Below the pieces are notes generated by a model that was given only the letters and a program-made list of their open reading frames with translations, did no database searches and had not been told where the DNA came from. This document shows positions 1-64,000 of a stretch of DNA of 64,000 nucleotides, piece by piece; the first letter of the stretch is position 1, and every line of letters begins with the position of its first letter. The stretch covers positions 74,264 through 138,263 of the forward strand of contig JAJZVA010000006.1 in NCBI GenBank assembly GCA_021845905.1, given 5' to 3'. A program made the translations under genes and the position numbers. Source of the DNA: Pseudomonadota bacterium (lineage in GTDB: Bacteria > Pseudomonadota > Alphaproteobacteria > Micavibrionales > UBA2020).

Positions 1-464
1 GAAATGGCCAGCGCGCCGCCGAAACCCGCGCTCCAGTTCACGTCGTCCGGCCCGTGCGCCTTGGTGTTGGACGGCATGACGCCCGTGCCGACCCAGATCT
101 GGCTGTGCTGTTGCGACAGCGTCCAGAAATATTCAATGGTCGAGAACTTGTCGCCGTTGACGGAGGCGGAATTGGTGAAACCCGCCGCGACCTTGTTTTT
201 CCACGCTTGTGTGAACCACGGCTTCGACGAGGCGTCGGCGAATTTCTTGAACTGCCACGCGGGGCCGCCCATGTAGGTCGGACTGCCGTAGATGATCGCG
301 TCGGCCTTGCCGATGGCATCCATCGCGCCGTCGGGCAGGTTGCCTTCCTTGTCGATGGCATAGAGCGTGGCGGTGGCTTTTCTCGCCGCGCCTTCGCGCA
401 CCGCTTCCGCCTGTTTCGCCGTGTGGCCGTAGCCGCTGAAATATACGATAGCAACGTTTGTCAT
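1..464 (-). CDS. WrbA-like flavodoxin-fold NAD(P)H:quinone oxidoreductase, 3' end beyond window
   Basis: Own translation of minus strand from ATG 464-462: MTNVAIVYFSGYGHTAKQAEAVREGA...IIYGSPTYMGGPAWQFKKFADAS; open to window edge so absent from ORF track. Confidence 0.7.
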   Translation of the reverse strand, partial: MTNVAIVYFSGYGHTAKQAEAVREGAARKATATLYAIDKEGNLPDGAMDAIGKADAIIYGSPTYMGGPAWQFKKFADASSKPWFTQAWKNKVAAGFTNSASVNGDKFSTIEYFWTLSQQHSQIWVGTGVMPSNTKAHGPDDVNWSAGFGGALAI

Positions 465-495
465 GATGTTTTTCCTTTTCTGGTTGTTAAATTGT

Positions 496-1374
496 TCAGG
501 CCGCGCGGGATTCCTTCAACCCCGCCGCGTCAAGCGCTTTGAAGTCCGCATCGGAGAGGACGATCCCCGCAGCGGCCGTATTTTCCTCAAGGTGCTTCAC
601 CTTGCCCGTGCCGGGGATCGGCAGCATGACGGGGCTGCGCTTCAACACCCAGGCCAGCGCGATTTGCGACGGCGTGGCTCCCGTTTTCTTCGCCAAGGCG
701 TCCAGAACGGTGCCGGGTTTGGTCAGGTCGCCCGCCGCGAGCGGGAACCACGGCATGAAGCCGATGTTGTGCTTTTCGCAATAATCAAGCACGTCTTCAT
801 GCACGCGGTCGACAAGGTTGTAGCGATTCTGCACCGTGGCGACGGAGAAGAACTTTTGCGCGGCCTCGATCTCATCGATACTCACTTCGCTCAAACCCAC
901 GTGACGGATCAGCCCTTCTTTTTGCATGTCGCGGATGACGGCGAACTGCTCGTCGCGCGGCGTCTTCGTGTCGATGCGGTGGAGCTGCCAGAGGTCGATC
1001 GTTTCGACCTTCAACCGGCGCAAGCTCATCAACACCGCCTGACGCAGATATTCCGGACGGCCCAGCGGCGTCCAGACGCCGGGGCCGCCGCGCACAAGTC
1101 CGCCCTTGGTGGCGATCAGCATGTTCTTGAAAGGATGCAATGCCTCGGTCAGCAGGTTTTCGCTGGTCTCGGGGCCGTAGGCATCCGACGTGTCGATGAA
1201 ATTGACGCCCAGTTCCGGCAAACGTTTCAGCGTGCGAAGCGCTTCCGCGCGGTCTTCCGGCTCGCCCCACACGCCCGCGCCGGTGACGCGCATCGCGCCG
1301 AAACCCAAACGGTTGATCTCGATGTCGCCGCCGATTTTGAAAGCGCCGGATGAGGATGCGTCGATATTTGTCAT
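496..1374 (-). CDS. aldo/keto reductase
   Basis: ORF 496..1446; internal ATG at 1374 gives [32 protein letters not shown]..., typical AKR N-terminus and length. Confidence 0.85.
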
Positions 1375-1387
1375 GATCTTCTCCTTT

Positions 1388-2371
1388 TTAAACGTGACCC
1401 GCAACATTGTGCGGAATGTAGAGTTCCTCCAGATAAGCGACCTCATCCGCGGACAGCTTCACATCAAGCGCGGCGACGGCATCGTCGAGATGCTTCATCT
1501 TGGTCGCGCCGATGATCGGCGATGTCACGACCGGTTTGGTCAGCATCCATGCCAGCGCGATTTGCGCCTGAGGCACGCCGTGTTTCTTGGCCAGTTCCCC
1601 GACGCGGCCGATGATTTGATTGTCGGCCTCCGCCGTTTTGTCGTACACGGTATGACCGATCTTGTCGCCCTTGCGGCGCTTGGTGTCTTCCGCACCGACG
1701 GGACGCGCCAGCAATCCCCGCGCCAGCGGGCTCCACGGAATGACGCCCACGCCCTGATCGGCGCACAGCTTCAACATCTCGCGCTCTTCCTCGCGGTACA
1801 TCAGGTTGTAGTGCGGTTGCATGGAGACGAAGCGCGTCCAGCCGTTGAGATCGGCGAGATATTGCGCTTTTGAAAACTGCCACGCATGCATCGAGCTCGC
1901 GCCGATATACCTTGCCTTGCCCGCCTTGACGACGTCGTGCAGCGCTTCCATCGTTTCCTCGATCGGCACGTTGTAATCCCAGCGGTGGATCTGATAGAGA
2001 TCGACATAATCCATTTGCAGGCGTTTCAGGCTGTTGTCGATTTCGGTCATGATCGCCTTGCGCGAAAGGCCGCCGCCATTCGGCACGTCGCGCATCTGGC
2101 CGTTGACCTTGGTGGCGATGACGAGGTCTTCACGTTTGGCGAAATCCTTGATCGCGCGGCCGAGAATCTCCTCGCTCGCGCCGAGGGAATAGATATTGGC
2201 GGTATCGAAGAAGTTGATACCCTTGTCGAGCGCCGCCTTGATGAACGGACGGCCCTCCTCTTCGGTCAGCACCCAGTTGTGCAGCCACTTCGCGGGATCT
2301 CCGTAGGTCATGCACCCAAGGCAGATGCGCGAGACTTTGAGGCCGGTTTTTCCGAGATTGACGTATTCCAT
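1388..2371 (-). CDS. aldo/keto reductase
   Basis: ORF 1388..2389; [24 protein letters not shown]... AKR signature; start at 2371 preferred. Confidence 0.85.
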
Positions 2372-2508
2372 GGCGGGATCCTTTTGCAAAATGGACGGCG
2401 GAACTTTTTGGTAGTTCGTAATAACAGAACTTAAGAACCTGTGTCAAGCCCCGTTCCGCGTTATTGTGGACGATTGAACCTTTCCTGAAAATGCTCTATA
2501 TTGGTAAT

Positions 2509-2874
2509 ATGAAACCTTTGTCGCACCCGAAAATGGAAGACGTCACGGTCGAGGGCATTCTTTATGCTTTCTCGAACCCCATCCGCATACGCATCTATGC
2601 GGAGCTTGCGTCCGCCGAGTGCACGCAGATCTGCTCGGCCTACCGCGACATCACCGGCGCAAAACTGCCCAAATCAACGCTCTCGCAACATTTCGCCATT
2701 CTGCGCGAAACCGGCCTGATTTTGAGCGAACGCAAAGGCACGGAACTGCACAACAAAACCCGCTGCGCAGAATTAAAGAAACGCTTCGGCCCGATGATCG
2801 AATCCATTATCGGCGCCTATATCGAGCAAAACGCGCGCAATAAAAAATCTGCTAAAAAAAAGAAGCGTATCTGA
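2509..2874 (+). CDS. ArsR-type winged-helix transcriptional regulator
   Basis: MKPLSHPKMEDVTVEGILYAFSNPIRIRIYAEL...LPKSTLSQHFAILRETGLI; divergent from the AKR genes. Confidence 0.7.
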   Translation: MKPLSHPKMEDVTVEGILYAFSNPIRIRIYAELASAECTQICSAYRDITGAKLPKSTLSQHFAILRETGLILSERKGTELHNKTRCAELKKRFGPMIESIIGAYIEQNARNKKSAKKKKRI

Positions 2875-2937
2875 CTTTTAATTTTTATAATAAAATCAAA
2901 TATTTAAATATAAATACCTCTTTTCTCGAGTTTATTA

Positions 2938-2966
2938 TTGACATAACATAAACAACTTGCTATATT
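2938..2966 (+). promoter_or_regulatory. sigma70-like promoter in an AT-rich spacer
   Basis: TTGACA (2938-2943), 17-nt spacer, TATATT (2961-2966), ~50 nt upstream of ORF 3017. Confidence 0.45.
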
Positions 2967-3016
2967 ATTATAAAATACGTATACAGTTATAAAAAACAAA
3001 CTCGGGGAAATGAAAA

Positions 3017-3631
3017 ATGCAAAACAGCAAAACTCAAAAAGGATACCTCTCACACGCCTGGCAAAAAGCGATGGCGGGATTTGCAGCCGCAGTAACAATT
3101 TCATCCGTTCTCGCCCCCACGGCGGCGGAAGCGCAAACATATGCCCAATCCACTCAAGAGCAAGTGCAACTGGATCAGTGTCGAAATCAGTACCTCGCAA
3201 ATGAAAGAAATCTGAACCAAAGCACCTACTATAACTGGCAGCAAGTCCAGTCTTTCGATCAAACGTATAGAGATACTTATAACGCCTGCGTCGCCCGCAC
3301 GCAGAGCTACTACGGCAACACGCCATCCTACACGCAGCCTTACACGCCTTACTCGCAGTCGCAAACATATCAGGCGCCGCAGTCTTCCTACTATCCGCAG
3401 ACTTTCCCGCAGCAACCGGTATACCAGCCGCCGGCATATCAGCCGCCTGCCGTCGTGTACGCTCCCGCGCCGCCTGTCTATCAGTCCTATAACAGCGCTC
3501 CCTCGATCATCCCGGAAATTATCGGTGGCGTTATCCTCGGCGGCATCATCCATCACGCCATAGAAGACGGACATCATGATCGTGGCGGATATCGTGGCGG
3601 CGACCGCGGCGGATATCGCTTCAGACGTTAA
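3017..3631 (+). CDS. secreted low-complexity Q/Y/P-rich protein with Gly/Arg-rich C-terminus
   Basis: ORF with signal-peptide-like MAGFAAAVTISSVLAPTAAEA, then Q/Y/P-rich repeats, hydrophobic GGVILGGII and GGYRGGDRGGYRFRR tail; no family recognised. Confidence 0.55.
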   Translation: MQNSKTQKGYLSHAWQKAMAGFAAAVTISSVLAPTAAEAQTYAQSTQEQVQLDQCRNQYLANERNLNQSTYYNWQQVQSFDQTYRDTYNACVARTQSYYGNTPSYTQPYTPYSQSQTYQAPQSSYYPQTFPQQPVYQPPAYQPPAVVYAPAPPVYQSYNSAPSIIPEIIGGVILGGIIHHAIEDGHHDRGGYRGGDRGGYRFRR

Positions 3632-3692
3632 ACCAGCCTCTCAACTCATCCTTAACGATTATACATTCGTGTATAACCCCGCAATATAAGTG

Positions 3693-3764
3693 TGGTAGCG
3701 CTGACCGGAATCGACCGAGGCTCCGCCGCTGAATTTTAATTGGCTCCGCTGCTGAATTTTAATT
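3693..3764 (-). repeat. decayed copy of the tRNA-Leu 3' end plus two tandem 23-nt att-like repeats
   Basis: tggtagcgctgaccggaatcgaccg resembles tggtggccctgaccggaatcgaaccg at 3806; ggctccgc(c/t)gctgaattttaatt occurs at 3719-3741 and 3742-3764. Confidence 0.5.
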
Positions 3765-3805
3765 CGAGGTTCGATCCGGTGAGAGTATTGCTCTCAAAAT
3801 TCGGA

Positions 3806-3860
3806 TGGTGGCCCTGACCGGAATCGAACCGGTACGCCCGAAGGCTCACGATTTTAAGTC
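3806..3860 (-). tRNA. displaced 3' part of the resident tRNA-Leu(UAA) (anticodon loop to CCA)
   Basis: Minus strand reads GACTTAAAATCGTG-AGCCTTCGGGCGT-ACCGGTTCGATTCCGGT-CAGGGCC-A-CCA; TCGTG and CAGGGCC are complementary to CACGA and GGCCCTG of the 5' part at 51164-51204. Confidence 0.85.
3850..3860. repeat. att core copy 1 (gattttaagtc)
   Basis: Identical 11-mer at 3850-3860, 8341-8351 and 51164-51174; equals anticodon loop CTTAAAA plus flanking bases. Confidence 0.85.
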
Positions 3861-3918
3861 CTCTCATGATAGTCCTTACACATTGAATTTATTATACAAT
3901 TCACCATCAAAAAGTCAA

Positions 3919-3939
3919 CCGTGTAAGAACCCGTGTAAG
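3919..3939 (+). repeat. arm-type repeat CCGTGTAAG x2 (small element, distal end)
   Basis: ccgtgtaag at 3919-3927 and 3931-3939; third copy at 8235-8243 upstream of the integrase. Confidence 0.6.
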
Positions 3940-3992
3940 TTTTGAGAAGATTTTGAGGCGAGAATCCATCCTTTTTGCTCCCATAAAATGGC

Positions 3993-4030
3993 TTTGCGCC
4001 GCAACTGTAGAGTTGCGGCGCAAATTTTTT
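3993..4030 (+). terminator. rho-independent terminator-like hairpin
   Basis: 14-bp perfect stem tttgcgccgcaact/agttgcggcgcaaa, loop gtag, followed by TTTTTT (4025-4030). Confidence 0.55.
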
Positions 4031-4243
4031 AGCCTCTGGCTTATGAACACCTGTAAACCAGCCGCGTTCCGGCGATTTCTGCGGTGCTGTAGTCGGCCTC
4101 AAGGTCGCGGGCGATAAGGTCATAGTCCAGATAATAGCGGAGGGACTCCGGTATGAGCGCAACCTGAAAAAGCGGGATGCCCGCGACGGTAGCGGTTCGC
4201 GCTACCTGCTGGGGTCGCTGTATTTGCTGCTGGACGACAAGCC

Positions 4244-4684
4244 TTGTTGAACCAGTATATCCGCCAGTATGCGGAATTGCAGGTCAGGCAGGAAGAGGAA
4301 GCCCGCAAAATCGAAGCCAACAGGCAGTTCTATTCCATCATCATGAATATGAGCTACGCCCTCAACGGCGTTCCGCTCTGGCCTGTCACCGTCATGTCGC
4401 CACCGCCGGAAAAACGCCTTGACGAAAAGGCGTTCACAGCGACATTGCGCCAGAGAAGCAACAGCGAATTGCTTTCCACCGTCACGCGGCGATACGTCAG
4501 GCCGAAAATCGACCCGCCGATGGCGACGGTCAACCTGCGCACAAGCGTCCTTGAGGTCAAAGAAATCCTCCGCCGTGCGGGGTTACAGCCCGATGGAGGG
4601 AAATCCACCTTCGACCCGAAACAGAAAATCAAGGTAACGACGCCACCACCCAAGGCGTCTGCACGGTTCAACGCGAGGAGATAG
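4244..4684 (+). CDS. hypothetical protein, paralog of 36777..37130
   Basis: Shared block FTATLRQRSNSELL...ATVNLRTSVLEVKEILRR vs FTEAAYESRLQKKSNVELL...ATVALRQDVLQVKEPLRR; start uncertain (TTG 4244 or ATG 4343). Confidence 0.55.
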   Translation: MLNQYIRQYAELQVRQEEEARKIEANRQFYSIIMNMSYALNGVPLWPVTVMSPPPEKRLDEKAFTATLRQRSNSELLSTVTRRYVRPKIDPPMATVNLRTSVLEVKEILRRAGLQPDGGKSTFDPKQKIKVTTPPPKASARFNARR

Positions 4685-4687
4685 CGC

Positions 4688-5020
4688 ATGGCATGGACAC
4701 AATCAGGCGAATTCGTGGAATCCGACGTTGTGGAATGGACGGAAGCCATATGGCCTCCCAACCGTTCCCGCCGCCGGAAGAAATCCCGCCCGTGGGGAAA
4801 ACAAAAGGTCACGGCGCAAATTACAGCCATAGACGGCGATTTTGTGAAACTCACCGTCTTGCGCTCCGCTATCGTCGAAAACACTATCGGCTCGGCATTA
4901 AAACTCCACAAGGTCGGCACAACCATTACCAAGAAACGCCAAACCCTCCTGCGCGGCGAACCGGAAAGGCTCTTGTGGTCGGAAGAGGATGTACGAAAGG
5001 TACTTCTCCATCCCCAATAA
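4688..5020 (+). CDS. hypothetical protein, paralog of 41041..41520
   Basis: GAGGAG RBS; shares VVEWTE/VIRWTE, ...TITKKRQTLLRGEPERLLWSEEDVR vs TTITRGGAERLLWSDESAR with the large-element protein. Confidence 0.6.
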   Translation: MAWTQSGEFVESDVVEWTEAIWPPNRSRRRKKSRPWGKQKVTAQITAIDGDFVKLTVLRSAIVENTIGSALKLHKVGTTITKKRQTLLRGEPERLLWSEEDVRKVLLHPQ

Positions 5021-5123
5021 TAAGACAAGCATATGATAAATATAATGTTTTCTGCTATATTGCATGAATTTTAGTCTAAAAAATTGACATTTCTATATGG
5101 GTAAGCTATGATTAAGTTAAAGG

Positions 5124-5711
5124 ATGGAAACAATGGCAAGCGTCAACGAACTCAAAAAATATCTTCACTCCGGCAGGGTCTACCGCCGCGCTGATTTGGC
5201 GCGGTGGTCGAAGTCGGTTGACCGCCATTTGCAAGCACTGGTCAGGGACGGCACAGTTAAAAAGCTTTCCGGCGGCATCTACTACTGCCCAGAAAAATCG
5301 CGCTTCGGCGATTTACCCCCGCACGATGCCGACCTTATCCGCGCTTTTTTGAAGGACGACCATTTTTACATGGCCTCTCTCAACGCCTATAATTCCTTAG
5401 GCGTTGGCGCAACTCAGCTTTACAATGAAACGCTGGTTTATAACAACAAGCGGGATGGACGTATGCGCTTGAACGGGCGTCCCTACTACTTCATAAAACG
5501 ACGCTTTCCCAAAAAAGGAAGTCGGGAATTTTTAATGGTTGACCTTGTGAACAACTTGCATCTGATGGCGGAGGACACGGAAGAAGTCCTCAAACATGCC
5601 GCAAGAAACGCGCTTGAAATGGACAGGGATAAACTGATGCACGCCGTTCATGAATACGGCGGCGCACGAGCAAGAAAATTCTATGAAGGCGTATTCAGCC
5701 ATGCCAGCTAA
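5124..5711 (+). CDS. AbiEi-family antitoxin-like protein
   Basis: Immediately upstream of and overlapping an AbiEii-type nucleotidyltransferase; N-terminal wHTH-like region; family assignment from memory. Confidence 0.65.
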   Translation: METMASVNELKKYLHSGRVYRRADLARWSKSVDRHLQALVRDGTVKKLSGGIYYCPEKSRFGDLPPHDADLIRAFLKDDHFYMASLNAYNSLGVGATQLYNETLVYNNKRDGRMRLNGRPYYFIKRRFPKKGSREFLMVDLVNNLHLMAEDTEEVLKHAARNALEMDRDKLMHAVHEYGGARARKFYEGVFSHAS

Positions 5712-6660
5712 AATATATCTTCACCAGCATCCGGAATTTTCCGACCTTATCCGCGTCGTCGCGGGCGAGAAGAATATAGACCCTTACCTTGCCGAAAAAG
5801 ACTATTGGCTCATGCACTGTCTTTACGGACTGAAAAAGGCCGGATACGATTTTCAGCTTAAAGGCGGTACGTCGTTATCCAAGGGATACGGCATTATCCA
5901 CCGCTTTTCCGAAGACATCGACATTCAAATCACTCCGCTGGAAAGCTTGAATGTCAGAACGTCCAGAAACCACGACAAGGACAAAGACCGCCAAGGCCGC
6001 AAGGATTATTACGATTATCTTGCGGCGCATATTCGCATCGACGGCATTGTGAAAGTCGTGCGGGATACTGATTTTGACTCCCTGCCAAAATACTATAGCG
6101 GTGGAATCCGCCTTCACTATGAAGCAAAATTTTCTTCGGACGGTAGTGTGAAGGAAGGTATTTTACTGGAAGTCGGTTTCGATGCCATGACGCCGAACCA
6201 ACCGCTTAACATCGGATCATGGGCTTTGCGGCGAGCATTGGAGGCAAAGCTGGATGTGACGGACAACACGGCCTTGCAAATTCCCTGCTACGACCCTGCC
6301 TATACGCTGGTCGAAAAATTGCAGGCCGTCGTCACCAAACACCGCAACCTGCAAGAAAAGGGCGGTGCGTTCCCAACCAATTTTATGCGGCATTATTACG
6401 ATATTTACTGCCTGTTGCAGAATGACCATGTGCAAAGCTTCATTGGTTCGCCGGAATACCTCGCGCACAAGAAACGCCGTTTTCCGGCGGCTGACCAGCA
6501 AGCGCCGTTAAGCGAAAACGAAGCATTCTTATTGCATGATGAAGGCAAGAAGGCGCTTTACAAGAAAGAGTATGAGCGTCGCGCTTCGCTCTACTATCAA
6601 GGCCAACCGCCGTTTGAGGAAGTATTGACGGTTATCCAAAAGAATTTAAGGCGATTGTAA
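5701..6660 (+). CDS. AbiEii/AbiGii-family nucleotidyltransferase toxin
   Basis: LKGGTSLSKGYGIIHRFSEDIDIQI nucleotidyltransferase motif; 11-nt overlap with upstream gene. Confidence 0.8.
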   Translation: MPAKIYLHQHPEFSDLIRVVAGEKNIDPYLAEKDYWLMHCLYGLKKAGYDFQLKGGTSLSKGYGIIHRFSEDIDIQITPLESLNVRTSRNHDKDKDRQGRKDYYDYLAAHIRIDGIVKVVRDTDFDSLPKYYSGGIRLHYEAKFSSDGSVKEGILLEVGFDAMTPNQPLNIGSWALRRALEAKLDVTDNTALQIPCYDPAYTLVEKLQAVVTKHRNLQEKGGAFPTNFMRHYYDIYCLLQNDHVQSFIGSPEYLAHKKRRFPAADQQAPLSENEAFLLHDEGKKALYKKEYERRASLYYQGQPPFEEVLTVIQKNLRRL

Positions 6661-6662
6661 TT

Positions 6663-6979
6663 TGGTGCAGGCGGGGGGACTTGAACCCCCACGGGATTGC
6701 TCCCCACGGATTTTCATACCACTTCGGCTTTCGCCGCCACCGTCCGGTGTTCGTGGTCTGGACTATACCTTCGCCATACGGTTTGGATTTCGGCGTTCGC
6801 CTCATCTTCCGCTTAGACGCTGCCCGTCTAGTCTCTACACCTTCCCCTGTTCAGGGGCTTGGCTCGGGATTGCCATGTGAAAGGTTTCCCCGAGTTTGGG
6901 CAGTTCTGCTCCTCGGGTTTCCCACGGGGGCACTCAATTTCGTTCAAGTCCGTTGCGTATACCGTTCCGCCACGCCTGC
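6663..6979 (-). tRNA. tRNA-Leu(UAA) interrupted by a group I intron (exons 6979-6946 and 6714-6663)
   Basis: 5' exon GCAGGCG-TG-GCGGAACGGTATACGC-A-ACGGA-CTT; 3' exon AAAA-TCCGT-GGGGAGCAATCCCGT-GGGGGTTCAAGTCCCCC-CGCCTGC-A-CCA; all stems complementary; spliced length 86 nt. Confidence 0.85.
6715..6945 (-). ncRNA. group I intron (231 nt, no ORF) between U34 and A35
   Basis: Core blocks GGGGAAACC, GGCAATCCCGAGCCAAGCC, GGAAGGTGTAGAGACTAGACGGGCAGC, AAGGTATAGTCCAG, terminal G before AAAATCCGT; resembles cyanobacterial/plastid tRNA-Leu intron (from memory). Confidence 0.8.
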
Positions 6980-7004
6980 TTAATGAACTGGAATTGATTA
7001 TACT

Positions 7005-8207
7005 CTACAAATCTTCATCTTCAAGAAGCGGTTTTTTGGCCTTTTTGCCCTTTTTCTTGCGCCGCGTATTGATGGCGGCGGCATCAAGGCTGGTTTTGAT
7101 GTGCGAGGCGTAGTAATTTTCAATCATTTCCACGCTCGTCCGGCAGTTTTTGGCGATTTGATAAATATCCGCCCCTTCCATGAGGCGTAGGCAGATATAG
7201 GTATGGCGCAGACTGTAGGCCGTGCGCCTGCTCCCTTCCCTGTCGAATTTGAAATCCAACTCATTCAGGATGCGGTTGAACATTTCCCGATGTCCTTTGG
7301 GGAAAAGCCTGTCGGTCGGCTTGGGCTTTGCGTTCATTCTCAGCCTGTCCCTCAGGCGTTTGAAAGGAATGACCGCGCCTGCGGTGCTTTTACAATAACC
7401 GACACCACGCTTGCCGCGTACTTCGATTTCAAGGATTGTCTCGCCCGAGTCCTCGTCCTCGACAATGGTTACGTCCCGAAACTCAAGCCGTGAGGCTTCA
7501 TCGGGACGCAGGCCAGTATTGGCCATGAACAGCACATAGTCGTGCAACTGTGCTGACTCCCAAACCCAGCGTTTGCGCTTGGGTTTTTCCGCGCGTTCGC
7601 GCGTCGCCTGATAAAGGGTTTTATATTCCTCTGGTGAAAACCATGCGCGATGCGAGAGTTTTCCAGTTGTTTTATACGGTTCTGAAAGGTCAGGCAGGTG
7701 TTTCAACCAATCATGGCGCAAGGCTGTTTTCAGCACTTGCCGCAAGGTGACGATTTCTTGGTGCATCGTATTCCGCGCAGGCGGCTTGCCGTTGCGCTCC
7801 ATGCCTGTTTTACGTCGATGGATGCGGTATTCCTGCAAGCGTCCTGCGGTGATTTGAGAAAGCCCCATATCTCCGAAGAAAGGCAACAGGTGGACGGCCA
7901 GACGTTGTTCGTGTCCCTTCACGTATACCTTGTTCCGGTTACCCTCGGTGATAATGGGATATTCTTTCAGGAATTGCTCGGCGGCCTCGTTGAAAGTCTT
8001 CTCCTCGACAAGCTCGCCGCGCTTGTGCTTGCCCCGCAGTTCCAGATACCAGTCCTCGGCAAAGTCCTTGGCTTTGCCAAGGCTCTCCTCATGGGTCGTA
8101 ATGCGGAAGTTTTTCTCATTAAGGAAAGCGGAACACTGCCAATAGCGGCTGTCGTCGCGCTTGTAAACGTGGATACGTCCGTCAAAAATCGTGTGGCTCT
8201 CGGTCAT
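7005..8207 (-). CDS. tyrosine recombinase/integrase
   Basis: FMANTGLRPDEA (Arg box), AYSLRHTYICLRL (HxxR), NCRTSVEMIENYY (Tyr); stop is 25 nt from the tRNA 5' end. Confidence 0.9.
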   Translation of the reverse strand: MTESHTIFDGRIHVYKRDDSRYWQCSAFLNEKNFRITTHEESLGKAKDFAEDWYLELRGKHKRGELVEEKTFNEAAEQFLKEYPIITEGNRNKVYVKGHEQRLAVHLLPFFGDMGLSQITAGRLQEYRIHRRKTGMERNGKPPARNTMHQEIVTLRQVLKTALRHDWLKHLPDLSEPYKTTGKLSHRAWFSPEEYKTLYQATRERAEKPKRKRWVWESAQLHDYVLFMANTGLRPDEASRLEFRDVTIVEDEDSGETILEIEVRGKRGVGYCKSTAGAVIPFKRLRDRLRMNAKPKPTDRLFPKGHREMFNRILNELDFKFDREGSRRTAYSLRHTYICLRLMEGADIYQIAKNCRTSVEMIENYYASHIKTSLDAAAINTRRKKKGKKAKKPLLEDEDL

Positions 8208-8234
8208 AGCACCTCCGGTAATAAAGTTTCAAAA

Positions 8235-8243
8235 CCGTGTAAG
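8235..8243 (+). repeat. arm-type repeat CCGTGTAAG (small element, integrase end)
   Basis: Same 9-mer and orientation as 3919 and 3931. Confidence 0.55.
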
Positions 8244-8340
8244 TACTGTGAAAGTGAAAATTCGTGGTTTATGTCATCTTCAATTATACTAACTAATTGA
8301 AAATAAAGTCTTAATTTCCGCTAAGACCTTATAATATCAC

Positions 8341-8402
8341 GATTTTAAGTCCTGTATATGATTTTATAAGCTATTGATTTTATTGACTATTATAGGATTT
8401 TA
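8341..8402. repeat. att core copy 2 followed by a GATTTTA ladder
   Basis: gattttaagtc at 8341-8351; GATTTTA recurs at 8341, 8360, 8376, 8396; 8392-8407 ataggattttaccgtg resembles junction ataggattttaagtcgtg at 51161. Confidence 0.6.
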
Positions 8403-8403
8403 C

Positions 8404-8430
8404 CGTGCTAATGTGTTAGCCAATGTGCTA
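8404..8430 (+). repeat. arm-type repeats (C/T)GTGCTA (large element, distal end)
   Basis: cgtgcta 8404-8410, tgtgtta 8412-8418, tgtgcta 8424-8430; matching tgtgcta at 51093 and 51104. Confidence 0.55.
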
Positions 8431-8740
8431 ATTGCTATGTTTCCGCTCTCCCAAGGAGCTTGCCCAACGGGTGAAAAAGCACCGGATGCGGCGTCCGCGA
8501 TGTGTAAGAGTAAGCTACTGTAATAGCTACATAATTCTAATAATCGGAGAGCGCCGTGTTAGCCCTGTGCTGATTTTTGCGCTAGCAATCCAAAAACTGC
8601 GGCTAGGTACCTATCGAATGGGGTTACTGACGCCGGTCCGCCTGGCCCATGGGGAGCATCATTCCGCTAGTCGCCACTTGCCCCACCCCCGCCGATCTTC
8701 TGCGCGGCACCGTTGACACGCTAAGGATATCTATTTTGCA

Positions 8741-8787
8741 TTTTGATGCACAAAACTAGGCAATATCCCTTGTTTTGATGCATAAAC
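8741..8787. promoter_or_regulatory. two operator-like palindromes sharing TTTTGATGCA
   Basis: TTTTGATGCACAAAA (8741-8755) and GTTTTGATGCATAAAC (8772-8787). Confidence 0.3.
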
Positions 8788-8794
8788 TGTTGCG

Positions 8795-8878
8795 GACGGC
8801 CAAGCCAAGCAGAACCTGCGCGTCAGCGTCACGCGAGGCAAGCGTCTTACAACCATTTTGAGGCCGTCGTCACGGTAG
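8795..8878 (+). pseudogene. orphan 3' fragment of a UvrD-like helicase gene (inverted duplicate of the gajB-like 3' end)
   Basis: 8800-8861 is a perfect reverse complement of 14137-14198; translates DGQAKQNLRVSVTRGKRLTTIL vs DDQAKQNLRVSVTRGKRLTTIL in ORF 14093..15910. Confidence 0.8.
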
Positions 8879-8893
8879 TTGAACACGCCTCCG

Positions 8894-10135
8894 TCACGCA
8901 ATCAGGGACGCGGCTGCCTCGGCTTGTTCGGTCAGGTAGTGACGGAGTTCGGCGAGCAATGCGCGTTCCGTGGGACTTACACCTGCGAGTAGATCGTCAG
9001 CCTCTTCGATCGCCTTAGGAAGGGTCAGCCAGGGCACGGTCCCGTCCCCAACCATGAGACGGCGGGCAATGGCGATCTCGTAATCACGGCGGGCGGCATG
9101 GGGCATGACATACGCCGCCTCGACGAATACGAGACGCTGGCCGAGCGCCCGCAGGCGCCCATCGCCGAGCCGGCCGATCAGCGGCGGGCGGTGGTGCCAT
9201 TCCAGATCGTGAAACCGGTCAAGCAGCGCCTGATCGTCATTGCCGGTGAAGCCGTCATAAATCTGCTCCTCGACATGGGGCGACGGCTCTTTTTCTTCGC
9301 GCGTCCGGCCAAAGGCGGCGATAAGGCGCGCGGCCAGATTATCATCGGACAGCGCGGCGAAATCGTCCGGGTCCTGCGAGAGGTCGAAGACCAGCATTTC
9401 AGAGCCGTTGTCCGGGTTCATGCCGATGCCGGTGACGAACCACGAGTATCCCTTGCCGTAGAAAAAATCTGTGAGCACGAAGACGTCCTCGTCGAGCGCG
9501 AAATCCGCGACCGCCGCCTTCTGGGCAAAGCGCACGAAATTCGACCAGTGCTCCGGCACGCGCTCGGCGATCAGGCGACACATATGGATGGTCGCCTCCA
9601 CATCGCCCATCGCATCGTGCGCGGCGCTGTGATCGAAGCCGTTGGCAGGCGCGAGCCGGTCGAGCTTGAAGACGGGCCTGCCGCGATCATCGAGCGGGAT
9701 GCTCAGGGTGTTTGGCGCGAACCGTGCGACTGCCTGAATCATCCGCAGGCTGTCGGTGCGGCAATTTCCGTTCGTATTGGTCAGGTAGGGTGCGTGCAGG
9801 GTCTTATACAGCGCCTGGCGCAACAGGTGCTCGTCAAAGCCGAGCGAGTTATGCCCGATGAATATCGCGGGCGACCATTCGGCCATCTTCGCCCTGATCG
9901 CGCGCACCATCCGGTAGTGGCTCGGCAGCGCGGGATCGGTAAGCCGGCCGATGCCGATTCCCGTGACGCGCACCGCGCCAGGCGACGGCACGACGTAAGG
10001 TAAAAGGCGGGAGCGGATTTCAAAGCGGTCCAGCTCGTTCAGGTCGTGATCCGTCCTGATTGCGCCGAACTGGAGTATCTGGTCGAAGGCGGTGTTGGTG
10101 CCGGTCGTCTCGGTATCATAAAACACGAAACTCAT
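8894..10135 (-). CDS. exodeoxyribonuclease I (SbcB)-like DEDDh exonuclease
   Basis: FYDTETTG, GHNSLGFDEHLL, HDAMGDVEAT DEDDh motifs; colinear with E. coli ExoI as recalled, somewhat shorter. Confidence 0.8.
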   Translation of the reverse strand: MSFVFYDTETTGTNTAFDQILQFGAIRTDHDLNELDRFEIRSRLLPYVVPSPGAVRVTGIGIGRLTDPALPSHYRMVRAIRAKMAEWSPAIFIGHNSLGFDEHLLRQALYKTLHAPYLTNTNGNCRTDSLRMIQAVARFAPNTLSIPLDDRGRPVFKLDRLAPANGFDHSAAHDAMGDVEATIHMCRLIAERVPEHWSNFVRFAQKAAVADFALDEDVFVLTDFFYGKGYSWFVTGIGMNPDNGSEMLVFDLSQDPDDFAALSDDNLAARLIAAFGRTREEKEPSPHVEEQIYDGFTGNDDQALLDRFHDLEWHHRPPLIGRLGDGRLRALGQRLVFVEAAYVMPHAARRDYEIAIARRLMVGDGTVPWLTLPKAIEEADDLLAGVSPTERALLAELRHYLTEQAEAAASLIA

Positions 10136-10158
10136 CGCTGGCCCTCCGCCGGCTGGAA

Positions 10159-10686
10159 TTAGGCAAACAGATTTCCGAGCCTGAAGCGCATCGCCGCCGT
10201 GCTGACCTTGTATTCCTTGGCGAGCGCGCTGACGGCGCCCTCGTCGTCAATGTCGAATGACTGCCCCTGCAATGAACGCGCAAGAAATTCTTCGGGCATC
10301 AGAAGTTCGGCGGCGAAGAAATTGGCCTCGATCTCCATTTCATCGATTCCGGCCGAAGACACCGAGTCGCGCATCAGCATCGGGAAGCCCTTATCGACGT
10401 GGATTTGCTTTGTGATCTCGGCGCGGTGAAGCACGAGATGCCCGACTTCGTGGGCGAGCGTAAATCTTTGTCGGTTGGGATGATGAAGGGCGTTGACGCC
10501 GATTATCGGCGTGCCGTCCTTGACATAGACCATGCCCGAGAGTTCGTCGTCGAGCGGGGAAAACCGCAACTGCGCCTCAAGCCCCTTGGCGATACGCTCG
10601 ACCGGAACCGGGGCCGCCATGATGCCCTGCTCGTCCCGTAATTCCTTTACGCGCTTCTGGATCGCGCTGCGCCGTTTCGTATTCAT
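10159..10686 (-). CDS. ImmA/IrrE-family zinc metallopeptidase (CapP-like)
   Basis: HEVGHLVLH motif; 4-nt overlap with upstream XRE gene. Confidence 0.8.
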   Translation of the reverse strand: MNTKRRSAIQKRVKELRDEQGIMAAPVPVERIAKGLEAQLRFSPLDDELSGMVYVKDGTPIIGVNALHHPNRQRFTLAHEVGHLVLHRAEITKQIHVDKGFPMLMRDSVSSAGIDEMEIEANFFAAELLMPEEFLARSLQGQSFDIDDEGAVSALAKEYKVSTAAMRFRLGNLFA

Positions 10687-11060
10687 GCGTTCTCCCTCCC
10701 GTTGTTGGCGCCCTGCTGCATGGCATCGCCCATCAGGCTCAGGACCTCGCGGCGCTGTTTTTCGGTCAGCCCGTCTTCGGCAAGCGGCAGCGGTGACGAG
10801 GCGCCTGCCTTCGGTGCGCGCGCCTGCGGCGCGAGCAGGAGCTGCGCCGGCGAATCGAGTTGCAGAGCCGACGCCAGCGCAAACAGGTGGTGGACAAGCA
10901 CCTGCTGCCGCCCCGCCTCAATATTGGCGAGCGAGGCGCGGGATATGCCGATCTGCTTTGCGAGCTGGTCCTGGGTCTGGCGCAGACTTTTGCGCAAGTC
11001 CCTGATTCGCGCTCCTAAACTTTGATAGATGTGGCCGGCTTCCATAGGTTTTTCTACCAT
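10683..11060 (-). CDS. XRE-family HTH regulator (CapH-like)
   Basis: LRQTQDQLAKQIGISRASLANIEAGRQ HTH; divergent from the Ubl operon. Confidence 0.8.
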   Translation of the reverse strand: MVEKPMEAGHIYQSLGARIRDLRKSLRQTQDQLAKQIGISRASLANIEAGRQQVLVHHLFALASALQLDSPAQLLLAPQARAPKAGASSPLPLAEDGLTEKQRREVLSLMGDAMQQGANNGRENA

Positions 11061-11092
11061 GCAAACGGAAGCGGCGTCAAGATCGCAAACAT

Positions 11093-11159
11093 AGACGTTT
11101 GCATTATAAACTTATTAAACGATTGCATTTTTGACATTTCCGGCGCGCTGTGGCATAAA
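11093..11159 (+). promoter_or_regulatory. promoter of the Ubl operon with adjacent direct-repeat operators
   Basis: TTGACA 11131-11136, 17-nt spacer, CATAAA 11154-11159; ACG(T/A)TTGCATT at 11095-11105 and 11119-11129. Confidence 0.5.
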
Positions 11160-11219
11160 GGAAGGGTCTGCGGGGCCGTCGGCGCCGCGCTTTCTGAAGT
11201 ACGGTGTAAGGAGATTCCG

Positions 11220-11519
11220 ATGGCGCACGAGCATCAACACGAGCATCAACACGAGCATGGACATGGTGGGCATGGCGGGGACGAAGTCACGCTTGAGGTT
11301 GGCACGCCCAAGGGGCTGTTCACTGGCACCTTCCCGAAAACAGCCAAGATTGAGGACGTGATCGCGGCGGCTGTCGAAGCCAAGGGCATCGACAGCGGCG
11401 AATCGCTAGAGCTTGTCTATAACGGCGATGTGCTGCAGCCGGTGCAGCGCACGCTCGTCAGTTTCGGCCTCGCCGGTACAGTGAAGCTCGAACTGGTTGC
11501 GACCGGCTCCGGGGTGTGA
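11220..11519 (+). CDS. bilA: ubiquitin-like beta-grasp protein with His-rich N-terminal tail
   Basis: AAGGAG RBS; MAHEHQHEHQHEHGHGGHGG then ~80-aa Ubl-sized domain ending LELVATGSGV; first gene of Ubl-E2-JAB-E1 operon. Confidence 0.7.
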   Translation: MAHEHQHEHQHEHGHGGHGGDEVTLEVGTPKGLFTGTFPKTAKIEDVIAAAVEAKGIDSGESLELVYNGDVLQPVQRTLVSFGLAGTVKLELVATGSGV

Positions 11520-11522
11520 GCG

Positions 11523-11966
11523 ATGGCCACCGCAGGCGAGCTGGTTTTCGAAGAGCAATTCGGTCACCTGCGGGAGAACGCGCAATCCCGCGGGTGGCCG
11601 CTGGAGCGGGCCTTCATCCTCGGCATGAAAGCCCGCGATGATTCGCAATACTGGCTGCTCGCCGATTGCAGCGACTACCCGGCCCTGCCGCCGGCATGGC
11701 ACTGGTACAACCCAGCGACGAGGCTGCTCGACCAGCCGGCCGATACGCCGAAGGGAGGGACGTTCTTTCACCCCTCCGGCCGAATTTGCGCGCCTTGGAA
11801 CCGTCTTGCCTATACCAAGGTCGATCCCAAGGGGCCTCATGGCGAGTGGGATCTCGCGAACTGGATCACGAATCCCAAGACCGGCAACTGCACCACGCTG
11901 TCGGCGATGGCGCTGCGAATTCATGTCGAGATGAAAAGCGCTCACTACCAGGGCCGGATGGGGTGA
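11523..11966 (+). CDS. bilB: E2-like (UBC-fold) conjugating enzyme
   Basis: FFHPSGRICAPWN resembles the HPN...C active-site loop of E2 enzymes; operon context. Confidence 0.7.
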   Translation: MATAGELVFEEQFGHLRENAQSRGWPLERAFILGMKARDDSQYWLLADCSDYPALPPAWHWYNPATRLLDQPADTPKGGTFFHPSGRICAPWNRLAYTKVDPKGPHGEWDLANWITNPKTGNCTTLSAMALRIHVEMKSAHYQGRMG

Positions 11967-11970
11967 GACG

Positions 11971-12492
11971 ATGCTGAATGCCCTCAAACGCCTGTTTGCA
12001 AAGAAGCCGCGCTACAAGCCGGGGCCGCCGCCCCCGCCGCGGCTCGTGATATCGCAAGGCTGCATCGATGCGCTTGCCGCGTGCCTTGCCCCGGAGATTC
12101 GCGACGGACAGGAAGGGATCGCCTACCTGCTCGGGCAAAGCGACGGTACGACCACGGTGGCGCTCGCCTCGATCCGCCCCGAGGCGCAGGTCACGCGCAG
12201 CAGCTTTGTCGTGAGCGCGTCGGCGATGGCGAAGGTCGTGCGCGCCGCCGTCGATCGCGGCCTGCAGGTGGTCGGACAGATTCACACCCATCCCGGCGAT
12301 GCCTATCACAGCGGCGGCGATGATGACGGCGCGCGGATTGCCTTCACCGGTTATGTATCGATCGTACTGCCCGATTACGGGCGTCACCTCCCCGCGCTGA
12401 CGCGCTCCGCCACCTATGTCTTTCAGGCGGGCAAGGGATTCGTGCCGCTCGGCGCCTCGAACATCGTTATCGTTCCGGGGAGGGTCGCGTGA
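11971..12492 (+). CDS. bilC: JAB/MPN+ metallopeptidase
   Basis: JAMM motif QIHTHPGDAYHSGGD with upstream Glu (EGIAYLLG). Confidence 0.8.
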   Translation: MLNALKRLFAKKPRYKPGPPPPPRLVISQGCIDALAACLAPEIRDGQEGIAYLLGQSDGTTTVALASIRPEAQVTRSSFVVSASAMAKVVRAAVDRGLQVVGQIHTHPGDAYHSGGDDDGARIAFTGYVSIVLPDYGRHLPALTRSATYVFQAGKGFVPLGASNIVIVPGRVA

Positions 12493-13820
12493 AGGATGAG
12501 GATTATTATGACGTGCGCGATGACCGGTTGTTTCGCTATCCCGACGCGCGGCGGCTTGACCAGTCGCGCTGGATTGCGATCCGCGCAGCTCCCGATTACC
12601 TGCGCAGCTATGCCGGCCAGGTCGCCCTGCTGACAGCGGCCAACCTGCTCGGCCGCATGGCGCGGCGGGTTGCGCTCGACATCCTGCCGACGGACATGGT
12701 CCAGCCCCTGCCCTGGGCGGGCGAAGACATCGTCGGCTTTGCTCTCGCGCAGATGCAGGCCGCCGATCCGCGCGGCGAATATCTGATCCGCCCCGCGCAT
12801 GATTCCGATCACATCGTGTTTCTTGGCGCGTCCGGCGCCCCGGTCGTGACGCATGGCGCCGGCTGGCTCGCCTATACCGGCCCTGCCCCGTCACCGCTTC
12901 CCGCCGACGACGCGGCGAACCCCATCGGCGCGGCGCTCGCGGTCATTGCCATGGCGGCGCAGCTTGCTGCACACGGTTTCGACGGGCCGCCGGCTGCGGT
13001 CATGCTCAACAGCTTTGACTGGACTCACGAGTTCGGCGCGCCATTGCCGGCGCTGCCCCTTGGCGCCGATCTCGGCGCGCTATGGGCGGTCGGCGCCGGT
13101 TCCGTCGGCACGGCGATCCTTTATTTCCTGACGCTGGCGACGCGCAATTTTTCCGCGCTGCTGTTCGATCGCGACAAGGTGAAACGCGAGAACATCACGC
13201 GCTCGCCGGTATTCGCCGATGAAGATATCAAAAGCGATAAGGCGCAAGTGCTGGAAGCCTATCTGAGACGCTGCGGGATAACGGACATGGCGCACGAGCC
13301 GGTGATGCTGCATGAATCGCGCAAATGGACCGACCGCGCGAGCGGAACGCCGGACCTCGTGATCGCGGCAGCCAACGAGCACAATGTCCGCCACCTGATA
13401 GAGTCCCTGTTGCCGCCGGTGCAGATTTACGGCACCACAGGCCGCAACTGGCAAGCTTCGGTCATCCGGCATGTGCCGATGGTCGATCCGTGCTCATGCT
13501 GCCTGTTCCCGGAAACCTCCTATACGCCGACCGGCTGCGCAACCGATCCCGAGGCAGCGCCTGCCGACGGTCAGCAGGTCGATGCCGCGCTGCCGCACCT
13601 TTCATTCGCCGCGGGCCTGATGGCCGCCGCGGAAATCCTCAAGCTGAGCCTGCCGGGCTACACAATGACGCCGAACCGCTCCCTGCTCTATACGAAGCCG
13701 GAGCTGCGGCTGGCGCGGGCCGGCGTGAAGCTGCGGCAGGGTTGCGTGTGCGGCGCGCGTAGCCGCGCCGTCCATGAGAAGATGATCGCGGGCAGCCGGT
13801 ACGCAGCGCTGTCGGGTTAG
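12489..13820 (+). CDS. bilD: E1-like ThiF/MoeB-family adenylating enzyme
   Basis: Rossmann GAGSVGTAILYFL...FDRDKV; Cys clusters DPCSCCLFPE and GCVCG; GTGA start/stop overlap with JAB gene. Confidence 0.75.
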   Translation: MKDEDYYDVRDDRLFRYPDARRLDQSRWIAIRAAPDYLRSYAGQVALLTAANLLGRMARRVALDILPTDMVQPLPWAGEDIVGFALAQMQAADPRGEYLIRPAHDSDHIVFLGASGAPVVTHGAGWLAYTGPAPSPLPADDAANPIGAALAVIAMAAQLAAHGFDGPPAAVMLNSFDWTHEFGAPLPALPLGADLGALWAVGAGSVGTAILYFLTLATRNFSALLFDRDKVKRENITRSPVFADEDIKSDKAQVLEAYLRRCGITDMAHEPVMLHESRKWTDRASGTPDLVIAAANEHNVRHLIESLLPPVQIYGTTGRNWQASVIRHVPMVDPCSCCLFPETSYTPTGCATDPEAAPADGQQVDAALPHLSFAAGLMAAAEILKLSLPGYTMTPNRSLLYTKPELRLARAGVKLRQGCVCGARSRAVHEKMIAGSRYAALSG

Positions 13821-13857
13821 CGGTCCGATAGGCTGGCATTGGCGCTAGGCCCCGATT

Positions 13858-13894
13858 CCTTGCAATTCCGGCGGCTAGCGCCGGAATTGCAAGG
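13858..13894. other. perfect 16-bp hairpin (5-nt loop)
   Basis: ccttgcaattccggcg-gctag-cgccggaattgcaagg; no flanking T-run on either strand. Confidence 0.7.
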
Positions 13895-13999
13895 ATGATA
13901 CCGCGCCAGAAAACTGAAGTAGTTCTTGCCCGCCTTGGCCAGTTTCCGACCGTGGCGCTGCTCGGGCCGCGGCAGGAGGGCAAAACCACGCTCGCCGAA
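13895..13999 (+). pseudogene. truncated 5' end of an AAA ATPase gene (DUF4143-associated type)
   Basis: MIPRQKTEVVLARLGQFPTVALLGPRQEGKTTLAE matches the usual N-terminus and Walker A of this family (memory); similarity ends after ~35 codons. Confidence 0.6.
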
Positions 14000-14092
14000 G
14001 GGCGAAGGAGTCGAGGTTATCGGTCTCAAGGAAATGGCGTCGCTTGTCGCGGGCTCCTAGAGCGGCCCATGGCGTCAGCGATGAAGTCGGTT

Positions 14093-15910
14093 TCAATTGT
14101 TTCCAGGAAGAAGGACGCAAGGGTCATTCTTCGGCGTCAAAATGGTTGTAAGACGCTTGCCTCGCGTGACGCTGACGCGCAGGTTCTGCTTGGCTTGGTC
14201 GTCTGCATGATCCCGTGAATTGAAGCGCACAATGCGGTCCGCGTTGTAGGGTGGCTGGCCCTTCCGTTTGATCGGCCAGCCCTCGAAAATAATAACTTCG
14301 TCGAATTGCTTACCTTTCGCTTTGTGCATGTTCATCACGATAACGCCGGACTCCGGCTTGACGTTTGTCGAAAAGTGCTCCCGGACGAAAGCCTGTCGCG
14401 TGATCGCCAGCGCATTGGAATAGCCGCCGTTGTCACGCCAATCCCGGGAAAGCTCCTGACGAAGTTGGGTCCCGCGCTCCAGGATACGGACGTTGCGAAC
14501 CTCATTCGCAATCTCATTCAATCTTTTGCAAGCTCCGTCCTGGAGGATGTGCCGCATGGCCAGCCAGTCGTTATCGGGGTCGCCCACAAGCACGAGCGCA
14601 CGTGTCTGGTCGTACACGGCGAGCATGCTGACGATGATGCTGTTCTTCCGCACGGCTTTGCCTGACGCATGACAAGTCAAAAGCTCTTCGTAGGCTTTTC
14701 GGATGCCCGCCGCCTCTTTCAGTGCTCCTTGCGTGGGTTCATCGCCGCCTTTGCCATGGAAGTAGTTGCACATGAGTTCGATGAACTGTTCAAAGTGATG
14801 GCGATCCACGGCAGGCTGCAACAGATGTGCGATAACTTCCGCCCCAAGGATTGCCGCCTCCATTTCGATGACCGCGGAATGCGGCACCTCAATCATCCCT
14901 GCCGGAGGTTGACGCAAGGCATCTGACACCAGGCGCGTCATCTTCTTTGTCGGGACGAGAATGGCCAGGGACCAGTCGGTGACGCCTTGGCTGACCAAGC
15001 GCCCGCGCGCGGCATAGGTCGTCGTAACTAGCTTTGTCATCGCTGGATCGGGAAAGGGGTCAAAGACATCGAACGCGATGCCCTTATACGTGTTCTGACG
15101 GAATTTCCCCGTAAGCAGGTCGTTGCCGAACATGCCGATCTCTGTCCCGGCGCTTCGGTGATTGTCTGTGCTCAGGTCTATCTCTGTTGGGGTGAACGTC
15201 TCTCGGAAATGGTGGAGACGCGCCGGGTCGGCACCAATCCAGTCATAAATGCGCTGTTCCGGGTCGGCGAGAGCAATCAGCCGGCAGAACGCGCCCAGCG
15301 CCTGAACGACCCGCCATTGCTGCGCATTCGTGTCCTGAAACTCGTCGAGGATGATGATCGGGTACATGGTCCCAATCAATCTGCGAATGCGATCGCTGCC
15401 GTGAAGGATTTCGCCGACATGGGGGGCATAGAGATCGAAGCACACAAGCCCCTCCGCGTTTGCGAGGCGGATGCGCTCTGTCTGCTCAGCGGCCTTCTTG
15501 GCCACCTTCTGCTCGTCGGAGAGGTTTCTGGCCGGGAAACCGGATCGCACCGCGGAGAGGGCGATCGCCTCGCCGGACGGCGTGAGGATACTGAGCCGCC
15601 GCGGCAGCCCGATGAGATAACCATGAGCCTTGAGGATACGCCAAAAGAAGGAATGGTAGGTCTCGACATCGATGAGCTGCTTCTGGGCACGCGGGATTTT
15701 CTGCTCATATTCGATAGCTTCTACCACACGCGAGACGGTGGCGCGTGCGAAGCTCAGAAACAGTATCTTCTGGCCGGGCCGAAGTTGATGCTCTGCCAAG
15801 TGGGCCGCCTTAAGAATGGAAACGGTTGTCTTTCCGGAACCCGGCCCTCCCGTGACAAGAAGGTGGCCATCGGCGTCCATCGCCTCAAGCTGCTTTTCAG
15901 TCAATTTCAT
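14093..15910 (-). CDS. gajB: UvrD/PcrA-like superfamily 1 helicase (GajB-like)
   Basis: LVTGGPGSGKTT Walker A, IILDEFQDT motif II; 14-nt overlap with upstream OLD-family gene. Confidence 0.8.
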   Translation of the reverse strand: MKLTEKQLEAMDADGHLLVTGGPGSGKTTVSILKAAHLAEHQLRPGQKILFLSFARATVSRVVEAIEYEQKIPRAQKQLIDVETYHSFFWRILKAHGYLIGLPRRLSILTPSGEAIALSAVRSGFPARNLSDEQKVAKKAAEQTERIRLANAEGLVCFDLYAPHVGEILHGSDRIRRLIGTMYPIIILDEFQDTNAQQWRVVQALGAFCRLIALADPEQRIYDWIGADPARLHHFRETFTPTEIDLSTDNHRSAGTEIGMFGNDLLTGKFRQNTYKGIAFDVFDPFPDPAMTKLVTTTYAARGRLVSQGVTDWSLAILVPTKKMTRLVSDALRQPPAGMIEVPHSAVIEMEAAILGAEVIAHLLQPAVDRHHFEQFIELMCNYFHGKGGDEPTQGALKEAAGIRKAYEELLTCHASGKAVRKNSIIVSMLAVYDQTRALVLVGDPDNDWLAMRHILQDGACKRLNEIANEVRNVRILERGTQLRQELSRDWRDNGGYSNALAITRQAFVREHFSTNVKPESGVIVMNMHKAKGKQFDEVIIFEGWPIKRKGQPPYNADRIVRFNSRDHADDQAKQNLRVSVTRGKRLTTILTPKNDPCVLLPGNN

Positions 15911-17768
15911 TTACACCGGCTCCCGGATCAGCGCCCGCAGCGACGGGTTCGACCGCCGCATTGATGGCGGCTGGGGCGGGTGTGCAGGCATCTTTCAACT
16001 GGACACACGCATTCCGAAGCCATTCGGGAATCTCGGACTCACTACATTGAGCCAGAAAGTCAGCGATAGCCCAATTTCCTTTGGCCCCTGCAAAATACTC
16101 CGAAAGCGCAACCGTGGCCTGCGCTCCAGGATCAGGGTACTTGGCCTTGAGGTGCGGAGGCCACGTGATGAGGTTCACGAACCGTTTTAGAGCCGCCTCG
16201 GTGGTGCCTTTCAGCACCATGGCCTCGAATCCTTTTTCCTCGTGCATCAACGACAACTCGACGTGGGCTTCAATCAGGGCCTTGTTCCCGTCCTCCTGCT
16301 TGTCGCAAATCGCAAAGGTGCGTTTTCCGAGGGCGCTATAAAACTGCGCCATGCCGGGGATGTTACTTTCGCTGCCGGCATCGACCGTGCAGATACCGAG
16401 TGCTTCAAGGGAGGAATAAACCTCCGGCTTTATCTCTGAAAGGCGACGGCATACCACCGGAAAGGCCGACGCCTCCGTAGCTCCTTCAGCAATGAGGATA
16501 CGGCGGGCGAGCAAACCTTCGCAGAAGCGGGTGCGGAATTCCTGCCGGTAGCGCTTGAGCTTCACGTTGTCGGGCAGCGCTATGATCTTGCGGGCGAGCA
16601 TCCCTTCTGTGTCACGCCCCAGAACGACGGTCTCCTCAAGGGCGAACTCCTCAAGCACGTATGGCGAATGCGACGTGAAGAGGGTTTGCGATGCCAGCTT
16701 CCGAACCTCGTGAACGATGCGCTTTTGGGCATAGGGCGGGATGGCCGTCTCCGGCTCTTCCATGGCAAAGATGACATTCTGCTTGTCTTCAGCGATTTGT
16801 GAGAGCATCGCCAGGACCAGCATGTTGATGGTGCCCGTCCCTTGTCGATAGAAGGGTGCGGCGTGATCGCCGTCTCCTGTGGCGATGAACGCCGTGATCA
16901 CCTTCCGCAAGTGCTCACGCGTTAAATTGGACACCTTAAGATGGGGCTTTACGCCCCATTCCTTTGGCACGTACTTCTTGAGCGCGACGCTGATGCTATC
17001 AAGTATCGGGGAAATACCAAGTTTCGGATCACTCGCAACCGAGATTCCAGACAGCGTTCCAAGTGTGTCCTCCCACATCTGCGGCCTGACTTCTTTGAGC
17101 CGCAGAATGATATCAAGCAGGCTGCCACGCTCTAAACTCAATGCGCGGGTGCCTGTCCGGAGGGAGCGGAGGTAAAGGAAGCCACATACCTGCTTGTGCC
17201 TCTTTGAGAACAGCTCTGGCGTGTCACCTTCCGTGAGACTGCGGGTAAAGAAGGTCCTGCCCTCGAAATCGTCCTCTTCCTCTTCGTACCAACCGTGGAA
17301 TGTGACGCGCAGCGCTTCGGTGATGGCGGCGCCGTCGACTCCCGCCGGGTTTGGTTCGTTGTAGAACTGGTCTGTCGCCGCGTCCCAAAACTCCGTGTAG
17401 TCGCCAAACTTTCCCTTCTGCTCGTCGGTAAGGTCCGCAACTGTCACCTCAATCTCGATTCTGGGAGCATCGGCCGCTACCTTGGTATCGTTGGCGGCGG
17501 GTTCGCCGTTATCATCAGCAGCGGGTTCAGCCGCTCCATCAGCCGGGGCCGCAACGGGCTTGACGGTATAATCACCTCTGAAAAAATCGTGCTCGTCGAT
17601 GGGTGGTTGGCGGTTGAGACGATCAGGCCCGAGCACCAGATCGAGTGCTTCGAGAATGGTCGTTTTGCCGGTGTTGTTATCGCCGATCAGTACCCCGTGC
17701 TTTGGTAACAACAGTGTTGTTGCCTTCACACCCCTGAAATTCTTGATGATGAGGCGACACGCTCTCAC
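15897..17768 (-). CDS. gajA: OLD-family ABC ATPase + TOPRIM nuclease (GajA-like)
   Basis: IIKNFRGVK...LIGDNNTGKTTILEAL N-terminus; C-terminal ILIAEGATEASAF TOPRIM-like; paired with UvrD helicase. Confidence 0.8.
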   Translation of the reverse strand: MRACRLIIKNFRGVKATTLLLPKHGVLIGDNNTGKTTILEALDLVLGPDRLNRQPPIDEHDFFRGDYTVKPVAAPADGAAEPAADDNGEPAANDTKVAADAPRIEIEVTVADLTDEQKGKFGDYTEFWDAATDQFYNEPNPAGVDGAAITEALRVTFHGWYEEEEDDFEGRTFFTRSLTEGDTPELFSKRHKQVCGFLYLRSLRTGTRALSLERGSLLDIILRLKEVRPQMWEDTLGTLSGISVASDPKLGISPILDSISVALKKYVPKEWGVKPHLKVSNLTREHLRKVITAFIATGDGDHAAPFYRQGTGTINMLVLAMLSQIAEDKQNVIFAMEEPETAIPPYAQKRIVHEVRKLASQTLFTSHSPYVLEEFALEETVVLGRDTEGMLARKIIALPDNVKLKRYRQEFRTRFCEGLLARRILIAEGATEASAFPVVCRRLSEIKPEVYSSLEALGICTVDAGSESNIPGMAQFYSALGKRTFAICDKQEDGNKALIEAHVELSLMHEEKGFEAMVLKGTTEAALKRFVNLITWPPHLKAKYPDPGAQATVALSEYFAGAKGNWAIADFLAQCSESEIPEWLRNACVQLKDACTPAPAAINAAVEPVAAGADPGAGVNEID

Positions 17769-17806
17769 ACTAAACTCCTTCTAATTGTTATGCTTACGGA
17801 GCGCCG

Positions 17807-20800
17807 TCACTCCTCCTCAAATCCTACCTTGCCGGTATCCAGCTTCAGGTCGCGCACATTCGCCCGCACGACATCGACAACATCGTCGGGATAGCCGGCG
17901 GGCGATGAGGCGTCGATCTCTAACGTCAGCTTTACCGTGGCTCCGTCGGCGCGGCTCAGCTCGAACAGGATTTCCTCGGCGATCTTGGCAACCTGGAGGC
18001 CCGCCTTATCAGGGTCCAGTGGAATCGAACCGTAGAAACGCCGCGGCTTCCCGGTTGTCGTTGCGGTTTTACCGGACTGATCGCCTACTCCCGTTGCCGT
18101 CGGACCGCCAGTGCGAGCGGAGGTTCCAGCACCTTCTGTCTTGCCAGTGGCTTCGCGTTCAGGCAATGCGCTGCGCCAGACCAGAATGCCGGTAGCGATA
18201 TTGCTGCCCAGACCGGCGGACCAGAGGGAAACGCGTTGGTATTCGCCGGACGCCTCGTCGAAGCCTTGGGCGAACGCCACGGGCGCCTCAATCTTGGCGA
18301 CAAGTTTTTCAATCGCCAGGGTGAGCGTGGCATCGTCCCGCAGGCGCGGCAGGTAGACATAAGAGGCGAACCAGTCGAGCAAAGTCGCAACCTCGATGTG
18401 CGGCTTGCTCTCTTCCCAGACCTTGCGCAACTCGGCCATGAGCGTGTCCGGCCCCAACTCATCGACGATGACGCTGTTGGCCTTGAGCTTGTCGTAAACG
18501 ACCTGGGCAATCGGCTTTCCCGGTGCCCGGTTGACAACCGAGGTATGCTCCAACTCGAAACCGCTGGCCGGACCTGTACCGTTGCCACCGTCCTGCGTGG
18601 GCACCGGATAGAGCACATGAGACCAGGTGCTGCGAATGCGCTGCGCGAGTCCTTCCGCGGATTGACGCATGCGGGCGTTGGCGTCTTCGATCTGCGCCTC
18701 GGTGAGGCCCTTCCTCATCTCCCTGTCTTCGACGATCGATTTCCAGGCAAGATACTTCCGGGCGATCTCGCGGCAGGTATCGAGTCCGCTCTCATCGGGG
18801 GCAACGAAAACCAGCGCGTTGCGAAACTTGCGCTGTCCGGTGCCGCGCCGTTGCAGCGTATCCGAAACGATGCGCTGCGCCGGGGTCCGTTCGGGACTCT
18901 TCAGGGCGTGTGGATATGTAGGCGGAACAATGAGAAGCGCGATGGCGCGCGCATCCTCCACGTCGATCAAGCTGTCGGGCGCGGCATGTACGCGGTGGAA
19001 ACTGCCCCTGTGGCTCTGCTCTTTGCGAAGAATAGAGATGATCTCAGCATCGGCGTCATCGGCGGCAACGTCGTTGGCGCGCTCGTCGGCAATCCGGTTA
19101 AGCGTCGGCTGCGTTGAAAACCAATAGCGGTCTCCTTCGCGGTAAAGATAGGCGGAGCGCTCCGACAGCTCGCGCAACGCATCGCCGAATATCGAAATCT
19201 GATCGCCGGGCTGCGCACAAGCGAGACGGAGCGAAGGCCCGGTCAAGCCGCCGCGCGACGATCCGCGATGGGGCGCGGTCGCAAGGAACACGGCCCGCGC
19301 GGCCCGCGTCACAGCGATGACATCGCCAAAGCGCTTACGCGAAGCCTCGATCTTGACCGGCAGGGCGAGTTCGCCATCGACCTCGCCCTGAAGGATTGGT
19401 CCATAAGAGCGGTCGAGCGGTTCCAAAATGGCCGTGCGCACCTTGTCTTCGGCCAGGGGTATCAGCCCGAGGTTAATCAAGGGCGCGGTGCTCTGCCCGC
19501 GCCATAGCGCATAGATGACGTTGGCCATGATCTTGAGAATACCGCGGGTGCGCTGAAATTTTTCCAGCGTGGACCAGTCCTCGGAAAAGCGCTTCAGCAG
19601 CTCCGGGTGGATCGGATAAGCGCGCTTCATCTCCTCACGATAGGCGGGCTCCTTCACTTCCGCGGGGAAGTCGGAAGCGTTGTCACGATAGAGCTTGCTG
19701 AAGGCTTGTATGGTCGCATCGCATGCTTTCTCGCCTTCCTCGTCGAGGGGCTGGAAGAGACGCCGTCGCACAATCTCGAAGGTCTCCATACCGCTCGCCG
19801 GGGTCCACGCGGATTGCACGCGGCCGAACAGTTTTTCGAGGCGGTGGAGAGCGGCAACGCCGCGTTCGTCGCCGACTTCCATGCCGGATTCCGGGAGCGA
19901 ACCAACGACCATGGCGCCAGGCACGGCCGCCGCGGCTTCCGTCAGCGATTGAATGAAAGCGTGGAAAGACTCGTTTTCCTCACCCCGGAGCTGCTTGGCG
20001 AAGGCAACCACTTCGTCAAGCAAAATGAGACAGGGCGAAGCGAGTTCCAGAATCTGGATGAGCTTCTCGGAGCCCGGATTGGTTCGACTGGCTTCGGAAT
20101 CGGCAATGTGGTCCACCGCGTCCCAACCACCGAGCTTGTAGGCGATGTAACCCCAGGGAGTGCGGATTTCCCGGCCATCGCTCGCATGCATGACCTCGCT
20201 CGGGCCTTTGTGCGTGCCGACGAAGACAGCGCGCTGGATCGTCGGCAGCGTCGAAACCCCGGCGGCGTCGAAGATGCTTTTCATGCCGTGCAGGATTTCA
20301 GGCTTGTATCCGGCTTGCGCCGCTCCCGCCAAGTGATAGAGGGCAAGCATGGTGTGGGTTTTGCCCCCGCCGAAATTGGTTTGCAGGCCAACCACGGGAT
20401 CGCCGCCTTTCTTCGCAAAGCGTTCAATCGCATCGCGCAGAACGCGGCTCAAGCCCTCGGTCAGATAGGTGATGCGGAAGAAGGCAAGCGGGTCGGTGTA
20501 TTCTTCCGAGCCGACGCCTTGGTCCACATGGGCGAGGTTCGCTGCAAATTCGGCGTCCGTAAAGCGCGCCTCCAGAACATCGGGATGGGGCTGGGCGACC
20601 TCGCGCCAGGGGCGGAGCTTCGCCGGCGGTGGCGGTTCGTCGAGCTGCCTCGCCCCCGCCGTCGCTTCGGCTGCCGCCTCAGGGCTTGCGCGTTTCTGGC
20701 CTTCGTACAATTTATCCACGATGGCGACCTGCTCTTTGGCGCCGATGGCATCGAGCAACTCGCGGATGGCGTCGAGATAACGAAGCGCCTCGCGATCCTG

Positions 20801-21103
20801 CATCATTCCGTCGAAATGCGAGGTCGCGTTGCGGGCATCCAGTGCGAGGGAGACATAGCTGCGCGCCTTGCGCATCCGGGCGTCATGCCGGAACACCTCG
20901 CTATAGTTATCGAGGATTGTCTTGAGTAAGCCGTAGCCATCCAGCTCCGAACCGGTATCGCCGCCGGTCGCACGGCTTACATATTGACGCCAGTGATTGC
21001 CATGGCGCTGTTTCATGCGCTCGGCCACATAGGGAGACAGGCCGACGCGCAGCGCCTCAAGGGCCTGATCGACTTTCTGCTTCGCGCCGTATGCATCGCT
21101 CAT
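17807..21103 (-). CDS. HEPN-DUF499 ATPase
   Basis: N-terminal Rx4H (ARNATSH) HEPN-like motif; FGGGKTHTMLALYHL Walker A; 1098 aa; 4-nt overlap with upstream gene. Confidence 0.75.
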   Translation of the reverse strand: MSDAYGAKQKVDQALEALRVGLSPYVAERMKQRHGNHWRQYVSRATGGDTGSELDGYGLLKTILDNYSEVFRHDARMRKARSYVSLALDARNATSHFDGMMQDREALRYLDAIRELLDAIGAKEQVAIVDKLYEGQKRASPEAAAEATAGARQLDEPPPPAKLRPWREVAQPHPDVLEARFTDAEFAANLAHVDQGVGSEEYTDPLAFFRITYLTEGLSRVLRDAIERFAKKGGDPVVGLQTNFGGGKTHTMLALYHLAGAAQAGYKPEILHGMKSIFDAAGVSTLPTIQRAVFVGTHKGPSEVMHASDGREIRTPWGYIAYKLGGWDAVDHIADSEASRTNPGSEKLIQILELASPCLILLDEVVAFAKQLRGEENESFHAFIQSLTEAAAAVPGAMVVGSLPESGMEVGDERGVAALHRLEKLFGRVQSAWTPASGMETFEIVRRRLFQPLDEEGEKACDATIQAFSKLYRDNASDFPAEVKEPAYREEMKRAYPIHPELLKRFSEDWSTLEKFQRTRGILKIMANVIYALWRGQSTAPLINLGLIPLAEDKVRTAILEPLDRSYGPILQGEVDGELALPVKIEASRKRFGDVIAVTRAARAVFLATAPHRGSSRGGLTGPSLRLACAQPGDQISIFGDALRELSERSAYLYREGDRYWFSTQPTLNRIADERANDVAADDADAEIISILRKEQSHRGSFHRVHAAPDSLIDVEDARAIALLIVPPTYPHALKSPERTPAQRIVSDTLQRRGTGQRKFRNALVFVAPDESGLDTCREIARKYLAWKSIVEDREMRKGLTEAQIEDANARMRQSAEGLAQRIRSTWSHVLYPVPTQDGGNGTGPASGFELEHTSVVNRAPGKPIAQVVYDKLKANSVIVDELGPDTLMAELRKVWEESKPHIEVATLLDWFASYVYLPRLRDDATLTLAIEKLVAKIEAPVAFAQGFDEASGEYQRVSLWSAGLGSNIATGILVWRSALPEREATGKTEGAGTSARTGGPTATGVGDQSGKTATTTGKPRRFYGSIPLDPDKAGLQVAKIAEEILFELSRADGATVKLTLEIDASSPAGYPDDVVDVVRANVRDLKLDTGKVGFEEE

Positions 21104-24057
21104 GACCGCGCCTCCCCAAGATCGAACGTGCCTTGCGCTGGCCCGATCTTGCCCTGAAAATCAAGCGCCGCCTGTTCGAGGTGGGGGAATTCCTCCGCCA
21201 GAAGATTGTAGACTTGTGCCTCCTGCGCCCATCCCTTCTTTTCGCAGATGTCGTAAAGGCGGTAAGCGAGCGCCCGCGCCGCCTCGGCGTCTTCGGAACT
21301 CATTTCGGCGATCAGCGCGGCGGCGGCGGCGGTGCTGCCATCCGCTGCCTCCAGTACGCGTATCAAATGCTGCGTGCATTCCCAATGCGTAAGAGTGCGG
21401 TCCGTGCTCGGCCGCCAGCCCTCCTGCATCTCAGCACGCTTCAGAAGGCGCGCCACACCTCCCTTAGCATAGAACACGCCGGCATGTTCCAAATCGCCAA
21501 GACCAAGATTGTAAGCGTTCGCCATGCCGATGGCGTCGCCGGACTTGCCCTGCTCCACGCCGAATGCCTGAAACCAGTCGATACAGAAACGTGTCGCTGG
21601 ATCATAATGCGCATCTTCTTCGCCGAGGATTTCCTCTCGCACTTCGTTGATAAGTGCGATGGCTGTGCGCACGGTCATCTCGGAATCATCAGGCTCCAAG
21701 ACCTTCGCGTAGCTGGTGAAAATGCCCATCCCCGGCCCAAGCGCCGACTGCGCCATATCGACCGGCCCGACACCGGCCTCCTTGATCTTCTGGAGAGCAT
21801 TTGGCAGGTCTTGTTTTAAGCGCGCGGCAAATTCCCGACGGGTACTGACCGCAGCGGTCACTGGGCGCTTAGTACAAACAAGGACAATTGATGAGGCCAA
21901 AGCATTTGAGGCTTGTCCTACCATGCGACTCGCGTTTTCCGTTCGCACCGGCCAAGTCCCATCGATTATGTATCCAGCATTAACGACACCCTGTAGAAAA
22001 GAAGCCCATCCAGCCGACGTGAGTCCGTCATCAGCGATCTCGGACTGCTTGAACGCGTAGTAGATGGCAACCGGCACCTCATCTGTCGCCGCCTTGTGTA
22101 TGTTCTTCAGTGCCTTCGAAATGCCCTCCATGAAAAACTGTTCGGCTTTTTCCACAGAGCCGTGGAGGTGACGCGTTGCTACGAGTTCTTCTTCCTTCGG
22201 CGTAAGAGTTCGTCTAAATAAGTCAGGCCAAATCTGTCTTAGTGACGGCCGCAGCCAGTTATAGAAGAAATCGGCGAGAACTGCGTAGCCAATATTATCA
22301 AAATATGGAGGATCAGTACAAAATACGGAATCTGGGTCGAATGTATTTTCCTGCGCGGCCTTATTGGTAATCACTCCCTGAAGGCGATTTGACTGCCAAC
22401 ACAGCGTAGAGGCGAGCGCCTTGCACTGGCCATCCAACACGGTAAGGAAGCTGCCGGACCTTTCTCCTAGAATATTCGACTCTGCAAAGTCCCATACCAT
22501 CGCCATACCCTGTCGCGCAAAGAGCTGACGTGGACATTGAGCAATTGGCTCCCATCTACAAAGGTTGTTGTTGAGGTCAGCAGACTTGTCTATGGCAAAC
22601 GCTACATAGGTAGCGACTGCATCAGCATATGCTTCGGCGCCACGTCCACCGCTTGCCAGCGAAACGTCGTCAGGGGTCAGACCATTTCGTTGAGCGGCGT
22701 TAAGTACATTTGTCCGTAGCTCCTGGATTAAGCCTGATAACGTTGCAAGTGCGATAGTCTGCCGATCTGTGAATAGGTGCCCCCAAGTGCGTAGACCATA
22801 GGCGGAACAAACGCCTCCTGTAATCATCGCTCTGGTTGGTGTTGCTCCAGATAAAAACCGCTCTCTCGCATCGGCGACGACATCTTTCCACTCATCGGCC
22901 AGTGTGGCTCGCTCATGTAGGTTATCCGGTGCGATGTATTGTCTTCCTCCAGGTCCATCTGCAACGACTGCCATTAGTCGAACCGACAGCCTATCTGCTT
23001 TGCCTTCTGTCTGGATGTAACTTCTTGGGATCGGCGCTCCCGAGAGCAAGCAGAGGAAATCTTGTGCTTTACCGGCCTTGGTGCCTAGTTTCTTGTTCTC
23101 CTCTACCTCCTTCGTCAGGTGCCCAGATTTGATCTCAAAACGCCAGCCGTCTTGTGCAGCGGCGTCCCGCACCACCTCGACCCATGCTTGCTTGCCTTTC
23201 TTCGCCGAGAGCATGAATGAAGAAACAAGCGGCACATGCGCACCCTTTGCCATGGGGTCGGGCGAGGCAACCGTGCGCGCCCACAACCATGCGATGACAG
23301 TCGCCTCGCTGCCGTCCGGCAGTGTCGCTTTGGGATAGAGATGCCCGATGCGTTTCTCGGCCTCGCCGCGCATCCATTGGCCGTAATAGCGCATGTCCTC
23401 GGCGAGTCCCTCCGCGCCCTTCCAGGCGCGGTGGGGATCGCGGTCGGGATTTACCGGCGGGCGGCCGGCAAACTTCGGCGGGATTTCCACCAGCGCCTTC
23501 GATATCAGCACTGCCACCGGGTTGAGGTCGGAGCCGTAGGCGCGAAGCCCGAGCCGTTGCGCTTCGAGCGGGATTGAGCCGCCGCCGCAGAACGGGTCAT
23601 AGACCGGCGGAGCTTTCTCTTGCAGATATGCGACAACGGCATCGGCGTCGGATTTCGCCGGCGGTTCCTCGCCCAACCCCCAGGCGACGGAGCGCGCGAT
23701 CTCCCACCGGGCATTGTTGAGAATGTGCGCGTTGGTCGAGGATTCCCACTGCACAAGCCCACCCTCATACCGACCGGTTTTCGGGTTCTTGTGACCTGCG
23801 ATCAGGTCGTGAAGACGCTTTCTTTCCACGTTCTGCGCTTCTTCTGTCGGGAAGCGGTCCGGCCAGGATGACGGGTCATCGACAAGCTGGGCGAACAGGA
23901 CGGCACGACACGCCGCGAGCGGTCGCCGTGCCCACCAGAGATGAAGCGTGGAAGGGTGCCCATGCCGAATGGACTTCTCCCGCGCGCTCGCCTCGTTGAT
24001 GGCTTCGAGCGGGATCGAGACTTCGATGAGCTTTTTTCTTCTTACGGGTCCGCTCAT
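21100..24057 (-). CDS. DUF1156-type DNA methyltransferase
   Basis: N-terminal IEVSIPLEAINEASAREKSIRHGHPSTLHLWWARRP; DPFCGGGSIPLEA (motif I) and TDPPYFDNIGY (motif IV). Confidence 0.8.
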   Translation of the reverse strand: MSGPVRRKKLIEVSIPLEAINEASAREKSIRHGHPSTLHLWWARRPLAACRAVLFAQLVDDPSSWPDRFPTEEAQNVERKRLHDLIAGHKNPKTGRYEGGLVQWESSTNAHILNNARWEIARSVAWGLGEEPPAKSDADAVVAYLQEKAPPVYDPFCGGGSIPLEAQRLGLRAYGSDLNPVAVLISKALVEIPPKFAGRPPVNPDRDPHRAWKGAEGLAEDMRYYGQWMRGEAEKRIGHLYPKATLPDGSEATVIAWLWARTVASPDPMAKGAHVPLVSSFMLSAKKGKQAWVEVVRDAAAQDGWRFEIKSGHLTKEVEENKKLGTKAGKAQDFLCLLSGAPIPRSYIQTEGKADRLSVRLMAVVADGPGGRQYIAPDNLHERATLADEWKDVVADARERFLSGATPTRAMITGGVCSAYGLRTWGHLFTDRQTIALATLSGLIQELRTNVLNAAQRNGLTPDDVSLASGGRGAEAYADAVATYVAFAIDKSADLNNNLCRWEPIAQCPRQLFARQGMAMVWDFAESNILGERSGSFLTVLDGQCKALASTLCWQSNRLQGVITNKAAQENTFDPDSVFCTDPPYFDNIGYAVLADFFYNWLRPSLRQIWPDLFRRTLTPKEEELVATRHLHGSVEKAEQFFMEGISKALKNIHKAATDEVPVAIYYAFKQSEIADDGLTSAGWASFLQGVVNAGYIIDGTWPVRTENASRMVGQASNALASSIVLVCTKRPVTAAVSTRREFAARLKQDLPNALQKIKEAGVGPVDMAQSALGPGMGIFTSYAKVLEPDDSEMTVRTAIALINEVREEILGEEDAHYDPATRFCIDWFQAFGVEQGKSGDAIGMANAYNLGLGDLEHAGVFYAKGGVARLLKRAEMQEGWRPSTDRTLTHWECTQHLIRVLEAADGSTAAAAALIAEMSSEDAEAARALAYRLYDICEKKGWAQEAQVYNLLAEEFPHLEQAALDFQGKIGPAQGTFDLGEARS

Positions 24058-27000
24058 GCCGGCGGCCCCCCTACGGTCAGAATTTTTGTCAGGTTCAAAT
24101 TTCGTGAGACCTCCATGAATCCGGGTTCAGCACCGAAAACGCCGGTGGGGCTTCGCACATAAATGGGCGGCCGGGCGAATCCGGCTTCGACCTGCACGAC
24201 GGCAAGGATGTAGGAAAGCTCGGAGTCTTCGGTGTTGAAAGCCGTCAGCATCTCGTTGCGGGTGACGGTGATGGTATCGGCGGCCTCCGCGCGTCCCTTC
24301 ACCTCAATGAAGATCAGGTCGCCGGTCTTCGCATCGCGGCTTTCGATGTCATAGCCGCGATTTTCGGCGGACACATCGCGCGGGTCGCGCCCAAGTGCGC
24401 GCTCCGCGGCCATGACGGCTTCCATCGCGAGCTGTTCGATTTCTGCGCGGTCTTTTGCGAGTCTGGTTGCCGGACCGGACGGCTCGGAATATTTGGCGAA
24501 CCAGCCGATCGGAACCACCAGCGCCGCGCCCTGTATCTCCGGTGGCAAGGGCGCGATCTGCCGTTCCTTGGCAAGCTCGGAAAGGCGCTTGTCGAGCCGG
24601 TCGGTCAGCATCTCAACATAGCGCCGCGCATTCTGGGAATTAAGGCGTTGCTGCTTGCCGGCTTTCTCCTGCCGTTCGAGTTCGAGCGCCCGATGCTGCC
24701 AATGCAGAATTTCGCGGCGCAGGCGTTCCTTTACGGCCGTCTCGATCTTCTGAATTTCTTGCAGCCGCCGGGACTTAACCTCTTCCAGGTGGTGCGGAAC
24801 GAGTTCCGTGATGGCATATGAACGAACCGCGTCCTCGATGTTGCCGGCGAGCCAATCCTCATGCAGGAGCGGCTCAATCTGCTGTTTCTCGTCTTCCTTA
24901 ACCGGCCGGCAATCGAGATAAGGCGCTGCGCCGCCGTCCATGGCGCTGCCATTGCGGTCGAGATAAACGAATTGAAGGCGCTGCGAGATTACGCGCGGGC
25001 GTCCGTTACGCCCGACACGGCCATCACGAATACCATGTTCCAAATACACGAGGACACGGGGCTGTTCACCGCTATCGTTCTCATCAACCAGGACTGCACC
25101 CTGGCCTAACAGATTGCGATAACGATCCAGCGTCAAATCAACAGTGGCATCCAAGAGCGGGTGGCCGGGCGCGACCAGCATGGCCTGGTGCTTGCCGGGG
25201 ATATCCCCCTTGTCAAAACAGATTCGTTCATAGCGCGGGAGTACAGGATCGCCGCGACCGATGAGCCGGTCGCGGTCCCGGAGGATGGCGGGCACGCGCC
25301 TGACTTCATAGCGACCCTTTTCCCGCGGGCGCATAACGCCGCCGACTAGCGCGAACGCCTCCTCGAAAAACGAGCGGATGTAGCGCGGCTGCAAACGGCG
25401 TGCCTCTGCGCGCTCCATCTCCTCTTTGAGAGTGGTGATGGTGGCGGGATCGAGTCCTTCTTTGGTGAGCTTGCTGCGCGTAACAATCTCGTCGATATGC
25501 TTGCGGTCGATGGCGCCGTCAATCGCTGTGAAAAGTCGCTCGCGCACTTCGGGGCTTTCGCCATAGCGGATTGCTTCCATGAACATGTCGCGGAGCGCGC
25601 GCGCCTCGAACAGCTCGCCGAGCACGTCGTAGACTTTGCCGCCGAGGGTCTCGCGCGCAGTCTCCAGCTTTTCAAGCAGACGGGCATAAACTTCGCCTTC
25701 GCGGGTTTCGCCCGCGATAAGGTTCCAAAGGTGGCATACTTCAGTCTGGCCGATCCTGTGGATACGCCCAAAGCGCTGCTCCAGGCGGTTCGGATTCCAA
25801 GGCAGGTCGTAATTGACCATAAGGTGCGCACCACGTTGCAGATTCACACCTTCGCCAGCGGCGTCATTGGCGATCAGAAAGCGGACCCTCGGATCGTCGT
25901 TGAAAGCGGCGATCGCGGCGCGACGGCGATCGCGCGGCACACCGCCGTGAATGATCGCAACGGCCTCCGCCTCGCCAATTCGCCCGCGAATACGTGTGGC
26001 GAGATATTCCAGGGTATCGCGGGATTCAGTGAAGACGACGATCTTCCGGTGTACATCGTTCGCAGGGTCGTAGACGATGGGATCGTCCAGAATGCGGTCC
26101 AGCTCGCGCCACTTGGTATCTTCCCCCGAACGGCGCAGCACGCGGGCCAGCCCCTCAAGCTCTTTCAGGGACTCAATCTCAGCTTCGAGTTCGGCGATGG
26201 TGCGCGCGGCTGTCGCCTGATCGACAACCTGATCTTCGAGGTTCTCCAATTCGTCCTCGGGGGCCTCATCAACGTCTTCGTCGTCCCAGGTTGGAATGTC
26301 TGTCTTCGTTGACAAAACACCTGCCGCCTCATGGCCGCGCTTGAGCAAGCGCTCCTCCTCAAGGCGGGCTTCGAGCCGCGCAAGGCGCCGCTTCAAGGAT
26401 TCATGGATGGCGGCCGGAGACGATGCGAGCCGTCTTTGGAGAATTTGCAAGGCGAAGCCGACATTATTGCGCCGGCGGTCGCCGCCGTCCTGTATCTGGT
26501 CGGCGCGGTTCATTTCGTCGCGCACGTAACGGGTCACCGCTTCATAGAGCACGGCCTCCCGGTCCGAGAGCTTGTAGGAAACTGTGTAAGCCTTGCGCTC
26601 GGGAAAGAGCGGCGTGCCATCGAAGCGTTTGAGTTCTTCCTTGGTCAGGCGGCGGATCATGTCCGAGATATCGACCTTGTGCGCTCCCTCGCGGAAGCGG
26701 CCCTCAAAGCGGTCGGAGTCCAAGAGCCCCATGAAAAGCTGAAAATCCTCCTCCTTGCCGTTGTGGGGCGTGGCTGTCATGAGGAGAAAGTGGCGCGCAA
26801 GGGAGCCAAGAAGCTGTCCGAGCTGATAGCGCTTGGTGTATTTGACCTCACCGCCGAAGAAGTTGGCGGACATGCGATGGGCTTCGTCGCAGATGATAAG
26901 GTCCCAACCAGGCGCAGCCTTCAGTCGGTCCTGAAGGTCCTGTGCTCGGGACAGCATGTCGAGGCGGGCAATGACTCTCTGGTGTTCGGCGAAGAAATTT

Positions 27001-27575
27001 CCGCTTGCAGAAGCTTCAACCTGATCGCGCGTCAGGATGTCGAAGTCGGTCGAGAACTTATCACGCAGTTCATCTTGCCACTGTTCGACCAGACTTCCAG
27101 GGGCGACGATCAGGCAGCGCTCAAGATCGCCCCTGATGAGAAGCTCCTTGATGAGCAAACCGGCCATGATTGTCTTGCCCGCGCCGGGATCGTCGGCGAG
27201 GAGAAATCGTAGGGGTTGGCGTGGCAGCATGTCCTCGTAGACGGCTGTCAACTGGTGGGGTAATGCCTCGATTTGGGACGAGCGGACCGCGAGGAACGGA
27301 TCGAAAAGGTAAGCGAGCCGAATGCGCAAAGCTTCCGAAGTGAGACGTAACAGATGACCATCACCATCAAAGGCGAAACGGCGCGAAGGGGATGCTAGTT
27401 CCAGCTCCGTCTCGGAAGACCGAAATAGAACGGTCTGTTCGACGCCGCCGGTGGATTTGTAAGTGACCTCGACCGCATCAGGACCGAAGGAGCGCGCGGC
27501 GATAACATCGACGAACTCGCCGCCGGCGATCCCACGTATCCTGCTTCCTGCTACGATCTCTTCCAGCCGCATCAT
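24054..27575 (-). CDS. SNF2-type helicase with C-terminal PD-(D/E)xK (DUF3883-like) nuclease domain
   Basis: DDPGAGKTIMAG, ICDEAHRMS, QRFGRIHRIGQT; C-terminus NRGYDIES...LIFIEVKGR. Confidence 0.8.
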   Translation of the reverse strand: MMRLEEIVAGSRIRGIAGGEFVDVIAARSFGPDAVEVTYKSTGGVEQTVLFRSSETELELASPSRRFAFDGDGHLLRLTSEALRIRLAYLFDPFLAVRSSQIEALPHQLTAVYEDMLPRQPLRFLLADDPGAGKTIMAGLLIKELLIRGDLERCLIVAPGSLVEQWQDELRDKFSTDFDILTRDQVEASASGNFFAEHQRVIARLDMLSRAQDLQDRLKAAPGWDLIICDEAHRMSANFFGGEVKYTKRYQLGQLLGSLARHFLLMTATPHNGKEEDFQLFMGLLDSDRFEGRFREGAHKVDISDMIRRLTKEELKRFDGTPLFPERKAYTVSYKLSDREAVLYEAVTRYVRDEMNRADQIQDGGDRRRNNVGFALQILQRRLASSPAAIHESLKRRLARLEARLEEERLLKRGHEAAGVLSTKTDIPTWDDEDVDEAPEDELENLEDQVVDQATAARTIAELEAEIESLKELEGLARVLRRSGEDTKWRELDRILDDPIVYDPANDVHRKIVVFTESRDTLEYLATRIRGRIGEAEAVAIIHGGVPRDRRRAAIAAFNDDPRVRFLIANDAAGEGVNLQRGAHLMVNYDLPWNPNRLEQRFGRIHRIGQTEVCHLWNLIAGETREGEVYARLLEKLETARETLGGKVYDVLGELFEARALRDMFMEAIRYGESPEVRERLFTAIDGAIDRKHIDEIVTRSKLTKEGLDPATITTLKEEMERAEARRLQPRYIRSFFEEAFALVGGVMRPREKGRYEVRRVPAILRDRDRLIGRGDPVLPRYERICFDKGDIPGKHQAMLVAPGHPLLDATVDLTLDRYRNLLGQGAVLVDENDSGEQPRVLVYLEHGIRDGRVGRNGRPRVISQRLQFVYLDRNGSAMDGGAAPYLDCRPVKEDEKQQIEPLLHEDWLAGNIEDAVRSYAITELVPHHLEEVKSRRLQEIQKIETAVKERLRREILHWQHRALELERQEKAGKQQRLNSQNARRYVEMLTDRLDKRLSELAKERQIAPLPPEIQGAALVVPIGWFAKYSEPSGPATRLAKDRAEIEQLAMEAVMAAERALGRDPRDVSAENRGYDIESRDAKTGDLIFIEVKGRAEAADTITVTRNEMLTAFNTEDSELSYILAVVQVEAGFARPPIYVRSPTGVFGAEPGFMEVSRNLNLTKILTVGGPPA

Positions 27576-27808
27576 GCCTTCTTTCTCTCTGGCCAGATTT
27601 CGACACCCGCGGCAGGCCCCTTTGCCTGAAGCCGTTGCGACGAACCGCGTTCTTCGGCCGCGTCTTTGTATTCCGGCACGTAATCCCGCATGAACTCTCG
27701 GGTGACCTGCGCGTCGAGCAGCGTACCAGCCAGCTTCGCGGCATCCGCCACGGAATGCAGCCGGCTCAGCTCATGTGCAAATAGCTTGGCGTGGTATTCG
27801 GTTATCAA
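27572..27808 (-). CDS. small ORF; first ~35 codons look like the N-terminus of a different SNF2 helicase family
   Basis: MITEYHAKLFAHELSRLHSVADAAKLAGTLLDAQV then unrelated sequence; ATGA overlaps with both neighbours. Confidence 0.4.
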   Translation of the reverse strand: MITEYHAKLFAHELSRLHSVADAAKLAGTLLDAQVTREFMRDYVPEYKDAAEERGSSQRLQAKGPAAGVEIWPERKKA

Positions 27809-27999
27809 GCCTTGCCGTCCCTTCTTTGCTCCTCGACTTTGCGCTTCATCCAGTTGGCGATCTCCTGCCGTTCAAACCGCCAAGACCCGCCAACCTTGAA
27901 ACCGGGAAGTTTGCCTTCTGCGGCAAGCTTGTAGGCCGTCTTCTCGTTGATCTTGAGAAGCTCCGCCACTTCCCGGATCGTGAGAATCTCGTCGGTCAT
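27805..27999 (-). CDS. excisionase-family (MerR-like) HTH DNA-binding protein
   Basis: LTIREVAELLKINEKTAYKLAAEGKLPGFKVGGSWRFERQEIANWM. Confidence 0.8.
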   Translation of the reverse strand: MTDEILTIREVAELLKINEKTAYKLAAEGKLPGFKVGGSWRFERQEIANWMKRKVEEQRRDGKA

Positions 28000-28193
28000 A
28001 TGCCACCCGGAATTGCCAACCGGGACAGTATAGGAAAAAAACTGGAAAATCCGAGAAAAAACTTACTTGAGTTCTGGGTCAGGCACGGACGCTTGAGGCA
28101 TGTTCGGGAATTGGACGTGCTTCGGGGAAACAAAGGAGTTATGGTATTCACTAATCAATTGCGTAAAGTATCAAAAAATGATACCTTGCGCAC

Positions 28194-28997
28194 ATGAGTA
28201 AGGATTCTCCTCCCCTGCACGCCAGGGGTTATATAGAGGCCCTCGCCTCCCGCGGACGCTATCAGTTCGGCTCTGAAGAGGCCCGCAAGGCACTCGGGGT
28301 TTCGGAGGCTGCGGCCAAGCTGGCGCTGAACCGGCTCGCCCGACGGGGCCTGATCGCCAGCCCGGCCCGCGGCTTTTACGTCATCGTGCCGCCGGAATAC
28401 CGCCGTCTCGGCTGCCTCCCGGCCGACCAGTTCATTCCGTCCCTGATGCAGCGGCAGGGCCTTGCCTATTATGCCGGACTGCTTTCAGCAGCCCAGTTTC
28501 ATGGCGCCGCCCATCACAGGCCACAGGAATTCCAGGTAATGCTCGCCAAGGCGCGCCGCCCCATTCGCTGCGGGCAGATGCGCGTCACCTTCCATATGCG
28601 CAAACGCCTCAAGGAAGTGCCGGTGCAGACCTTCAACACGCCGCGCGGCACGGTCCTCGTCTCCACGCCCGAAGCGACGGCTCTCGACCTTGTCGGCTAT
28701 CAAGAACAGGCAGGCGGACTTGACGTAGTTGCGACCGTGCTTGCGGAGCTTGCCGAAAAAATCGATCCGGAAAAACTGGCGGCGGCGGCGCAGACGGCGC
28801 CGCTGCCGTGGGCACAGAGGCTGGGCTATCTCCTGCACAAGATCGGCGCCGCGGACAAAGCAGCCGTATTGAAAGATTACGTCAGGCGGCATGCGCGGCA
28901 GAGCGCCGCGCTGCTGCCGGGAGCGCCTGCCAAAGATGCGCCGCGCGATGCGGCGTGGAAGGTGATCGTCAATGCCGATGTGGAGGCGGAACTGTGA
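28194..28997 (+). CDS. abiEi: AbiEi-family antitoxin
   Basis: N-terminal wHTH (AAAKLALNRLARRGLIASPARGFYVIVPPEY); overlaps downstream AbiEii gene. Confidence 0.8.
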   Translation: MSKDSPPLHARGYIEALASRGRYQFGSEEARKALGVSEAAAKLALNRLARRGLIASPARGFYVIVPPEYRRLGCLPADQFIPSLMQRQGLAYYAGLLSAAQFHGAAHHRPQEFQVMLAKARRPIRCGQMRVTFHMRKRLKEVPVQTFNTPRGTVLVSTPEATALDLVGYQEQAGGLDVVATVLAELAEKIDPEKLAAAAQTAPLPWAQRLGYLLHKIGAADKAAVLKDYVRRHARQSAALLPGAPAKDAPRDAAWKVIVNADVEAEL

Positions 28998-29815
28998 TTC
29001 CGCGCGACTACATCACGGAGTGGCGGGCGCAGGCGCCCTGGGTGCAGGACTTGCAGGTCGAGCAGGACCTTGTCATCAGCCGGGCGCTCGTGGCGATCTT
29101 CACCCATCCTCTGCTTGCACGCGCGCTCGCCTTCCGCGGCGGGACGGCACTTTACAAGCTGCACCTGAAGCCGCCGGCGCGGTACTCCGAGGATATTGAT
29201 CTCGTACAGGTCAACGCCGAACCCGCGGGTCCGATCATGGACGCGCTCCATGAGGCGCTCGATGACTGGCTTGGCAAGCCGCGGTACAAGCAAAGCGAAG
29301 GCCGGGTGACATTTTTCTATCGCTTTGACTCGGAAGACATGCCGCCGATCCCGCTCAGGCTCAAGGTCGAAATCAATTCGCGGGAGCATTTTGCGGTTTA
29401 CGGTTTCGCGCGCCTCCCGTTCGCCGTGTCCTCGCGCTGGTTTGAAGGCGCCTGCGAGATCGCGACCTATGCGCTTGATGAGCTGCTCGGCACGAAGCTG
29501 CGCGCCCTTTATCAGCGCAAGAAAGGCCGCGACCTTTTCGATCTGTCCGTCGCGCTCAAAGAACCGTCTGCCCATCCTGATCGCGTGATCGATGCGTTTT
29601 CTCGATACATGGCGCATGGTGGCCACCAGGTGTCGCGCGCCGAGTTCGAAGAGAATTTTGATGCGAAACTGCGCGACCGGCAATTCACCGCTGATATCGG
29701 CGCGCTACTTGCTACGGGTTACGCATGGGACATTGACGCCGCCGCCGAAATCGTATCCTCGCGTCTGATTGCGCACCTGCCGGGCGAGCCGTGGAAGGGC
29801 GAAGGAAAAAAATGA
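28994..29815 (+). CDS. abiEii: AbiEii-family nucleotidyltransferase toxin
   Basis: GTG start overlapping upstream TGA; FRGGTALYKLHL...RYSEDIDLVQ motif. Confidence 0.8.
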   Translation: MIPRDYITEWRAQAPWVQDLQVEQDLVISRALVAIFTHPLLARALAFRGGTALYKLHLKPPARYSEDIDLVQVNAEPAGPIMDALHEALDDWLGKPRYKQSEGRVTFFYRFDSEDMPPIPLRLKVEINSREHFAVYGFARLPFAVSSRWFEGACEIATYALDELLGTKLRALYQRKKGRDLFDLSVALKEPSAHPDRVIDAFSRYMAHGGHQVSRAEFEENFDAKLRDRQFTADIGALLATGYAWDIDAAAEIVSSRLIAHLPGEPWKGEGKK

Positions 29816-29948
29816 CGCGGTGCGAGGATCGGCCAGTAGACCGCCGTTCCGATGACGACGATGATCATGATGATAACAACACGAAAGGTCACCATCATGT
29901 TGGCGGGCAGGCCGAGCACACAACGGCTACTGCAAAAGAAAGGCCGTC

Positions 29949-30869
29949 TTAAGCGGCGGCCCTCTCCTCGGCTTGGGATTCTGCGGTCTCCGCCTTCGGC
30001 TGCAAGCTGTGCAAGAAGGCGGCGGCGCGTTCGGCGTGGGCGGCGGCGGTGAAGACAGCCCGCTTGTCGTTCTTCAGTACGCGCAACCAGTTCTCAACGT
30101 AGCTGGCATGATCAGCGCGGGGTTCCGGTGTCAGAGCGAGGTCGGCACAGAGAAACGCACTGCCGAGTTCCGCCACCAGTTCCTCGGCGGCGTAAGCTTC
30201 ATCTCCCCAGCGTTTGCGGCCAAACTCGCGGGCAAGGCGCTTTTCGTGTTTCGTGGCGTGCGTGCATTCGTGCGCCAAAGTGGCGTAATAGCTTTCCGCA
30301 TCCCTGAACGTCTCGAACGGCGGCATCTGCACAACGTCGCGGCCTTCGGCGTAGAAAGCCCGGTCTCCACCATGCCGGATGTCGATTCCGGTCGCGGCAA
30401 AGAAGGCTTCCGCGTGGGCGATGCGCTGCACGGGATCGATCGTCGGCGCGGCGGGTGCCGTGAAGTGCGGCGGCAGATTGTCGATCTGCTCCGCGTTAAA
30501 CACGGTGTAGCCTTTGAGGAAGGGGATTTCGCGCTCGGTATCTTCTCCGTTCTCGGTCGTCTCGGTGCGCGTGATCTTGCTTGCGAACACGACAAGCTCG
30601 CCATGCTCTCCCTTGCGCACCTGCGCCCCGAGTTCCCGCGCTTGTTTATAGGTCAACCAAGTCGGCGAGACGTAACCGGATGCGGTAGCCGTCATCCAAA
30701 GCGTAATGACGTTGATTCCGCGATAGGGGATTCCGTTGTGGCGTAACGGGCGGGTGATGCGTCCTGCGGCATGTTCTGCGTTCCAAGGTTTCACCCAAGG
30801 ACGGGTGCCCGTCTCCAGTTCCGCCACGATGCGGTTGGTGATTCGCGTGTAGATGTCTTGCTTTTCCAT
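29949..30869 (-). CDS. ardC: ArdC-like antirestriction protein (ssDNA-binding N-domain + zincin peptidase)
   Basis: MEKQDIYTRITNRIVAELETGTRPWVKPWN; C-terminal HECTHAT; start at 30869, the track's upstream extension is not credible. Confidence 0.8.
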   Translation of the reverse strand: MEKQDIYTRITNRIVAELETGTRPWVKPWNAEHAAGRITRPLRHNGIPYRGINVITLWMTATASGYVSPTWLTYKQARELGAQVRKGEHGELVVFASKITRTETTENGEDTEREIPFLKGYTVFNAEQIDNLPPHFTAPAAPTIDPVQRIAHAEAFFAATGIDIRHGGDRAFYAEGRDVVQMPPFETFRDAESYYATLAHECTHATKHEKRLAREFGRKRWGDEAYAAEELVAELGSAFLCADLALTPEPRADHASYVENWLRVLKNDKRAVFTAAAHAERAAAFLHSLQPKAETAESQAEERAAA

Positions 30870-31239
30870 GATCTGCCTTCCTTTCCGGGCTTGGGGTTCA
30901 GCGCGCGTCTGAACCCTTGCCCGTCGGCGAGACCGGGGTGTGCAAGCGGAAAGGGGCTTCGCGGGGAACCGGCTGCACGGAGCCGGCGCCGCTTCGCGCG
31001 GGCGGAGGAAGCTGGGCGGAAGCCCCTTGCAGCGCGCTGAGGGGCAGCGCCCCTTCCATGTCCTTTTGCAAGTAATATTTCGTGCGTCAGCACACCGCAT
31101 AAAAATGCCGTGCTGAAATGGGGTTTTTGTGTTTCTGTTGGGTCGGAAGCAGGGCGGCGATGGCGACGGTCGATCAAACTTCCATACGCGGGTCAAAAAC
31201 CGCATGAATGCGTGTCGTCTTGGGCCTACCTCGGACTAA

Positions 31240-32640
31240 GTGCGAGCATCGGCATTGTGCCTGCTCATAGGGGCCTCGAGGATTGCCTGAACCGTCCGCC
31301 CTGCCCCCGGCCAAACAGGCCAGGAGTCGAAGATGCCTATGGCATCACCGGTTTCACTTCCTGGCCAATCGCCCATATGAATCCGGATAGTTCTCGCGCG
31401 ATAGCGGTAACCACCACTGTTGGCTTCTTGTTTTTGGCCGTCAGTTTCCGGTAGCGGTCGCAGAGACGAGTCTGAGCCTTCCAGGCGATATCTCGTACCA
31501 CCTTGGGCAACTCCATGATGATTGCGACCTTGCCTGTAGCGACGCGGGCTGGATAGCGATAGCTCCACGACGCTTCAACAAGCATCCGTCTGGCTTCAAG
31601 GTTTCCCGTTTTTGTGATGCCGCTGCGATGGATGCGCGCACCGCTGGAATGTTCCGAAGGGACGAGACCAAGATAAGCCATGAGCTGGCGGGGATTCTCG
31701 AAACGGGTCAGGTCGCCGGTCGCGGCCACGAAAGTGACGGCGGAGATAAGATCAATCCCGCGCAAGCCTCGGAGAGCTTCGACAAGTGGCGCGAGAGACC
31801 AGCCCGAAGTCAACGCAACAATCCGTTCGACGAGTCGATCCCGCCGCTCCTGACCTGCAGCGACAGCTTCGACGTAATCCTGAAAAACGATTTGATGCGC
31901 CGGCTGATCAAACGTCTGGCTGGCAAGCCAGAGATAGTGTTTTTTTGTCCAGTGCTTGAGCCCCTGCTGATACGTTCGGCCATGCCGAAGCAAAAATGCA
32001 AGAAGCTGTTGCCTGGCACGCGTCAGGTGCACGACAGCATCCATTCGTGCACGGACGAGATCGCGCATTGCCTCATGCACCTCGTCCGGCACCCAGACCC
32101 GCGTGAGATCGCCTGAGCGATGCAAGATCGCGAGCCGTTGGGAATCTCTCCGGTCAGTCTTGATCTTGTCTCCCGCCATGGTTGGGATTTTTGAAGGCGC
32201 TACCACCATGCAACCATGGCCGAGATCGGTGAGTTGGCGGTAGATAATGTAACCGCAGCACCCGGCTTCGTAACAGAACTCAAGGCGACCGCCGTCTTTT
32301 GAAAGTTGCTTGGTGAGCTTCTCGATGTCATTGGGGGTGTTTGGGATAGCACCGATGAATCTGATCGGGCCGTCTCGACCGTCCTCGGCAACGGTTACCG
32401 AAATGCTTGCCTTGTGAACATCCAACCCAACATAAAACGTCTTTTTCATATACTCTCCATCCATTGAATATTTTTGCGTGCTCTCGGCACGATCACTTCA
32501 ACAGTAGAGAACTGAAGGCAAACGTCTACGGCGCACCCCTTAAGGACATACAGACTAAGCTGCGCGCCATGCGCGCTGAAGGCCGCGTCTGCGGCCGAAA
32601 AACTCACCTTGCCCGAAGGATCGTCACCTCTGGCCGAGAC
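31240..32640 (-). mobile_element. IS110-family insertion sequence (ends approximate)
   Basis: Contains the IS110-type transposase; ~190 nt non-coding upstream of the ATG; no terminal repeats identified, boundaries are guesses. Confidence 0.35.
31337..32449 (-). CDS. IS110-family DEDD transposase
   Basis: MKKTFYVGLDVHKASISVTV... N-terminus, C-terminal SGITKTGN region. Confidence 0.9.
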   Translation of the reverse strand: MKKTFYVGLDVHKASISVTVAEDGRDGPIRFIGAIPNTPNDIEKLTKQLSKDGGRLEFCYEAGCCGYIIYRQLTDLGHGCMVVAPSKIPTMAGDKIKTDRRDSQRLAILHRSGDLTRVWVPDEVHEAMRDLVRARMDAVVHLTRARQQLLAFLLRHGRTYQQGLKHWTKKHYLWLASQTFDQPAHQIVFQDYVEAVAAGQERRDRLVERIVALTSGWSLAPLVEALRGLRGIDLISAVTFVAATGDLTRFENPRQLMAYLGLVPSEHSSGARIHRSGITKTGNLEARRMLVEASWSYRYPARVATGKVAIIMELPKVVRDIAWKAQTRLCDRYRKLTAKNKKPTVVVTAIARELSGFIWAIGQEVKPVMP

Positions 32641-33464
32641 GCGCATGTCGCGGCTGGGGGAGGGCGTCTTCGCCCGAGTAGAGCGTGGTCCTGCCGGTGG
32701 CAGGACGGGCCATTATTTTGGCTGTGGTTTTCGTGCGGTCTATGCGTCGTTAACGCCGTCAGATCGTTTATCCCACCGTGCAAGTTGCCATTGTCCGCCT
32801 TGATCCGACTGCGCAGGTTGTCGTTCTCTGCTTTGAGACGATCAATCTCGGCTTGCTGCGTGGCGCAATCGCACCCCCGAGTCGGAATCCGTTGCGATTC
32901 AGTTTTCACACGGTCTGTCTGAGTCTTTCATTGGAGATTTTGGCTGCATGCGGGAATGTGGGCTACCGGAAGGGGGCTCGGCTGCGCCGCCACTACAGTG
33001 TGACTCCGGACGCCCCGCCGACCGCCGTACAAAGTATCGCAAAACCGGCTTGAGGGTAGCGCCACAGCCCTGTTCTGGCTGATCGCCGGCATCTACCTTG
33101 CATGCTGGATGATCGTCCCGACCTTTGCCATCGCCAGCGTGCCAATCGACACGCTTGAAGCCTCACCACTTTCATCGCCATTAGCACGACTGATGTCATC
33201 CGCAACATGTGGGCGACACCAGACTGGAACGTTATCGGCCTTTGGGCGGTGTTCAGCTTCACTCCGGCGTTTTCCGCCTCCAATCTGCACCGTTTTGGCA
33301 AGGTATGGACGTTCCTTTTCCTCATCGGGCTGATCGGCTTTATCTATAGTCGAAGCGCTCGCACCTGGCGTCACGCACAAAGTCAAAAGAAATACTTTTT
33401 CCATAAACTTATTTACATACAAATAATTCTCCGGAAAAAACTACAAACAGCATCGCTAGAGATC

Positions 33465-34430
33465 ATGATTCCAAAAATCCATGTGGCGGGGTGGACACTC
33501 TACATATACTCTGAAACGATGAATGCTTCTCTTTTCTATACACAACGGATACACGCGCTTTACGGATTCAGAAAGGCTTCTTACTTTCTATTACAAACGC
33601 GGCTCAGGCCAAACCTGTTCGCTCGCTGGTTCGAGTTTGTGGACGCGGCCCTGCCGCCTGACGTAACGGAGATTTATAAAATCAGGCTGGCGATGCGACC
33701 GGCCTTCCGTTTCATGAACCCGCGGTTTGATGCCGTTGACCGGGTGAACGCCCTCACCCATCACTTCACGGTGCTGCGGGAAAAATTCCCCGCTCCCGTC
33801 CGCCTCACCATGACACAGGAAAGAACCGGTTACAGGCTGGCGGAGGTGACCGGGAAAAGCGGGAAAAAATACGCGTTCGAAACGCGCGGCGAAGTCACCA
33901 AGGAAGGAGGGATCAGGATCGTCTTCTTCGATGCCGAAAAAGAAGACGGGCTGGCTTTGCTGGCGGGCATTCTTGCAACGGACAAACATGGCAAACAGAT
34001 TTTCAACATCGGCATGCTGCGCGGACCGAACAAGAACAACAAGGAAATCATTATCAAGGCCACAAAGGACCTGAACGGCCTCCGGCCCAAACAGGCGGTT
34101 TTGCATGCAGCCGCCGCGCTGGCGGCATGGCTAGGCGCGGAAGAAATCGTCGCACCCTCCTCGGAAAAAGAAATCGCCATGAAGAACCTGTTCAAGGGGC
34201 ACAAGGTTCTCGCCAACCACGACCCCTTCTGGCGGGAGTTCGCGCAATCGCCCGCAGCCGACGGCATTTATCACCTGCCGCTGCCCCTGCCGCGCCGTGA
34301 CGAGTCCGAAGTGCAGCAAAAGCGTCGCAAGGACTGGCGCGCGCGCTACGAGCATATCGACGCATTTTCGACAGACATCAAAAACGCGCTGGATGCGCTT
34401 TCGGGAGAAGAAAATGGCAATACGTATTAA
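33465..34430 (+). CDS. VirK/YbjX (DUF535) family protein
   Basis: Family recognised from overall pattern incl. KDLNGLRPKQAVLHAAAALAAWLGAEEIVAPS; start uncertain (33465 or 33519). Confidence 0.6.
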   Translation: MIPKIHVAGWTLYIYSETMNASLFYTQRIHALYGFRKASYFLLQTRLRPNLFARWFEFVDAALPPDVTEIYKIRLAMRPAFRFMNPRFDAVDRVNALTHHFTVLREKFPAPVRLTMTQERTGYRLAEVTGKSGKKYAFETRGEVTKEGGIRIVFFDAEKEDGLALLAGILATDKHGKQIFNIGMLRGPNKNNKEIIIKATKDLNGLRPKQAVLHAAAALAAWLGAEEIVAPSSEKEIAMKNLFKGHKVLANHDPFWREFAQSPAADGIYHLPLPLPRRDESEVQQKRRKDWRARYEHIDAFSTDIKNALDALSGEENGNTY

Positions 34431-35295
34431 AAAAACAATCTACAGGGAATGGCACCGGGCGCTGTTCCGCCTGCAGGAAACCTGCGGAGCCGCTTCCGTG
34501 AAGCATTGTCCCGCGCAAACGGTTTTCCTCCATGTGCCAAAGTCGGCGGGATCTTCAGTCACGGAATATTTCGCCTGTTTCATCGGCAAAAGCGGGTCGG
34601 ACAGGTTCGTGAAGATGGAAAAATTCAGGGGCGGCGACCCGCACGCGGATGTCAGCGCGGAAGGCGTGCAAAAAGCCCGCAACGGCAGGTTCGTGACGGG
34701 GCATTTCGACTGGCATACGCTCGAAGCCGTCCGTCAGCCGCACGCCTTCGTGTTCACGTTCCTGCGCGATCCCGCCGCGCGCCTCCTGTCGCTCTACCAT
34801 TATCTGCATCATATCGACGAGAACACGCAGCCGGAAGAAAGCATGAAGGAATGGTTCCGGCATATGAAATCTCTGACTCTTGAAGAATTTTTTTCCAGCA
34901 ATGACTCCAGAGCTCTGTACGAAACGAATAATTTCATGGTGCGGCAGTTCTCCGGACAGTTAAACGGCGGCGCGGGGGTGGATGCGCCCTTTGAAACAAT
35001 GCTTGAACAGGCTCTGAGAAACCTTGAAACATTGAACTATGTAGGTTTTCAGGAAACATTCACGGACGACTTTGCCGCCCTCGTGAAAAAAACCGGTTTC
35101 CCGCAGCGCCTCATGCCGGCTGAAAACATGACGCATAAAAAGGCCGCCTATCCCGGCGCGCGCTATGCCGCGAAAGCGAAGAAGGAGGACGTCCTCGCCC
35201 TCGCCGGCGCGCGCATCAAGTGCGATGCCGAGTTCTACCGGCGGGCGCGGGCGCGGGCGCCGGAAATCAACAGCCGCCCGTACGCGCACGGCTAA
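34414..35295 (+). CDS. sulfotransferase family protein
   Basis: FLHVPKSAGSSV PAPS-binding loop; 17-nt overlap with upstream gene. Confidence 0.7.
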   Translation: MAIRIKKTIYREWHRALFRLQETCGAASVKHCPAQTVFLHVPKSAGSSVTEYFACFIGKSGSDRFVKMEKFRGGDPHADVSAEGVQKARNGRFVTGHFDWHTLEAVRQPHAFVFTFLRDPAARLLSLYHYLHHIDENTQPEESMKEWFRHMKSLTLEEFFSSNDSRALYETNNFMVRQFSGQLNGGAGVDAPFETMLEQALRNLETLNYVGFQETFTDDFAALVKKTGFPQRLMPAENMTHKKAAYPGARYAAKAKKEDVLALAGARIKCDAEFYRRARARAPEINSRPYAHG

Positions 35296-35308
35296 GGAGG
35301 AAGTTGCG

Positions 35309-36580
35309 TTGAAGATCAGCATCGTCGTCCCGTCGCGCAACGGCGCGCCCTATCTGCGCCACTGCCTGGAGACCTGCCTCGCTTCGCCCGACCGCGATCT
35401 CGAGGTCGTCGTCAGCGACAACGACAGCGCCGACGACACGCGGGAAATGGTCGCGACCTTTTCCGACGGCCGGCTCCATTATTACAATACCGGCGAAAGC
35501 CTGAGCATGAGGCGGAACTTCGAGTTCGCGCTCGGCAAGGCCACGGGCGACTACATCATCTTTATCGGCGACGACGACGGCGTTTTGAAAGACGGCCTTG
35601 CTACTCTCCGCCGCGTTCTTGAGAAGTACCGCCCCGACGTCGTCAACTGGCGGCATATCACCTATAAATGGCCGCATGTCGATTATCCGGACAGTCCAAG
35701 CGTGCTCAAGTTCCGCCCGCAGGACTTTTTCGGCCCGCTCTACAAAAGGAACGCGCGGAAAATGCTGGACGCGTTCTTCGCGGGCGCGCGGACAAGCTAC
35801 CGCGACGCGGCGCACATCTACCACGGCGCCGTTTCCCGGCAACTGATCGAGAAAACGCGCGCCAGGACCGGAGATTATTTCATGGGGCAAAGCCCCGACA
35901 TCTATACGGGGTTCGCCAACCTGACGCAGATGGACGATTTCATCTGGATCAGAAACCCCGTCACCATCGGCGGCGAAAGCCCGAAAAGCAACGGCGCGGC
36001 GTGCCTGAAAGACGGAAAGCGGTCGTCGGCGCAAGCGCAAATCAATAAAAGCTTCATCGATCTCGCCGGGCAGGACGACGTCGTTCCCGAGACGGACTTA
36101 AGCCTGCGCTGCCTTGCGGCGCACGTCTACGCCAACCTGATCCGCGTGAACGAAACGATCCTGAACGGCGCGGGCGAAATAAACCACCGGAAATGGCGCG
36201 AAACCGTTCTGGCCGCCAACGACAGGCAGGAACCGGCGGTGCGGCAAAGGCAGAAAGACATCCTTCACGCGTTTTTCGCCAAGGCCGACCCGCTTTACGT
36301 CCCGCCGCCGCCGCAACCCGCCGCGGAGATCGCGCCGCAACCCGATGAAGGCGCGGCGACATCCGCGCCGCCTGCAAAAAACAAAGCGCAGCGGCCCGAC
36401 CTGCTCACCGTCGAGGACGCCCGCAGGTGGATCGACGCCGTGACGGAGGAGGGATACCTGCCCCAAAAGTTTCTGCCGCTGGCCTTGCCCGCGCAGGCCC
36501 TTCACGCTTTTCGCCTGCGCGGCAGCATGCGGAAGAACAGCTATCAATTGAGAAAAAGAAGAAAGGCAGAACAAAAATAA
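35309..36580 (+). CDS. family 2 glycosyltransferase
   Basis: AAGGAGG RBS then TTG; KISIVVPSRNGAPYLRHCLETCL...VVVSDNDSADDT...FIGDDDG. Confidence 0.75.
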   Translation: MKISIVVPSRNGAPYLRHCLETCLASPDRDLEVVVSDNDSADDTREMVATFSDGRLHYYNTGESLSMRRNFEFALGKATGDYIIFIGDDDGVLKDGLATLRRVLEKYRPDVVNWRHITYKWPHVDYPDSPSVLKFRPQDFFGPLYKRNARKMLDAFFAGARTSYRDAAHIYHGAVSRQLIEKTRARTGDYFMGQSPDIYTGFANLTQMDDFIWIRNPVTIGGESPKSNGAACLKDGKRSSAQAQINKSFIDLAGQDDVVPETDLSLRCLAAHVYANLIRVNETILNGAGEINHRKWRETVLAANDRQEPAVRQRQKDILHAFFAKADPLYVPPPPQPAAEIAPQPDEGAATSAPPAKNKAQRPDLLTVEDARRWIDAVTEEGYLPQKFLPLALPAQALHAFRLRGSMRKNSYQLRKRRKAEQK

Positions 36581-36780
36581 TGGCTGATATTGAGCAACAA
36601 ATGTACGACTGGCCAGATAGAGTGACCTTTACTTCTCGGTCGGCGACAGGCAAAAATTTTATGAGCAAGAACGGGTATAGCGACCCACATACTTTTAATC
36701 TCCCTTCGGAAGCCTACTACGTTAGAGAATTTTTAGATAACACCGAACGAGAAGATTTGACTTTTAGCTATGTTCCCTAA
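36580..36780 (+). CDS. small hypothetical protein (66 aa)
   Basis: ATG overlaps the GT2 stop (TAATG); MADIEQQMYDWPDRVTFTSR...; lower GC than surroundings. Confidence 0.45.
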   Translation: MADIEQQMYDWPDRVTFTSRSATGKNFMSKNGYSDPHTFNLPSEAYYVREFLDNTEREDLTFSYVP

Positions 36781-37130
36781 GAAGAAGAAAAACGGTAGGT
36801 CACTTGCGCCGCGCCGCGCGTGAATCTCTGCTCTATCGATGCGCTGCCCCTGCCCTGCGCTGGCGGCTTCGAGCGGCGGAGCGGCTCTTTCACCTGTAGC
36901 ACGTCCTGACGCAGGGCGACGGTTGCCAGTTCAGGCCGCCGCGCCACGGTCGGCGGCGCGAGAACATGGCGCAATAACTCGACGTTGCTTTTCTTCTGGA
37001 GTCTGCTCTCGTAGGCGGCCTCGGTGAACTTCGCCGCCACGGCGATTTGCAGGGTGATCTTATAGGGCGGGATGCCTTTAAGCCGCGTCGTCATACTCTG
37101 CACAGCGGTGATCAGCTCCCACGCCTTCAC
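36777..37130 (-). CDS. hypothetical protein, paralog of 4244..4684
   Basis: ATGA overlap with upstream small gene; shared blocks with the small-element protein. Confidence 0.6.
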   Translation of the reverse strand: MKAWELITAVQSMTTRLKGIPPYKITLQIAVAAKFTEAAYESRLQKKSNVELLRHVLAPPTVARRPELATVALRQDVLQVKEPLRRSKPPAQGRGSASIEQRFTRGAAQVTYRFSSS

Positions 37131-37270
37131 CGCGGCTTCCTGCTGCTCGCCGCGTCCATGGCGCGTAAGCCGGAGCCAAAGCCCTCAACGCGGACTTGCT
37201 CATCAAAAGCGCAAAGGGCGGACTCTGCCCACATGGCGCGGTTAAGGTTGGTTATTTTTGGAGAGGTCAT
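37127..37270 (-). CDS. small hypothetical protein (47 aa)
   Basis: MTSPKITNLNRAMWAESALCAFDEQ...; ATGA overlaps at both ends indicate translational coupling. Confidence 0.5.
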   Translation of the reverse strand: MTSPKITNLNRAMWAESALCAFDEQVRVEGFGSGLRAMDAASSRKPR

Positions 37271-37659
37271 TTGGACCTCCTTGCCGCCAGAGTGGCGGCG
37301 GCCTGCAAGAGGGCGGGCCGATCTTCGGTGATGCATTCGGTCCAGCGGGCGGCTTCGGCGTAAACCGACATGGGATGACCGGCAGTGAACGACAGGTCGC
37401 GTTCAACGGGCAACCCGAGCTTGCCGCGAAGGGAACGGAGTTCGTCGAGGCTGACGCAGCCGAGTTCGGGGAAACGAAGGCCGAGGTCGCAGAGACCGAA
37501 GGCGATGTCCGGCTCTTCCGGATCGATCTCAGAGAGAAGCCAGGTACAGCCGGCGTCCGGCGTAAAGAGTTTCACGACCGGCGGATGGTCCTGATCGCGA
37601 TTTCGTCCATTGGCGAGCAACTGCTCGAACTGCGCTTTGGTGAAAAGGTTCATGTTCAT
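37267..37659 (-). CDS. DUF2958 domain protein
   Basis: KLFTPDAGCTWLLSEIDPEEPDIAFGLCDLGLRFPELGCVSLDEL. Confidence 0.8.
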   Translation of the reverse strand: MNMNLFTKAQFEQLLANGRNRDQDHPPVVKLFTPDAGCTWLLSEIDPEEPDIAFGLCDLGLRFPELGCVSLDELRSLRGKLGLPVERDLSFTAGHPMSVYAEAARWTECITEDRPALLQAAATLAARRSK

Positions 37660-37713
37660 TCTCCTTGTGTTTGCTTACGCCCCGAAGGGACAGCGCAGCC
37701 AAGGCCGGGCGCG

Positions 37714-37790
37714 AGACGCAGCGTCACACAGGAAAATTGGGGGCGACCTTCAGGGGGAACCAAGGCTTCCTGTTGACGCGGGAAGCGTCT
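37714..37790. promoter_or_regulatory. conserved structured leader element, copy A
   Basis: AGACGC-A-GCGTCA-C-ACAGGAA...CCTTCAGGGGGAACC...TTCCTGT-TGACGC-GGGAA-GCGTCT; homologous copies at 46295 and 48655. Confidence 0.65.
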
Positions 37791-38186
37791 GCGGCTGGCA
37801 CGGTCGCTAGACACTGCCGTTCGGGGGACGGCAAGCACGGAGAGAAGTTGAACCGCCAAAGCGAAGACAGTGCTACACGCTATCGCACGATCAAAACGGC
37901 CTGAAATGCCTCCGCAGCTTTCGCCGTGGCGGCGCGCGACGCAGGAACATTGACCGAAGCTGCGGCGCGCCCGGCGGCGCCGGCGATGGCGGGGGCGGCG
38001 CTGGCGGCGGAGGAGGTTTCGCGAGAAGGCGCTCGATTGCTGCAATCGCCACGGCGATCCTGCGCTGCGCCAATGCCAGCATGCGCAGCATGGTTCCGGT
38101 CAAAAACCGGGAACCCCAATTGGAAAGCGCGGCAACCTTTCTGGTGAGGAAGCGGCTCGGCTTTGATTGCAGGAAGCGCGAACCGC

Positions 38187-39701
38187 TTAGCGTACACGTG
38201 GTGGCGGATCGGGTCCGTCCCTGCTTCGCCCATGTTCGTCCTTGAGCTGTTGTTCGAGGCGACGGCGCTCCTCGATCTCGGCGAGGAGTCTTACGGCGGC
38301 TTCGTGCTCGCGCAAATACCGGTCGCGTTCCTGCTCGTATTTGGCGTCGTGTTCGCGGCGCTGTTGTTCGTGGCGTTCGGTCAGCTCGGCGAGGTCACTT
38401 GCCCGTTCGGCCTTGAGGCGCGCGACCCGGTCAGCGCGTTCCTCTTTCTGTCGGCGCAAGAAGGCGTCCTTCGCGTCTTTGCGGTCGCGGGCTTTGTCGG
38501 CCATTAGTTGCGGATTGAGTCTTTCTTTGATCGCTTCGATGAAAGCGGCGATGCCGGTCTTTGCCCGATAGGTGTCCCGGAAAAACTGCTCCCTCGCCGC
38601 CTGTTGCAGGGCGTCGAAGTGACCGAGCTTCTCCCGGGCTTCCTCTGTGAGGACCCGCGCCGTCTGTTTGTATTCAGCCTCTTGCCGGAGGCGCATCTGG
38701 CGGCCTTCCTCCGCATGGCGCTCCTTCAACGCGGTTTCAAGGGCGGCGATTTCTTCCTTGGTGGGGTCTTGCTTGGCGGGGCTGTCCGGCGCGGGGCTTT
38801 CCGACGGTGACGGTGGCGGTTGGGGCGCGGGCTGTTGGTGAGCTTCAGGGCTCTCTGGCGGGGCTTTCTCCGGCTCCGGTTTCCGGGCGCGCTCGTCCTG
38901 AAGCGCCTTGGCCTGATCGATGGTCGGGATCACGTTCCGGTCGATGTCGGCCATGAATTCCCGCAGCTCTTTGGCGTTCACGCCTTTGATCTGCCGGGCG
39001 AGGCTATAGACCTGGTGATGTTCGTCCACGATCACGTAATCGCGGCGGTCGCCCCTGGCGAGGACGTAGCCCTTTTCTTCAAGGGCCGCCTTGAAAGCCT
39101 GTCCATTGTCGGATTGCTCATAGAGCGCGGTGATGGCGGCTTTGAATTCCCGCGGGTCGATGCCGGTGCGTTCGCCCTGCTGCCATTCGGCGTGGTTGAA
39201 TTCCTGCCGCGGGAACTCCGGCTGCTTCTCCCGATCGCGTTTGGCGTGCTTGCCGGGAACGTGCTCGTGCCCGAATTCCTTTTCGAGGGCCATGCTCGCC
39301 CGCTCGTGGGCAAGGTAGTTCCAACTGTCGGAGCGCAGCGTCATCGTGTCGATGTCGGTGCGCTGCCAGACGACGTGGATGTGCTCGCGCCCGTGCTTTT
39401 CATGGAGGACGACGGCGCGGGGCTGGTCTTCCAGGCCAAGCTCTTTTTCGAGGACTTCGACGGAGCGCTGCCACTGCTCGGGCGTCATGGCGTAGTCGCC
39501 GTGCGGGTCGATGTTGGCGTGATAGAGCCCCCGGCTCCCCAGAGTGCCTTCGGTCAGAAACTGCCAGTCGCGAAAGCTCTCCTTGAGGCTGTCGTGCGGG
39601 GACTGGATTTCGAGGATTTTGACGCGCTCATTGGTGTCGGTGCGGAGAAGATGGCGGGCGAGCTGGTCAGGGCTGCCGCGGCTGCTACCCTTGATGATCA
39701 T
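38187..39701 (-). CDS. relaxase/mobilization nuclease (MobA/VirD2 family)
   Basis: MIIKGSSRGSPDQLARHLL..., HGREHIHVVW His motif; long coiled-coil C-terminus. Confidence 0.85.
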   Translation of the reverse strand: MIIKGSSRGSPDQLARHLLRTDTNERVKILEIQSPHDSLKESFRDWQFLTEGTLGSRGLYHANIDPHGDYAMTPEQWQRSVEVLEKELGLEDQPRAVVLHEKHGREHIHVVWQRTDIDTMTLRSDSWNYLAHERASMALEKEFGHEHVPGKHAKRDREKQPEFPRQEFNHAEWQQGERTGIDPREFKAAITALYEQSDNGQAFKAALEEKGYVLARGDRRDYVIVDEHHQVYSLARQIKGVNAKELREFMADIDRNVIPTIDQAKALQDERARKPEPEKAPPESPEAHQQPAPQPPPSPSESPAPDSPAKQDPTKEEIAALETALKERHAEEGRQMRLRQEAEYKQTARVLTEEAREKLGHFDALQQAAREQFFRDTYRAKTGIAAFIEAIKERLNPQLMADKARDRKDAKDAFLRRQKEERADRVARLKAERASDLAELTERHEQQRREHDAKYEQERDRYLREHEAAVRLLAEIEERRRLEQQLKDEHGRSRDGPDPPPRVR

Positions 39702-40071
39702 CAGACCCCTCCCCGGCGGGTTTCATGCCGAGGGCGGTGAAGATGGCGTCGCGGATCATGCGATAGGCGGCCAGTGCCTCCTTGATTTCAGGGAGGGGGA
39801 CGGTTTCGCCCTGGTTCAGCCGGCGGGCGATCTGGTTGATGTTGTTGCCGATGCGCCCGCACTCGCCGAGGAGCTGCCGCAGGGTCCGATGGTCGGCGGT
39901 GGGCCGGCGCCTGGCGCGGGGGCCGGCATCGCCGAAGGCGGCGGCCCGCATGAAAGCGCCCGCGGCCATGCCGCTGCGGGAGGACAGGGTTTCAAGGGCG
40001 GCGCGCTCGTCTTTGGTCAGACGGACGGTGACAGTCTCGCCCCGCTGTCGTTTGTCGCTCCCGCTCGTCAT
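39685..40071 (-). CDS. mobC: MobC-family relaxosome accessory protein
   Basis: VRLTKDERAALETLSSRSGM... and GRIGNNINQIARRLN. Confidence 0.85.
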   Translation of the reverse strand: MTSGSDKRQRGETVTVRLTKDERAALETLSSRSGMAAGAFMRAAAFGDAGPRARRRPTADHRTLRQLLGECGRIGNNINQIARRLNQGETVPLPEIKEALAAYRMIRDAIFTALGMKPAGEGSDDHQG

Positions 40072-40180
40072 TCCACCCCTCTTGCGTGCGTCGGCACGCG
40101 GGTTTCAAGGGGCCTGTCTTGGCGGGGCCGGCGCGGTGGGACCGGCTCTCCCGGGCGGTTCTTGTCTGCCGCCCCGCAGC

Positions 40181-40572
40181 CAAGGGCGCAAAATGCCCCT
40201 GGTCGTCGCCGGGGCCGAAATCCCCGGTCATGGGTTCCATAGGGAGCACGAAGGCTCCCTTGGTCGGTGCCGGGGCCGAAACCCCGGTCAGAGTGCAGGG
40301 GCTCGAAGGCCGCCTGCTCGTGGGTGCCGGGACGCGAAAGTCCTGGCGAGTGGTCAAGGGCGCGATAGCCCTTGTCAGGGTCCAGGGCGGAACGCCCCGG
40401 CCATGGGTTCCTTAAGGGAGCACGGAGGCTCCCTTGGTCGGGTCCAGGGCGGAAGCCCGGTCTGGTCCAGGACGAAGTGCCTGGTCTGGGTCCACGGGGC
40501 GAAGCGCCCTGGTCCTGGGGATGCAACGGGGGTGGACAACCCCCTTGCCAAGCCGCGCGGTGTGACCGCGCA
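40181..40572. repeat. ladder of at least 10 short GC-rich hairpins punctuated by (T)GGTC, upstream of mobC
   Basis: e.g. CCGGGG-CCGAAAT-CCCCGG, AGGGAGC-ACGAAG-GCTCCCT, CAAGGGC-GCGATA-GCCCTTG, AAGGGAGC-ACGGAG-GCTCCCTT; ~39-nt direct repeat at 40229 and 40402. Confidence 0.7.
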
Positions 40573-41040
40573 TGGCTTGCACTTCACGATATCAGGATAT
40601 CACGAGTTTCCTTAATGTGGGATTAAGAAAGTCCGGTTTGCGGTGGGAGGCCTCGGCTAACGCCGATTCTCCCGATTCGATATGTAAATTATACCACGCA
40701 CGGCAGAGTTCGGGGACAATGCTTTGAGACGGAAGCTCATCGGGCTTCCGGCACGGCCCTATCGGGCCGTCCCGCAATCCTTGGCATAGGGCACATAGCA
40801 GGTTTGAAGCAGAGTGCCAGGCTTGAGACCTGTATGGCCGAGGTCGGAAATGACCTGTCTCCGATCGAGAACGGGGGCCACGTCGAGCCCGCCGCCGCCG
40901 GTTTCGAGAACCGACGGCGGCGTCATTGTTTTTTTCAGGAAAAACAATGAGTTATATGGATGACCTTTGAGAATTAACCGATAAATCAGTGGGTTATGAG
41001 ATAATCAAGAATAAGAGCAAAACCCGAGAATGGAGCGGGC

Positions 41041-41520
41041 ATGACGGTCTGGATGCCCGTTGGGGACGGGTTCATTGAAGCGGATGTAATCCGATGGACG
41101 GAGCCGGTGTATAGGGACCGGCTGCGTGGAAAACCTGTCCGGGTCGGTAAGCGGCTGGTGACGGCGGAGGTCCTGGAGGCGGACAAAGACGGCTGGACCC
41201 ATCTGCTGGTGCGTGGCGCCAAGGCGGTATCGGCGAACTTCGGCTGGAACCTCCGCGACGTTCTAGTCCCACCCAAAGACGAAGAAACAAAACGGAAACG
41301 GACGACCATTACCAGAGGCGGTGCCGAGCGGCTGCTGTGGAGCGATGAGAGCGCCCGCGCCCTCGTCGCCAGCCGGTTCCTGAACGAACGAGACACGGCC
41401 CCGCCAGTGTCCACCGCCAAGCTCCGTCGTCCATCCCGACCCGCCCGTCATTCCTCTTCCGGGAAACACAAGAGGCGCATTCGCGATACCGGATGGAAAC
41501 CGCCTCGCCCGCGATTTTGA
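41041..41520 (+). CDS. hypothetical protein, paralog of 4688..5020
   Basis: GGAG RBS; conserved N-terminal and RLLWS blocks shared with the small element; basic C-terminal tail. Confidence 0.6.
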   Translation: MTVWMPVGDGFIEADVIRWTEPVYRDRLRGKPVRVGKRLVTAEVLEADKDGWTHLLVRGAKAVSANFGWNLRDVLVPPKDEETKRKRTTITRGGAERLLWSDESARALVASRFLNERDTAPPVSTAKLRRPSRPARHSSSGKHKRRIRDTGWKPPRPRF

Positions 41521-41711
41521 AGGGGGCAGGAAAAGCTTCTCGCGAAAGGGGGCGCTACCTGAAAAGGCCGAGACGGCAACGCTGGCTCGGTGAGGCGCGG
41601 AGCCGCCGAATAGCACCCGGCCCGCCACTGGCCAGGCCTCGGGTTCGCCCGGAACAAATCCACACTCGTTCCACCGTCAACACTGGCCGTGTCTCACTGC
41701 CCTAAATTCGT

Positions 41712-44700
41712 TCACGTCCTGACCTCTTCCGGCCCGGGAATGTCGGCGGCGACGAGTTGCTTTAGGTCCTCTATTCCTACGTCATGCGCATCCGCCAGCC
41801 TCGTCGCCTGTCGTTCCATGCAGACTTCGAAGAGATTGCGCACCGCGCGACCGTTGCCGAACCCCTTGCCACGCCCTGTATAGAGCGCATGGATAGTTTT
41901 CTTGAGCTTCGGGGGCGCCTTTCCGGTCAGCTCCATGCCGTTCCGGGCACAAAGCCCCCGGAAAATCTCCATCAAGTCTGACGGTTCATAGTCGGGGAAA
42001 TCGATGAACGTCTTGAAGCGCGATTTGAGGCCGGGGTTGCTGTCCACGAAACCCTGCATTTCTTCGCGATAGCCCGCCGCGATGACCACGAGACGGTCCC
42101 GGTAATCCTCCATGAATTTGAGCAGCGCCGTAACGGCCTCGATCCCGAAATCGTTGTTCGAGTCTGACGAAATCAGGCTGTAGGCTTCGTCGATAAACAG
42201 CACGCCGTCCAGGGCCTGCTCCACGGCCTCCGCAACCTTGGGCGCGGTCTGGCCGATATATTCCGCCACCAGATCGCCCCGGCTTACCTCGATACAATGG
42301 CCTTTTTTCAGGACCCCAAGATCGCGATAAATCCGGCCGATGATGCGCGCGACCGTCGTCTTGCCCGTGCCGGGGTTGCCCGTAAAAACCAGATGGTTCG
42401 ACCTCTCGGGCACCGGCAAGCCTGCCTTCCGCCGTGCCTGGTTGACTTTCTCCAGATTGGCGACGGTTTCGACCTGCTTTTTGACGGGCGCGAGACCGGT
42501 CAGTCCGCGCAGGTCCGCGAAGGGGTCTTGCTTCGTCTCGACCGGAGCGGGCGCTGCCGGTTGCTTTTCTCGGGGCGGCTTCGGCGGAGGCGATGACGGT
42601 TGCGGTGGCGGTTGCGGCGGTTTCTGCTGCCCTTTGCTGAAATAAGGATTCTCGTCGTACTGAAGCGGCGGCGCCTTACCCATGTTGTACGGATACATAT
42701 GCTTGAGATGATCGTAGGCACGATCGAGATTCCAGTAGTCGATGGGTCTGAGATACTCCGGCAAACCGCGCGGGTTGAGCAGGATTGCCACGTCCCGCCC
42801 GAGATTGAGAATCTCGTCGGGCATCAGCAGCGGGCGTGCCATCTCGCCGAAGTTGGTGCTTTCCCCGGATGTGGCGCCGCCCTTGGTCTCGCCGGAGGAC
42901 ATGGATGTCGCCACGGTGCGCACGGTCGCCTTGCCGAGGCTCTCGCTGAGATATTTGGCGGTGTCGAGTTCGTTGACGAAACAGAACCACTTGAAGGCGC
43001 AATTGCTGAGGATCGTTCCGCTGGAATCGCCGTAGTGATCCTTGAGCTGGTCGAGCCCCTGCACGATCAGCGTGAAGTCGAGCCCGTAGCCGCTCATCAG
43101 CGCGATATCGCGCGGAATGTCGTCGATGCGCCCGATGGAGCCGAACTCGTCTATCAGGAACATGCAGCGACGGCGCGGCACGCTTGTGGCCTTGTGGCTT
43201 TTCATGCCCTGCATGGCGGAGGCGATGACCAGCCGGAGCCAGGTGGCGTGGGTTTGAATCCGGTCGTGCGGGATGACGAGATAGACGGTGGTCGCTTCCT
43301 CCCGGAGCTTCTTCATCGAAAACGAAGACGAGGCCGTCGATTGCTTGATCTGCGGGTCCGACAGGAACTTGGTGTTCTCTGCCAGGTTCGACATGATCCC
43401 GCTGTAGGTTTCCGGCGCGAGGTCGATGTACTGGCTGACCATCTCGCTGACCGCGCCGTGGTAAGCGGTTGAAGCCGTCATCTTGACCAGAATCTTGAGA
43501 AACTCGGCCCGGCTCATGGTCACGATCTGACGGGCGCGGGCGAGGGTCTTTTGTTCGCCCGGCGCGTCGGCGATCCAGAGAAAGACGCCCGCGAGCACGT
43601 TGGCCGCGCTCCCCTGCCAGAACGACTCCTTGCCTGTCGCGGGCGGGCAGATGATTGCCGCGAGCGATTGGGCGAAGGCGACGGCGTTGGGATCGTTGCG
43701 GTCGAGCGCGTCGAGCGGGTTGAAAGTCGCCCTGGCGAAGCCAAGGCTCCGGTAACGGCTCTCCATTTCTCCCCACGGGTTGACGATATGGACCGTCTGC
43801 TTATGCCGGTTGCGGCGCGTGCGCGCCGTGATCGCCGCGTTCTCGCCTTTGGGGTCGATGACCAGCATCGAGCCTGTGTAATTCAACAAGGTCGGCACGA
43901 TAACGCGGGTGCCCTTGCCCGCCCGCGTGCGGGCCACGATCAGCGTATGTGTTTCCGGCGATGACGTGACGGGGGCGCCGGGAGCATCGGCAGGGATGTC
44001 AGGTCTGCTGCTTTTACCGAAGTTGACGCCCTGGAACATATTCTCCCCGCGACGCTCCACGATCCGATGTTCGGCCCAGTCGGCGGTGCCGTAGTTGTCG
44101 CTCAGCGGCGGAAGGGAATCGTCCGGCTCTTCTTCACGTCTCAACATCAGCCACCCAAAAAACCCGATCACGAACGCGCCGCCACCGTAAACCAGAACGT
44201 AAGCGCTTGCGGTGATCCAGGGATTCGGCTTGACCGAAGACCCCGCGTTCGCGGAAGAAACGGGGTTCTGGCCCCGTCTTTGCGCCTCACTCTCCCAATT
44301 GACCTGCGCCGCCACGTATTCCGGCGCAAAGTAGCGCCCGAGCACGTCACGCATAAAATCCGTGTTGGCGCTGTAGGCGTATTCCTTCTCGAAAAACTGC
44401 GGCCGGATGCAGCTCTTGCCGGAACAATTCCCGTCGTTGAATTTGAGGCCATAGGGTTTCTCGCCGAAGGCGCGGGAGTATTCCCGAAACTTGGCGGCGG
44501 CGCGGGGCGGCATCGACCTGATGTCCAGGGCGCCGGTCCAAACCTGAATCGCGTTGCGGAGGATTTCGAAAGCTGCGGCCTGCCGTGCGGCCGTATCGAT
44601 TTCGTTCGAACCCCGGACGTCCCTGAACACTTGCGCGACCGTGGGAGCATGGGCGATCCATCCGTCGCTCATGGCTGCGGCGCGGCAGGTGGCCGGCACA

Positions 44701-44747
44701 GGAGCAAGCGCCAGAGCGAAAGACAGACAGAGCAGACGAAAGCGCAT
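41712..44747 (-). CDS. VirD4/TraG-type coupling protein fused to a C-terminal CbbX/SpoVK-like AAA+ module
   Basis: Signal-like MRFRLLCLSFALALAPVPATC (start 44747; track start 44855), TM segment, IVARTRAGKGTRVIVPTLL Walker A, Pro-rich linker, then VFTGNPGTGKTTVARIIGRIY...GVLFIDEAYSL. Confidence 0.8.
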   Translation of the reverse strand: MRFRLLCLSFALALAPVPATCRAAAMSDGWIAHAPTVAQVFRDVRGSNEIDTAARQAAAFEILRNAIQVWTGALDIRSMPPRAAAKFREYSRAFGEKPYGLKFNDGNCSGKSCIRPQFFEKEYAYSANTDFMRDVLGRYFAPEYVAAQVNWESEAQRRGQNPVSSANAGSSVKPNPWITASAYVLVYGGGAFVIGFFGWLMLRREEEPDDSLPPLSDNYGTADWAEHRIVERRGENMFQGVNFGKSSRPDIPADAPGAPVTSSPETHTLIVARTRAGKGTRVIVPTLLNYTGSMLVIDPKGENAAITARTRRNRHKQTVHIVNPWGEMESRYRSLGFARATFNPLDALDRNDPNAVAFAQSLAAIICPPATGKESFWQGSAANVLAGVFLWIADAPGEQKTLARARQIVTMSRAEFLKILVKMTASTAYHGAVSEMVSQYIDLAPETYSGIMSNLAENTKFLSDPQIKQSTASSSFSMKKLREEATTVYLVIPHDRIQTHATWLRLVIASAMQGMKSHKATSVPRRRCMFLIDEFGSIGRIDDIPRDIALMSGYGLDFTLIVQGLDQLKDHYGDSSGTILSNCAFKWFCFVNELDTAKYLSESLGKATVRTVATSMSSGETKGGATSGESTNFGEMARPLLMPDEILNLGRDVAILLNPRGLPEYLRPIDYWNLDRAYDHLKHMYPYNMGKAPPLQYDENPYFSKGQQKPPQPPPQPSSPPPKPPREKQPAAPAPVETKQDPFADLRGLTGLAPVKKQVETVANLEKVNQARRKAGLPVPERSNHLVFTGNPGTGKTTVARIIGRIYRDLGVLKKGHCIEVSRGDLVAEYIGQTAPKVAEAVEQALDGVLFIDEAYSLISSDSNNDFGIEAVTALLKFMEDYRDRLVVIAAGYREEMQGFVDSNPGLKSRFKTFIDFPDYEPSDLMEIFRGLCARNGMELTGKAPPKLKKTIHALYTGRGKGFGNGRAVRNLFEVCMERQATRLADAHDVGIEDLKQLVAADIPGPEEVRT

Positions 44748-45173
44748 CTGAATCAGTCCCCGGGGCATCGCCACAGGCGGCTCGATGGCAGACAAGGCCG
44801 AAAGCTCTGTAGTCCGTCCGACGCCAGAAGCGATAGTGCTGCGGAAGTATTGCATACGCCAGTCCCTGAACCTCTGAAAAAAGCGCGTTGGAGACCTGCC
44901 GCTTTGATTGTGTCCGCGCGGTAATGATTCAAATCCATGATCTCCCCCCCTTTTCAGGGAGCCCCGATTCCGGACTTCGATGGTGCAGCGTTAGCACCGG
45001 CGCGCCTTTGGGCGCTGCAAGCTTGTTGCCAAGCTCCTTCTCTTCGTTGCGGTCCACTCATGTTGCGCATGCACAGCATGGTGGATGCAGCTCAAGGCGG
45101 CCGTCGCTCTCCACGGCTGCGTGAAGTCCGCGATCGGCGCGGGCAGAAGAAAAGGAGAGACACCATGAGAGTC

Positions 45174-45356
45174 ATCACCGCAGCAGAACTGGCCAACAAA
45201 ACGAATTTCCAACTGAGCGCCCTTTACGCGAGGCTCAAGGAGGAACTGTCACGCACAGAACCGGGCAGCTACGAGCACGAAGTTTTATCCATCTCGCTCG
45301 AAAACGTCCGCCGCGCATACACGACGACTCCCAAGTTCAAGCCCCCGAGGATGTAA
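45174..45356 (+). CDS. small hypothetical protein (60 aa)
   Basis: AAGGAGAG RBS; MRVITAAELANKTNFQLSALYARLKEEL... Confidence 0.45.
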   Translation: MTAAELANKTNFQLSALYARLKEELSRTEPGSYEHEVLSISLENVRRAYTTTPKFKPPRM

Positions 45357-45443
45357 TTCCCGGCCTCCAAAACAAGGCGCCCCGACCGGCAATCGCCGGT
45401 CGGAGTTTCGGCGGAGCAGGTGGCACGGGCGAACCCCGCTCGC

Positions 45444-45950
45444 TCACGCGCAACGATAAACAAGCCGCGTTCCGGCAATGGTCGTTTCGCTGTAGTCCAT
45501 GCCGAGGTCACGGGCGATGGCGTCATAGTCGAGATAATTGCGGATGGGTTCGGGGATTTCTCCGAACAGTCCTTCATCGACAAATTGCTCGGCGAGTTCG
45601 CGCAGGCTGTCTATTTGATAAAGATCAACGTCGAAGTCGTCCGGATCGCCGGAAGCCAGGTCGAAGCGGTATCCGCATTCGCCGACGGCGATGATGACTT
45701 TCTGCTTCTGATTATCGTCCCACGCGTCGCAGGCGTCCAGAAATTGCGGGAAGTTGCCTTGGTTGACGCCGAGCGCCTCGAACAGCTTCGCGTCGATGCT
45801 TTCGCCGTCGATGAATTGCAGTTCAAATCCCTCCACGGGGCAGCCAGCGGAATTGCGTAGCTTCGCGGCTTTCTCCGCGTATTCGGACGCGGTTCGGAAG
45901 TAGAAGCCCGTGGCGCTGATGTCGTAAGGTTGTGCGAATAATTCGGTCAT
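45444..45950 (-). CDS. ardA: ArdA-family antirestriction protein
   Basis: Acidic 168-aa protein; family recognised from overall pattern incl. MTELFAQPYDISATGFYF N-terminus. Confidence 0.75.
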   Translation of the reverse strand: MTELFAQPYDISATGFYFRTASEYAEKAAKLRNSAGCPVEGFELQFIDGESIDAKLFEALGVNQGNFPQFLDACDAWDDNQKQKVIIAVGECGYRFDLASGDPDDFDVDLYQIDSLRELAEQFVDEGLFGEIPEPIRNYLDYDAIARDLGMDYSETTIAGTRLVYRCA

Positions 45951-45960
45951 GGCTGCCCCC

Positions 45961-46230
45961 TCACGCTGCCAGTAGGGTTTCGGCTTCGAGCATCACGTCG
46001 ATGTAATCGACGGGACCGCCGGCGGCGGTGATGATCGAACGCGGCAGGGCGTGCGCGTAAAGCCCGCTTGGCGCGATGGGAAGCGGTGCGTCGGTGGGAT
46101 AGATGCTCCGCACCTGAAGGTGCGCGAAGTCTTGTCCGGTGACGCTGGCCGGAAGCCAGTCGGGCTCATAGGTGATTTCCAGCAAGTGGCCCTTCCAGTC
46201 CATGCGGTGTATTTCGGTCGTGCGTTTCAT
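45961..46230 (-). CDS. hypothetical protein
   Basis: 89-aa ORF directly upstream of ardA and downstream of leader element copy B. Confidence 0.5.
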   Translation of the reverse strand: MKRTTEIHRMDWKGHLLEITYEPDWLPASVTGQDFAHLQVRSIYPTDAPLPIAPSGLYAHALPRSIITAAGGPVDYIDVMLEAETLLAA

Positions 46231-46294
46231 CGGCGTTTTCCTTTTTTCTGTTTGAACGATCCCCTTCGGGATTGAGTCCCCGCCTCACGCGCAA

Positions 46295-46396
46295 GGGCGC
46301 GGTGTCACACAAGAAAATCGGGGGGAACCTTCAGGGGGAACCGACCCCTGAACGAAGTTCGGGGCCTGTTTTCTTGTTGACGCCAGAAAGCGCCCG
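46295..46396. promoter_or_regulatory. conserved structured leader element, copy B
   Basis: GGGCGC-GGTGTCA-C-ACAAGAAAA...CCTTCAGGGGGAACC...TTTTCTTGT-TGACGCC...GCGCCC; compensatory changes relative to copies A and C. Confidence 0.65.
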
Positions 46397-46512
46397 CGCG
46401 TGATAAAAGGGGCCAGACCGACACTGAAGGGGCGTTCAAAACCTGAGAGAAAAAGGAAAACGCCGGTCGCGTGAACGACCGGCGTCATGGACGGCGATGC
46501 GTCCGTTGATGA

Positions 46513-48330
46513 TTACCGGAGGATGTCCGGCAACCAGCCCGTGCCGGCGATTTCACGCTCAGCAAGTGCGGCCAGCTCGGCCTTCTTGAGCTTGTCCCAT
46601 GCGGGCGCAACCGGCTGCTTGCGCGCGTCTGTCAGGGCATCGAGGATTTGCGGTTTGCTGATGCGGCTGAAATATCCCTCGGCCGTCGGGGTGAACCACG
46701 CCTTCATGTCGAGCTTGACCGCGACGGAGAGTTTACTGGCATGGTCCAGTCTCGGGCAGTCCGGACGATCCGTCTTGCGCTGCACGGCATTGACCATGCA
46801 GGCCGCGCAGAATGTCAGGAGATCGAGTAACACGGACTGATCCTGCTCCAGACACCAGTTCCAGAGATCATCCGGAGTACCGGGGATACGTTGGCCCCAG
46901 GATTCACGGGCTCGTTCAAGACGCTGGAAAGCAGTCGAGCCTTCGACAAGATTCAGCGGCTGCGTTTTGCCGGAAAGTTCAAGGGCCGTAGCGTGTCCTT
47001 GATCGAATGTGTCCAGCACAAGGGCGTACACGATCGTGGCAAGACCTTTGTCCGGTGCGTCCAGCAAGGTTGCGGCAAGCGCTGCCGACCTATGGGCGGT
47101 CAGGCTCTCGACCAGCGCCGCCGACAATCCGGGAGTCTCCGCTTCAACGGCTGCGGTATCCGCATCGCCGGGAACGCCAGAGACTTTTGCCTTTTTGGAC
47201 TGTTTCGGCATGTCCTCCGGCTTCACAAAACCGCGCTCGATCTTCACCTTGCCGGCGTGATCGAGGGATACCACGGTGCCCGCGATCGCAAGCTGTTCCG
47301 GCGTCCAGACGCCGTCGCGGTCTTCGATGTCGGCGATGAGCTTCTCCAGCTCGTCGAGACGTTCCGGCGCTTCGCCCGCGTCGGATGCGTACCACGCGTC
47401 ATTCAGGGCGGTGTATTCCGCCTGAAGGCTGTCGAACCGTTGCTGTTCGTCTTCGGTCAGGGGAACGGGCTCGGGATAGATACGCCTGTAAGCGGAACTT
47501 TGCGCGTATCCGAACTCGGGCATGACTTCGATCCATTTCCAGCCCTCGGCGCGGACCGGCTTGGCCTTCTTCTCAAGCTTCTCCGTCACAAGGCTGTCCA
47601 GCAGGGCGGCGTCTTCGATATAGACGCCGTTGTCGTCGTCGCTGAACAGGTCGCGCTTGAGATTGCCACCGGCCTTTTCGTACCCGTTCAGGGTCACGAA
47701 TTTCACGCGCTTGTCGGTTGCGGCGATGTCGTTCTCCGTCAGGGCGTCGCGGATGTCGCGGGCATCGTTGCGTTCGGGGTCGTAATCCGCCAGCACGCGT
47801 TCCTGCGCTTCGTGGTCGTCGGTCACGGCGAAGGCCATGACGCATTCCAGCGTCAGGTCGCCGTCCCGGTACGCCTTGATGATGCTCGGGCTGACACGGG
47901 CCAGTTTCAGGAGCTTCTGGACGTGGGCCTCGCTGCATCCGAAACGGGCGGCAATATCCGCAGCCGGCATACCGTCATCGGTCAGGGAACGGAACGCCTC
48001 GAACTGGTCGGCGGGGTGCATGTCTTCCCGCATGACGTTCTCGGCCAGGCTCAATTCCGTTGCGTTGTCGGCCGCCGTGATGCGGCATGGCACCGGAAAT
48101 GTCGCCTGTAGATCACCGGTCTTGGCGAGTTGCTGCAAGGCTTTCAGGCGTCTGCCGCCGGCGACGACGGCGAACTTCTTGCCGTCCTTGCGGACGACGA
48201 GATTTTGCTGAAGGCCGTGGGCTTTGATGCTGGCGGCCAGCGCGTCGATGCCGTCCTTGTTCCGGATTTTCCGAACGTTGCCGGACCAGACGGTCAGCTT
48301 GTTGAGCGGTACATTTATAATGTCGGTCAT
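46513..48330 (-). CDS. ParB/Srx N-terminal domain protein
   Basis: VPLNKLTVWSGNVRKIRNKDGIDALAASIKAHGLQQNLVV ParB-type N-domain; 605 aa. Confidence 0.75.
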   Translation of the reverse strand: MTDIINVPLNKLTVWSGNVRKIRNKDGIDALAASIKAHGLQQNLVVRKDGKKFAVVAGGRRLKALQQLAKTGDLQATFPVPCRITAADNATELSLAENVMREDMHPADQFEAFRSLTDDGMPAADIAARFGCSEAHVQKLLKLARVSPSIIKAYRDGDLTLECVMAFAVTDDHEAQERVLADYDPERNDARDIRDALTENDIAATDKRVKFVTLNGYEKAGGNLKRDLFSDDDNGVYIEDAALLDSLVTEKLEKKAKPVRAEGWKWIEVMPEFGYAQSSAYRRIYPEPVPLTEDEQQRFDSLQAEYTALNDAWYASDAGEAPERLDELEKLIADIEDRDGVWTPEQLAIAGTVVSLDHAGKVKIERGFVKPEDMPKQSKKAKVSGVPGDADTAAVEAETPGLSAALVESLTAHRSAALAATLLDAPDKGLATIVYALVLDTFDQGHATALELSGKTQPLNLVEGSTAFQRLERARESWGQRIPGTPDDLWNWCLEQDQSVLLDLLTFCAACMVNAVQRKTDRPDCPRLDHASKLSVAVKLDMKAWFTPTAEGYFSRISKPQILDALTDARKQPVAPAWDKLKKAELAALAEREIAGTGWLPDILR

Positions 48331-48365
48331 GATGGTTCTCCCTTCTGAAAAGAAGAAGAGCGCCG

Positions 48366-48596
48366 TTAAGCGCTCTTCCCTTCCGTTTCCTCGGGTTGCA
48401 CAGCGGCTTTTGCTTTGGGCGGAAATGCCGCGTAGCGTTTGCCGGCGATCAAGAGGGTGAAGCCGTTGCCCTTCTTGTGGGCGAAGCCTGCACCTGCGGG
48501 TTTGCCGGATTTTTCGCCGTTGGCTGCGTTCTCGAAGATGTAGAAGTCGGGAACCTGTTTGGTTTTGGCCGTTTGGTTTTCAGTGGTCGTTGTCAT
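48366..48596 (-). CDS. hypothetical protein
   Basis: GGAG RBS then ATG at 48596: MTTTTENQTAKTKQVPDFYIF...; first gene after leader element copy C. Confidence 0.5.
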   Translation of the reverse strand: MTTTTENQTAKTKQVPDFYIFENAANGEKSGKPAGAGFAHKKGNGFTLLIAGKRYAAFPPKAKAAVQPEETEGKSA

Positions 48597-48654
48597 TTTA
48601 GTCTCCTTCGTTTGCATTACCCTTTCGGGCGATGCCTCCGATCAGCCAGCAGCG

Positions 48655-48730
48655 GATGCAGCGTCACACAGGAAAATTGGGGGAGACCTTTAGGGGGAAC
48701 CGAGGCTTCCTGTTGACGCGGGAAGCGGCC
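48655..48730. promoter_or_regulatory. conserved structured leader element, copy C
   Basis: GCGTCA-C-ACAGGAA...CCTTTAGGGGGAACC...TTCCTGT-TGACGC; near-identical to copy A. Confidence 0.65.
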
Positions 48731-49244
48731 GCGCATGGCAGGGGGCTCGAACATGCACGAAGGGTGGATGCAAATAGCGGAAGGAGATGATGTGCTGACA
48801 ACGCCGGAGAACCACGGCTCGCAAACAGGAACGCGTCATCATTCCTGAGAAGAACGGACGCGCGGAAAAGACCGTTTGATCACCCGTTCGCTCCACCACG
48901 GCAGATTAGGTGAACCGATCCCGTAGATCGCATCCGTCAACGTTGCGGCCTCCGGCAAGCAGCCGCGCAACCTCGTTTGGATACGGAAGGGAATGTCGAT
49001 AACGGGTGTGCTCACACTTCCGAAAGGAAAGCTCGGCGGCGCCCCCACAGCGCAACGCCCGAGCTGCTGATTGTCAAATGAGGAAAATGTCGAACCCGGG
49101 AATCGTCCGATCCGTGTTCGACGCGGCACGCGCAACGGTCCCGTAGCTTTATCGTGCCTGTCGCCGTTAGGCCGTTCGGCCCGGCTCCGGAGCGCCGTCC
49201 AGCGCTCCCGACAACTTGAAGATTCTCAAGCAGGGAAAGGAAGA

Positions 49245-49558
49245 TGGTGCGGGCGGCCGGACTTGAACCGGCACAGGCCTTTCGGCCCTACGGATTTTCA
49301 TACCACTACGGCTTTCGCCGCGTTCGCCGCTGCGCCTCTCGGCACAGGACGCTTTGTGGTCTGGACTATCCCTTCACCATAGCCGTTGCTTTAGGTGCTG
49401 CCCGTCTAGTCTCTACACCTTCCCGTTTCCGGGCTTGGCTCGGGATTGCCATGTGAAAGGTTTCCCCGACTTTGAGCAGTTCTGCATCGCGGGTTTCCCC
49501 GCGCGCACTCAATTTTCTGGTTTAAGTCCGTTGCGTCTACCAATTTCGCCACGCCCGC
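49245..49558 (-). tRNA. tRNA-Leu(UAA) interrupted by a group I intron (exons 49558-49524 and 49298-49245)
   Basis: 5' exon GCGGGCG-TG-GCGAAATTGGTAGACGC-A-ACGGA-CTT; 3' exon AAAA-TCCGT-AGGGCCGAAAGGCCTGT-GCCGGTTCAAGTCCGGC-CGCCCGC-A-CCA. Confidence 0.85.
49299..49523 (-). ncRNA. group I intron (225 nt, no ORF) between U34 and A35
   Basis: Shares TCGGGGAAACCTTTCACATGGCAATCCCGAGCCAAGCCC and GGGAAGGTGTAGAGACTAGACGGGCAGC with the 6715-6945 intron; GAAGGGATAGTCCAG; ends ...GGTATG. Confidence 0.8.
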
Positions 49559-49746
49559 GTGGTACATCCACCTATAGCCGCAACCCACTTAACAACCAAG
49601 AAAAATCGAGCATTTCTGCGGATTCCGGCATTACGGAAAGGCAGGGTAGCAGCCTTCGCCGCCTGAGGTTTTGGCTAGCATAACACAATAGGAGTCGTAC
49701 CTGCTCGGCGCGCAGACGCCGATGCGGCACGCCTGTACGCGTCCGC

Positions 49747-51069
49747 CTATCTTGCCTTTGGGGGCGGAGTCCGCGGTCGCGGCTTGCGCACGTTTATGGC
49801 TCCGGCATCGATGCTGTCTTTGATGTGAGAGGCGTAATACTTCTCGATCATCTCGACACTGGTACGGCAGTTTTTCGCGATCTGATAGATGTCGGCGCCT
49901 TCCATGAGCCTCAAGCTGATATAGGTATGACGGAGGCTATAGGCGGTTCGCTCGTTGCCCTCCCGGTCTGTCTTGAGATCGAGTTCGTTCAAAATGTCTC
50001 TAAACAATTGCCTGTGCGTTTTCGGGAACACCAGGTCCGTCGGTTTCGGAAGGACGGTTGTTGTGTCCGGCTCCTCGTTCGATGCGCCTGACGAAGAAGA
50101 TGATCGAAGGCTTTCGCTCATCTTTGCCGGACGCCGGCGCTTCTCCAAGCGCCTGAAGGGCTCTACTGCGCCAGGCATGCTTTTGCAGTAGCCGACACCA
50201 CGCTTGCCGCGAACGGTGATGACAAGAATGTCGTCTTTGCCGTTTTTGGCGCTTCCGGACTCGATTTCCACGTCCCGAAACTGAAGCCGCAGCGCTTCGT
50301 CGGGCCGCAGTCCGGTGTTCGCCATGAACAGCACAAAGTCATGGAGTTGCTCGCACGACCACTTCCAGCGCGGCTTTGGAGGATTCTTGGCGCGCGTTCC
50401 CGTTGCCGTATAGAGCTGCCTGTACTCTTCCGCAGAGAACCAGGCGCGATGGGATACCTTGGATGAGGATTGGTATGGCGCGGATAGATTGGGAAGATGG
50501 TCAAGCCACCCCTGCCGATTTGCAGTTTTCAGTATCTGACGGAGGCAGACTATTTCCTGATGGAGGGCGCTGCGCGATGGAGGCTTTTGCCTTTCAAAGC
50601 CCTTGGACGAACCGTTCTTCTTGATATGCGCCGCAAGCTTGTGTTGGTCCGTACGGGACATTCCCGTCTTCATGCGGTGTATGCGGTAGTCCTGAACCTT
50701 GCCTGCCGTTATATCGCTGAGAACCAAATTGCCGAAGAACGGATTCAGATGGTTGTTGATCCTGTCCTTGTGGCAGGCGACATATACCTCGCTTCTCTGC
50801 CCTTCGGTAATGGTCTCGAATTCATCGATGAAGCGTTCGGCTGCTTCCCGGAAGGTCTTCCCTTCCTTCAACTCGCCGGCTCGATATTTTCCCAGGAGGC
50901 TTAGGTACCAGTCTCGGGCTACATCCTTTGCGCGGGCGAGGCTTTCTTCTCTCGTCGTGGTGCGCCGCTGGCGTCCGGCCACTGAACACGAGCACTGCCA
51001 ATGCGGACTGTTCTTCCGCATGTAGAGCTGGACGCGATTGTCCATAAGGGAGTGGCGGGTGGTGTCCAT
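49747..51069 (-). CDS. tyrosine recombinase/integrase
   Basis: Homologous over its length to 7005..8207 (FMANTGLRPDEA, AYSLRHTYISLRLMEGADIYQIAKNCRTSVEMIEKYY) with a Ser-rich insertion. Confidence 0.9.
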   Translation of the reverse strand: MDTTRHSLMDNRVQLYMRKNSPHWQCSCSVAGRQRRTTTREESLARAKDVARDWYLSLLGKYRAGELKEGKTFREAAERFIDEFETITEGQRSEVYVACHKDRINNHLNPFFGNLVLSDITAGKVQDYRIHRMKTGMSRTDQHKLAAHIKKNGSSKGFERQKPPSRSALHQEIVCLRQILKTANRQGWLDHLPNLSAPYQSSSKVSHRAWFSAEEYRQLYTATGTRAKNPPKPRWKWSCEQLHDFVLFMANTGLRPDEALRLQFRDVEIESGSAKNGKDDILVITVRGKRGVGYCKSMPGAVEPFRRLEKRRRPAKMSESLRSSSSSGASNEEPDTTTVLPKPTDLVFPKTHRQLFRDILNELDLKTDREGNERTAYSLRHTYISLRLMEGADIYQIAKNCRTSVEMIEKYYASHIKDSIDAGAINVRKPRPRTPPPKAR

Positions 51070-51092
51070 CGAAAGGCCTGTAGACGCTTGTT

Positions 51093-51110
51093 TGTGCTAG
51101 ATATGTGCTA
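51093..51110 (+). repeat. arm-type repeats TGTGCTA x2 (large element, integrase end)
   Basis: tgtgcta at 51093-51099 and 51104-51110. Confidence 0.55.
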
Positions 51111-51163
51111 AGTATCTATAGCGCCAAATGCCTGAATATACAAGGAAATATTATTTTACATAG

Positions 51164-51204
51164 GATTTTAAGTCGTGTGCGTCTACCAGTTCCGCCACAG
51201 GGCC
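51164..51204 (-). tRNA. 5' part of the resident tRNA-Leu(UAA), ending in att core copy 3
   Basis: Minus strand GGCCCTG-TG-GCGGAACTGGTAGACGC-A-CACGA-CTTAAAA-TC, then CTATGTAAAATAAT (no tRNA 3' half). Confidence 0.85.
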
Positions 51205-51326
51205 CTGCTTTATAAACCGTCTCCAGAAATTACGTGAACACCCAAAGATATTCAAGGTTTTAACGATATTTTCACCTTTCCTGCATATTATGGATACATA
51301 ACATTTGCACTTCAACACGGGAGAAA

Positions 51327-51701
51327 ATGATGTCTCTTTCCATGGATCAGCTTATGCCGCTGACCGAAGCCTCTCAACTCTTCGACAAGGTTGAAGAAGA
51401 ACTCCGCCGTAGCGGAAAAACCGCCATCGCTGATGATCTTTTAAAATTACAGCAAGATGCCGGCATAGAGCTGGAAAAAGCCTTTGGCATCTACGATCCC
51501 GCCGCGGGCGAGCAAACGGCAAAGCTTGACGCCGCTTATAAGGAAGTGACGCTGACGCGCGTAAGCAGCATTCTTCAAGACGCGCATAGCGCTCTTGGCG
51601 CGGGCGGCCTTAAGGAAGAACTTGGCCGGTTGAAAAACGTACTGGTGCCGGAAACGGCTCCCGCTCCGGTTGCGGTCAACCGGAAGAGGCCGCGCCTGTA
51701 A
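51327..51701 (+). CDS. hypothetical protein
   Basis: 124-aa ORF with normal composition; no family recognised. Confidence 0.45.
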   Translation: MMSLSMDQLMPLTEASQLFDKVEEELRRSGKTAIADDLLKLQQDAGIELEKAFGIYDPAAGEQTAKLDAAYKEVTLTRVSSILQDAHSALGAGGLKEELGRLKNVLVPETAPAPVAVNRKRPRL

Positions 51702-51745
51702 AACTTTCCTTACCCAAAACGGCTCATTGCTTATAAAATAGAGCC

Positions 51746-53608
51746 ATGAGCGAAAAATCGAAATTGCCAAAATCGAAACTGGCGGGCGCGCACGTCATTG
51801 AATCCTTCGTCAAAACCCTGCCCGGCAGCCCCGGCGTGTACCGGATGCTGGGCGCCAAGGGCGATATTTTGTACGTCGGCAAGGCCAAAAACCTCAAAAA
51901 GCGCGTCACCGCCTACACGCAGCCGTCGAAACACCCGATCCGTATCCAGCGCATGATCGCGCAGACGGAGACGATGGAATTCGCGCTCACGCACACCGAA
52001 GCCGAGGCGTTGCTCCTCGAAGCGAACCTTATCAAAAAACTCAAACCGCGCTACAACATCCTTTTGCGCGACGACAAATCCTTCCCCTACATCCTCATCA
52101 CCGGAGATCACGACTTCCCGCAAGTCTTGAAACATCGCGGCGCGAAGACGCGCAAGGGCGAATATTTCGGCCCCTTCGCGTCCGGCGCGGCGGTCAACGA
52201 GGCGATCGAGACGTTGCACAAAGTGTTTTTGCTGCGCAACTGCTCCGACTCCATTTTCAGCGCGCGCACCCGCCCCTGTCTGCAATACCAGATCAAGCGC
52301 TGCACCGCGCCGTGTGTGAGTAAAGTCACGCAAGAAGCTTACGCCAAACAGGTCGATATGGCGCGGCAGTTCCTCTCCGGCAAAAGCCGCAAGATACAGG
52401 ACGTCTTCGCCCGCGAGATGATGGCGGCGAGCGAGCGGCAGGAATTCGAAACCGCCGCGGCCTACCGCGACCGCATCAAGGCGCTCACCCACATTCAATC
52501 GCATCTCGTCAAAGGCGTCGACAATGCCGACATCCATGCGCTTTATCAGCAGGACGGCATGACGTGCATCGAGGTCTTTTTTTTCCGCGCGGGGCAAAAC
52601 TACGGCAACCGCGCCTATTTCCCGCGCCATGAAAAAGACGAAACGCCGGAAGACATTCTCGCCGCCTTCATCGCGCAGTTTTACGCCAGCCGCCCGGTGC
52701 CGAAGGAAATCCTCGTCAACATTCCCGTCAGCGACAAGGCCATGCTGGAGCAGGCGCTCAAGACGCATATCCTGAAACCCGCGCGCGGCAACAAGACGGC
52801 GCTTGTCGAGATGGCGTTCAAAAACGCCAAGGACGCTTATCAGCGCAAACGCGCCATCGACGCTTCGCAAACCGAATTGCTCGAAGGCCTCGCCGCGCGT
52901 CTCGGGCTGGAGGCGCCGCCGGAACGCGTCGAAGTCTACGACAACAGCCATATCGGCGGCACGCACGCCCTCGGCGCGATGATCGTCGCGGGGCCGGAAG
53001 GCTTTCGCAAAAACGCCTACCGCAAATTCAACATGGACCGCAAAGACGACGCGAACAAAATCACCCCCGGCGACGACTTCGCGATGATGAAGGCCATGCT
53101 CATCCGCCGGTTTAAATCGCTCACGAACGACGAGACCGCTATCCGCCCCGATCTCCTGCTCATCGACGGCGGCGCAGGGCAGCTCAAAGTCGCGCTGGAA
53201 GCGCTTTCCGATCTCGGCGTGTCGGACATCCCCGTCGTCGCCATCGCCAAAGGCACGGAAGCCTCGGGCGGCGGACGCAATGCCGGACGCGAGCGGTTTT
53301 TCCTGCCCGGCCGCGAGCCTTTCCGGCTTGAACCCAACGATCCCGTGCTCTATTTCCTGCAACGCCTGCGCGACGAGGCGCACCGCTTCGCCATCACCTC
53401 CCACCGGGCGCGGCGCACCCGGGCGATCACCTCCAGTCCGCTGGATGATATCGGCGGAATCGGTGAAAAGCGCAAAAAGGCCCTGCTCCTTCATTTCGGA
53501 TCAGCGAAGGCGGTTGCCGAAGCGGGGGTCGCCGATTTGCAAAAGGTAGAGACCATCAGCCGCGCCGTCGCGGAGAAAATCTATAATTTCTTTCACGAAC
53601 AGAGATAA
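51746..53608 (+). CDS. uvrC: excinuclease ABC subunit C
   Basis: GVYRMLGAKGDILYVGKAKNLKKRVTAY GIY-YIG N-terminus; 620 aa. Confidence 0.95.
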   Translation: MSEKSKLPKSKLAGAHVIESFVKTLPGSPGVYRMLGAKGDILYVGKAKNLKKRVTAYTQPSKHPIRIQRMIAQTETMEFALTHTEAEALLLEANLIKKLKPRYNILLRDDKSFPYILITGDHDFPQVLKHRGAKTRKGEYFGPFASGAAVNEAIETLHKVFLLRNCSDSIFSARTRPCLQYQIKRCTAPCVSKVTQEAYAKQVDMARQFLSGKSRKIQDVFAREMMAASERQEFETAAAYRDRIKALTHIQSHLVKGVDNADIHALYQQDGMTCIEVFFFRAGQNYGNRAYFPRHEKDETPEDILAAFIAQFYASRPVPKEILVNIPVSDKAMLEQALKTHILKPARGNKTALVEMAFKNAKDAYQRKRAIDASQTELLEGLAARLGLEAPPERVEVYDNSHIGGTHALGAMIVAGPEGFRKNAYRKFNMDRKDDANKITPGDDFAMMKAMLIRRFKSLTNDETAIRPDLLLIDGGAGQLKVALEALSDLGVSDIPVVAIAKGTEASGGGRNAGRERFFLPGREPFRLEPNDPVLYFLQRLRDEAHRFAITSHRARRTRAITSSPLDDIGGIGEKRKKALLLHFGSAKAVAEAGVADLQKVETISRAVAEKIYNFFHEQR

Positions 53609-53620
53609 AAATTCACGTTT

Positions 53621-54522
53621 CTAGAAAGTGATTTTGGCCATAGGCGCCCGCGGCGCGGTGTGCGGCGTTTTTGCGCCGCTTTCGTGCCTGTCGAGAAATG
53701 CGCGCGCAGGCGACGTGATGCGGCTATTGCCGTCCGCTGTCTCGATAAAGGCTTTTGCCATGATCCTGGCCGCCTGCGGATCTTTTTTCGCGAAGCTCTC
53801 CATCGATTTGGGCAACTGTTCCGCGGCAATCGCCTTCACCCCCTCGTCCAGACCTTTGATATCAAGCATGCTACGGCACATGCTTGCAACGGCATGCGGA
53901 TCGTATTTATCGAGCGTTGCGAGATTTTTCTTCAACCGCGTCATTTCCTCTTCCATCATGTTCGGGGCGACCGTACCGTCTATAAAGCCCTGTATCGACA
54001 TGCCGACCATGCCGCGCGAGGCGTGCGGCCGTGATCGACCCGAGAATGGTGGCTGCCACCGCCTCGGGAGAGGCGTTTTCCGCTGAAAAATGGGTTTCTA
54101 TCTGGTCAGGACGGATCGTCTGCTGCCCCGCCTTGCCCATGGGATAGCGGTCCTGATCGTCCGCGGCGAGCGACATGTCCTTCACCAGCATGAAATGCGA
54201 CGTACGCGTGTCCTTGAAACCGTCGTCCTGCATAGACGCTTTGACAAATTCCTCAATCTTTCGGCGAAAACGGTCCACCAGCTTGTCGGCATTTTTTTTC
54301 GATGACATCGTTTAAAAGCCATTTACTGCGCCCGGATGCTTTTTCGTCGTTGGTCAGAAGCGTGTCGAGACGGGAAACGGCGATCGCATCCCCGTGCAAC
54401 GGCCCCTCCAGATGCTTTTGCATGTGCTCCGTGCTGCTGACATGGCGCAAGCCGTAGCTGTTATTCATCAGGAACAGGATATCGTCTTTTGAAAACGCCC
54501 CGGCTGGAGATTTTTGATCCAT
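53621..54522 (-). pseudogene. hypothetical gene split into three overlapping reading frames
   Basis: ORFs 54522-54253, 54308-53907 and 54010-53621 overlap head to tail; first frame change coincides with an A8 run (T8 at 54292-54299). Confidence 0.4.
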
Positions 54523-54670
54523 GTTTGCAGTACCGCGCTTCCCATTATTATACTTGCATGATACATATTTTAATATGTAAATATTAATAATCCTTTAAAA
54601 CCTCTTTATACGGCAGCGTATCCATTGTATTTTCAAGAAAATTATCCTTTCCTGAACCTGCGAAGACACT

Positions 54671-55264
54671 ATGCCCAAGTCTTTATTCAACATACCCAAT
54701 CTGCTCTCCTTCTACCGCATCATGGTGGTGCCGTTGCTGACGATCTTCTTTTTCATCGGCGGCGAAACGGCGACGTGGATCGCGACGTTCCTCTTCTTCT
54801 GGGCCTGCATATCCGACTATCTCGACGGCGTCATCGCGCGGCGGACGGGTCAAAGCACCATCTTCGGCAAGTTCATCGATTCCACCTCGGATAAAATCCT
54901 CATCGGCAGCGTGATGATGCTGCTGGTGTCGTTCGGCCGCCTGACGGGTCCGTGGATCCTCTGCGCGCTGCTGATCTTCATCCGCGAAATCCTCGTCGCA
55001 GGCCTGCGCGAGTTTCTCGGCCAATACAACGTCGCCGTGCCCGTCACCTGGATGGGCAAATGGAAGACGGCCACGCAAATGTTCGCCAGCGGTTTCGTGA
55101 TGGCCGGCAATTACGGGCCGAAGCTCGTGCCGCATTCCTACGCCATCGGCAAAGGCGCCTTCATCATCGCCACGCTGATGACGCTGATCTCCGGATGGGA
55201 TTATTTGAGCGCCGGAATAAAAACGCTCCGCCGCCTGGAAAACGAAAAGGCCAGAGAAGTTTAA
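54671..55264 (+). CDS. pgsA: CDP-diacylglycerol--glycerol-3-phosphate 3-phosphatidyltransferase
   Basis: CDP-alcohol phosphatidyltransferase motif DYLDGVIARRTGQSTIFGKFIDSTSDK. Confidence 0.9.
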   Translation: MPKSLFNIPNLLSFYRIMVVPLLTIFFFIGGETATWIATFLFFWACISDYLDGVIARRTGQSTIFGKFIDSTSDKILIGSVMMLLVSFGRLTGPWILCALLIFIREILVAGLREFLGQYNVAVPVTWMGKWKTATQMFASGFVMAGNYGPKLVPHSYAIGKGAFIIATLMTLISGWDYLSAGIKTLRRLENEKAREV

Positions 55265-55268
55265 TCCT

Positions 55269-56180
55269 TCAAACGCCCGGCTTCAGCATCGTCCGCCGCG
55301 TTTCGTGGCGGATGAGATAGGCGCCGGAGGCGATCAGCAACGCCGCGCCGACCATCACCTGCATGCCGGGCACCTCGCTGAAAATGTAATATCCCAGCAG
55401 AGCGCCCCAGATGATCTGCGTGTAATGGCACGGGGCGATGGCGGCGGAGGACGTCGCGTGCTGGAACCCGTAGCCGATGCACAAAAGCCCGAGACCGTTA
55501 ACGATGCCAAGGCCGATGAAGATCAGCCATTCCGCGCCCGTCAGCGGCGCATAGTGTCCGCCGAGAAACGGCACGGCGACCACCACGTTCATCACCGCGC
55601 CGACATTGACCATCAGGAAGCGGCTCTCGTGCGGGCCGATGCGGCGGATGACCAGCAACTGGCAGGCGAAGGCCAGCGCGTTGAAAAGGATCAACCCCGA
55701 CCAGATGTTGAAAAGCCCGCTGCCCGGCCGGAAGATGAACAGCACCACGCAAAACCCGAAGATGATGACGCCGATGCGCCGCCTGTCCGCCGCCTCCTTG
55801 AGCACGACGATCGACAACAGCGCCACCCAGAAGGGCGACGTGAAAATCAGCGTGTAAAAAACCGTCAGATGGATATGCGGGAACGCGAACAGGCCGCACA
55901 GCGTGCTCACCTGCCCCAGCGCCGCGCGCGCCAGCATCAGTTTCGGCTTGTCGGTGCGGAAGGCCTTTTTGCCCTCCTTGATCGCGCCATACATCGTCAT
56001 GAAGACGATGCTGACGGCCGCCGACACCAGCATCACCTGCATTGAATAAAGATGATATTTCTCCAGCAGGGCCTTGGACCCCGCATCGCCAAGGTTGTAA
56101 AAAGCATAGCCGAGGCAGGCCATCAGGATCGGCACGACGACGCTTTTGAACGACGAAGGCGCCGAGTCCGATTGCGTCAT
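55269..56180 (-). CDS. DMT (EamA-like) family transporter
   Basis: 303-aa polytopic membrane protein with ~10 hydrophobic segments. Confidence 0.7.
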   Translation of the reverse strand: MTQSDSAPSSFKSVVVPILMACLGYAFYNLGDAGSKALLEKYHLYSMQVMLVSAAVSIVFMTMYGAIKEGKKAFRTDKPKLMLARAALGQVSTLCGLFAFPHIHLTVFYTLIFTSPFWVALLSIVVLKEAADRRRIGVIIFGFCVVLFIFRPGSGLFNIWSGLILFNALAFACQLLVIRRIGPHESRFLMVNVGAVMNVVVAVPFLGGHYAPLTGAEWLIFIGLGIVNGLGLLCIGYGFQHATSSAAIAPCHYTQIIWGALLGYYIFSEVPGMQVMVGAALLIASGAYLIRHETRRTMLKPGV

Positions 56181-57499
56181 GTAAAAACCCTTTTGCGGAT
56201 GAGTTCAGGCGGCGGCGCGGGCGCGTCCGTCATGGCATCAGACAAAACCTTCGCCATATGATTGAAATCCGTCTGCGTTTTCGCGTGGATCGTGGCGAGC
56301 GGTCTTGCGCCCCTGCCGACCTCCTCGCCGATCTGCGCCACGTTCGTCAGACCCACGGCATGGTTGACCGTATCCGTGGGCTTGGCGCGTCCGCCGCCGA
56401 TCTCGACGATGCCGATGCCGATCGCCCGTGCGTTGACGGCGGAAACGCGGAAATTGCGCGCGGGATAAAAATCCTTCACCACCGGCGCGGACGCGAGATG
56501 CCGCGCGGGCTTGTCCATGAAATCAGCAGGGCCTCCGAGCGTCGCCACCATGCGCGCGAAATGCTCCGCCGCCTGTCCGTTTTTCAACACCGTTTCTATT
56601 TTCATCCGCGCCGCGCCGGTATCCTTCGCCAGTTTGCCGATGACCAGCAGCTCCGCCGTCAGCGCCAGCGTCACCTCGTGCAGGCGCGGATCGATGTTTT
56701 TATGTTGCAGGTATTCCACGGCTTCGACAACCTCGACCGCGTTGCCCGCCGTGCGGCCCAGCACCTCGTTCATGTCGGTGAGCAATCCCACGGTCGGCAG
56801 TCCCGCGCCGTTCGCGACATGCACGATGCTCTCCGCGAGCGCCACGGCATCTTCGTATTTCTGCATGAAGGCGCCGGTGCCGAACTTCACGTCCATCACC
56901 AGCCCCTGCAATCCCGCGGCGAGCTTCTTCGACAAGATCGACGCCGTGATGAGATCGAGCGATTCGACCGTGCCCGTCACATCGCGGATGGCGTACATGA
57001 TGCGGTCGGCGGGCGCGAGATCCGGCGTCGCGCCGATGATCGCGCAGCCCGTCCCGCGCACGGTCTTTCTGAACAGCGCGATATCCGGCTGCGACACGTA
57101 CCCCGGGATCGCGTCCATTTTATCGAGCGTGCCGCCGGTGTGGCCAAGGCCGCGGCCCGAGAGCATCGGCACGAAACCGCCGCAGGCCGCGACGATCGGC
57201 GCGAGCATCAGCGACACTTTGTCTCCGACGCCGCCGGTGGAATGCTTGTCGAGCACGGGGCCGGGAAGATTTTCGGATGTCCACTCCATCACCGTGCCGG
57301 AACGCGCCATCGCCGCCGTGAGCGCGACGCGCTCGTCCATGTCCATTTTTTTCAGCAGCACCGCCATGCAAAACGCGGCGACCTGCCCCTCGCTCACCGT
57401 CTTCGCCGGAACGCCCTTGATGAACGCGGCGATCTCGTCGGCGGAGAGTTTCATCCCGTCGCGTTTTCTGCGAATGATTTCCTGTGGCAGCATGCTCAA
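56177..57499 (-). CDS. deoA: thymidine phosphorylase
   Basis: LPQEIIRRKRDGMKLSADEIAAFIKG...HSTGGVGDKVSL. Confidence 0.9.
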   Translation of the reverse strand: MSMLPQEIIRRKRDGMKLSADEIAAFIKGVPAKTVSEGQVAAFCMAVLLKKMDMDERVALTAAMARSGTVMEWTSENLPGPVLDKHSTGGVGDKVSLMLAPIVAACGGFVPMLSGRGLGHTGGTLDKMDAIPGYVSQPDIALFRKTVRGTGCAIIGATPDLAPADRIMYAIRDVTGTVESLDLITASILSKKLAAGLQGLVMDVKFGTGAFMQKYEDAVALAESIVHVANGAGLPTVGLLTDMNEVLGRTAGNAVEVVEAVEYLQHKNIDPRLHEVTLALTAELLVIGKLAKDTGAARMKIETVLKNGQAAEHFARMVATLGGPADFMDKPARHLASAPVVKDFYPARNFRVSAVNARAIGIGIVEIGGGRAKPTDTVNHAVGLTNVAQIGEEVGRGARPLATIHAKTQTDFNHMAKVLSDAMTDAPAPPPELIRKRVFT

Positions 57500-57684
57500 T
57501 TCGTCCTGTTTCCGCGGCGCGGCAAAATCGCCACATCAGCATACAGAAAATTCTTTAAAAAAATGAGTGGCTTCAATAAATTTTCGGATTTTTTATGTCT
57601 AACCAGCGCGTTCATTTTGCTTCATGCTTATGATATGCTAGTTTTCATGCCTGTTCCGGTTTCATTCCCTTTATAAAAGAAAAG

Positions 57685-59040
57685 GTGCATCCCATGTCCG
57701 CTTCGCAATCTTCCGCCGCGCAAAAACCCGCCGCCGGCAACCTCGAACCCTTCTGGATGCCTTTCTCTGCCAACCGCAACTTCAAGAAAAATCCGCGCCT
57801 GTTCGTCGCGGCGGAGGGCATGCATTACATCACCGACGACGGGCGCAAGGTGCTCGACGGCACCGCCGGTCTCTGGTGCAGCAACATCGGCCATTGCCAC
57901 CCGAACGTCGTCGCCGCCGTGCAAAAGCAGATCGCCACGCTCGACTACGCCTCCGCCTTCCAGATGGGCCACCCGAAAGCGTTCGAACTCGCCGGGCGCG
58001 TCGCCGACCTCATGCCCGGCACGCTCGACCACGTGTTCTTCACCAACTCCGGCTCGGAAGCCGTCGACACCGCCCTCAAAATCGCCCTCGCCTACCACGC
58101 CCACAAAGGACAGGGTAGCCGCACGCGCTTTATCGGGCGCGAGCGCGCCTATCACGGCGTCGGCTTCGGCGGCATCTCCGTCTGCGGACTGGTCAACAAC
58201 CGCAAGCTCTTCGGCCCGTTGCTGCCCGGCGTCGACCATCTGCCACACACCCACGGCCTCAAGGAAAACCTTTTCAGCCGCGGCCTGCCCAAACACGGCG
58301 CGCACCTCGCCGACGAGCTTGAACGTCTTGTCGGCCTGCACGGCGCGGAAACCATCGCCGCGGTGATCGTCGAGCCTGTCGCGGGCGCGACCGGCGTATT
58401 GCTGCCGCCGGAAAGCTATCTCAAGCGCCTGCGCGAGATTTGCACCAAACACGGCATCCTGATGATCATGGACGAAGTGGTGACCGCTTTCGGGCGCCTT
58501 GGCAACGCCGCGACGGCGTCGGAACTCTTCGGCATCCAGCCCGACATCGTCACCATCGCAAAAGGGCTGACCTCCGGCACCATCCCGATGGGCGGGGTCG
58601 TGGTCGACAAGAAAATATACGACGCCTTCATGCAAGGGCCGGAAAGCGCCATCGAGTTCTTCCACGGCTACACCTATTCCGGCCATCCGGTCGCCGCCGC
58701 CGCAGGGCTTGCGACGCTCGACGTCTACCGCGACGAAAAACTTTTCGCCCGCACGGCGGAGCTCGCGCCCCACTGGGAAAACGCGATGCACGCGCTCAAG
58801 GGACTGCCGCATGTCGCGGACATCCGCAACTTCGGGCTCATCGGCGCGGTCGAGCTGGAACCGGTCGCCGGAAAGCCCGGCGCGCGCGGCTTCGACACTT
58901 TCCTCCACTGCTTCGAAAAGAACGTGCTGATCCGCGCCGCGGGCGACATCATGGTGCTCTCGCCGCCGCTGATCATCTCCAAAGAACAGATCGACGAAAT
59001 TTTCGGCACGCTCGCCGACGCGCTCAAAAAGCTGGCCTGA
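57685..59040 (+). CDS. class-III (omega-amino acid:pyruvate type) aminotransferase
   Basis: FWMPFSANRNFKKNPRLFVAAEGMHYITDDGRKVLDGTAGLWCSNIGH. Confidence 0.85.
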   Translation: MHPMSASQSSAAQKPAAGNLEPFWMPFSANRNFKKNPRLFVAAEGMHYITDDGRKVLDGTAGLWCSNIGHCHPNVVAAVQKQIATLDYASAFQMGHPKAFELAGRVADLMPGTLDHVFFTNSGSEAVDTALKIALAYHAHKGQGSRTRFIGRERAYHGVGFGGISVCGLVNNRKLFGPLLPGVDHLPHTHGLKENLFSRGLPKHGAHLADELERLVGLHGAETIAAVIVEPVAGATGVLLPPESYLKRLREICTKHGILMIMDEVVTAFGRLGNAATASELFGIQPDIVTIAKGLTSGTIPMGGVVVDKKIYDAFMQGPESAIEFFHGYTYSGHPVAAAAGLATLDVYRDEKLFARTAELAPHWENAMHALKGLPHVADIRNFGLIGAVELEPVAGKPGARGFDTFLHCFEKNVLIRAAGDIMVLSPPLIISKEQIDEIFGTLADALKKLA

Positions 59041-59041
59041 C

Positions 59042-59440
59042 ATGACGGATGGAGAGATCAAGCCGAAAGTCCTGCTCATCGAGGACAACCCTTACGACGC
59101 AAAGCTCCTCAAAATCTACCTTGAGGGCGACGGCTTCGACATCATGCACGCGGAAAGCGGCCACAGGGGCATCGAGATCATGGCCAACACCCCGTACGCC
59201 TTCAACGCCGTCCTGCTCGACCGCGTTTTGCCGGACATGGACGGGCTTGAAACCCTGCGCGCGCTCAAGTTCGCGCCGCGGGGGTCGAACGTGCCGGTCA
59301 TCATGCTGACGGCGGCGATCTCTCCGCGACAGGCCGAGGAAGCGCTGCTGATCGGCGCGCATGCCTGCCTTGCGAAGCCTTACAACAAAGATGAAATCCT
59401 CGCGACGCTCAACGCCCTGCTGAAACGCAAAAGGCCGTAA
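59042..59440 (+). CDS. single-domain response regulator receiver
   Basis: KVLLIEDNPYDAKLL...VLLDRVLPDMDG...MLTA. Confidence 0.8.
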   Translation: MTDGEIKPKVLLIEDNPYDAKLLKIYLEGDGFDIMHAESGHRGIEIMANTPYAFNAVLLDRVLPDMDGLETLRALKFAPRGSNVPVIMLTAAISPRQAEEALLIGAHACLAKPYNKDEILATLNALLKRKRP

Positions 59441-59655
59441 AACCGTTTGCGCTCCGGTGAAAACCGGACTGAAACGATATCCTAAATTGCTATCCATATA
59501 TCACGCATTCTTCATAAATTTATGGCATCATGATGGAAGTGGAGGGGCATTATCCAAATCATGTATGCAGTTAAATCAATCATTTAGATCTGGCACGACT
59601 ATTGCTTCATGTCTTCGTGTAAGGCATTTGTGCCGCATTATCGCGTGGGGGTTGC

Positions 59656-60522
59656 ATGAAAAAGACACCGGATGATCCATTGACGAAACTTTCGTGGCCC
59701 GCCGCCTGGGGCGGACTTGCCGGTTTTCTTCTCATCGCCAGCGCGATCGCGCTCAGCACCAACCACCTCGTCGCCTTTTTCAGCATCGAAGGGGTGATGA
59801 TCGTTTTCGGCGGCGTGATGGCCGTCGCCTTCATGAGCTTCGGCGTGAAAGACGTCAACGCCGCGCTGCACGCCATCCACACCATGTTCCGCGAGTCTCC
59901 CGCCACTGACGACGAAATCCGCCACGACGTCGTCGACATCCTCAACTGGGCGCGCATCATCAAGGACAAAGGCACGCTCGGCCTCGAGCGCAGCATCAAC
60001 CAGACCAGCAACGCCGACCCGTTCGTCGCCTTCGGCCTGACGCTGGTGGTGAGCGATTACGCGCCGGAAGAAATCCACGCCATGATGGAGACCGCCGCCG
60101 ACGCGCGCTACGAGCGCGACAGCGGCCCCGTGCAGGTGCTGCACGCCATGGCCAGCCATGCGCCCGCCTTCGGCATGGTCGGCACGCTGATCGGCATGGT
60201 GACGATGCTTTATAATCTCAGCGGCAACCCGACCGGCATCGGCCCCGCGCTCGCCGTCTCGTTCCTTTCGACCTTTTACGGCGTCGTTTCCGCGCGGATG
60301 ATCTACATGCCCGCCGCCGCGCGCCTGACGCTCAAGCTCGACAGCCAGCGCTTCCGCAACCTTTTGCTCACCGAGGGCATGGTGCTGCTCGCCTCGAAAA
60401 AATCCTCCGTCTACGTGCAGGACAGGCTCAACAGCTTCCTTTCCCCCGAAATGCGCAACGGCCTCGTCGACATCCTGCACGAGCGCGCCCTCAAGAACAT
60501 GAAGAAGGCCGCCAGCGCATGA
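59656..60522 (+). CDS. motA: MotA/PomA-type stator channel protein
   Basis: MotA/TolQ/ExbB-like C-terminal TM pair (GMVGTLIGMV...ALAVSFLSTFYG); followed by OmpA-like partner. Confidence 0.7.
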   Translation: MKKTPDDPLTKLSWPAAWGGLAGFLLIASAIALSTNHLVAFFSIEGVMIVFGGVMAVAFMSFGVKDVNAALHAIHTMFRESPATDDEIRHDVVDILNWARIIKDKGTLGLERSINQTSNADPFVAFGLTLVVSDYAPEEIHAMMETAADARYERDSGPVQVLHAMASHAPAFGMVGTLIGMVTMLYNLSGNPTGIGPALAVSFLSTFYGVVSARMIYMPAAARLTLKLDSQRFRNLLLTEGMVLLASKKSSVYVQDRLNSFLSPEMRNGLVDILHERALKNMKKAASA

Positions 60523-61172
60523 AAAAAAGCTACCGCCATAAAACGCCCGCGCAGGACGCACACGTCAACGACTGGCTCCTCACTTATGCCGACATGATCA
60601 CGCTTTTGCTGTGCTTCTTCGCCGTGTTCCTCTCCGTCTCGGTGACGAAGCAGGATATGCTCCGCGTGCAGCAGCAGTCGCTCAACGGCTGGGGCGCGAC
60701 GGATTATTTCGGCAGCAGCCGGACGGCGGGAAAACAGCCCGTTATCGCGCCCGCCAGCGAAATGATCGGCGACCGCATCATCGCGCTCAAAATGAGCAGC
60801 CGCCTGTTCTTCGCAGCCGGCTCCGCGACGCTGACGCCGCAGGGCAAAACCATCCTCCGCAAGGAAGCCGCGATACTTCTGTCCCCGCAATACAACGGCT
60901 ATGAAATCACCGTCGAGGGCCACACCGACGACACGCCGATCCACACCGCCGAATTCCCCAACAACTGGGTGCTCTCGGCGGCGCGCGCGGGCGCAGTGGT
61001 GAGCTATTTCATCAGGCAGGGCGTCAATCCGCAAAACCTGCGCGCCGCGGGCTACGCCGACGCCTTCCCCGTCGCCCCTGACCGCGACGCGAACGGCAAA
61101 GCCATCCCCGCCAATCAGGCGAAAAACCGCCGCGTCGTCATCAAATTGCAGAAAATCGGATCGGCGGAGTAA
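60519..61172 (+). CDS. motB: MotB-type OmpA-domain stator protein
   Basis: N-terminal WLLTYADMITLLLCFF; C-terminal GHTDDTPIHTAEFPNNWVLSAARA. Confidence 0.75.
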   Translation: MKKSYRHKTPAQDAHVNDWLLTYADMITLLLCFFAVFLSVSVTKQDMLRVQQQSLNGWGATDYFGSSRTAGKQPVIAPASEMIGDRIIALKMSSRLFFAAGSATLTPQGKTILRKEAAILLSPQYNGYEITVEGHTDDTPIHTAEFPNNWVLSAARAGAVVSYFIRQGVNPQNLRAAGYADAFPVAPDRDANGKAIPANQAKNRRVVIKLQKIGSAE

Positions 61173-61176
61173 ACCG

Positions 61177-61596
61177 CTACTCCCGCTCCTTGCGCCGGAA
61201 GCCTTCAAGGCCGATCTCGTCGAGTTCCTTCGACTCTTTCAATGCGCGTTCGGCGGCTTCGAGGCGGTCGCGCTCGGCCTGCGTCATCTCGTATTTCTTG
61301 AGCTCGCTGAAGGTCTCCATCATGCTGTCTTTCGCCGCCTCGATCTGTTTTTCCAGCCCGGCTTTCTGCGCGTCCAGTTCCTCCTGCCGCTGTTTGACTT
61401 TCGCGGCATAGCCGGTGAAAGTGAAATTGACGTCGCCGCTCGCGCGCACCAGTTCCTTCTCGCGTTCGAAATCGCGGTCGAGGTCGCGCCGCCGTCGCTC
61501 CACATCCTCCACCGCCGTATAAAGGACGGCGAGCGCCTGACGCTTCTCGTCAAGTTCGTGCTTGTGCAGGCGGATCAATGTCGAAAGGTCGGCCAT
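61177..61596 (-). CDS. fliJ: flagellar export chaperone FliJ-like coiled-coil protein
   Basis: 139-aa coiled coil immediately downstream of fliI. Confidence 0.65.
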   Translation of the reverse strand: MADLSTLIRLHKHELDEKRQALAVLYTAVEDVERRRRDLDRDFEREKELVRASGDVNFTFTGYAAKVKQRQEELDAQKAGLEKQIEAAKDSMMETFSELKKYEMTQAERDRLEAAERALKESKELDEIGLEGFRRKERE

Positions 61597-61611
61597 GGCT
61601 GTTCGTTACCG

Positions 61612-62967
61612 CTATTGTTTCCGTGCGGCGTCGAGCACCTGCGCCAGCCTGTTGTAGCCCTCGTCGAGCGAGGTTTTCTCATCCGGCCGCTGGGCGAGGA
61701 ACGTGTCCAGCGCTGGATAAATCCTGATCGCCTCGTCGACCTTCGGATCCGAACCCTGACGGTACGCGCCGAGGCGGATCAGTTCCGCCATGTCTTCATA
61801 CGTCGACATGATCTCGCGCCCGCGCCGCACCAGATCGGCCTGCTCCTGCGTGAGACAGCGCGGCATGGAGCGCGAAATGCTGCGCAGGATATTGATCGCG
61901 GGATAGCGTCCGCGGTCGGCGATCGCGCGTTCCAAAACCACATGGCCGTCGATGATGCCGCGCACCGCGTCGGCGATCGGCTCGTTGTGATCGTCGCCTT
62001 CCACCAGCACGGAGAAGAACGCCGTGATGTCGCCGCTGTTGTTCACGCCCGGGCCAGCGCGCTCCAGCAGTTTCGCAAGTTCGGAAAACGTCGTCGGCGG
62101 ATAGCCCTTGCTGGTCGGCGGCTCGCCCGCCGAAAGGCCGATCTCGCGCTGCGCCATGGCGAAACGCGTCACGGAGTCCATCATGCATAAAACCTGCTTG
62201 CCCTGATTGCGGAAGTATTCCGAAATCGCCAGCGTCATGTACGCGCCCTGACGGCGCATCAGCGGCGCTTCGTCTCCCGTCGAGACGATGACCACGCTGC
62301 GCTTCAGACCTTCCGGCCCCAAATCTTCTTCTATAAATTCCTTCACTTCGCGGCCGCGCTCGCCGATCAGCCCGATGACGCTGACGTCCGCCGCCGTGTA
62401 GCGCGCCAGCATCGACATCATCACCGATTTGCCGACGCCCGAGCCCGCGAAGATCCCCATACGCTGTCCGCGGCAGGTGGAGAGAAAACTGTTGATGGCG
62501 CGGACGCCCAGATCCAGCTTGTCGCCGAGGCGTTTGCGGTCGTGCGCCGCGGGCGGCGGACTGCGCAGCGGCATCGCCACGCTGCCGGTCATCAGCGGCC
62601 CCTTGCCGTCGATCGGCTCGCCCATCGCGTTGATCACACGGCCCAGCCACGACGGATCCGGAAACACCGAAGCTTGCGACTCCGCCACTTCGGCGCGGCA
62701 GCCGAGCCCCACGTGGTCGAGCGGCTTGAACGGCATGACCAGCGCACGGCCCTGCCCGCCCTCGGCGCGAAAGCCGACGACTTCGCACGGCACCGGCGCG
62801 GCGCCACGCGGCGTGAGCGTGCAGCGGTCGCCGATGGAAAGCTCGCGCTCCACCCCGCCGACCTCGACCAGAAGCCCGAGAATTTTCGTCACGCGCCCGA
62901 AAAGCCGGTATTCCGCCAAGCCGTCGATCCGCGCCGCCAGACTGTCGATGAACTGCTGTCCCGCCAT
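61612..62967 (-). CDS. fliI: flagellum-specific ATPase
   Basis: [17 protein letters not shown] Walker A; F1-ATPase-beta-like architecture. Confidence 0.9.
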
Positions 62968-63046
62968 TTAAAATACCCCTGTCTTCCATTATATATCGGA
63001 ATGCGCGGGAAGGATAGTGGCCTGTTATGCCCTTATTTATGCGTTA

Positions 63047-63991
63047 TTAAGGTAGCGGACGGCATCGCCTGAAACTCACCACTTTCAATTTTCCGCTGTC
63101 GTCGCGCACCGTCACGCGCGACGCTTTCAAAAACGCCTTGCGCAGGACGGTGGTCAGCTTTTTCTGGTCGTCGTTCGCCGCGCCCCAGAAGGTATCGGCC
63201 AGAGACGGGCGCAAAATCTGTTTCAGCAGAATATCGGGAGACATCTTCGCCAGATAATTGCCCGTGCCGGAAAAGCTCCGTCCTAGGCTGAGGACGCTTT
63301 GCATGTCATCGACGTCAATGCCGGGCGTAAACCGTGAAACATAGGCCTGAAATTCGAAATTACGCCGCGGCAAGTCGCCCGCGTAAACGCCCCATGCACG
63401 TCCGAGCCTCTTGCTGCAAGCATCCCCATAGTAGACAGACGAGGTTTCAAACCATTTTTTGAATTCGGCTATCAATATGCCATTCGTATCGCGCAAAGAC
63501 TGCTCCTCGAACTCAAGCGACTCCCGACGCCGCATGCGTACGACTTCGCGTATGCGCTGGCGGTTTTCTCTTTCACGCGGGGATTTCAACGGCGGCTCTT
63601 TTGCTTCAGCCGCCTCGATTTCTTTTATAGCCTGCTTTCTAAAAGCCAAATTCATTTGCCGCCCCACCAGCCTGCCATAGGCCTTGGCATCGGCCTCGTA
63701 GAGTGCAACCTGCAAAAGTTCCCTGCTGAATTCACTGATGAGGATATTCCGTTTTATACCGATATACCCATGATAGTCCTGCCAGGCATGGCGTATCTCG
63801 TGCCCCATCACCTCGAACGCGAAATCCTCCATGGTCTCGGGAGACGCGTATTTCGCCGCGATCGCCACAACACCTGCGCCGGGCGTATAATATCCGCCGC
63901 AGTTGACAGCCGTGCGGTCGATAAAAAATTTGATGCCGTGCGCGCGCGCCCATTTTATTTCCTCGGCAAGCAGGGGGGATGCCGCAGCCAT
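63047..63991 (-). CDS. hypothetical protein with HExxH motif
   Basis: FEVMGHEIRHAWQDYHG; no family recognised. Confidence 0.5.
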   Translation of the reverse strand: MAAASPLLAEEIKWARAHGIKFFIDRTAVNCGGYYTPGAGVVAIAAKYASPETMEDFAFEVMGHEIRHAWQDYHGYIGIKRNILISEFSRELLQVALYEADAKAYGRLVGRQMNLAFRKQAIKEIEAAEAKEPPLKSPRERENRQRIREVVRMRRRESLEFEEQSLRDTNGILIAEFKKWFETSSVYYGDACSKRLGRAWGVYAGDLPRRNFEFQAYVSRFTPGIDVDDMQSVLSLGRSFSGTGNYLAKMSPDILLKQILRPSLADTFWGAANDDQKKLTTVLRKAFLKASRVTVRDDSGKLKVVSFRRCRPLP

Positions 63992-64000
63992 TCTAAAAAT

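What the first reader, a model, noticed from the sequence alone, without database searches (positions are those of the whole stretch)
3806..51204. Resident tRNA-Leu(UAA) gene split in its anticodon loop by two tandem integrative elements
The minus strand at 51204-51164 reads as the first 41 nt of a class II tRNA (GGCCCTG TG GCGGAACTGGTAGACGC A CACGA CTTAAAATC). The minus strand at 3860-3806 reads as the remainder (GACTTAAAATCGTG, variable arm, T arm, CAGGGCC A CCA). The acceptor and anticodon stems of the two pieces are mutually complementary, so they were once a single gene. The same 11-mer, GACTTAAAATC, also occurs at 8341-8351, which divides the insert into a 4.5-kb unit and a 42.8-kb unit, each ending in an integrase. 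Neither junction restores a tRNA: the host 5' half continues into CTATGTAAAATAAT.
Basis: seen in the sequence. Interest (0 to 1): 0.7.

Follow-up and report, generated by a model that had tools for sequence, protein, structure and literature searches.

The report
Split tRNA-Leu replaced by intron-bearing copies
Two mobile DNA elements have cut a bacterium's leucine tRNA gene in two without repairing it, and each element carries its own spare copy of that tRNA, whose gene is interrupted by a self-splicing intron at exactly the spot the elements' integrases cut.

Summary
Joining minus-strand 51204-51164 to 3849-3806 gives an 85-nt tRNA-Leu(UAA). The 11-mer GACTTAAAATC occurs exactly three times (0.01 expected). 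The uninterrupted gene with both flanks contiguous exists in the same population and in sister species. The two units are independent elements: the 4.5-kb unit A occurs alone in other genomes, and the integrases are 57% identical.

Directly downstream of each integrase gene lies a complete tRNA-Leu(UAA) gene. Each is interrupted between U34 and A35 by a 231- or 225-nt group I intron. Default tRNA finders do not see these genes.

The design runs through the family. In 80 related loci from several phyla, 38 of 40 integrases next to a split host tRNA-Leu(UAA) half carry such an intron-bearing tRNA.

The closest known system is "tRNA-dependent lysogeny" of mycobacteriophages (2024). Here it occurs in non-phage defence islands and with an intron-bearing replacement tRNA. 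I propose, but have not shown, that the intron hides the replacement gene from the integrases by breaking the attachment core at the DNA level.

The parts
51164..51204 (-). 5' half of the resident tRNA-Leu(UAA) gene (nt 1-41), ending in the 11-bp core; junction attL. The core is 51174-51164.
   Evidence: Identical 5' half in intact genes L018 and L106-109.
8352..51163 (-). Element B, about 42.8 kb. An integrative, probably mobilizable, defence island with relaxase, T4CP, ParB-like protein, ArdC/ArdA, Gabija, Hma, a Bil-like operon, AbiEi and IS110. Boundaries are uncertain within the 11-bp core.
   Evidence: B-type left junction also in L001, L015 and L110-113.
49747..51069 (-). IntB, a 440-aa tyrosine recombinase, 57% identical to IntA.
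51070..51163 (-). P' arm of element B, with TTAGCAC/TAGCAC repeats (51111, 51099).
49245..49558 (-). Element B's own tRNA-Leu(UAA) gene. 5' exon 49558-49524, group I intron 49523-49299 (225 nt), 3' exon 49298-49245.
   Evidence: Rfam RF00028 54.2 bits (GA 50), E=5.7e-11. ARAGORN -i tRNA-Leu(taa) i(36,225). Sequence.
8341..8351 (-). Middle core copy: junction between the right end (P arm) of B and the left end (P' arm) of A.
   Evidence: The same junction occurs in independent contigs L002, L005, L006, L007 and L011.
8352..8500 (-). P arm of element B, with TTAGCAC/TAACAC repeats (8431, 8418, 8411).
3861..8340 (-). Element A, about 4.5 kb: integrase, intron-bearing tRNA-Leu, an AbiEii/AbiEi-like pair and two small unknown ORFs.
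   Evidence: Present alone between the two tRNA halves in L003, L004 and L012-14.
7005..8207 (-). IntA, a 400-aa tyrosine recombinase.
6663..6979 (-). Element A's own tRNA-Leu(UAA) gene. 5' exon 6979-6946, group I intron 6945-6715 (231 nt), 3' exon 6714-6663. A promoter-like TTGAAG-16-TATAAT lies at 7024-6997.
   Evidence: Rfam RF00028 45.9 bits, E=1.7e-8. ARAGORN -i tRNA-Leu(taa) i(35,231). Sequence. Promoter scan.
8208..8340 (-). P' arm of element A, with TTTCAC x2 and CTTACAC repeats (8259, 8253, 8243).
3861..4010 (-). P arm of element A, with CTTACAC x2 (3939, 3927) and an inverted GTGTAAG (3881).
3806..3860 (-). attR: core (3860-3850) plus the displaced 3' remainder of the resident tRNA-Leu(UAA) (3849-3806, ending in CCA).

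Best explanation
SHOWN. The host, an uncultured alphaproteobacterium, normally has an intron-less tRNA-Leu(UAA) gene beside uvrC. In this genome two independent integrative elements of one tyrosine-integrase family sit in tandem in its anticodon loop. A is 4.5 kb. B is a 42.8-kb, probably mobilizable, defence island.

- attP and attB share only the 11-bp core GA-CTTAAAA-TC, which is the anticodon loop plus two flanking pairs. Neither junction rebuilds the gene, and its 3' part lies 47 kb away.
- A and B share the core but have different arm repeats (CTTACAC versus TTAGCAC).
- Each element carries a complete tRNA-Leu(UAA) gene 25-190 nt downstream of int, on the same strand. Its anticodon loop is interrupted between U34 and A35 by a group I intron.

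INFERRED.

- The intron self-splices and the element's tRNA takes over decoding of UUA/UUG. Integration is then harmless, as in tRNA-dependent lysogeny.
- Precise excision would restore the host gene.
- Because A-only and B+A genomes are seen but no B-only genome, B probably entered the hybrid left junction of an already resident A.

HYPOTHESIS. The intron splits the would-be core (GGACTT|AAAATCC) at the DNA level. The replacement gene therefore cannot serve as attB for this family of integrases.
For: - Join gives a tRNA; the real junctions do not. Core occurs 3 times against 0.01 expected.
- Empty site L018. Intact gene in sister species L106-109 and L114-116. A B-like element splits the same gene in L110-113.
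- Element A occurs alone in L003, L004 and L012-14, with its intron-tRNA.
- IntA and IntB are 57% identical. Arm repeats differ.
- Group I intron hits: E=5.7e-11 and 1.7e-8. ARAGORN -i calls both genes tRNA-Leu(taa).
- A 40-sequence alignment gives 79 consensus pairs, 42 with compensatory changes. The acceptor and anticodon stems close across the intron. The U-1.G wobble in P1 is present in 39 of 39 (one row has a masked gap), and a G before the 3' splice site in 39 of 40.
- Family survey: 38 of 40 loci with a split host Leu(UAA) half carry int followed by an intron-bearing tRNA-Leu, and 44 of 80 loci overall do.
- Element tRNAs keep a conserved GCGGGCG acceptor while the host halves vary with taxon.
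- L024 and L030 carry the identical element tRNA in different hosts.
- A second fully delimited element is L025, 11,032 bp.
- For the immunity idea: all 4 intron-less element-borne Leu(UAA) genes have C30:G40 (CACTTAAAATG), while 53 of 54 target halves end in GA (G30, A31). In L020 and L041 an intron-less tRNA of the element type was itself the target.
Against: - No expression, splicing or aminoacylation data exist.
- Element A's intron scores below Rfam's gathering cut-off (45.9 versus 50).
- I could not census the rest of the genome. A second chromosomal tRNA-Leu(UAA) may make the element copies dispensable.
- No attP circle was found, so current mobility is unproven.
- For the immunity idea: the intron sits at the same position as the classical cyanobacterial Leu intron and may simply be inherited. 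The four C30:G40 cases may be a single lineage. Some CAA-targeting relatives (L080, L099, L038) carry an intron-less tRNA that keeps the core.
Confidence: 0.8

Rival explanations
1. Gene-integrity switch (active lysogeny, bldA-like). The split leaves the cell without tRNA-Leu(UAA), the rare UUA codons go unread, and regulated excision restores the gene.
For: TTA is rare in host genes, about 1.6 per 1000 codons. Precise excision would rebuild the gene. Empty and occupied sites coexist in the population.
Against: Both elements carry a complete tRNA-Leu(UAA) with the same anticodon, so no deficiency is expected. The same int-plus-tRNA module is conserved in 38 of 40 related loci.
Confidence: 0.07
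2. Decayed ordinary islands. [quoted passage not shown] The split would then be an accident of one genome.
For: Some family members sit next to intact tRNAs (Arg, Phe, Cys, Met, Leu-CAA) in the ordinary restoring layout.
Against: Similarity stops right after the core in about 55 independent loci from several phyla. Junctions are identical across independent assemblies. The conserved replacement tRNA argues for design.
Confidence: 0.04
3. Assembly or binning artefact. The window is a chimera of host and foreign contigs joined at a short repeat.
For: The source is metagenome-assembled. In MAG GCA_027431735.1 the region is broken into two contigs, with a break about 400 bp after IntB.
Against: All three junctions recur in independent NCBI, ENA and Logan assemblies from different samples. 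The A-only, B+A and empty forms all fit site-specific recombination exactly.
Confidence: 0.02
4. The replacement tRNA is real, but the intron is only a hitch-hiking selfish or inherited feature with no role in protecting the gene from integrases.
For: The position is the same as the classical Leu.3Ug intron (bioRxiv 10.1101/2020.01.27.920355). Some CAA-type relatives tolerate an intron-less tRNA with an intact core.
Against: Among UAA-type element tRNAs the pattern is all-or-none: either an intron (40 of 40 keep the core split) or a C30:G40 change (4 of 4). Intron-less element-type tRNAs were used as targets (L020, L041).
Confidence: 0.4

Closest known systems
tRNA-dependent lysogeny of actinobacteriophages (Fionnbharth, Cluster L; Guerrero-Bustamante & Hatfull 2024, PMC10865867)
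   Same: A tyrosine integrase acts on an attB in a host tRNA gene. The common core is only about 10 bp, so the tRNA is not rebuilt. [quoted passage not shown]
   Different: Here the elements are non-phage (a 4.5-kb AbiE element and a mobilizable defence island). The target is tRNA-Leu(UAA)/(CAA) across several phyla, not tRNA-Lys in mycobacteria. The replacement gene lies immediately after int and carries a group I intron at the crossover site. Dependence on the tRNA is untested.
Classical genomic islands, ICEs and prophages integrating in the anticodon loop of tRNA genes (Islander-type, PMC4383910)
   Same: Integrase next to the tRNA junction, crossover in the 7-nt anticodon loop, arm-type repeats, and tandem accretion at one site.
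   Different: Classical attP carries the 3' 40-45 nt of the tRNA and regenerates it. Here identity is 11 bp (15-16 bp for A) and the gene stays broken.
Bacterial tRNA-Leu(UAA) group I intron, type Leu.3Ug (cyanobacteria and plastids; survey in bioRxiv 10.1101/2020.01.27.920355)
   Same: Same insertion point (CUU/intron/AAAA), U-1.G wobble in P1, a G before the 3' splice site, about 200-270 nt, no ORF.
   Different: It sits in a mobile-element-borne tRNA gene directly coupled to an integrase that targets the intron-less allele. That survey does not mention any link to integrases.
IStrons (group I intron fused to an IS transposon; PMC4227781)
   Same: A partnership between a self-splicing group I intron and a DNA mobile element that makes insertion harmless.
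   Different: In IStrons the intron splices the element itself out of the host transcript. Here the intron sits in a spare tRNA gene carried as cargo, and the host gene is not rescued at the RNA level.
Regulated gene integrity / active lysogeny (skin, SPbeta, heterocyst elements)
   Same: An element interrupts a gene, and precise excision would restore it.
   Different: Those elements provide no substitute for the interrupted gene. Here a substitute is supplied, so excision is not needed for function.

Membership tests
tRNA-dependent lysogeny (sensu Guerrero-Bustamante & Hatfull 2024) | Element-encoded tyrosine integrase adjacent to attP | tested here: met
   IntA and IntB hit Phage_int_SAM and Phage_integrase domains weakly. 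They lie 95-134 nt from the core, and the family alignment conserves R, K, H/R and Y positions.
tRNA-dependent lysogeny (sensu Guerrero-Bustamante & Hatfull 2024) | attB overlaps a host tRNA gene | tested here: met
   Empty site L018 and sister species carry an intact tRNA-Leu(UAA). The crossover core is the anticodon loop plus or minus 2 bp.
tRNA-dependent lysogeny (sensu Guerrero-Bustamante & Hatfull 2024) | Short (~10 bp) common core; no functional tRNA rebuilt at attL or attR | tested here: met
   11-bp core. ARAGORN finds no tRNA at any junction.
tRNA-dependent lysogeny (sensu Guerrero-Bustamante & Hatfull 2024) | [quoted passage not shown] | tested here: met
   tRNA-Leu(taa) genes at 6663-6979 and 49245-49558, each with an intron.
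tRNA-dependent lysogeny (sensu Guerrero-Bustamante & Hatfull 2024) | The element tRNA is required for stable integration or survival | not testable with these tools
   Needs genetics. Whether the host has another tRNA-Leu(UAA) gene is also unknown.
tRNA-dependent lysogeny (sensu Guerrero-Bustamante & Hatfull 2024) | The element is a temperate phage | tested here: not met
   No capsid, tail or terminase genes were found. B has a relaxase, T4CP, ParB-like protein and defence systems. A has only int, the tRNA and AbiE.
Group I intron in tRNA-Leu (Leu.3Ug) | Match to the group I intron covariance model | tested here: met
   B: 54.2 bits against a gathering score of 50. A: 45.9 bits, below gathering, but E=1.7e-8. 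44 of 80 related loci match a profile built from them.
Group I intron in tRNA-Leu (Leu.3Ug) | Splice sites: U-1 in a G.U wobble in P1, a G before the 3' splice site, and insertion between nt 34 and 35 | tested here: met
   U.G at alignment columns 35/51 in 39 of 39. A G precedes AAAATC in 39 of 40. The exons join to a perfect cloverleaf.
Group I intron in tRNA-Leu (Leu.3Ug) | Conserved secondary structure supported by covariation | tested here: met
   42 of 79 consensus pairs have compensatory changes.
Group I intron in tRNA-Leu (Leu.3Ug) | Self-splicing activity | not testable with these tools
   Needs an in-vitro transcription and GTP splicing assay.
Integrative mobilizable / conjugative element (element B) | Relaxase and type IV coupling protein | tested here: met
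   MobA/VirD2 relaxase at 38187-39701. TraG/T4CP at 41712-44855.
Integrative mobilizable / conjugative element (element B) | Complete mating-pair-formation T4SS (VirB4 and others), as needed for a self-transmissible ICE | tested here: inconclusive
   All large ORFs are accounted for by other functions and none hit T4SS families. Small ORFs were not searched exhaustively.

The most novel reading that the evidence does not exclude
A widespread family of tyrosine-integrase elements destroys the host tRNA-Leu(UAA) gene on integration and replaces it with its own copy. The group I intron in that copy is kept by selection because it breaks the 11-bp attachment core at the DNA level. This makes the replacement gene invisible to the family's integrases, while the RNA still splices to a normal tRNA. 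The family occurs in Alphaproteobacteria, Acidobacteriota, Planctomycetota, Binatia, Gemmatimonadota and others, with at least 563 loci in GTDB species representatives. These elements would then be both a cellular 'use' for a bacterial group I intron and a vehicle that spreads the tRNA-Leu(UAA) intron horizontally outside cyanobacteria.
Probability: 0.45. Interest if true: 0.88.

Novelty: new variant of a known kind. Interest (0 to 1): 0.78.

Why it matters
1. Non-restoring integration with a replacement tRNA was described only in 2024 for mycobacteriophages. This extends it to non-phage islands in many phyla and shows it is a conserved module, not a curiosity.

2. It links two fields. The patchy occurrence of tRNA-Leu(UAA) group I introns outside cyanobacteria gets a concrete vehicle (int-tRNA modules). 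It also gets a testable selective reason: protecting the spare gene from its own integrase.

3. There is a practical consequence. Island finders that look for a regenerated tRNA plus a displaced 3' fragment will miss these elements. tRNA finders run without intron search will report a missing tRNA-Leu(UAA) in such genomes.

4. An int, an 11-bp core and a self-protecting tRNA cassette could make a compact integration tool.

Tried and rejected
- **ARAGORN default on the window.** It reported 0 tRNAs and briefly suggested the host lacks tRNA-Leu(UAA). Rfam and ARAGORN -i overturned this.
- **'Minimal 1.6-1.9-kb integrase-only elements'.** A loose in-silico excision screen suggested them. They were an artefact: the host 5' half had been joined to the 3' exon of the element's own tRNA. 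A strict acceptor and anticodon-stem test keeps only the window and L025.
- **Mirror-image restoration.** The idea was that the intact tRNA-Leu after int is a junction rebuilt from an element-borne 5' half. I rejected it as the general explanation. L024 and L030 carry the identical tRNA with the same flanks in different hosts whose 5' halves differ. L080, whose downstream tRNA is host-type, is not covered by this argument.
- **bldA-like switch.** See the rival explanations.
- **Search for excised circles or attP.** A degenerate pattern covering the attP sites of A and B found 6 unrelated contigs in metagenome contigs and nothing in viral contigs.
- **NCBIfam.** It gave no useful integrase subfamily.
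- **Literature.** Six searches on this question found no description of an integrase coupled to an intron-bearing tRNA-Leu. Mageeney et al. 2020 is not held in the library.
- **Whole-genome tRNA census.** This was not possible.

Full report
**Observation.** On the minus strand, 51204-51164 reads as nt 1-41 of a class II tRNA. 3860-3806 reads as the core plus the variable arm, T arm, acceptor strand and CCA. Joining 51204-51164 to 3849-3806 gives an 85-nt sequence that ARAGORN calls tRNA-Leu(taa). None of the three real junctions is called a tRNA. GACTTAAAATC occurs exactly three times in the 64 kb, all on the minus strand. Shuffles give 0.01 matches on average.

**Are the two flanks ever contiguous?** Yes.
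- I looked up the 123-aa host protein next to the 5' half. This returned contig L018, from an ENA metagenome. There the same flank is followed by the intact tRNA-Leu(UAA) and then directly by the window's 3' flank.
- Sister lineages with UvrC 89% and 79% identical carry the intact, intron-less gene in the same place beside uvrC (L106-109, L114-116).
- A lineage with UvrC 90% identical has the gene split by a B-like element (L110-113).
- By its UvrC relatives the host is an uncultured alphaproteobacterium.

**Two independent elements.**
- Contigs from other genomes and samples (L003, L004, L012-14, L017, L019) have the 5' half, the core and element A directly, with no B.
- Others (L002, L005-7, L011) have the right end of B, the core and A.
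- L001 and L015 have the 5' half, the core and the left end of B.
- All of these are exactly the junctions predicted by site-specific recombination at the core.
- IntA (7005-8207) and IntB (49747-51069) are 57% identical.
- The two elements share the core but have different repeats in their arms: CTTACAC/TTTCAC in A and TTAGCAC/TAACAC in B. This suggests each integrase has its own arm sites.
- Only A-only and B+A forms were seen. B therefore probably entered the left junction of a resident A, but this is inference.

**Cargo.**
- A carries an AbiEii/AbiEi-like pair.
- B carries a relaxase, a T4CP fused to an AAA domain, a ParB-like protein, ArdC, an ArdA-like protein and an IS110.
- B also carries several defence systems: Gabija, Hma, a Bil-like operon, AbiEi and ImmA/IrrE.
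- No phage structural genes and no VirB4-size ORF were seen. B looks like a mobilizable defence island.

An Rfam scan of the window gave two group I intron hits. One is at 49533-49342(-), 54.2 bits against a gathering score of 50, E=5.7e-11. The other is at 6955-6750(-), 45.9 bits, E=1.7e-8. Each lies just downstream of an integrase stop codon. Reading the sequence shows each intron sits inside a complete tRNA-Leu(UAA) gene, between U34 and A35:
- A: GCAGGCG...ACGGACTT | 231 nt ...GGTATG | AAAATCCGT...CGCCTGCACCA
- B: GCGGGCG...ACGGACTT | 225 nt ...GGTATG | AAAATCCGT...CGCCCGCACCA

ARAGORN with intron search calls both genes tRNA-Leu(taa). The A-only genomes carry the same gene. So integration destroys the host gene, but each element brings a substitute with the same anticodon.

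**Family survey.** IntA has thousands of homologues, many 65-75% identical, in different phyla. A scan of GTDB species representatives found at least 563 loci, and I fetched 80.
- In most, the 100-200 bp upstream of int hold a tRNA-Leu 5' half. It ends in the anticodon loop and is followed by non-tRNA DNA.
- 53 of 54 such halves end their anticodon stem in GA. In the junctions printed in full the loop is followed by TC in most but not all, so the conserved core is GA-CTYAAAA-TC or a shorter version of it.
- 44 of 80 loci have an intron-bearing tRNA-Leu right after int.
- Among loci with a split host Leu(UAA) half the figure is 38 of 40.
- Relatives that target tRNA-Leu(CAA) carry an intron-less tRNA-Leu(CAA) (L024, L030, L080, L099, and about nine more loci where my pattern did not recognise a host half) or none (9 loci).
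- A minority sit beside intact tRNAs (Arg, Phe, Cys, Met, Leu-CAA) in the ordinary restoring layout.
- The element tRNAs keep a conserved acceptor (GCGGGCG) while the host halves vary with taxon.
- L024 and L030 carry the identical tRNA in different hosts. The tRNA therefore travels with the integrase.
- One further element could be fully delimited: L025, 11,032 bp, with the matching host 3' half at its far end.

**Is the intron real?** I aligned 40 intron-bearing genes and computed a consensus fold.
- The fold has 79 pairs, 42 of them with compensatory changes.
- It includes the acceptor, D and anticodon stems closing across the intron.
- P1 has a U-1.G wobble in 39 of 39 sequences.
- The hairpins are variable in length but stay paired.
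- A G precedes the 3' splice site in 39 of 40.
- Splicing itself is inferred, not shown.

**Mechanism.** The following are shown: the site, the 11-bp core, non-restoration, tandem occupancy, the empty site and the replacement gene with its intron. The following are inferred:
- The element tRNA complements the loss. TTA is rare but used in host genes.
- The tRNA has its own promoter. A TTGAAG-16-TATAAT lies before A's tRNA, and a TTGG-N17-TATAG-like motif recurs before the tRNA in relatives.

The hypothesis is that the intron protects the spare gene, because at the DNA level it splits the would-be core GGACTT|AAAATCC. Three observations support it:
- All 40 aligned intron-bearing genes keep that core sequence split.
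- All four intron-less element-borne Leu(UAA) genes have changed the core to CACTTAAAATG (C30:G40).
- Two loci (L020, L041) show an intron-less tRNA of the element type that was itself used as a target.

Three points count against it:
- The intron position is the classical one and may simply be inherited.
- The exceptions may be one lineage.
- Some CAA-type relatives keep an intact core in their spare tRNA.

**Comparison with known systems.** The closest is tRNA-dependent lysogeny (PMC10865867). It has a ~10-bp core, no reconstruction, and a phage tRNA of the same isotype that complements the loss. Four of its six defining features are met here, one is not testable, and one (a temperate phage) is not met.

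The intron matches the Leu.3Ug type listed in a survey of 5,292 bacterial tRNA introns (bioRxiv 10.1101/2020.01.27.920355). That survey does not link the introns to integrases. IStrons (PMC4227781) are a conceptual parallel: an alliance between a group I intron and a mobile element. I found no paper describing an integrase coupled to an intron-bearing tRNA-Leu. The library is incomplete, so prior description cannot be excluded.

**Limits.**
- The data come from metagenome assemblies.
- There is no expression or splicing evidence.
- I could not make a genome-wide tRNA census.
- No excised circles were found.
- Several related architectures remain unexplained, notably the Planctomycetota loci with an attP-like site, int and a tRNA.

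Noticed in passing
window 14093-27575 (-): Two complete-looking defence systems lie side by side in element B. Gabija: GajB 14093-15910 and GajA 15897-17768. Hma: HmaC 17807-21103 with an N-terminal HEPN domain, HmaB 21100-24057, and HmaA 24054-27575. PADLOC E-values run from 1e-235 to 0.
   Followed up: partly
window 11220-13820 (+): A four-gene operon (99 aa, 147 aa, JAB peptidase, ThiF-type E1) resembles the Bil ubiquitin-like antiphage system. Only BilC and BilD hit weakly (E~1e-14). The two small proteins have no hits.
   Followed up: partly
window 41712-44855 (-): The type IV coupling protein (TraG/T4SS-DNA_transf) is fused at its C-terminus to an AAA ATPase plus an AAA_lid_6 domain (1047 aa). 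This is an unusual architecture.
   Followed up: no
window ~3700-3790 (-), just 3' of the host tRNA 3' half: There are degenerate remnants resembling tRNA 3' halves: a tandem AATTAAAATTCAGC(A/G)GCGGAGCC, and ...TCGGTCGATTCCGGTCAGCGCTACCA with a mutated acceptor. They are at least partly present at the empty site L018, which ends within the first repeat. They may be scars of older integrations.
   Followed up: partly
L020:100-280 and L041:9760-9880: The split 5' half upstream of int is of the element type (GCAGGCG/GCGGGCG...ACGGACTT). In L020 it matches the element's own 5' exon at 34 of 34 positions. An intron-less copy of an element-type tRNA was therefore the target. L041 also has two stacked 5' halves.
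   Followed up: partly
L047, L049, L055, L058, L071, L077, L089, L092 (Planctomycetota), about 150 bp upstream of int: The chromosomal layout is P-arm-like DNA, core, P' arm, int, then an intron-less tRNA-Leu, with no host 5' half. This looks like an attP within the chromosome. L058 also has an attR-like site (P arm, core and a tRNA 3' half) 1.4 kb upstream. This is unexplained.
   Followed up: partly
L061 at +3326..+3630 from the int start; L065 at +4014..+4234; L049 at -627..-500: Truncated extra copies of the intron 3' part plus the 3' exon lie within or beside the elements. They are probably relics of rearranged or decayed tandem elements.
   Followed up: no
L086 (Sulfitobacter MAG): A family member has an intact tRNA-Met(CAU) just upstream of int and a second tRNA-Met(CAU) just downstream. 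This may be the same 'carry a spare' design at a different tRNA.
   Followed up: no
L029, L031, L032, just after int: CAA-targeting elements retain only the last ~16 nt of the element tRNA (…CCCTCCGCGCGCACCA), followed by the same flank as in L024 and L030. The spare tRNA-Leu(CAA) has been lost there. This is plausibly tolerated because tRNA-Leu(UAA) can read UUG.
   Followed up: no
window 31337-32464 (-): An IS110-family transposase lies inside element B. There is also a weak, probably chance, osmY sRNA hit at 46228-46298 (E=0.1).
   Followed up: no
L001 (MAG GCA_027431735.1, contig DAIAHB010000020.1): That MAG's contig ends about 400 bp after the IntB stop, at the intron-bearing tRNA. The two similar intron-tRNA genes of A and B probably break short-read assemblies. 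This may hide such modules in MAGs.
   Followed up: no

What the first reader, a model, noticed from the sequence alone, without database searches (positions are those of the whole stretch)
6663..8207. Integrase followed by a complete, group-I-intron-containing tRNA-Leu(UAA) on the small element
A full tRNA-Leu(UAA) begins 25 nt after the integrase stop. Its 34-nt and 52-nt exons fold into a canonical cloverleaf with an encoded CCA. They are separated by 231 nt inserted between the wobble U34 and A35. The insert has group I core blocks (GGCAATCCCGAGCCAAGCC, GTAGAGACTAGACGGGCAGC, AAGGTATAGTCCAG) and a terminal G. From memory, this is the position and sequence style of the cyanobacterial/plastid tRNA-Leu intron. 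Integrative elements normally carry only a 3' tRNA segment to repair their target. Here the target stays broken and a whole replacement gene travels with the integrase.
Basis: partly seen in the sequence, partly recalled or inferred. Interest (0 to 1): 0.85.

Follow-up and report, generated by a model that had tools for sequence, protein, structure and literature searches.

The report
Mobile element breaks tRNA, brings intron-bearing spare
A small mobile DNA element has cut the host's leucine tRNA gene in two without repairing it and instead carries its own complete copy, interrupted by a self-splicing intron; the same integrase-plus-tRNA package occurs in genomes from at least six bacterial phyla, which suggests one way this classic intron spreads.

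Summary
A 400-aa tyrosine integrase (7005-8207, minus strand) is followed after 25 nt by a complete tRNA-Leu(UAA). Its exons are 34 and 52 nt, CCA is encoded, and a 231-nt group I intron sits between U34 and A35.

The host's own tRNA-Leu(UAA) has no intron and is split in its anticodon loop. Its 5' half lies at 51164-51204 and its 3' half at 3806-3860. A related contig holds the intact gene at the same site, and others hold the small element alone.

The window carries two elements in tandem at this site: a 4.5-kb one with an AbiE system, and a ~43-kb mobilisable defence island. Each has an integrase (57% identical) followed by its own intron-bearing tRNA-Leu(UAA).

Among 80 related loci from at least six phyla, 46 carry an intron-bearing tRNA-Leu and 17 an intronless one. 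Most show a broken host tRNA-Leu half about 140 nt upstream of the integrase start.

Break-and-replace is already known in actinophages as tRNA-dependent lysogeny. I found no description of this non-phage family or of an intron-bearing replacement.

The intron splits the att core (GACTT|AAAATC). Intronless replacement tRNAs instead have altered stem pairs next to the loop. I infer that the intron shields the spare gene from the integrase.

The parts
3806..3860 (-). Displaced 3' half of the host intronless tRNA-Leu(UAA). It runs from the anticodon-loop core GACTTAAAATCGTGA to CCA and forms the attR side of the small element.
   Evidence: Sequence. Joining it to the 5' half gives a canonical tRNA. 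It is contiguous with the 5' half in the empty-site contig L212.
3846..3862 (.). attR copy of the 17-nt exact direct repeat TCACGATTTTAAGTCCT. On the minus strand this reads AGGACTTAAAATCGTGA, which resembles an anticodon stem-loop.
   Evidence: the repeat finder family D18.
3919..3939 (.). Two direct copies of CCGTGTAAG (3919-3927 and 3931-3939). A third copy lies at 8235-8243 beside the integrase start. These are candidate arm-type integrase binding sites; this is an inference.
   Evidence: Sequences; repeat family D16. Similar YTTRCACA repeats lie upstream of the integrase in nearly all related loci.
4244..5020 (+). Two small ORFs of unknown function (146 aa and 110 aa) on the small element.
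   Evidence: called genes. No Pfam or NCBIfam hit.
5124..6660 (+). AbiEi antitoxin-like gene (5124-5711) and AbiEii toxin gene (5650-6660). This is the small element's defence or addiction cargo.
   Evidence: PADLOC AbiEi E 3e-77 and AbiEii E 1.6e-64. Pfam AbiEii E 5.5e-33.
6663..6979 (-). Cargo tRNA-Leu(UAA) of the small element: exon 1 6979->6946, group I intron 6945->6715, exon 2 6714->6663 including CCA.
   Evidence: ARAGORN -i. Rfam Intron_gpI 45.9 bits, E 1.9e-10. U-1 and omega-G are conserved in 43 of 43 UAA-type homologues. Covariation supports the fold.
6997..7024 (-). Promoter-like site TTGAAG-16-TATAAT. It overlaps the integrase 3' end and finishes 18 nt before tRNA position 1.
   Evidence: 10 of 12 consensus matches; 1 site found against 0.4 expected. 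This is a consensus match only.
7005..8207 (-). Tyrosine-recombinase integrase of the small element, 400 aa.
   Evidence: Pfam Phage_int_SAM_5 above cut-off, Phage_integrase weak. The AlphaFold model matches Tn1549 Int, Cre, lambda Int and XerA/XerH at E about 3e-8. More than 7,000 homologues exist.
8337..8353 (.). attL copy of the 17-nt direct repeat. It is the junction between the right end of the large element and the left end of the small element.
   Evidence: (D18). In L002 the same position is joined directly to the host tRNA 5' half.
8354..49244 (.). Body of the large tandem element. It carries an ExoI-like gene, HTH/M78 genes, a Bil-like system, Gabija, Hma, an IS110 transposase, a MobA relaxase, a VirD4/TraG coupling protein, ArdA and ParB.
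   Evidence: Pfam, PADLOC, gene tables. The whole stretch is absent in L002 and L003.
49245..49558 (-). Cargo tRNA-Leu(UAA) of the large element: 35-nt and 54-nt exons with a 225-nt group I intron.
   Evidence: ARAGORN -i. Rfam Intron_gpI 54.2 bits, above gathering. About 85% identical to the small-element copy, with different acceptor, variable and T arms.
49747..51069 (-). Integrase of the large element, 440 aa.
   Evidence: 57% identical to the small-element integrase, E 9e-173. Pfam Phage_int_SAM_3 and Phage_integrase.
51164..51204 (-). 5' half of the host tRNA-Leu(UAA): GGCCCTGTGGCGGAACTGGTAGACGCACACGACTTAAAATC. It is followed directly by large-element DNA (CTATGTAAAATAATA).
   Evidence: The identical half is continuous with the 3' half in L212.

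Best explanation
The feature is the integration module of a break-and-replace integrative element.

Shown: a tyrosine integrase recombines the element's att site with the anticodon stem-loop of the host's intronless tRNA-Leu(UAA) gene. That att site is a short mimic of the anticodon stem-loop, GA-CTTAAAA-TC. Only 11-15 nt are shared between the two sites, so the host gene is left as two dead halves at the element's ends.

Shown: the element carries, right after the integrase gene, a complete tRNA-Leu(UAA) of foreign sequence interrupted by a conserved group I intron. A promoter-like site overlaps the integrase 3' end. Precise excision restores the host gene.

Inferred: the pre-tRNA self-splices and supplies the UUA-decoding tRNA that the integrant has lost.

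Inferred: the intron sits exactly in the middle of the sequence the integrase uses as its crossover core (GACTT|AAAATC). At the DNA level the spare gene therefore offers no contiguous att site. Otherwise a direct-repeat att site about 1.4 kb from attP would let the integrase delete its own gene or let related elements break the spare. Relatives whose spare tRNA has no intron reach the same end by changing the stem pairs next to the loop.

The window holds two such elements in tandem at one split tRNA gene. Both carry anti-phage defence genes.
For: Anatomy. The tRNA and intron are called. The integrase has a tyrosine-recombinase fold. A 17-nt direct repeat bounds the 4.5-kb low-GC element. The host tRNA halves lie at the outer ends.

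Target really broken, and mobile. Joining the halves in silico gives a canonical tRNA. Natural contigs show the empty site (L212), the small element alone (L002, L003, L211, L213) and both elements (window, L001). No tRNA is detected at either junction.

The module is a unit. The second element has a 57%-identical integrase followed by its own intron-bearing tRNA-Leu(UAA).

Generality. 80 genome loci come from Alphaproteobacteria, Acidobacteriota, Planctomycetota, Binatia, Gemmatimonadota, Nitrospinales and others.
- 46 have an intron-bearing tRNA-Leu downstream of the integrase and 17 an intronless one.
- 39 of these loci combine a broken UAA-type core, 130-210 nt before the integrase start, with an intron-bearing cargo; most of those broken cores lie within a recognisable host 5' half.
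- Host and cargo anticodons agree, UAA with UAA and CAA with CAA, with one exception (L074).

Selection for the spare. Loci without cargo are mostly CAA-targeting (L022, L025, L041, L068, L073). Only two are UAA-targeting (L058, L072). This fits the fact that UUA can be read only by the UAA tRNA.

Functional ribozyme. U-1 and omega-G are present in 43 of 43 UAA-type cargo genes. RNAalifold on 41 sequences recovers the tRNA arms, P1 with an invariant U.G pair, and the other helices. 38 of 83 pairs show compensatory changes.

Shielding idea.
- All intron-bearing cargo genes keep the target-like GGA|...|TCC stem.
- 15 of 17 intronless cargo genes (7 of 9 distinct anticodon arms) have GG, CA, GT or GC before the loop instead of GA.
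- My own hand Fisher test on distinct arms (7 of 9 against 0 of 6) gives p of about 0.006; relatedness among the sequences is not controlled.
- In the window the large element entered at the hybrid att site, not at the spare tRNA.
Against: No expression or splicing data exist.

The small-element intron scores below Rfam's gathering cut-off (45.9 against 50).

I could not survey the whole genome for further tRNA-Leu(UAA) genes. TTA codons are rare in the host genes of the window: 3 in about 2,470 codons. The tRNA may therefore be less than essential, as bldA is in Streptomyces (my knowledge).

In this strain two spare copies coexist, so each one alone is redundant.

Against the shielding idea:
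- Two intronless cargo genes (L032, L035) keep GA before the loop.
- The sequences compared are related, so the counts overstate independence.
- The same intron-bearing tRNA is common away from any intact integrase. In the metagenome sample 40 loci had neither an integrase nor a broken half within 2.2 kb, against 22 with the integrase alongside. The intron may simply have come with the captured gene.
Confidence: 0.8

Rival explanations
1. The intron plays no part in the element's biology. The element captured a tRNA-Leu(UAA) gene from a donor lineage in which that gene already had the intron, or the intron is a selfish passenger. The replacement function holds, but att-site masking does not.
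For: The same intron-bearing tRNA occurs widely without an adjacent integrase. In the metagenome sample 40 of 104 usable loci have neither an integrase nor a broken half within 2.2 kb, and three loci share an ordinary upstream gene. Elements with intronless cargo exist and persist. Group I introns in tRNA-Leu were already counted in several phyla (10.1101/2020.01.27.920355).
Against: Intronless cargo genes nearly always carry altered stem pairs next to the loop, while intron-bearing ones never do. The intron lies exactly within the crossover core. An unmasked core about 1.4 kb from attP, in direct orientation, would expose the integrase gene to deletion (inference).
Confidence: 0.45
2. The cargo tRNA does not replace the broken gene. 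It is an accessory that helps translate the element's own low-GC, UUA-using genes or counters tRNA-targeting defences, and the host has another tRNA-Leu(UAA) elsewhere.
For: AbiEii on the element uses 5 TTA codons, while host genes rarely use TTA. The rest of the genome could not be inspected. Phage tRNAs have been proposed to have such roles (discussion in PMC10865867).
Against: The cargo anticodon tracks the anticodon of the broken target across loci. Cargo is almost always kept when the UAA gene is the target, but is often lost when the dispensable CAA gene is. The large, high-GC element carries one too.
Confidence: 0.12
3. This is an ordinary tRNA-targeting island. The intron-bearing tRNA is the host's own gene, used as the attachment site, with the integrase next to it.
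For: Integrases commonly sit next to tRNA genes. Some members of this integrase family are canonical, with a whole tRNA upstream of the integrase (L064, L081, L065, L075, L086).
Against: The tRNA lies downstream of the integrase and inside the direct repeats. It is absent from the empty site, where a different, intronless tRNA-Leu(UAA) is intact. Its sequence differs from the host gene in every arm.
Confidence: 0.02
4. The intron-bearing gene is a decayed, non-functional relic.
For: The Rfam score is below gathering for this copy. No expression data exist.
Against: The cloverleaf is intact with CCA. U-1 and omega-G are invariant, and the core blocks are invariant across 41 sequences from several phyla. 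Compensatory changes occur in 38 of 83 pairs.
Confidence: 0.03

Closest known systems
tRNA-dependent lysogeny of actinobacteriophages (Fionnbharth, Cluster L and others; Guerrero-Bustamante & Hatfull 2024, PMC10865867), and the Lj965 prophage of Lactobacillus johnsonii cited there
   Same: A tyrosine integrase uses an attB site that overlaps a host tRNA gene. The common core is only about 10 bp, so the tRNA is not rebuilt. [quoted passage not shown]
   Different: The elements here are not phages. One is a 4.5-kb AbiE island and the other a mobilisable or conjugative defence island, and only 2 relatives were found in IMG/VR. The family spans at least six mostly Gram-negative phyla. The replacement gene sits directly after the integrase gene and carries a group I intron in the position that corresponds to the att core. 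Dependence on the cargo has not been tested here.
Cyanobacterial and plastid tRNA-Leu(UAA) group I intron ('Leu.3Ug' in Williams 2020, bioRxiv 10.1101/2020.01.27.920355)
   Same: The insertion site is the same, between U34 and A35 (CUU/...g/AAAA). U-1 and omega-G are present, there is no ORF, the size is about 200-270 nt, and the conserved core blocks are similar. Similarity to the Anabaena sequence rests on my memory and was not tested.
   Different: The intron is carried on integrative elements in non-cyanobacterial bacteria, inside a tRNA whose exons travel with the element. Its core variant GAAGGTGTAGAGACTAGACGGGC is invariant across phyla. No phylogeny against cyanobacterial introns was made.
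Canonical tRNA-gene-targeting genomic islands with anticodon-loop crossover (Williams 2002 classification, my knowledge; Islander/TIGER, PMC4383910)
   Same: A tyrosine integrase acts with the crossover in the anticodon loop. A displaced tRNA fragment marks the far end, and tandem arrays form at one tRNA gene.
   Different: A canonical attP carries the whole 3' part of the tRNA and restores the gene. Here it does not, although some members of the same integrase family still do (L064, L081).

Membership tests
Group I intron (Rfam RF00028 Intron_gpI), tRNA-Leu(UAA) type | Significant full-length match to the covariance model | tested here: met
   Small-element copy: 45.9 bits, E 1.9e-10, model positions 1-253. 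This is below the curated gathering score of 50. Large-element copy: 54.2 bits, above gathering.
Group I intron (Rfam RF00028 Intron_gpI), tRNA-Leu(UAA) type | U at -1 forming a U.G wobble in P1, and G at the intron's last position (omega-G) | tested here: met
   GGACTT|...G|AAAATCC in all 43 UAA-type cargo genes. The U.G pair at alignment columns 36/51 is invariant in 41 of 41 sequences.
Group I intron (Rfam RF00028 Intron_gpI), tRNA-Leu(UAA) type | Conserved helices supported by covariation | tested here: met
   RNAalifold on alignment A3 predicts 83 pairs, 38 with changes on both sides that keep the pair. I did not label the helices individually against the P1-P9 scheme.
Group I intron (Rfam RF00028 Intron_gpI), tRNA-Leu(UAA) type | Insertion between anticodon positions 34 and 35 of tRNA-Leu(UAA) | tested here: met
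   ARAGORN reports the intron position as 34-35.
Group I intron (Rfam RF00028 Intron_gpI), tRNA-Leu(UAA) type | Self-splicing with guanosine | not testable with these tools
   This needs in vitro transcription with GTP, or RNA from cells.
Group I intron (Rfam RF00028 Intron_gpI), tRNA-Leu(UAA) type | Subgroup IC3, and a common origin with cyanobacterial introns | not tested
   No cyanobacterial sequences were fetched. The resemblance is recalled from memory only.
Tyrosine recombinase / phage-type integrase | Two-domain tyrosine-recombinase fold | tested here: met
   AlphaFold2 model with mean pLDDT 75. Foldseek against PDB: Tn1549 Int, Cre, lambda Int, XerA and XerH, E 3e-8 to 1e-6, probability 1.00.
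Tyrosine recombinase / phage-type integrase | Pfam Phage_integrase catalytic domain above its cut-off | tested here: inconclusive
   18.9 and 23.5 bits against a cut-off of 27.1. The SAM-like N-terminal domains are above their cut-offs. No PDB or NCBIfam hit by sequence.
Tyrosine recombinase / phage-type integrase | Catalytic Arg...His-x-x-Arg...Tyr residues | tested here: inconclusive
   R234, R334/H335 (SLRHTY) and Y365/Y366 are invariant in alignment A2. I did not map them onto a solved active site.
Tyrosine recombinase / phage-type integrase | Element bounded by direct repeats, with an empty site known | tested here: met
   17-nt direct repeat. Empty site in L212, occupied sites in L002 and L211.
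Break-and-replace integration ('tRNA-dependent lysogeny', PMC10865867) | attB overlaps a host tRNA gene, and the short common core leaves the tRNA unreconstructed | tested here: met
   The cores are 11 nt (large element) and 15 nt (small element). No tRNA is detectable at the junctions.
Break-and-replace integration ('tRNA-dependent lysogeny', PMC10865867) | [quoted passage not shown] | tested here: met
   Anticodon agreement across related loci.
Break-and-replace integration ('tRNA-dependent lysogeny', PMC10865867) | The element's tRNA is required for viable integrants | not testable with these tools
   Only indirect support: cargo is kept in nearly all UAA-targeting loci but lost in several CAA-targeting ones.
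Break-and-replace integration ('tRNA-dependent lysogeny', PMC10865867) | The element is a temperate phage | tested here: not met
   No phage genes were identified. The small element carries AbiE plus two unknown ORFs. The large one carries a relaxase, a coupling protein, ParB and ArdA. Only 2 relatives occur in IMG/VR.
Canonical tRNA-targeting genomic island | attP supplies the 3' part of the tRNA so that the target gene is restored at attL | tested here: not met
   After the core, the element sequence is TATTATAAGGTCTTAGCGG... (small) or CTATGTAAAATAATA... (large). Neither contains a T arm or acceptor strand.

The most novel reading that the evidence does not exclude
A self-splicing intron has been put to use by a mobile element as a DNA-level mask. 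By splitting the anticodon-loop sequence that its own integrase family recognises, the intron makes the replacement tRNA gene immune to integration and to integrase-driven deletion. The RNA still matures normally.

As a corollary, these broad-host-range elements deliver intron-bearing tRNA-Leu(UAA) genes into chromosomes across phyla. When the element decays, the spare is left as the only working copy. Fossil arrangements of a broken 5' half, about 45 nt, then the intron-bearing tRNA are seen in L126, L133 and L150. This would be a concrete route for lateral spread of an intron that has no homing endonuclease.
Probability: 0.35. Interest if true: 0.88.

Novelty: new variant of a known kind. 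Interest (0 to 1): 0.78.

Why it matters
It extends break-and-replace integration from a few actinophage clusters to a very large integrase family. That family has more than 7,000 homologues and at least 551 genome loci, on non-phage islands in soil and water bacteria of many phyla.

It links two topics usually studied apart: tRNA-gene integration sites and the tRNA-Leu(UAA) group I intron. The patchy distribution and age of that intron have long been debated.

It offers testable ideas:
- an adaptive, DNA-level role for a group I intron;
- a vehicle for the intron's lateral spread;
- replacement of native tRNA genes by element-borne ones.

There are practical points too. tRNA finders run without intron mode miss these genes, and island finders that expect a restored tRNA will mis-map these elements. 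The integrase plus its cargo tRNA could also serve as a portable integration tool.

Tried and rejected
- Default ARAGORN on the window found no tRNA. Intron mode was needed.
- Rfam at the gathering threshold reported only the 49-kb intron. The finding's own intron appears only in E-value mode.
- At first I considered that the two tRNA-Leu genes might be hybrid products of a crossover within one gene. I rejected this because each has its own self-consistent acceptor stem, and the true host halves were then found.
- My first in-silico excision used wrong coordinates and gave no tRNA. The corrected run succeeded.
- Rfam gathering scans of 11 loci found no cargo tRNA or intron, even in the two (L050, L074) where nhmmer had already found an intron-bearing cargo. 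Reading the sequence of the cargo-less loci showed only a 3'-end remnant in L022 and L025.
- Sequence searches of the integrase against PDB and NCBIfam gave nothing useful. A fold search was needed.
- Neighbour-gene clustering around the metagenome intron loci that lack an adjacent integrase showed no conserved context.
- Eight literature searches found the phage precedent and the intron census, but no description of this module. The library lacks most subscription journals, so absence is not proof.
- I did not build a covariance model, because nhmmer and RNAalifold were sufficient.
Full report
**1. The observation**

- tRNA-Leu(UAA) lies at c[6663,6979].
- Its exons are 34 and 52 nt, and the mature tRNA is 86 nt with encoded CCA.
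- A 231-nt insert lies between U34 and A35.
- The insert ends in G.

ARAGORN's default mode misses the gene.

Rfam's group I model matches 6750-6955 over its full length. The score is 45.9 bits at E 1.9e-10, just under the curated cut-off of 50.

The ORF at 7005-8207 (minus strand, 400 aa) ends 25 nt before the tRNA. It has weak Pfam integrase matches. An AlphaFold model of it superposes on Tn1549 Int, Cre, lambda Int and XerA/XerH.

**2. What surrounds it**

The window averages 59% G+C, and most 1-kb windows outside this stretch are near 60%. The stretch from about 2,000 to 9,000 is 47-56%.

An exact 17-nt direct repeat, TCACGATTTTAAGTCCT, lies at 3846-3862 and at 8337-8353. On the minus strand it reads AGGACTTAAAATCGTGA, which looks like an intron-less tRNA-Leu(UAA) anticodon stem-loop.

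At the 3846 copy the repeat continues into a perfect tRNA 3' half...GCCTTCGGGCGTACCGGTTCGATTCCGGTCAGGGCCACCA.

The 4.5 kb between the repeats holds these features:
- the integrase;
- the intron-bearing tRNA;
- an AbiEi/AbiEii pair;
- two unknown ORFs.

**3. A second copy and a second element**

Rfam and ARAGORN also find an intron-bearing tRNA-Leu(UAA) at c[49245,49558]. It is about 85% identical to the first, with different acceptor, variable and T arms.

Upstream of it lies a 440-aa integrase (49747-51069) that is 57% identical to the small one.

Upstream of that integrase, at 51204->51164, lies GGCCCTGTGGCGGAACTGGTAGACGCACACGACTTAAAATC. This is the missing 5' half of the tRNA whose 3' half sits at 3860->3806.

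The stretch between the second tRNA and the small element carries these genes:
- ParB, ArdA, a VirD4/TraG coupling protein and a MobA relaxase;
- an IS110 transposase;
- the defence systems Hma and Gabija, and a Bil-like system.

The window is therefore laid out, on the minus strand, as: host tRNA 5' half, then a large element of about 43 kb, then the small element of 4.5 kb, then the host tRNA 3' half.

**4. Proof that the target is broken and the elements move**

Looking up the integrase and the neighbouring 123-aa host protein in public assemblies gave three states at the same chromosomal site.
- L001 and L004 match the window.
- L002, L003, L211 and L213 have only the small element, joined directly to the host 5' half (...CACGACTTAAAATCGTGA|TATTATAAGG...).
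- L212 has neither element. It carries an intact, intron-less 85-nt tRNA-Leu(UAA), followed by the same downstream sequence as window 3805 onward.

Joining the window's two halves at the shared core reproduces that gene, and ARAGORN accepts it.

The identity between element and host is only GACTTAAAATCGTGA for the small element and GACTTAAAATC for the large one. The DNA after the core has no T arm or acceptor strand. The junctions therefore cannot encode a tRNA, and none is detected.

**5. Generality**

The integrase has more than 7,000 homologues at E below 1e-20. The best 120 are all at least 70% identical to it, although the source names that are given span several phyla.

A scan of one genome per species found 551 relatives. 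I fetched 80 loci, from Alphaproteobacteria, Acidobacteriota, Planctomycetota, Binatia, Gemmatimonadota, Nitrospinales and others.

| Arrangement among the 80 loci | Count |
|---|---|
| Intron-bearing tRNA-Leu downstream of the integrase (introns 200-270 nt; usually 60-150 nt downstream; four copies cut by a contig end) | 46 |
| Intron-less tRNA-Leu downstream (12 CAA, 5 UAA) | 17 |
| Canonical: a whole tRNA upstream of the integrase (for example L064, L081, L065, L075, L086) | several |

In most loci a tRNA-Leu 5' half ends in its anticodon loop 130-150 nt before the integrase start and runs into AT-rich element DNA.

Host and cargo anticodons agree. 39 loci pair a UAA-type broken core with an intron-bearing cargo, which is UAA wherever it could be read in full. 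10 pair a CAA-type broken core with intron-less CAA cargo. L050 pairs CAA with an intron-bearing CAA cargo that has C at -1. L074 is the one mismatch.

Loci with no cargo are mostly CAA-targeting: L022, L025, L041, L068 and L073. L022 and L025 keep a remnant of the cargo 3' end. Only L058 and L072 are UAA-targeting. This fits established decoding rules: UUG can be read by the UAA tRNA, but UUA cannot be read by the CAA tRNA.

Only two relatives occur in IMG/VR, so this is not a phage family.

**6. The intron looks functional**

All 43 UAA-type cargo genes read ...GGACTT|intron...G|AAAATCC....

In a 41-sequence alignment, long core blocks are invariant (ATCCCGAGCCAAGC and GAAGGTGTAGAGACTAGACGGGC) while the peripheral hairpins vary.

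RNAalifold recovers three things:
- the tRNA acceptor, D, anticodon, variable and T arms;
- P1, with an invariant U.G pair at the splice site;
- the other intron helices.

38 of its 83 predicted pairs keep pairing through changes on both sides.

A promoter-like TTGAAG-16-TATAAT overlaps the integrase 3' end. This is a consensus match only.

**7. Why an intron? (inference)**

The crossover core is the anticodon loop plus the adjoining stem bases, GA-CTYAAAA-(TC). A spare tRNA-Leu with the same anticodon necessarily contains this core.

It would lie about 1.4 kb from attP in direct orientation. Recombination between the two would delete the integrase gene.

Every intron-bearing cargo gene keeps the target-like stem (GGA...TCC), but the intron cuts the core at CTT|AAAA.

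Of the 17 intron-less cargo genes, 15 have changed the pairs next to the loop to GG..TC, CA..TG, GT..AC or GC..GC. That is 7 of 9 distinct anticodon arms.

On distinct arms this is 7 of 9 against 0 of 6. My own hand Fisher test gives p of about 0.006, and relatedness among the sequences is not controlled.

In the window the large element entered at the hybrid att site rather than at the small element's spare tRNA.

This makes a shielding role plausible. I put it at about 0.35-0.45.

**8. Evidence against over-reading**

104 of them had the cargo 5' end and at least 300 nt upstream.

| Upstream context of the intron-bearing tRNA | Loci |
|---|---|
| This integrase directly upstream | 22 |
| Broken host 5' half 30-325 nt upstream (about 45 nt in seven), no integrase | 12 |
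| Neither within 2.2 kb | 40 |
| Neither seen, but less than 1.7 kb of upstream sequence available | 20 |
| Less than 300 nt of upstream sequence | 10 |

In L150, one of the 12 with a broken half alone, the downstream genes are ordinary in appearance; by eye they resemble an alcohol dehydrogenase, a fumarase and a mechanosensitive channel (not checked against a family library). It looks like a fossil in which the element is gone and the spare has become the resident gene.

L141 and L196 keep only the integrase C-terminus.

L117, L130 and L195 share an ordinary upstream gene.

The intron-bearing gene is therefore not confined to intact elements, and the direction of transfer, host to element or element to host, is open.

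TTA codons are rare in the window's host genes, so essentiality is an inference. I could not inspect whole genomes for other tRNA-Leu(UAA) copies.

**9. Comparison with what is known**

Break-and-replace was described in 2024 as tRNA-dependent lysogeny in actinophages, with the Lj965 prophage as a possible further case (PMC10865867).

A 2020 preprint counted 5,292 group-I-interrupted bacterial tRNA genes. These included Leu.3Ug, and 72 Leu.3Cg cases that were all in Proteobacteria. It does not mention linkage to integrases (10.1101/2020.01.27.920355).

In eight searches I found no description of the following:
- an integrase plus intron-bearing tRNA-Leu module;
- its occurrence on non-phage islands across phyla;
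- an att-masking role for the intron.

**10. Verdict**

It is a new variant of a known strategy, with a wide distribution and a testable link to the evolution of the tRNA-Leu intron.

Noticed in passing
window 3690-3800 (minus strand): A second, decayed tRNA-Leu-like 3' remnant (...TCGGTCGATTCCGGTCAGCGCTACCA) lies just downstream of the host tRNA. It contains a 23-nt tandem duplication (GGCTCCGCYGCTGAATTTTAATT x2, 3719-3764). The part of it that the short contig L212 reaches, about window 3760-3805, is also present at the empty site. It is probably a scar of an older integration.
   Followed up: partly
window 2400-3690: A low-GC stretch lies between the aldo-keto reductase genes and the tRNA remnants. 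It holds an ArsR-family regulator (2464-2874) and a 204-aa Pro/Gln/Tyr-rich protein that I take to be secreted (3017-3631). It may be the remains of an older island.
   Followed up: no
window 11022-27575: The large element carries a run of defence systems: HmaA/B/C (24054-27575, 21100-24057, 17807-21103), Gabija GajA/GajB (15897-17768, 14093-15910) and a Bil-like ThiF/JAB set (BilD-like 12489-13820, BilC-like 11971-12492, plus two small ORFs). The HTH/Peptidase_M78 pair (10159-11060) and the ExoI-like gene (8894-10135) lie just outside this range.
   Followed up: partly
window 31337-32464: An IS110-family transposase lies inside the large element. Nearby are a DUF535 protein (33207-34430) and a family 2 glycosyltransferase (35165-36580).
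   Followed up: no
window 8390-8435 and 51095-51125: Repeats of TTAGCACA/CTAGCACA lie at both ends of the large element. CCGTGTAAG repeats lie at both ends of the small element (3919-3939 and 8235-8243). Comparable YTTRCACA pairs lie upstream of nearly every related integrase. They are likely arm-type binding sites, differing between the two elements.
   Followed up: partly
L126 ~4481-4890, L150 ~4860-5276, L133 ~3102-3463 (oriented with the intron-bearing tRNA on the plus strand, so coordinates count from the opposite end of the stored locus where it was reversed); also L097, L138, L155, L203: These show a 'fossil' arrangement: a broken host tRNA-Leu(UAA) 5' half, then 30-45 nt, then the intron-bearing tRNA-Leu, with no integrase. 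In L150 ordinary chromosomal genes follow. This suggests that the element-borne gene has permanently replaced the native tRNA gene.
   Followed up: partly
L050 7277-7575: The cargo is a tRNA-Leu(CAA) with a group I intron and C rather than U at -1 (GGACTC|...|AAAATCC). It sits behind an integrase that has broken a host tRNA-Leu(CAA). This matches the 'Leu.3Cg' class reported only from Proteobacteria in 10.1101/2020.01.27.920355.
   Followed up: no
L022 and L025, about 70 nt downstream of the integrase stop: Only the last ~18 nt of a cargo tRNA remain (GGCCCTCCGCGCGCACCA). This is cargo loss in elements that target the dispensable tRNA-Leu(CAA).
   Followed up: partly
L039 ~7480-7640: Three copies of GTTTCAATCCACGCCCGCGTGAAGCGGGCGAC, separated by spacers, lie downstream of a related integrase. 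This looks like a CRISPR array on or next to that element.
   Followed up: no
L007 104-141 and L008 5816-5854: The broken host 5' halves in these two genomes (GCAGGCGTGGCGGAACGGTATACGCA[A/G]CGGACTT) match exon 1 of the window's small-element cargo tRNA: L007 exactly, L008 with one base difference. This hints at the lineage from which that cargo's exons were captured.
   Followed up: no

What the first reader, a model, noticed from the sequence alone, without database searches (positions are those of the whole stretch)
6706..6955. The intron splits the integrase core sequence: possible self-immunity of the replacement tRNA
The shared crossover core GACTT|AAAATC is the anticodon loop plus one flanking base on each side. 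In both element-borne tRNA genes the intron lies exactly at the bar (exon ends GGACTT and AAAATCC). At the DNA level they therefore lack a contiguous core, yet the spliced RNA has the same anticodon loop as the destroyed host gene.

Hypothesis: the intron protects the element's own tRNA gene from integration by itself or by sister elements, while still supplying the tRNA. This would explain why the second element landed at the residual att junction and not in the first element's tRNA. It would also tie tRNA-Leu(UAA) supply to the element.
Basis: inference. Interest (0 to 1): 0.9.

Follow-up and report, generated by a model that had tools for sequence, protein, structure and literature searches.

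The report
Intron-split replacement tRNA-Leu on integrative islands
Two mobile DNA islands have cut the host's leucine-tRNA gene in two, and each brings its own working copy; a self-splicing intron in that copy breaks up the short DNA sequence the islands' integrases recombine at, which probably shields the copy, although some related islands manage without an intron.

Summary
Window 6715-6945 (- strand) is a 231-nt group I intron between U34 and A35 of a complete tRNA-Leu(UAA) gene (6663-6979). That gene lies just downstream of a tyrosine integrase on a 4.5-kb AbiE island. A 42.8-kb mobilizable defence island in tandem carries a homologous integrase and intron-tRNA pair (49245-49558). Both islands sit in the anticodon loop of the host tRNA-Leu(UAA) gene. 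Its halves (51164-51204 and 3806-3860) rejoin in silico into a valid tRNA. The exact 11-mer GACTTAAAATC marks the three junctions and is absent from both island tRNA genes.

This is "tRNA-dependent integration", known from actinophages since 2024. Here it occurs in a very large, non-phage, cross-phylum integrase family.

The self-immunity reading is partly supported.
- All 70 intron-bearing island tRNAs have the canonical core once spliced. None has it as contiguous DNA.
- Only 7 of 50 intron-less island tRNAs keep the canonical core.
- Intron-less copies are seen invaded by sister elements (three nested events).

Against it:
- A large minority of relatives carry intron-less tRNA-Leu genes (mostly anticodon CAA).
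- Several keep a canonical core.
- Tandem insertion at att junctions is the commoner arrangement anyway (16 tandem against 3 nested).

The shielding idea was proposed for archaeal tRNA introns by Randau and Söll.

The parts
6715..6945 (-). Group I intron of element A's replacement tRNA-Leu(UAA); this is the finding itself. U-1 precedes the 5' splice site and the intron ends in G.
   Evidence: ARAGORN with introns allowed. Rfam RF00028, 45.9 bits, E 1e-10. Splice-site table. Alignment with 34 homologues, including compensatory changes.
6663..6979 (-). Complete replacement tRNA-Leu(UAA) gene of element A. Exon 1 is 6946-6979 and exon 2 is 6663-6714.
   Evidence: Cloverleaf found by ARAGORN.
6997..7024 (-). 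Sigma-70-like promoter (TTGAAG-16-TATAAT) 18 nt upstream of tRNA A.
   Evidence: Consensus scan, 10 of 12 matches. A consensus match only.
7005..8207 (-). intA, a tyrosine integrase of 400 aa.
   Evidence: Pfam SAM-like domain above its cut-off and a weak Phage_integrase hit. 57% identical to intB.
5124..6660 (+). Cargo of element A: an AbiEi/AbiEii pair (5124-5711 and 5650-6660).
   Evidence: PADLOC AbiEi E 3e-77 and AbiEii E 2e-64. Pfam AbiEii.
3861..8340 (-). Element A, 4.5 kb, bounded by core copies. Arm-type repeats TTACAC(G/A) lie near both ends: 8236-8242, 3920-3926 and 3932-3938 on the - strand, and 3876-3882 on the + strand (the inverted copy).
8341..8351 (-). Middle core copy GACTTAAAATC. 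It is the junction between elements B and A and has no tRNA half on either side.
8352..51163 (-). Element B, 42.8 kb. It carries a relaxase (38187-39701), a type IV coupling protein (41712-44855), ArdC (29949-31205), a ParB-like gene (46513-48330), Gabija (14093-17768), Hma (17807-27575) and an IS110 transposase (31337-32464). Arm-type repeats are TAGCACA at 51093-51110 and 8424-8430, with a variant TAACACA at 8412-8418.
49245..49558 (-). Replacement tRNA-Leu(UAA) gene of element B. Exon 1 is 49524-49558, the group I intron is 49299-49523 and exon 2 is 49245-49298.
   Evidence: ARAGORN. Rfam RF00028, 54.2 bits.
49747..51069 (-). intB, a tyrosine integrase of 440 aa with a lambda-like N-terminal beta-strand domain.
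   Evidence: Pfam. AlphaFold model, pLDDT 73.5. All top Foldseek hits are tyrosine recombinases: XerH, XerA, lambda Int, Tn1549 Int and Cre.
51164..51204 (-). 5' part of the disrupted host tRNA-Leu(UAA) gene, ending in the core copy 51164-51174.
3806..3860 (-). Core copy (3850-3860) plus the 3' part of the disrupted host tRNA-Leu(UAA) gene, ending in CCA.

Best explanation
**What it is.** The region is a self-splicing group I intron of the classical tRNA-Leu(UAA) type, inserted between U34 and A35. It lies inside a complete tRNA-Leu(UAA) gene carried by a 4.5-kb integrative island. A second, 42.8-kb mobilizable defence island lies in tandem and has a homologous integrase and intron-tRNA cassette.

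**How the elements work.** Their lambda-like tyrosine integrases recombine at a short core, the anticodon loop plus two flanking base pairs, inside the host tRNA-Leu(UAA) gene. The attP site holds only this core, so the host gene is split and not rebuilt. The element-borne tRNA gene replaces it. This is "tRNA-dependent integration".

**What the intron does.** The intron sits in the middle of the loop that forms the crossover block. The replacement gene therefore supplies the same mature tRNA while not presenting that block as contiguous DNA.

**Shown:** the anatomy, the split core, and the family-wide pattern.

**Inferred:** the split makes the gene a non-substrate for integrases of this family. 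That would prevent two things.
- attP recombining with the element's own tRNA gene. The two sites are about 1.5 kb apart in direct orientation, so this would delete int.
- Invasion by sister elements.

I judge it more likely than not that this shielding effect is real and helps keep the intron. It is one of at least two solutions. Intron-less relatives mostly carry replacement tRNAs with altered core bases. The intron is not obligatory.
For: **Anatomy in the window**
- Three exact core copies, and host halves that rejoin into a valid tRNA-Leu(UAA).
- Two complete tRNA-Leu(UAA) genes with group I introns at positions 34/35.
- Distinct arm-type repeats at both ends of each element.
- The integrase model matches only tyrosine recombinases.

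**Family pattern**
- 6892 relatives at E <= 1e-10 among the 8000 candidates scored.
- More than 568 loci in species genomes and more than 580 in metagenomes.
- The recurrent layout is a host tRNA-Leu 5' half, then 100-150 nt, then int, then 50-250 nt, then a complete tRNA-Leu.

**The intron is a conserved ribozyme**
- In the 37 genes checked, all have U-1, a terminal G and the guide sequence TGAGTGC.
- The core is invariant, and 20 of 53 predicted pairs show compensatory changes.

**Shielding**
- 70 of 70 intron-bearing copies are canonical once spliced, and 67 of 69 match their own junction 5-mer.
- None has the 11-mer contiguous in DNA; the longest run is 5-8.
- Intron-less copies are canonical in 7 of 50 cases and match their own junction in 5 of 49.
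- Disrupted targets are canonical in 117 of 129 cases.
- By integrase clusters at 80% identity the contrast is 30 of 30 against 7 of 27.
- Two of the three intron-less UAA copies have altered core bases: L058 CACTT...ATG and L165 GATTT.
- Intron-less copies are invaded: L014 reads host half | int1 | tRNA half | int2 | tRNA half | int3 | complete tRNA, and L015 is similar.
- No intron-bearing copy is seen invaded.
Against: - Intron-less replacement genes with a core identical to the target exist in several lineages with intact integrases (L030, L055, L080, L118, L166, L129). Shielding is therefore not essential.
- All intron-bearing copies are homologous, so "canonical and intron" may be one inherited state. 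Group I introns persist for very long periods without any such function; this is established knowledge for cyanobacteria and plastids.
- The canonical-core contrast is confounded with anticodon class (UAA against CAA) and with ascertainment, because targets are canonical by definition.
- Tandem against nested arrays do not differ significantly between classes (0 of 6 against 3 of 13; counts, p about 0.3 by my own arithmetic).
- The integrase's true sequence requirement and cleavage positions are unknown. Related systems may need as little as 3 bp of overlap (PMC10865867).
- No experiment here shows splicing, expression or recombination.
Confidence: 0.55

Rival explanations
1. Neutral passenger. 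The anatomy is as described, but the intron was simply inherited with the ancestral captured tRNA-Leu(UAA) gene. It persists because precise intron loss is rare and the tRNA is essential. Any shielding of the core is incidental and has no selective importance.
For: - All intron-bearing copies share near-identical exons and a homologous intron.
- The intron resembles my recollection of the Anabaena tRNA-Leu intron: about 77% identity over aligned positions, using a sequence recalled from memory.
- Intron-less canonical copies exist and look intact.
- A large minority of relatives lack an intron.
- When elements switched to CAA targets, the intron was kept in three cases by point changes (L104, L106, L125), as expected if loss is simply hard.
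- Array statistics are not significant.
Against: - Intron-less copies are strongly depleted for the canonical core, 7 of 50 against 117 of 129 targets. By integrase clusters the figure is 7 of 27.
- Invasion of intron-less copies does occur.
- Integrases that target UAA and CAA are intermixed in the integrase tree. Even so, UAA copies are almost always the intron form: 67 of the 70 scored UAA copies.
Confidence: 0.4
2. The intron has another role for the element. It might gate or time maturation of the replacement tRNA, or mark it for different processing. The position in the core would then be a coincidence of the classical insertion site.
For: Nothing found here points to this specifically. 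The insertion site U34/A35 is the classical one for this intron class irrespective of integrases (10.1101/2020.01.27.920355).
Against: No regulatory feature was found. tRNA A has its own promoter-like site. The correlation of the intron with core state is not predicted by this idea.
Confidence: 0.04
3. The intron-containing tRNA genes are the host's own genes. On this reading, the tRNA halves are ordinary displaced fragments left by canonical islands that rebuild their target.
For: Canonical members of the family do exist, with a complete tRNA upstream of int and no replacement gene (L078, L131). A decayed extra 3' half lies at 3700-3760.
Against: - Both intron-tRNA genes lie inside element boundaries defined by core copies and element-specific arm repeats.
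- The junction sequences do not continue into a tRNA 3' half.
- The outer halves fit each other perfectly.
- The integrase and tRNA pair travels together across at least six phyla.
Confidence: 0.01

Closest known systems
tRNA-dependent lysogeny of actinobacteriophages (Guerrero-Bustamante and Hatfull 2024, PMC10865867). Examples: Fionnbharth with tRNA-Lys-TTT, and Gaia with tRNA-Leu-CAA downstream of int and an 8-bp core.
   Same: A tyrosine integrase with arm-type sites. The attB lies in a tRNA anticodon loop. The common core is only about 8-11 bp, so the tRNA is not rebuilt. The element carries a same-anticodon tRNA gene that substitutes.
   Different: - These elements are not phages. One is an AbiE mini-island and the other a mobilizable defence island. 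There was no hit in 50,697 phage genomes, and only 7 IMG/VR loci, of which only 3 are full-length family-level matches.
- The family spans Proteobacteria, Acidobacteriota, Planctomycetota and other phyla.
- The replacement tRNA carries a group I intron.
- Self-targeting of the carried tRNA is not discussed in that paper.
The classical tRNA-Leu(UAA) group I intron of cyanobacteria and plastids ("Leu.3Ug", CUU/a...g/AAAA; Williams 2020 preprint 10.1101/2020.01.27.920355; PMC4476775).
   Same: The same insertion site, U-1 and terminal G, and the same group I core motifs. It resembles the Anabaena intron as I recall it (a lead only).
   Different: - Here the intron is in a mobile replacement gene next to an integrase, not in the native chromosomal gene. 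The hosts are non-cyanobacterial.
- CAA derivatives also occur on these elements: L106 and L125 have C-1, and in L104 the intron lies between positions 33 and 34. The first type matches Williams' unexplained "Leu.3Cg, all in Proteobacteria" class.
The Randau and Söll (2008) hypothesis that archaeal tRNA introns and split tRNA genes protect against integrative elements, as summarised in PMC3293823.
   Same: The same principle. An intron placed in the attachment site removes the contiguous DNA target while the mature tRNA is unchanged.
   Different: - That proposal concerns host genes in Archaea with protein-spliced bulge-helix-bulge introns.
- Here the shielded gene belongs to the mobile element itself, the intron is self-splicing, and the main hazard is the element's own integrase or its sisters.
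Canonical tRNA-gene genomic islands (Islander, PMC4383910; the anticodon-loop class of Williams 2002, which I cite from my own knowledge).
   Same: A tyrosine integrase, with the crossover in a tRNA gene and int next to the junction.
   Different: Canonical islands carry the displaced tRNA part within attP and regenerate the gene. Here only 11-15 bp are shared and a whole separate gene is carried. A few family members (L078, L131) do use the canonical mode.
Immunity of intron-containing alleles to their homing endonuclease (established knowledge of group I intron homing).
   Same: Intron insertion splits a protein's DNA recognition site and so makes the occupied allele immune.
   Different: There is no homing endonuclease here; the introns are 199-269 nt with no ORF. 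The protein whose site is split is an integrase encoded outside the intron.

Membership tests
Group I intron (Rfam RF00028), tRNA-Leu "Leu.3Ug" class | The covariance-model score reaches Rfam's gathering score. | tested here: met
   Intron B scores 54.2 bits against a gathering score of 50. Intron A scores 45.9 bits, E 1e-10, just under that score. Homologues L052 (77.7 bits) and L104 (51.1 bits) pass.
Group I intron (Rfam RF00028), tRNA-Leu "Leu.3Ug" class | Insertion between anticodon-loop positions 34 and 35, with U at -1 and G as the last intron base. | tested here: met
   ARAGORN places the intron at 34/35. All 37 genes examined read ...GACTT | intron ...G | AAAAT.
Group I intron (Rfam RF00028), tRNA-Leu "Leu.3Ug" class | A conserved catalytic core whose helices are supported by covariation. 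| tested here: met
   In the alignment of 35 introns the core blocks are invariant, and 20 of 53 predicted pairs show changes on both sides. The pseudoknotted helices P3 and P7 cannot be modelled by RNAalifold.
Group I intron (Rfam RF00028), tRNA-Leu "Leu.3Ug" class | Self-splicing activity. | not testable with these tools
   This needs in vitro transcription and splicing, or RT-PCR or tRNA-seq.
tRNA-dependent lysogeny / integration (PMC10865867) | A tyrosine integrase acts on an attB that overlaps a host tRNA gene. | tested here: met
   Tyrosine-recombinase fold and weak Pfam PF00589 hits. The core lies in the anticodon loop of the split host tRNA-Leu(UAA) gene.
tRNA-dependent lysogeny / integration (PMC10865867) | The common core is short (about 10 bp), so no functional tRNA is rebuilt at either junction. 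| tested here: met
   An 11-bp block is shared by all three sites. Element A's attP shares 15 bp with attB. The junction flanks are not tRNA sequence.
tRNA-dependent lysogeny / integration (PMC10865867) | [quoted passage not shown] | tested here: met
   Both elements carry a complete tRNA-Leu(UAA) gene. The same holds in more than 100 related loci.
tRNA-dependent lysogeny / integration (PMC10865867) | The element's tRNA is required for survival of integrants. | not testable with these tools
   The window holds no other tRNA gene, but the rest of the genome was not available. Relatives that disrupt tRNA-Leu(CAA) often lack or have lost the replacement gene. This suggests the need depends on the anticodon.
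tRNA-dependent lysogeny / integration (PMC10865867) | The element is a temperate phage. | tested here: not met
   The cargo is AbiE, or relaxase, coupling protein, ArdC, Gabija and Hma. No phage genome matched. Only 7 loci were found in IMG/VR, of which 3 are full-length family-level matches.
Canonical tRNA-restoring genomic island (Islander-type) | Island sequence regenerates the disrupted tRNA gene at one junction. | tested here: not met
   Sequence beyond the 11-15 bp core at 51164 and 8341 is unrelated to a tRNA 3' half. ARAGORN finds no tRNA at the junctions.
Lambda-type (heterobivalent) tyrosine integrase | An N-terminal arm-binding domain, with arm-type repeats on both sides of the attP core. 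| tested here: inconclusive
   The model has a four-strand N-terminal beta domain, and lambda Int is among the top structural matches. Element-specific direct repeats (TAGCACA or TTACAC) lie near both ends of each element and upstream of int in the related loci. Binding was not tested.

The most novel reading that the evidence does not exclude
The group I intron is kept in the integrase-tRNA cassette because it hides the integrase's crossover site at the DNA level, while the RNA still yields a normal tRNA-Leu(UAA). It protects against the element's own integrase and against sister elements. This cassette overwrites host tRNA-Leu genes, and it would be the main vehicle that has spread the "cyanobacterial" tRNA-Leu intron through Proteobacteria, Acidobacteriota, Planctomycetota and other phyla. 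It would also account for the unexplained proteobacterial Leu(CAA) introns with C at -1.
Probability: 0.4. Interest if true: 0.85.

Novelty: new variant of a known kind. Interest (0 to 1): 0.7.

Why it matters
1. **Horizontal spread of a classical intron.** It gives a concrete, testable vehicle for horizontal spread of the classical tRNA-Leu(UAA) group I intron outside cyanobacteria. The antiquity of that intron against its transfer has long been debated. An integrase cassette that destroys the resident gene and installs an intron-bearing one would be such a vehicle.

2. **A broader reach for tRNA-dependent integration.** It extends the phenomenon from a few actinophages to a very large, cross-phylum family of non-phage islands. 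These islands carry defence systems: AbiE, Gabija and Hma here.

3. **A test system for an old idea.** It offers a clean bacterial system for the proposal that introns in tRNA genes can act as shields against site-specific recombination. The natural controls are already present: intron-less relatives, altered-core relatives and nested invasions.

4. **A practical annotation problem.** Default tRNA finders miss these genes. Genomes carrying such islands will therefore appear to lack tRNA-Leu(UAA).

Tried and rejected
- **Default tRNA and RNA scans.** Default ARAGORN found nothing in the window; an intron-aware run was needed. Rfam at gathering threshold found only intron B; intron A needed the E-value mode.
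- **ARAGORN mislabels.** It labelled several homologues tRNA-Ser(AGA/GGA) or tRNA-Phe(AAA). These are splice sites set 1-2 nt off. I re-derived them from U-1 and the terminal G.
- **Order of arrival of A and B.** It cannot be deduced, because both orders give the same junctions.
- **Tandem against nested array counts.** They were too small to be significant.
- **T arm against target arm.** A test of whether each intron-less replacement arm avoids its own target arm specifically was not significant once marginal frequencies were considered. My rough hand estimate was about 7 of 43 expected matches against 5 observed. Only the depletion of the canonical core stands.
- **Integrase searches that found nothing useful.** A PDB sequence search with the integrase profile gave no hit. 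NCBIfam gave nothing useful. Phage genomes gave no hit.
- **Plasmid hit H2.** This Asticcacaulis hit turned out to be a Met-type relative without a replacement tRNA.
- **Literature.** Searches found no description of an integrase and intron-tRNA association. The Vepritskiy 2002 paper on a gamma-proteobacterial tRNA-Leu intron could not be retrieved and is cited from memory only.
- **Host-gene rival.** The idea that the intron-tRNA genes are the host's own was rejected on the junction sequences.
Full report
**1. What is in the window**

No extra match appears even with one mismatch allowed.

The copy at 51164 is preceded, reading the - strand, by the first 30 nt of a tRNA. The copy at 3850 is followed by a variable arm, a T arm, an acceptor stem and CCA. 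Joining the two outer parts through one core copy gives a valid 85-nt tRNA-Leu(UAA). The host gene has therefore been split in its anticodon loop. Precise excision would restore it.

The middle copy (8341) has no tRNA sequence on either side. The insert is thus two tandem elements: A (3861-8340, 4.5 kb) and B (8352-51163, 42.8 kb).

Each element begins, next to its upstream core copy, with a tyrosine-integrase gene. These are intA (7005-8207) and intB (49747-51069), 57% identical to each other. Each has its own pair of arm-type repeats near both ends. Element A has TTACAC(G/A). Element B has TAGCACA. This confirms the boundaries.

The AlphaFold model of IntB has a mean pLDDT of 73.5. All of its significant Foldseek matches (43 at E <= 0.001, and every hit listed) are tyrosine recombinases, including lambda Int. 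It has an N-terminal beta-strand domain of the kind that binds arm sites in lambda Int.

Element A carries AbiEi/AbiEii. Element B carries a relaxase, a type IV coupling protein, ArdC, a ParB-like gene, Gabija, Hma and an IS110 transposase. These are mobilizable or defence islands, not phages.

**2. The two element-borne tRNA genes**

Default ARAGORN reports no tRNA in the window. With introns allowed it finds two complete tRNA-Leu(UAA) genes.
- 6663-6979 lies 25 nt downstream of intA and has a 231-nt intron.
- 49245-49558 lies 188 nt downstream of intB and has a 225-nt intron.
- In both, the intron sits between positions 34 and 35.

The spliced anticodon arm GGACUUAAAAUCC contains the 11-mer, but the DNA does not.

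The 11-mer is the loop plus two bases on each side, not one. In gene B the intron starts AAA, so 8 of the 11 core bases remain contiguous.

A sigma-70-like promoter precedes tRNA A.

**3. The family**

IntB has 6892 relatives at E <= 1e-10 among the 8000 candidates scored. Scans returned more than 568 loci in species-representative genomes and more than 580 in metagenomes. I examined the best 80 of each, plus 7 viral-contig loci, of which only 3 are full-length family-level matches.

Hosts include Alpha- and Gammaproteobacteria, Acidobacteriota, Planctomycetota, Binatia, Nitrospinota and Armatimonadota. No match was found in 50,697 phage genomes.

One layout recurs: a host tRNA-Leu 5' half that ends in the anticodon loop, then 100-150 nt containing arm repeats, then int, then 50-250 nt, then a complete tRNA-Leu gene.

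Among 168 integrase copies, the gene just downstream falls into these classes (refined):

| Downstream tRNA gene | Count | Notes |
|---|---|---|
| tRNA-Leu(UAA) with a group I intron | 63 | 8 more are partial or unparsed |
| tRNA-Leu(CAA) with an intron | 3 | L104, L106, L125 |
| tRNA-Leu(CAA) without an intron | 42 | |
| tRNA-Leu(UAA) without an intron | 2 | L058, L129; a third (L165) lies further downstream and is counted under "none nearby" |
| tRNA-Leu(UAG) | 3 | L038, L061, L136; mislabels these as intron-less UAA |
| tRNA-Met | 1 | L040 |
| None nearby | 36 | see below |
| Contig end | 10 | |

The "none nearby" class is mixed. Some replacement genes lie 1-3.5 kb further downstream. Three are invaded copies. 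Two loci use the canonical mode. Many acidobacterial elements disrupt tRNA-Leu(CAA) and keep only a 3' remnant of a replacement gene, or nothing.

The system is therefore the phenomenon that Guerrero-Bustamante and Hatfull named tRNA-dependent lysogeny (PMC10865867). Here it occurs in a far larger and non-phage family.

**4. The intron is a maintained ribozyme**

All 37 intron-bearing genes I checked have U at -1, G as the last intron base and the guide sequence TGAGTGC. In an alignment of 35, the catalytic-core blocks are invariant, while 20 of 53 predicted pairs show compensatory changes.

The insertion site is that of the classical cyanobacterial intron, CUU/a...g/AAAA (10.1101/2020.01.27.920355). 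The sequence resembles the Anabaena intron as I remember it. That resemblance is a lead, not a test.

**5. Testing the self-immunity idea**

*(a) Does the integrase recombine in the core?* Where both ends of an element were visible, the attP-attB identity block is 10-15 bp and always contains GA(C/T)T(T/C)AAAA. The cases are window A and B, L006, L021 and L067. The exact cleavage points are unknown.

*(b) Are intron-containing genes used as targets?* None of the intron-bearing copies is interrupted. None has the 11-mer contiguous in DNA; runs are 5-8.

*(c) Do relatives carry intron-less copies?* Yes, commonly. The intron is therefore not required for the system.

*(d) Are unshielded copies at risk?* Yes.
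- In L014 the order is host 5' half | int1 (now a pseudogene) | 5' half of int1's own tRNA | int2 | 5' half of int2's tRNA | int3 | complete tRNA.
- L015 shows one such step.
- The truncated copies share their upstream spacer with the intact copy, so they are invaded replacement genes.

*(e) Do replacement genes avoid presenting the target?*

| Measure | Intron-bearing copies (spliced) | Intron-less copies | Disrupted targets |
|---|---|---|---|
| GACT(T/C) at positions 30-34 | 70 of 70 | 7 of 50 | 117 of 129 |
| Matches own junction 5-mer | 67 of 69 | 5 of 49 | not applicable |
| Canonical, by integrase clusters at 80% identity | 30 of 30 | 7 of 27 | not applicable |

The variant bases recur at positions 30:40, 31:39 and 32: CACT, GATT, GTCT and GGCT. 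They appear in UAA copies as well, CACTT in L058 and GATTT in L165.

**6. Limits of that evidence**

- The intron-bearing copies are one homologous lineage, so their canonical arm may simply be inherited.
- The contrast is confounded with anticodon class.
- Targets are canonical by ascertainment.
- Once marginal frequencies are allowed for, there is no significant extra avoidance of each element's own target variant.
- Six lineages keep an intron-less canonical copy next to an intact integrase.
- Junctions of the tandem kind, with a core but no tRNA half, are common in both classes. There are 10 for intron-less CAA elements and 6 for intron-bearing UAA elements, against 3 and 0 nested cases (one-sided p about 0.3 by my own arithmetic). 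The tandem position of the second element in the window needs no special explanation.
- The integrase tree intermixes UAA and CAA types. This suggests frequent switching, but it is only a neighbour-joining tree of 56-70% identical proteins.

**7. Mechanistic reasoning (inference)**

In the excised circle, attP and the replacement gene lie about 1.5 kb apart in direct orientation. If the gene were a good attB, intramolecular integrative recombination would cut int away from the cargo. That gives a stronger reason for the element's tRNA to be a non-substrate than invasion by sisters does. It also fits the two observed "solutions", an intron or altered core bases.

The principle itself is not new. 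Randau and Söll proposed it for archaeal host tRNA genes (summarised in PMC3293823). Intron-occupied alleles are likewise immune to homing endonucleases (established knowledge).

**8. Verdict**

The replacement-tRNA reading is correct, and it places the locus in a known kind of system of which this is a new, very widespread variant.

The self-immunity reading is plausible and has correlative support, but it is unproven and clearly not obligatory. I give about 0.55 to a real shielding role that contributes to keeping the intron, and about 0.4 to a neutral passenger.

Whichever holds, linking the classical tRNA-Leu intron to an integrase cassette that overwrites host tRNA-Leu genes is, as far as the searchable literature shows, not described. 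It is of interest for the history of that intron.

Noticed in passing
window 3700-3760 (- strand): Just beyond the host tRNA's CCA end lies a decayed second copy of a tRNA-Leu 3' half (AATTAAAATTCAGCGGCGGAGCCTCGGTCGATTCCGGTCAGCGCTACCA), plus a partial duplicate. These are probably displaced fragments from older integrations at the same gene.
   Followed up: partly
window 14093-27575: Element B carries a Gabija pair (GajB 14093-15910, GajA 15897-17768) directly next to a complete Hma system (HmaC 17807-21103, HmaB 21100-24057, HmaA 24054-27575). The PADLOC E-values are extremely low.
   Followed up: partly
L014:10001-14221 and L015:8483-11335: These are nested arrays of three and two integrases in Sphingomonadales MAGs. 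Two integrase subtypes alternately insert into each other's intron-less replacement tRNA-Leu(CAA). One subtype has TAGC(G/A)CA arms and carries a GCACTC arm. The other has CTTACACA arms and carries a GGATTC arm. The outermost integrase of L014 has an internal stop codon.
   Followed up: yes
L106:~1610-1900, L125:~2260-2560, L104:~3410-3730: These are replacement tRNA-Leu(CAA) genes that do carry the group I intron. L106 and L125 have C instead of U at -1, which is Williams' unexplained proteobacterial "Leu.3Cg" class. In L104 the intron lies one position upstream, between U33 and C34.
   Followed up: partly
L036, L041, L048, L049, L056, L063, L068, L070, L072, L076 (Acidobacteriota): Close relatives disrupt the host tRNA-Leu(CAA) but have no replacement gene, or only a 3' remnant directly after the int stop codon (L036, L070). 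This suggests tRNA-Leu(CAA) is dispensable when tRNA-Leu(UAA) is present. L051 looks similar but disrupts a UAA gene, and no replacement gene was found within 4 kb.
   Followed up: partly
L078:9798-9884 and L131:5811-5897: Two family members have a complete tRNA-Leu directly upstream of int and no replacement gene. They use the canonical, gene-restoring mode, so both modes coexist in one integrase family.
   Followed up: no
L129:~7231-7310: This is an intron-less replacement tRNA-Leu(UAA) with the fully canonical arm CGGACTTAAAATCCG next to an intact integrase, at a tandem junction. It is the clearest counter-example to obligatory shielding.
   Followed up: partly
window 6663-6979 and 49245-49558: Default tRNA detection misses both genes, and the window holds no other tRNA. 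A genome annotated without an intron-aware tRNA search would seem to lack tRNA-Leu(UAA).
   Followed up: yes
L017:~9850-11331: The disrupted 5' half has the D arm typical of CAA-type hosts but reads ...GACTTAAAA (T at position 34). The element carries an intron-less tRNA-Leu(CAA). This may be a heteroduplex or mismatch outcome at the crossover, or an anticodon mismatch between the target and its replacement.
   Followed up: no
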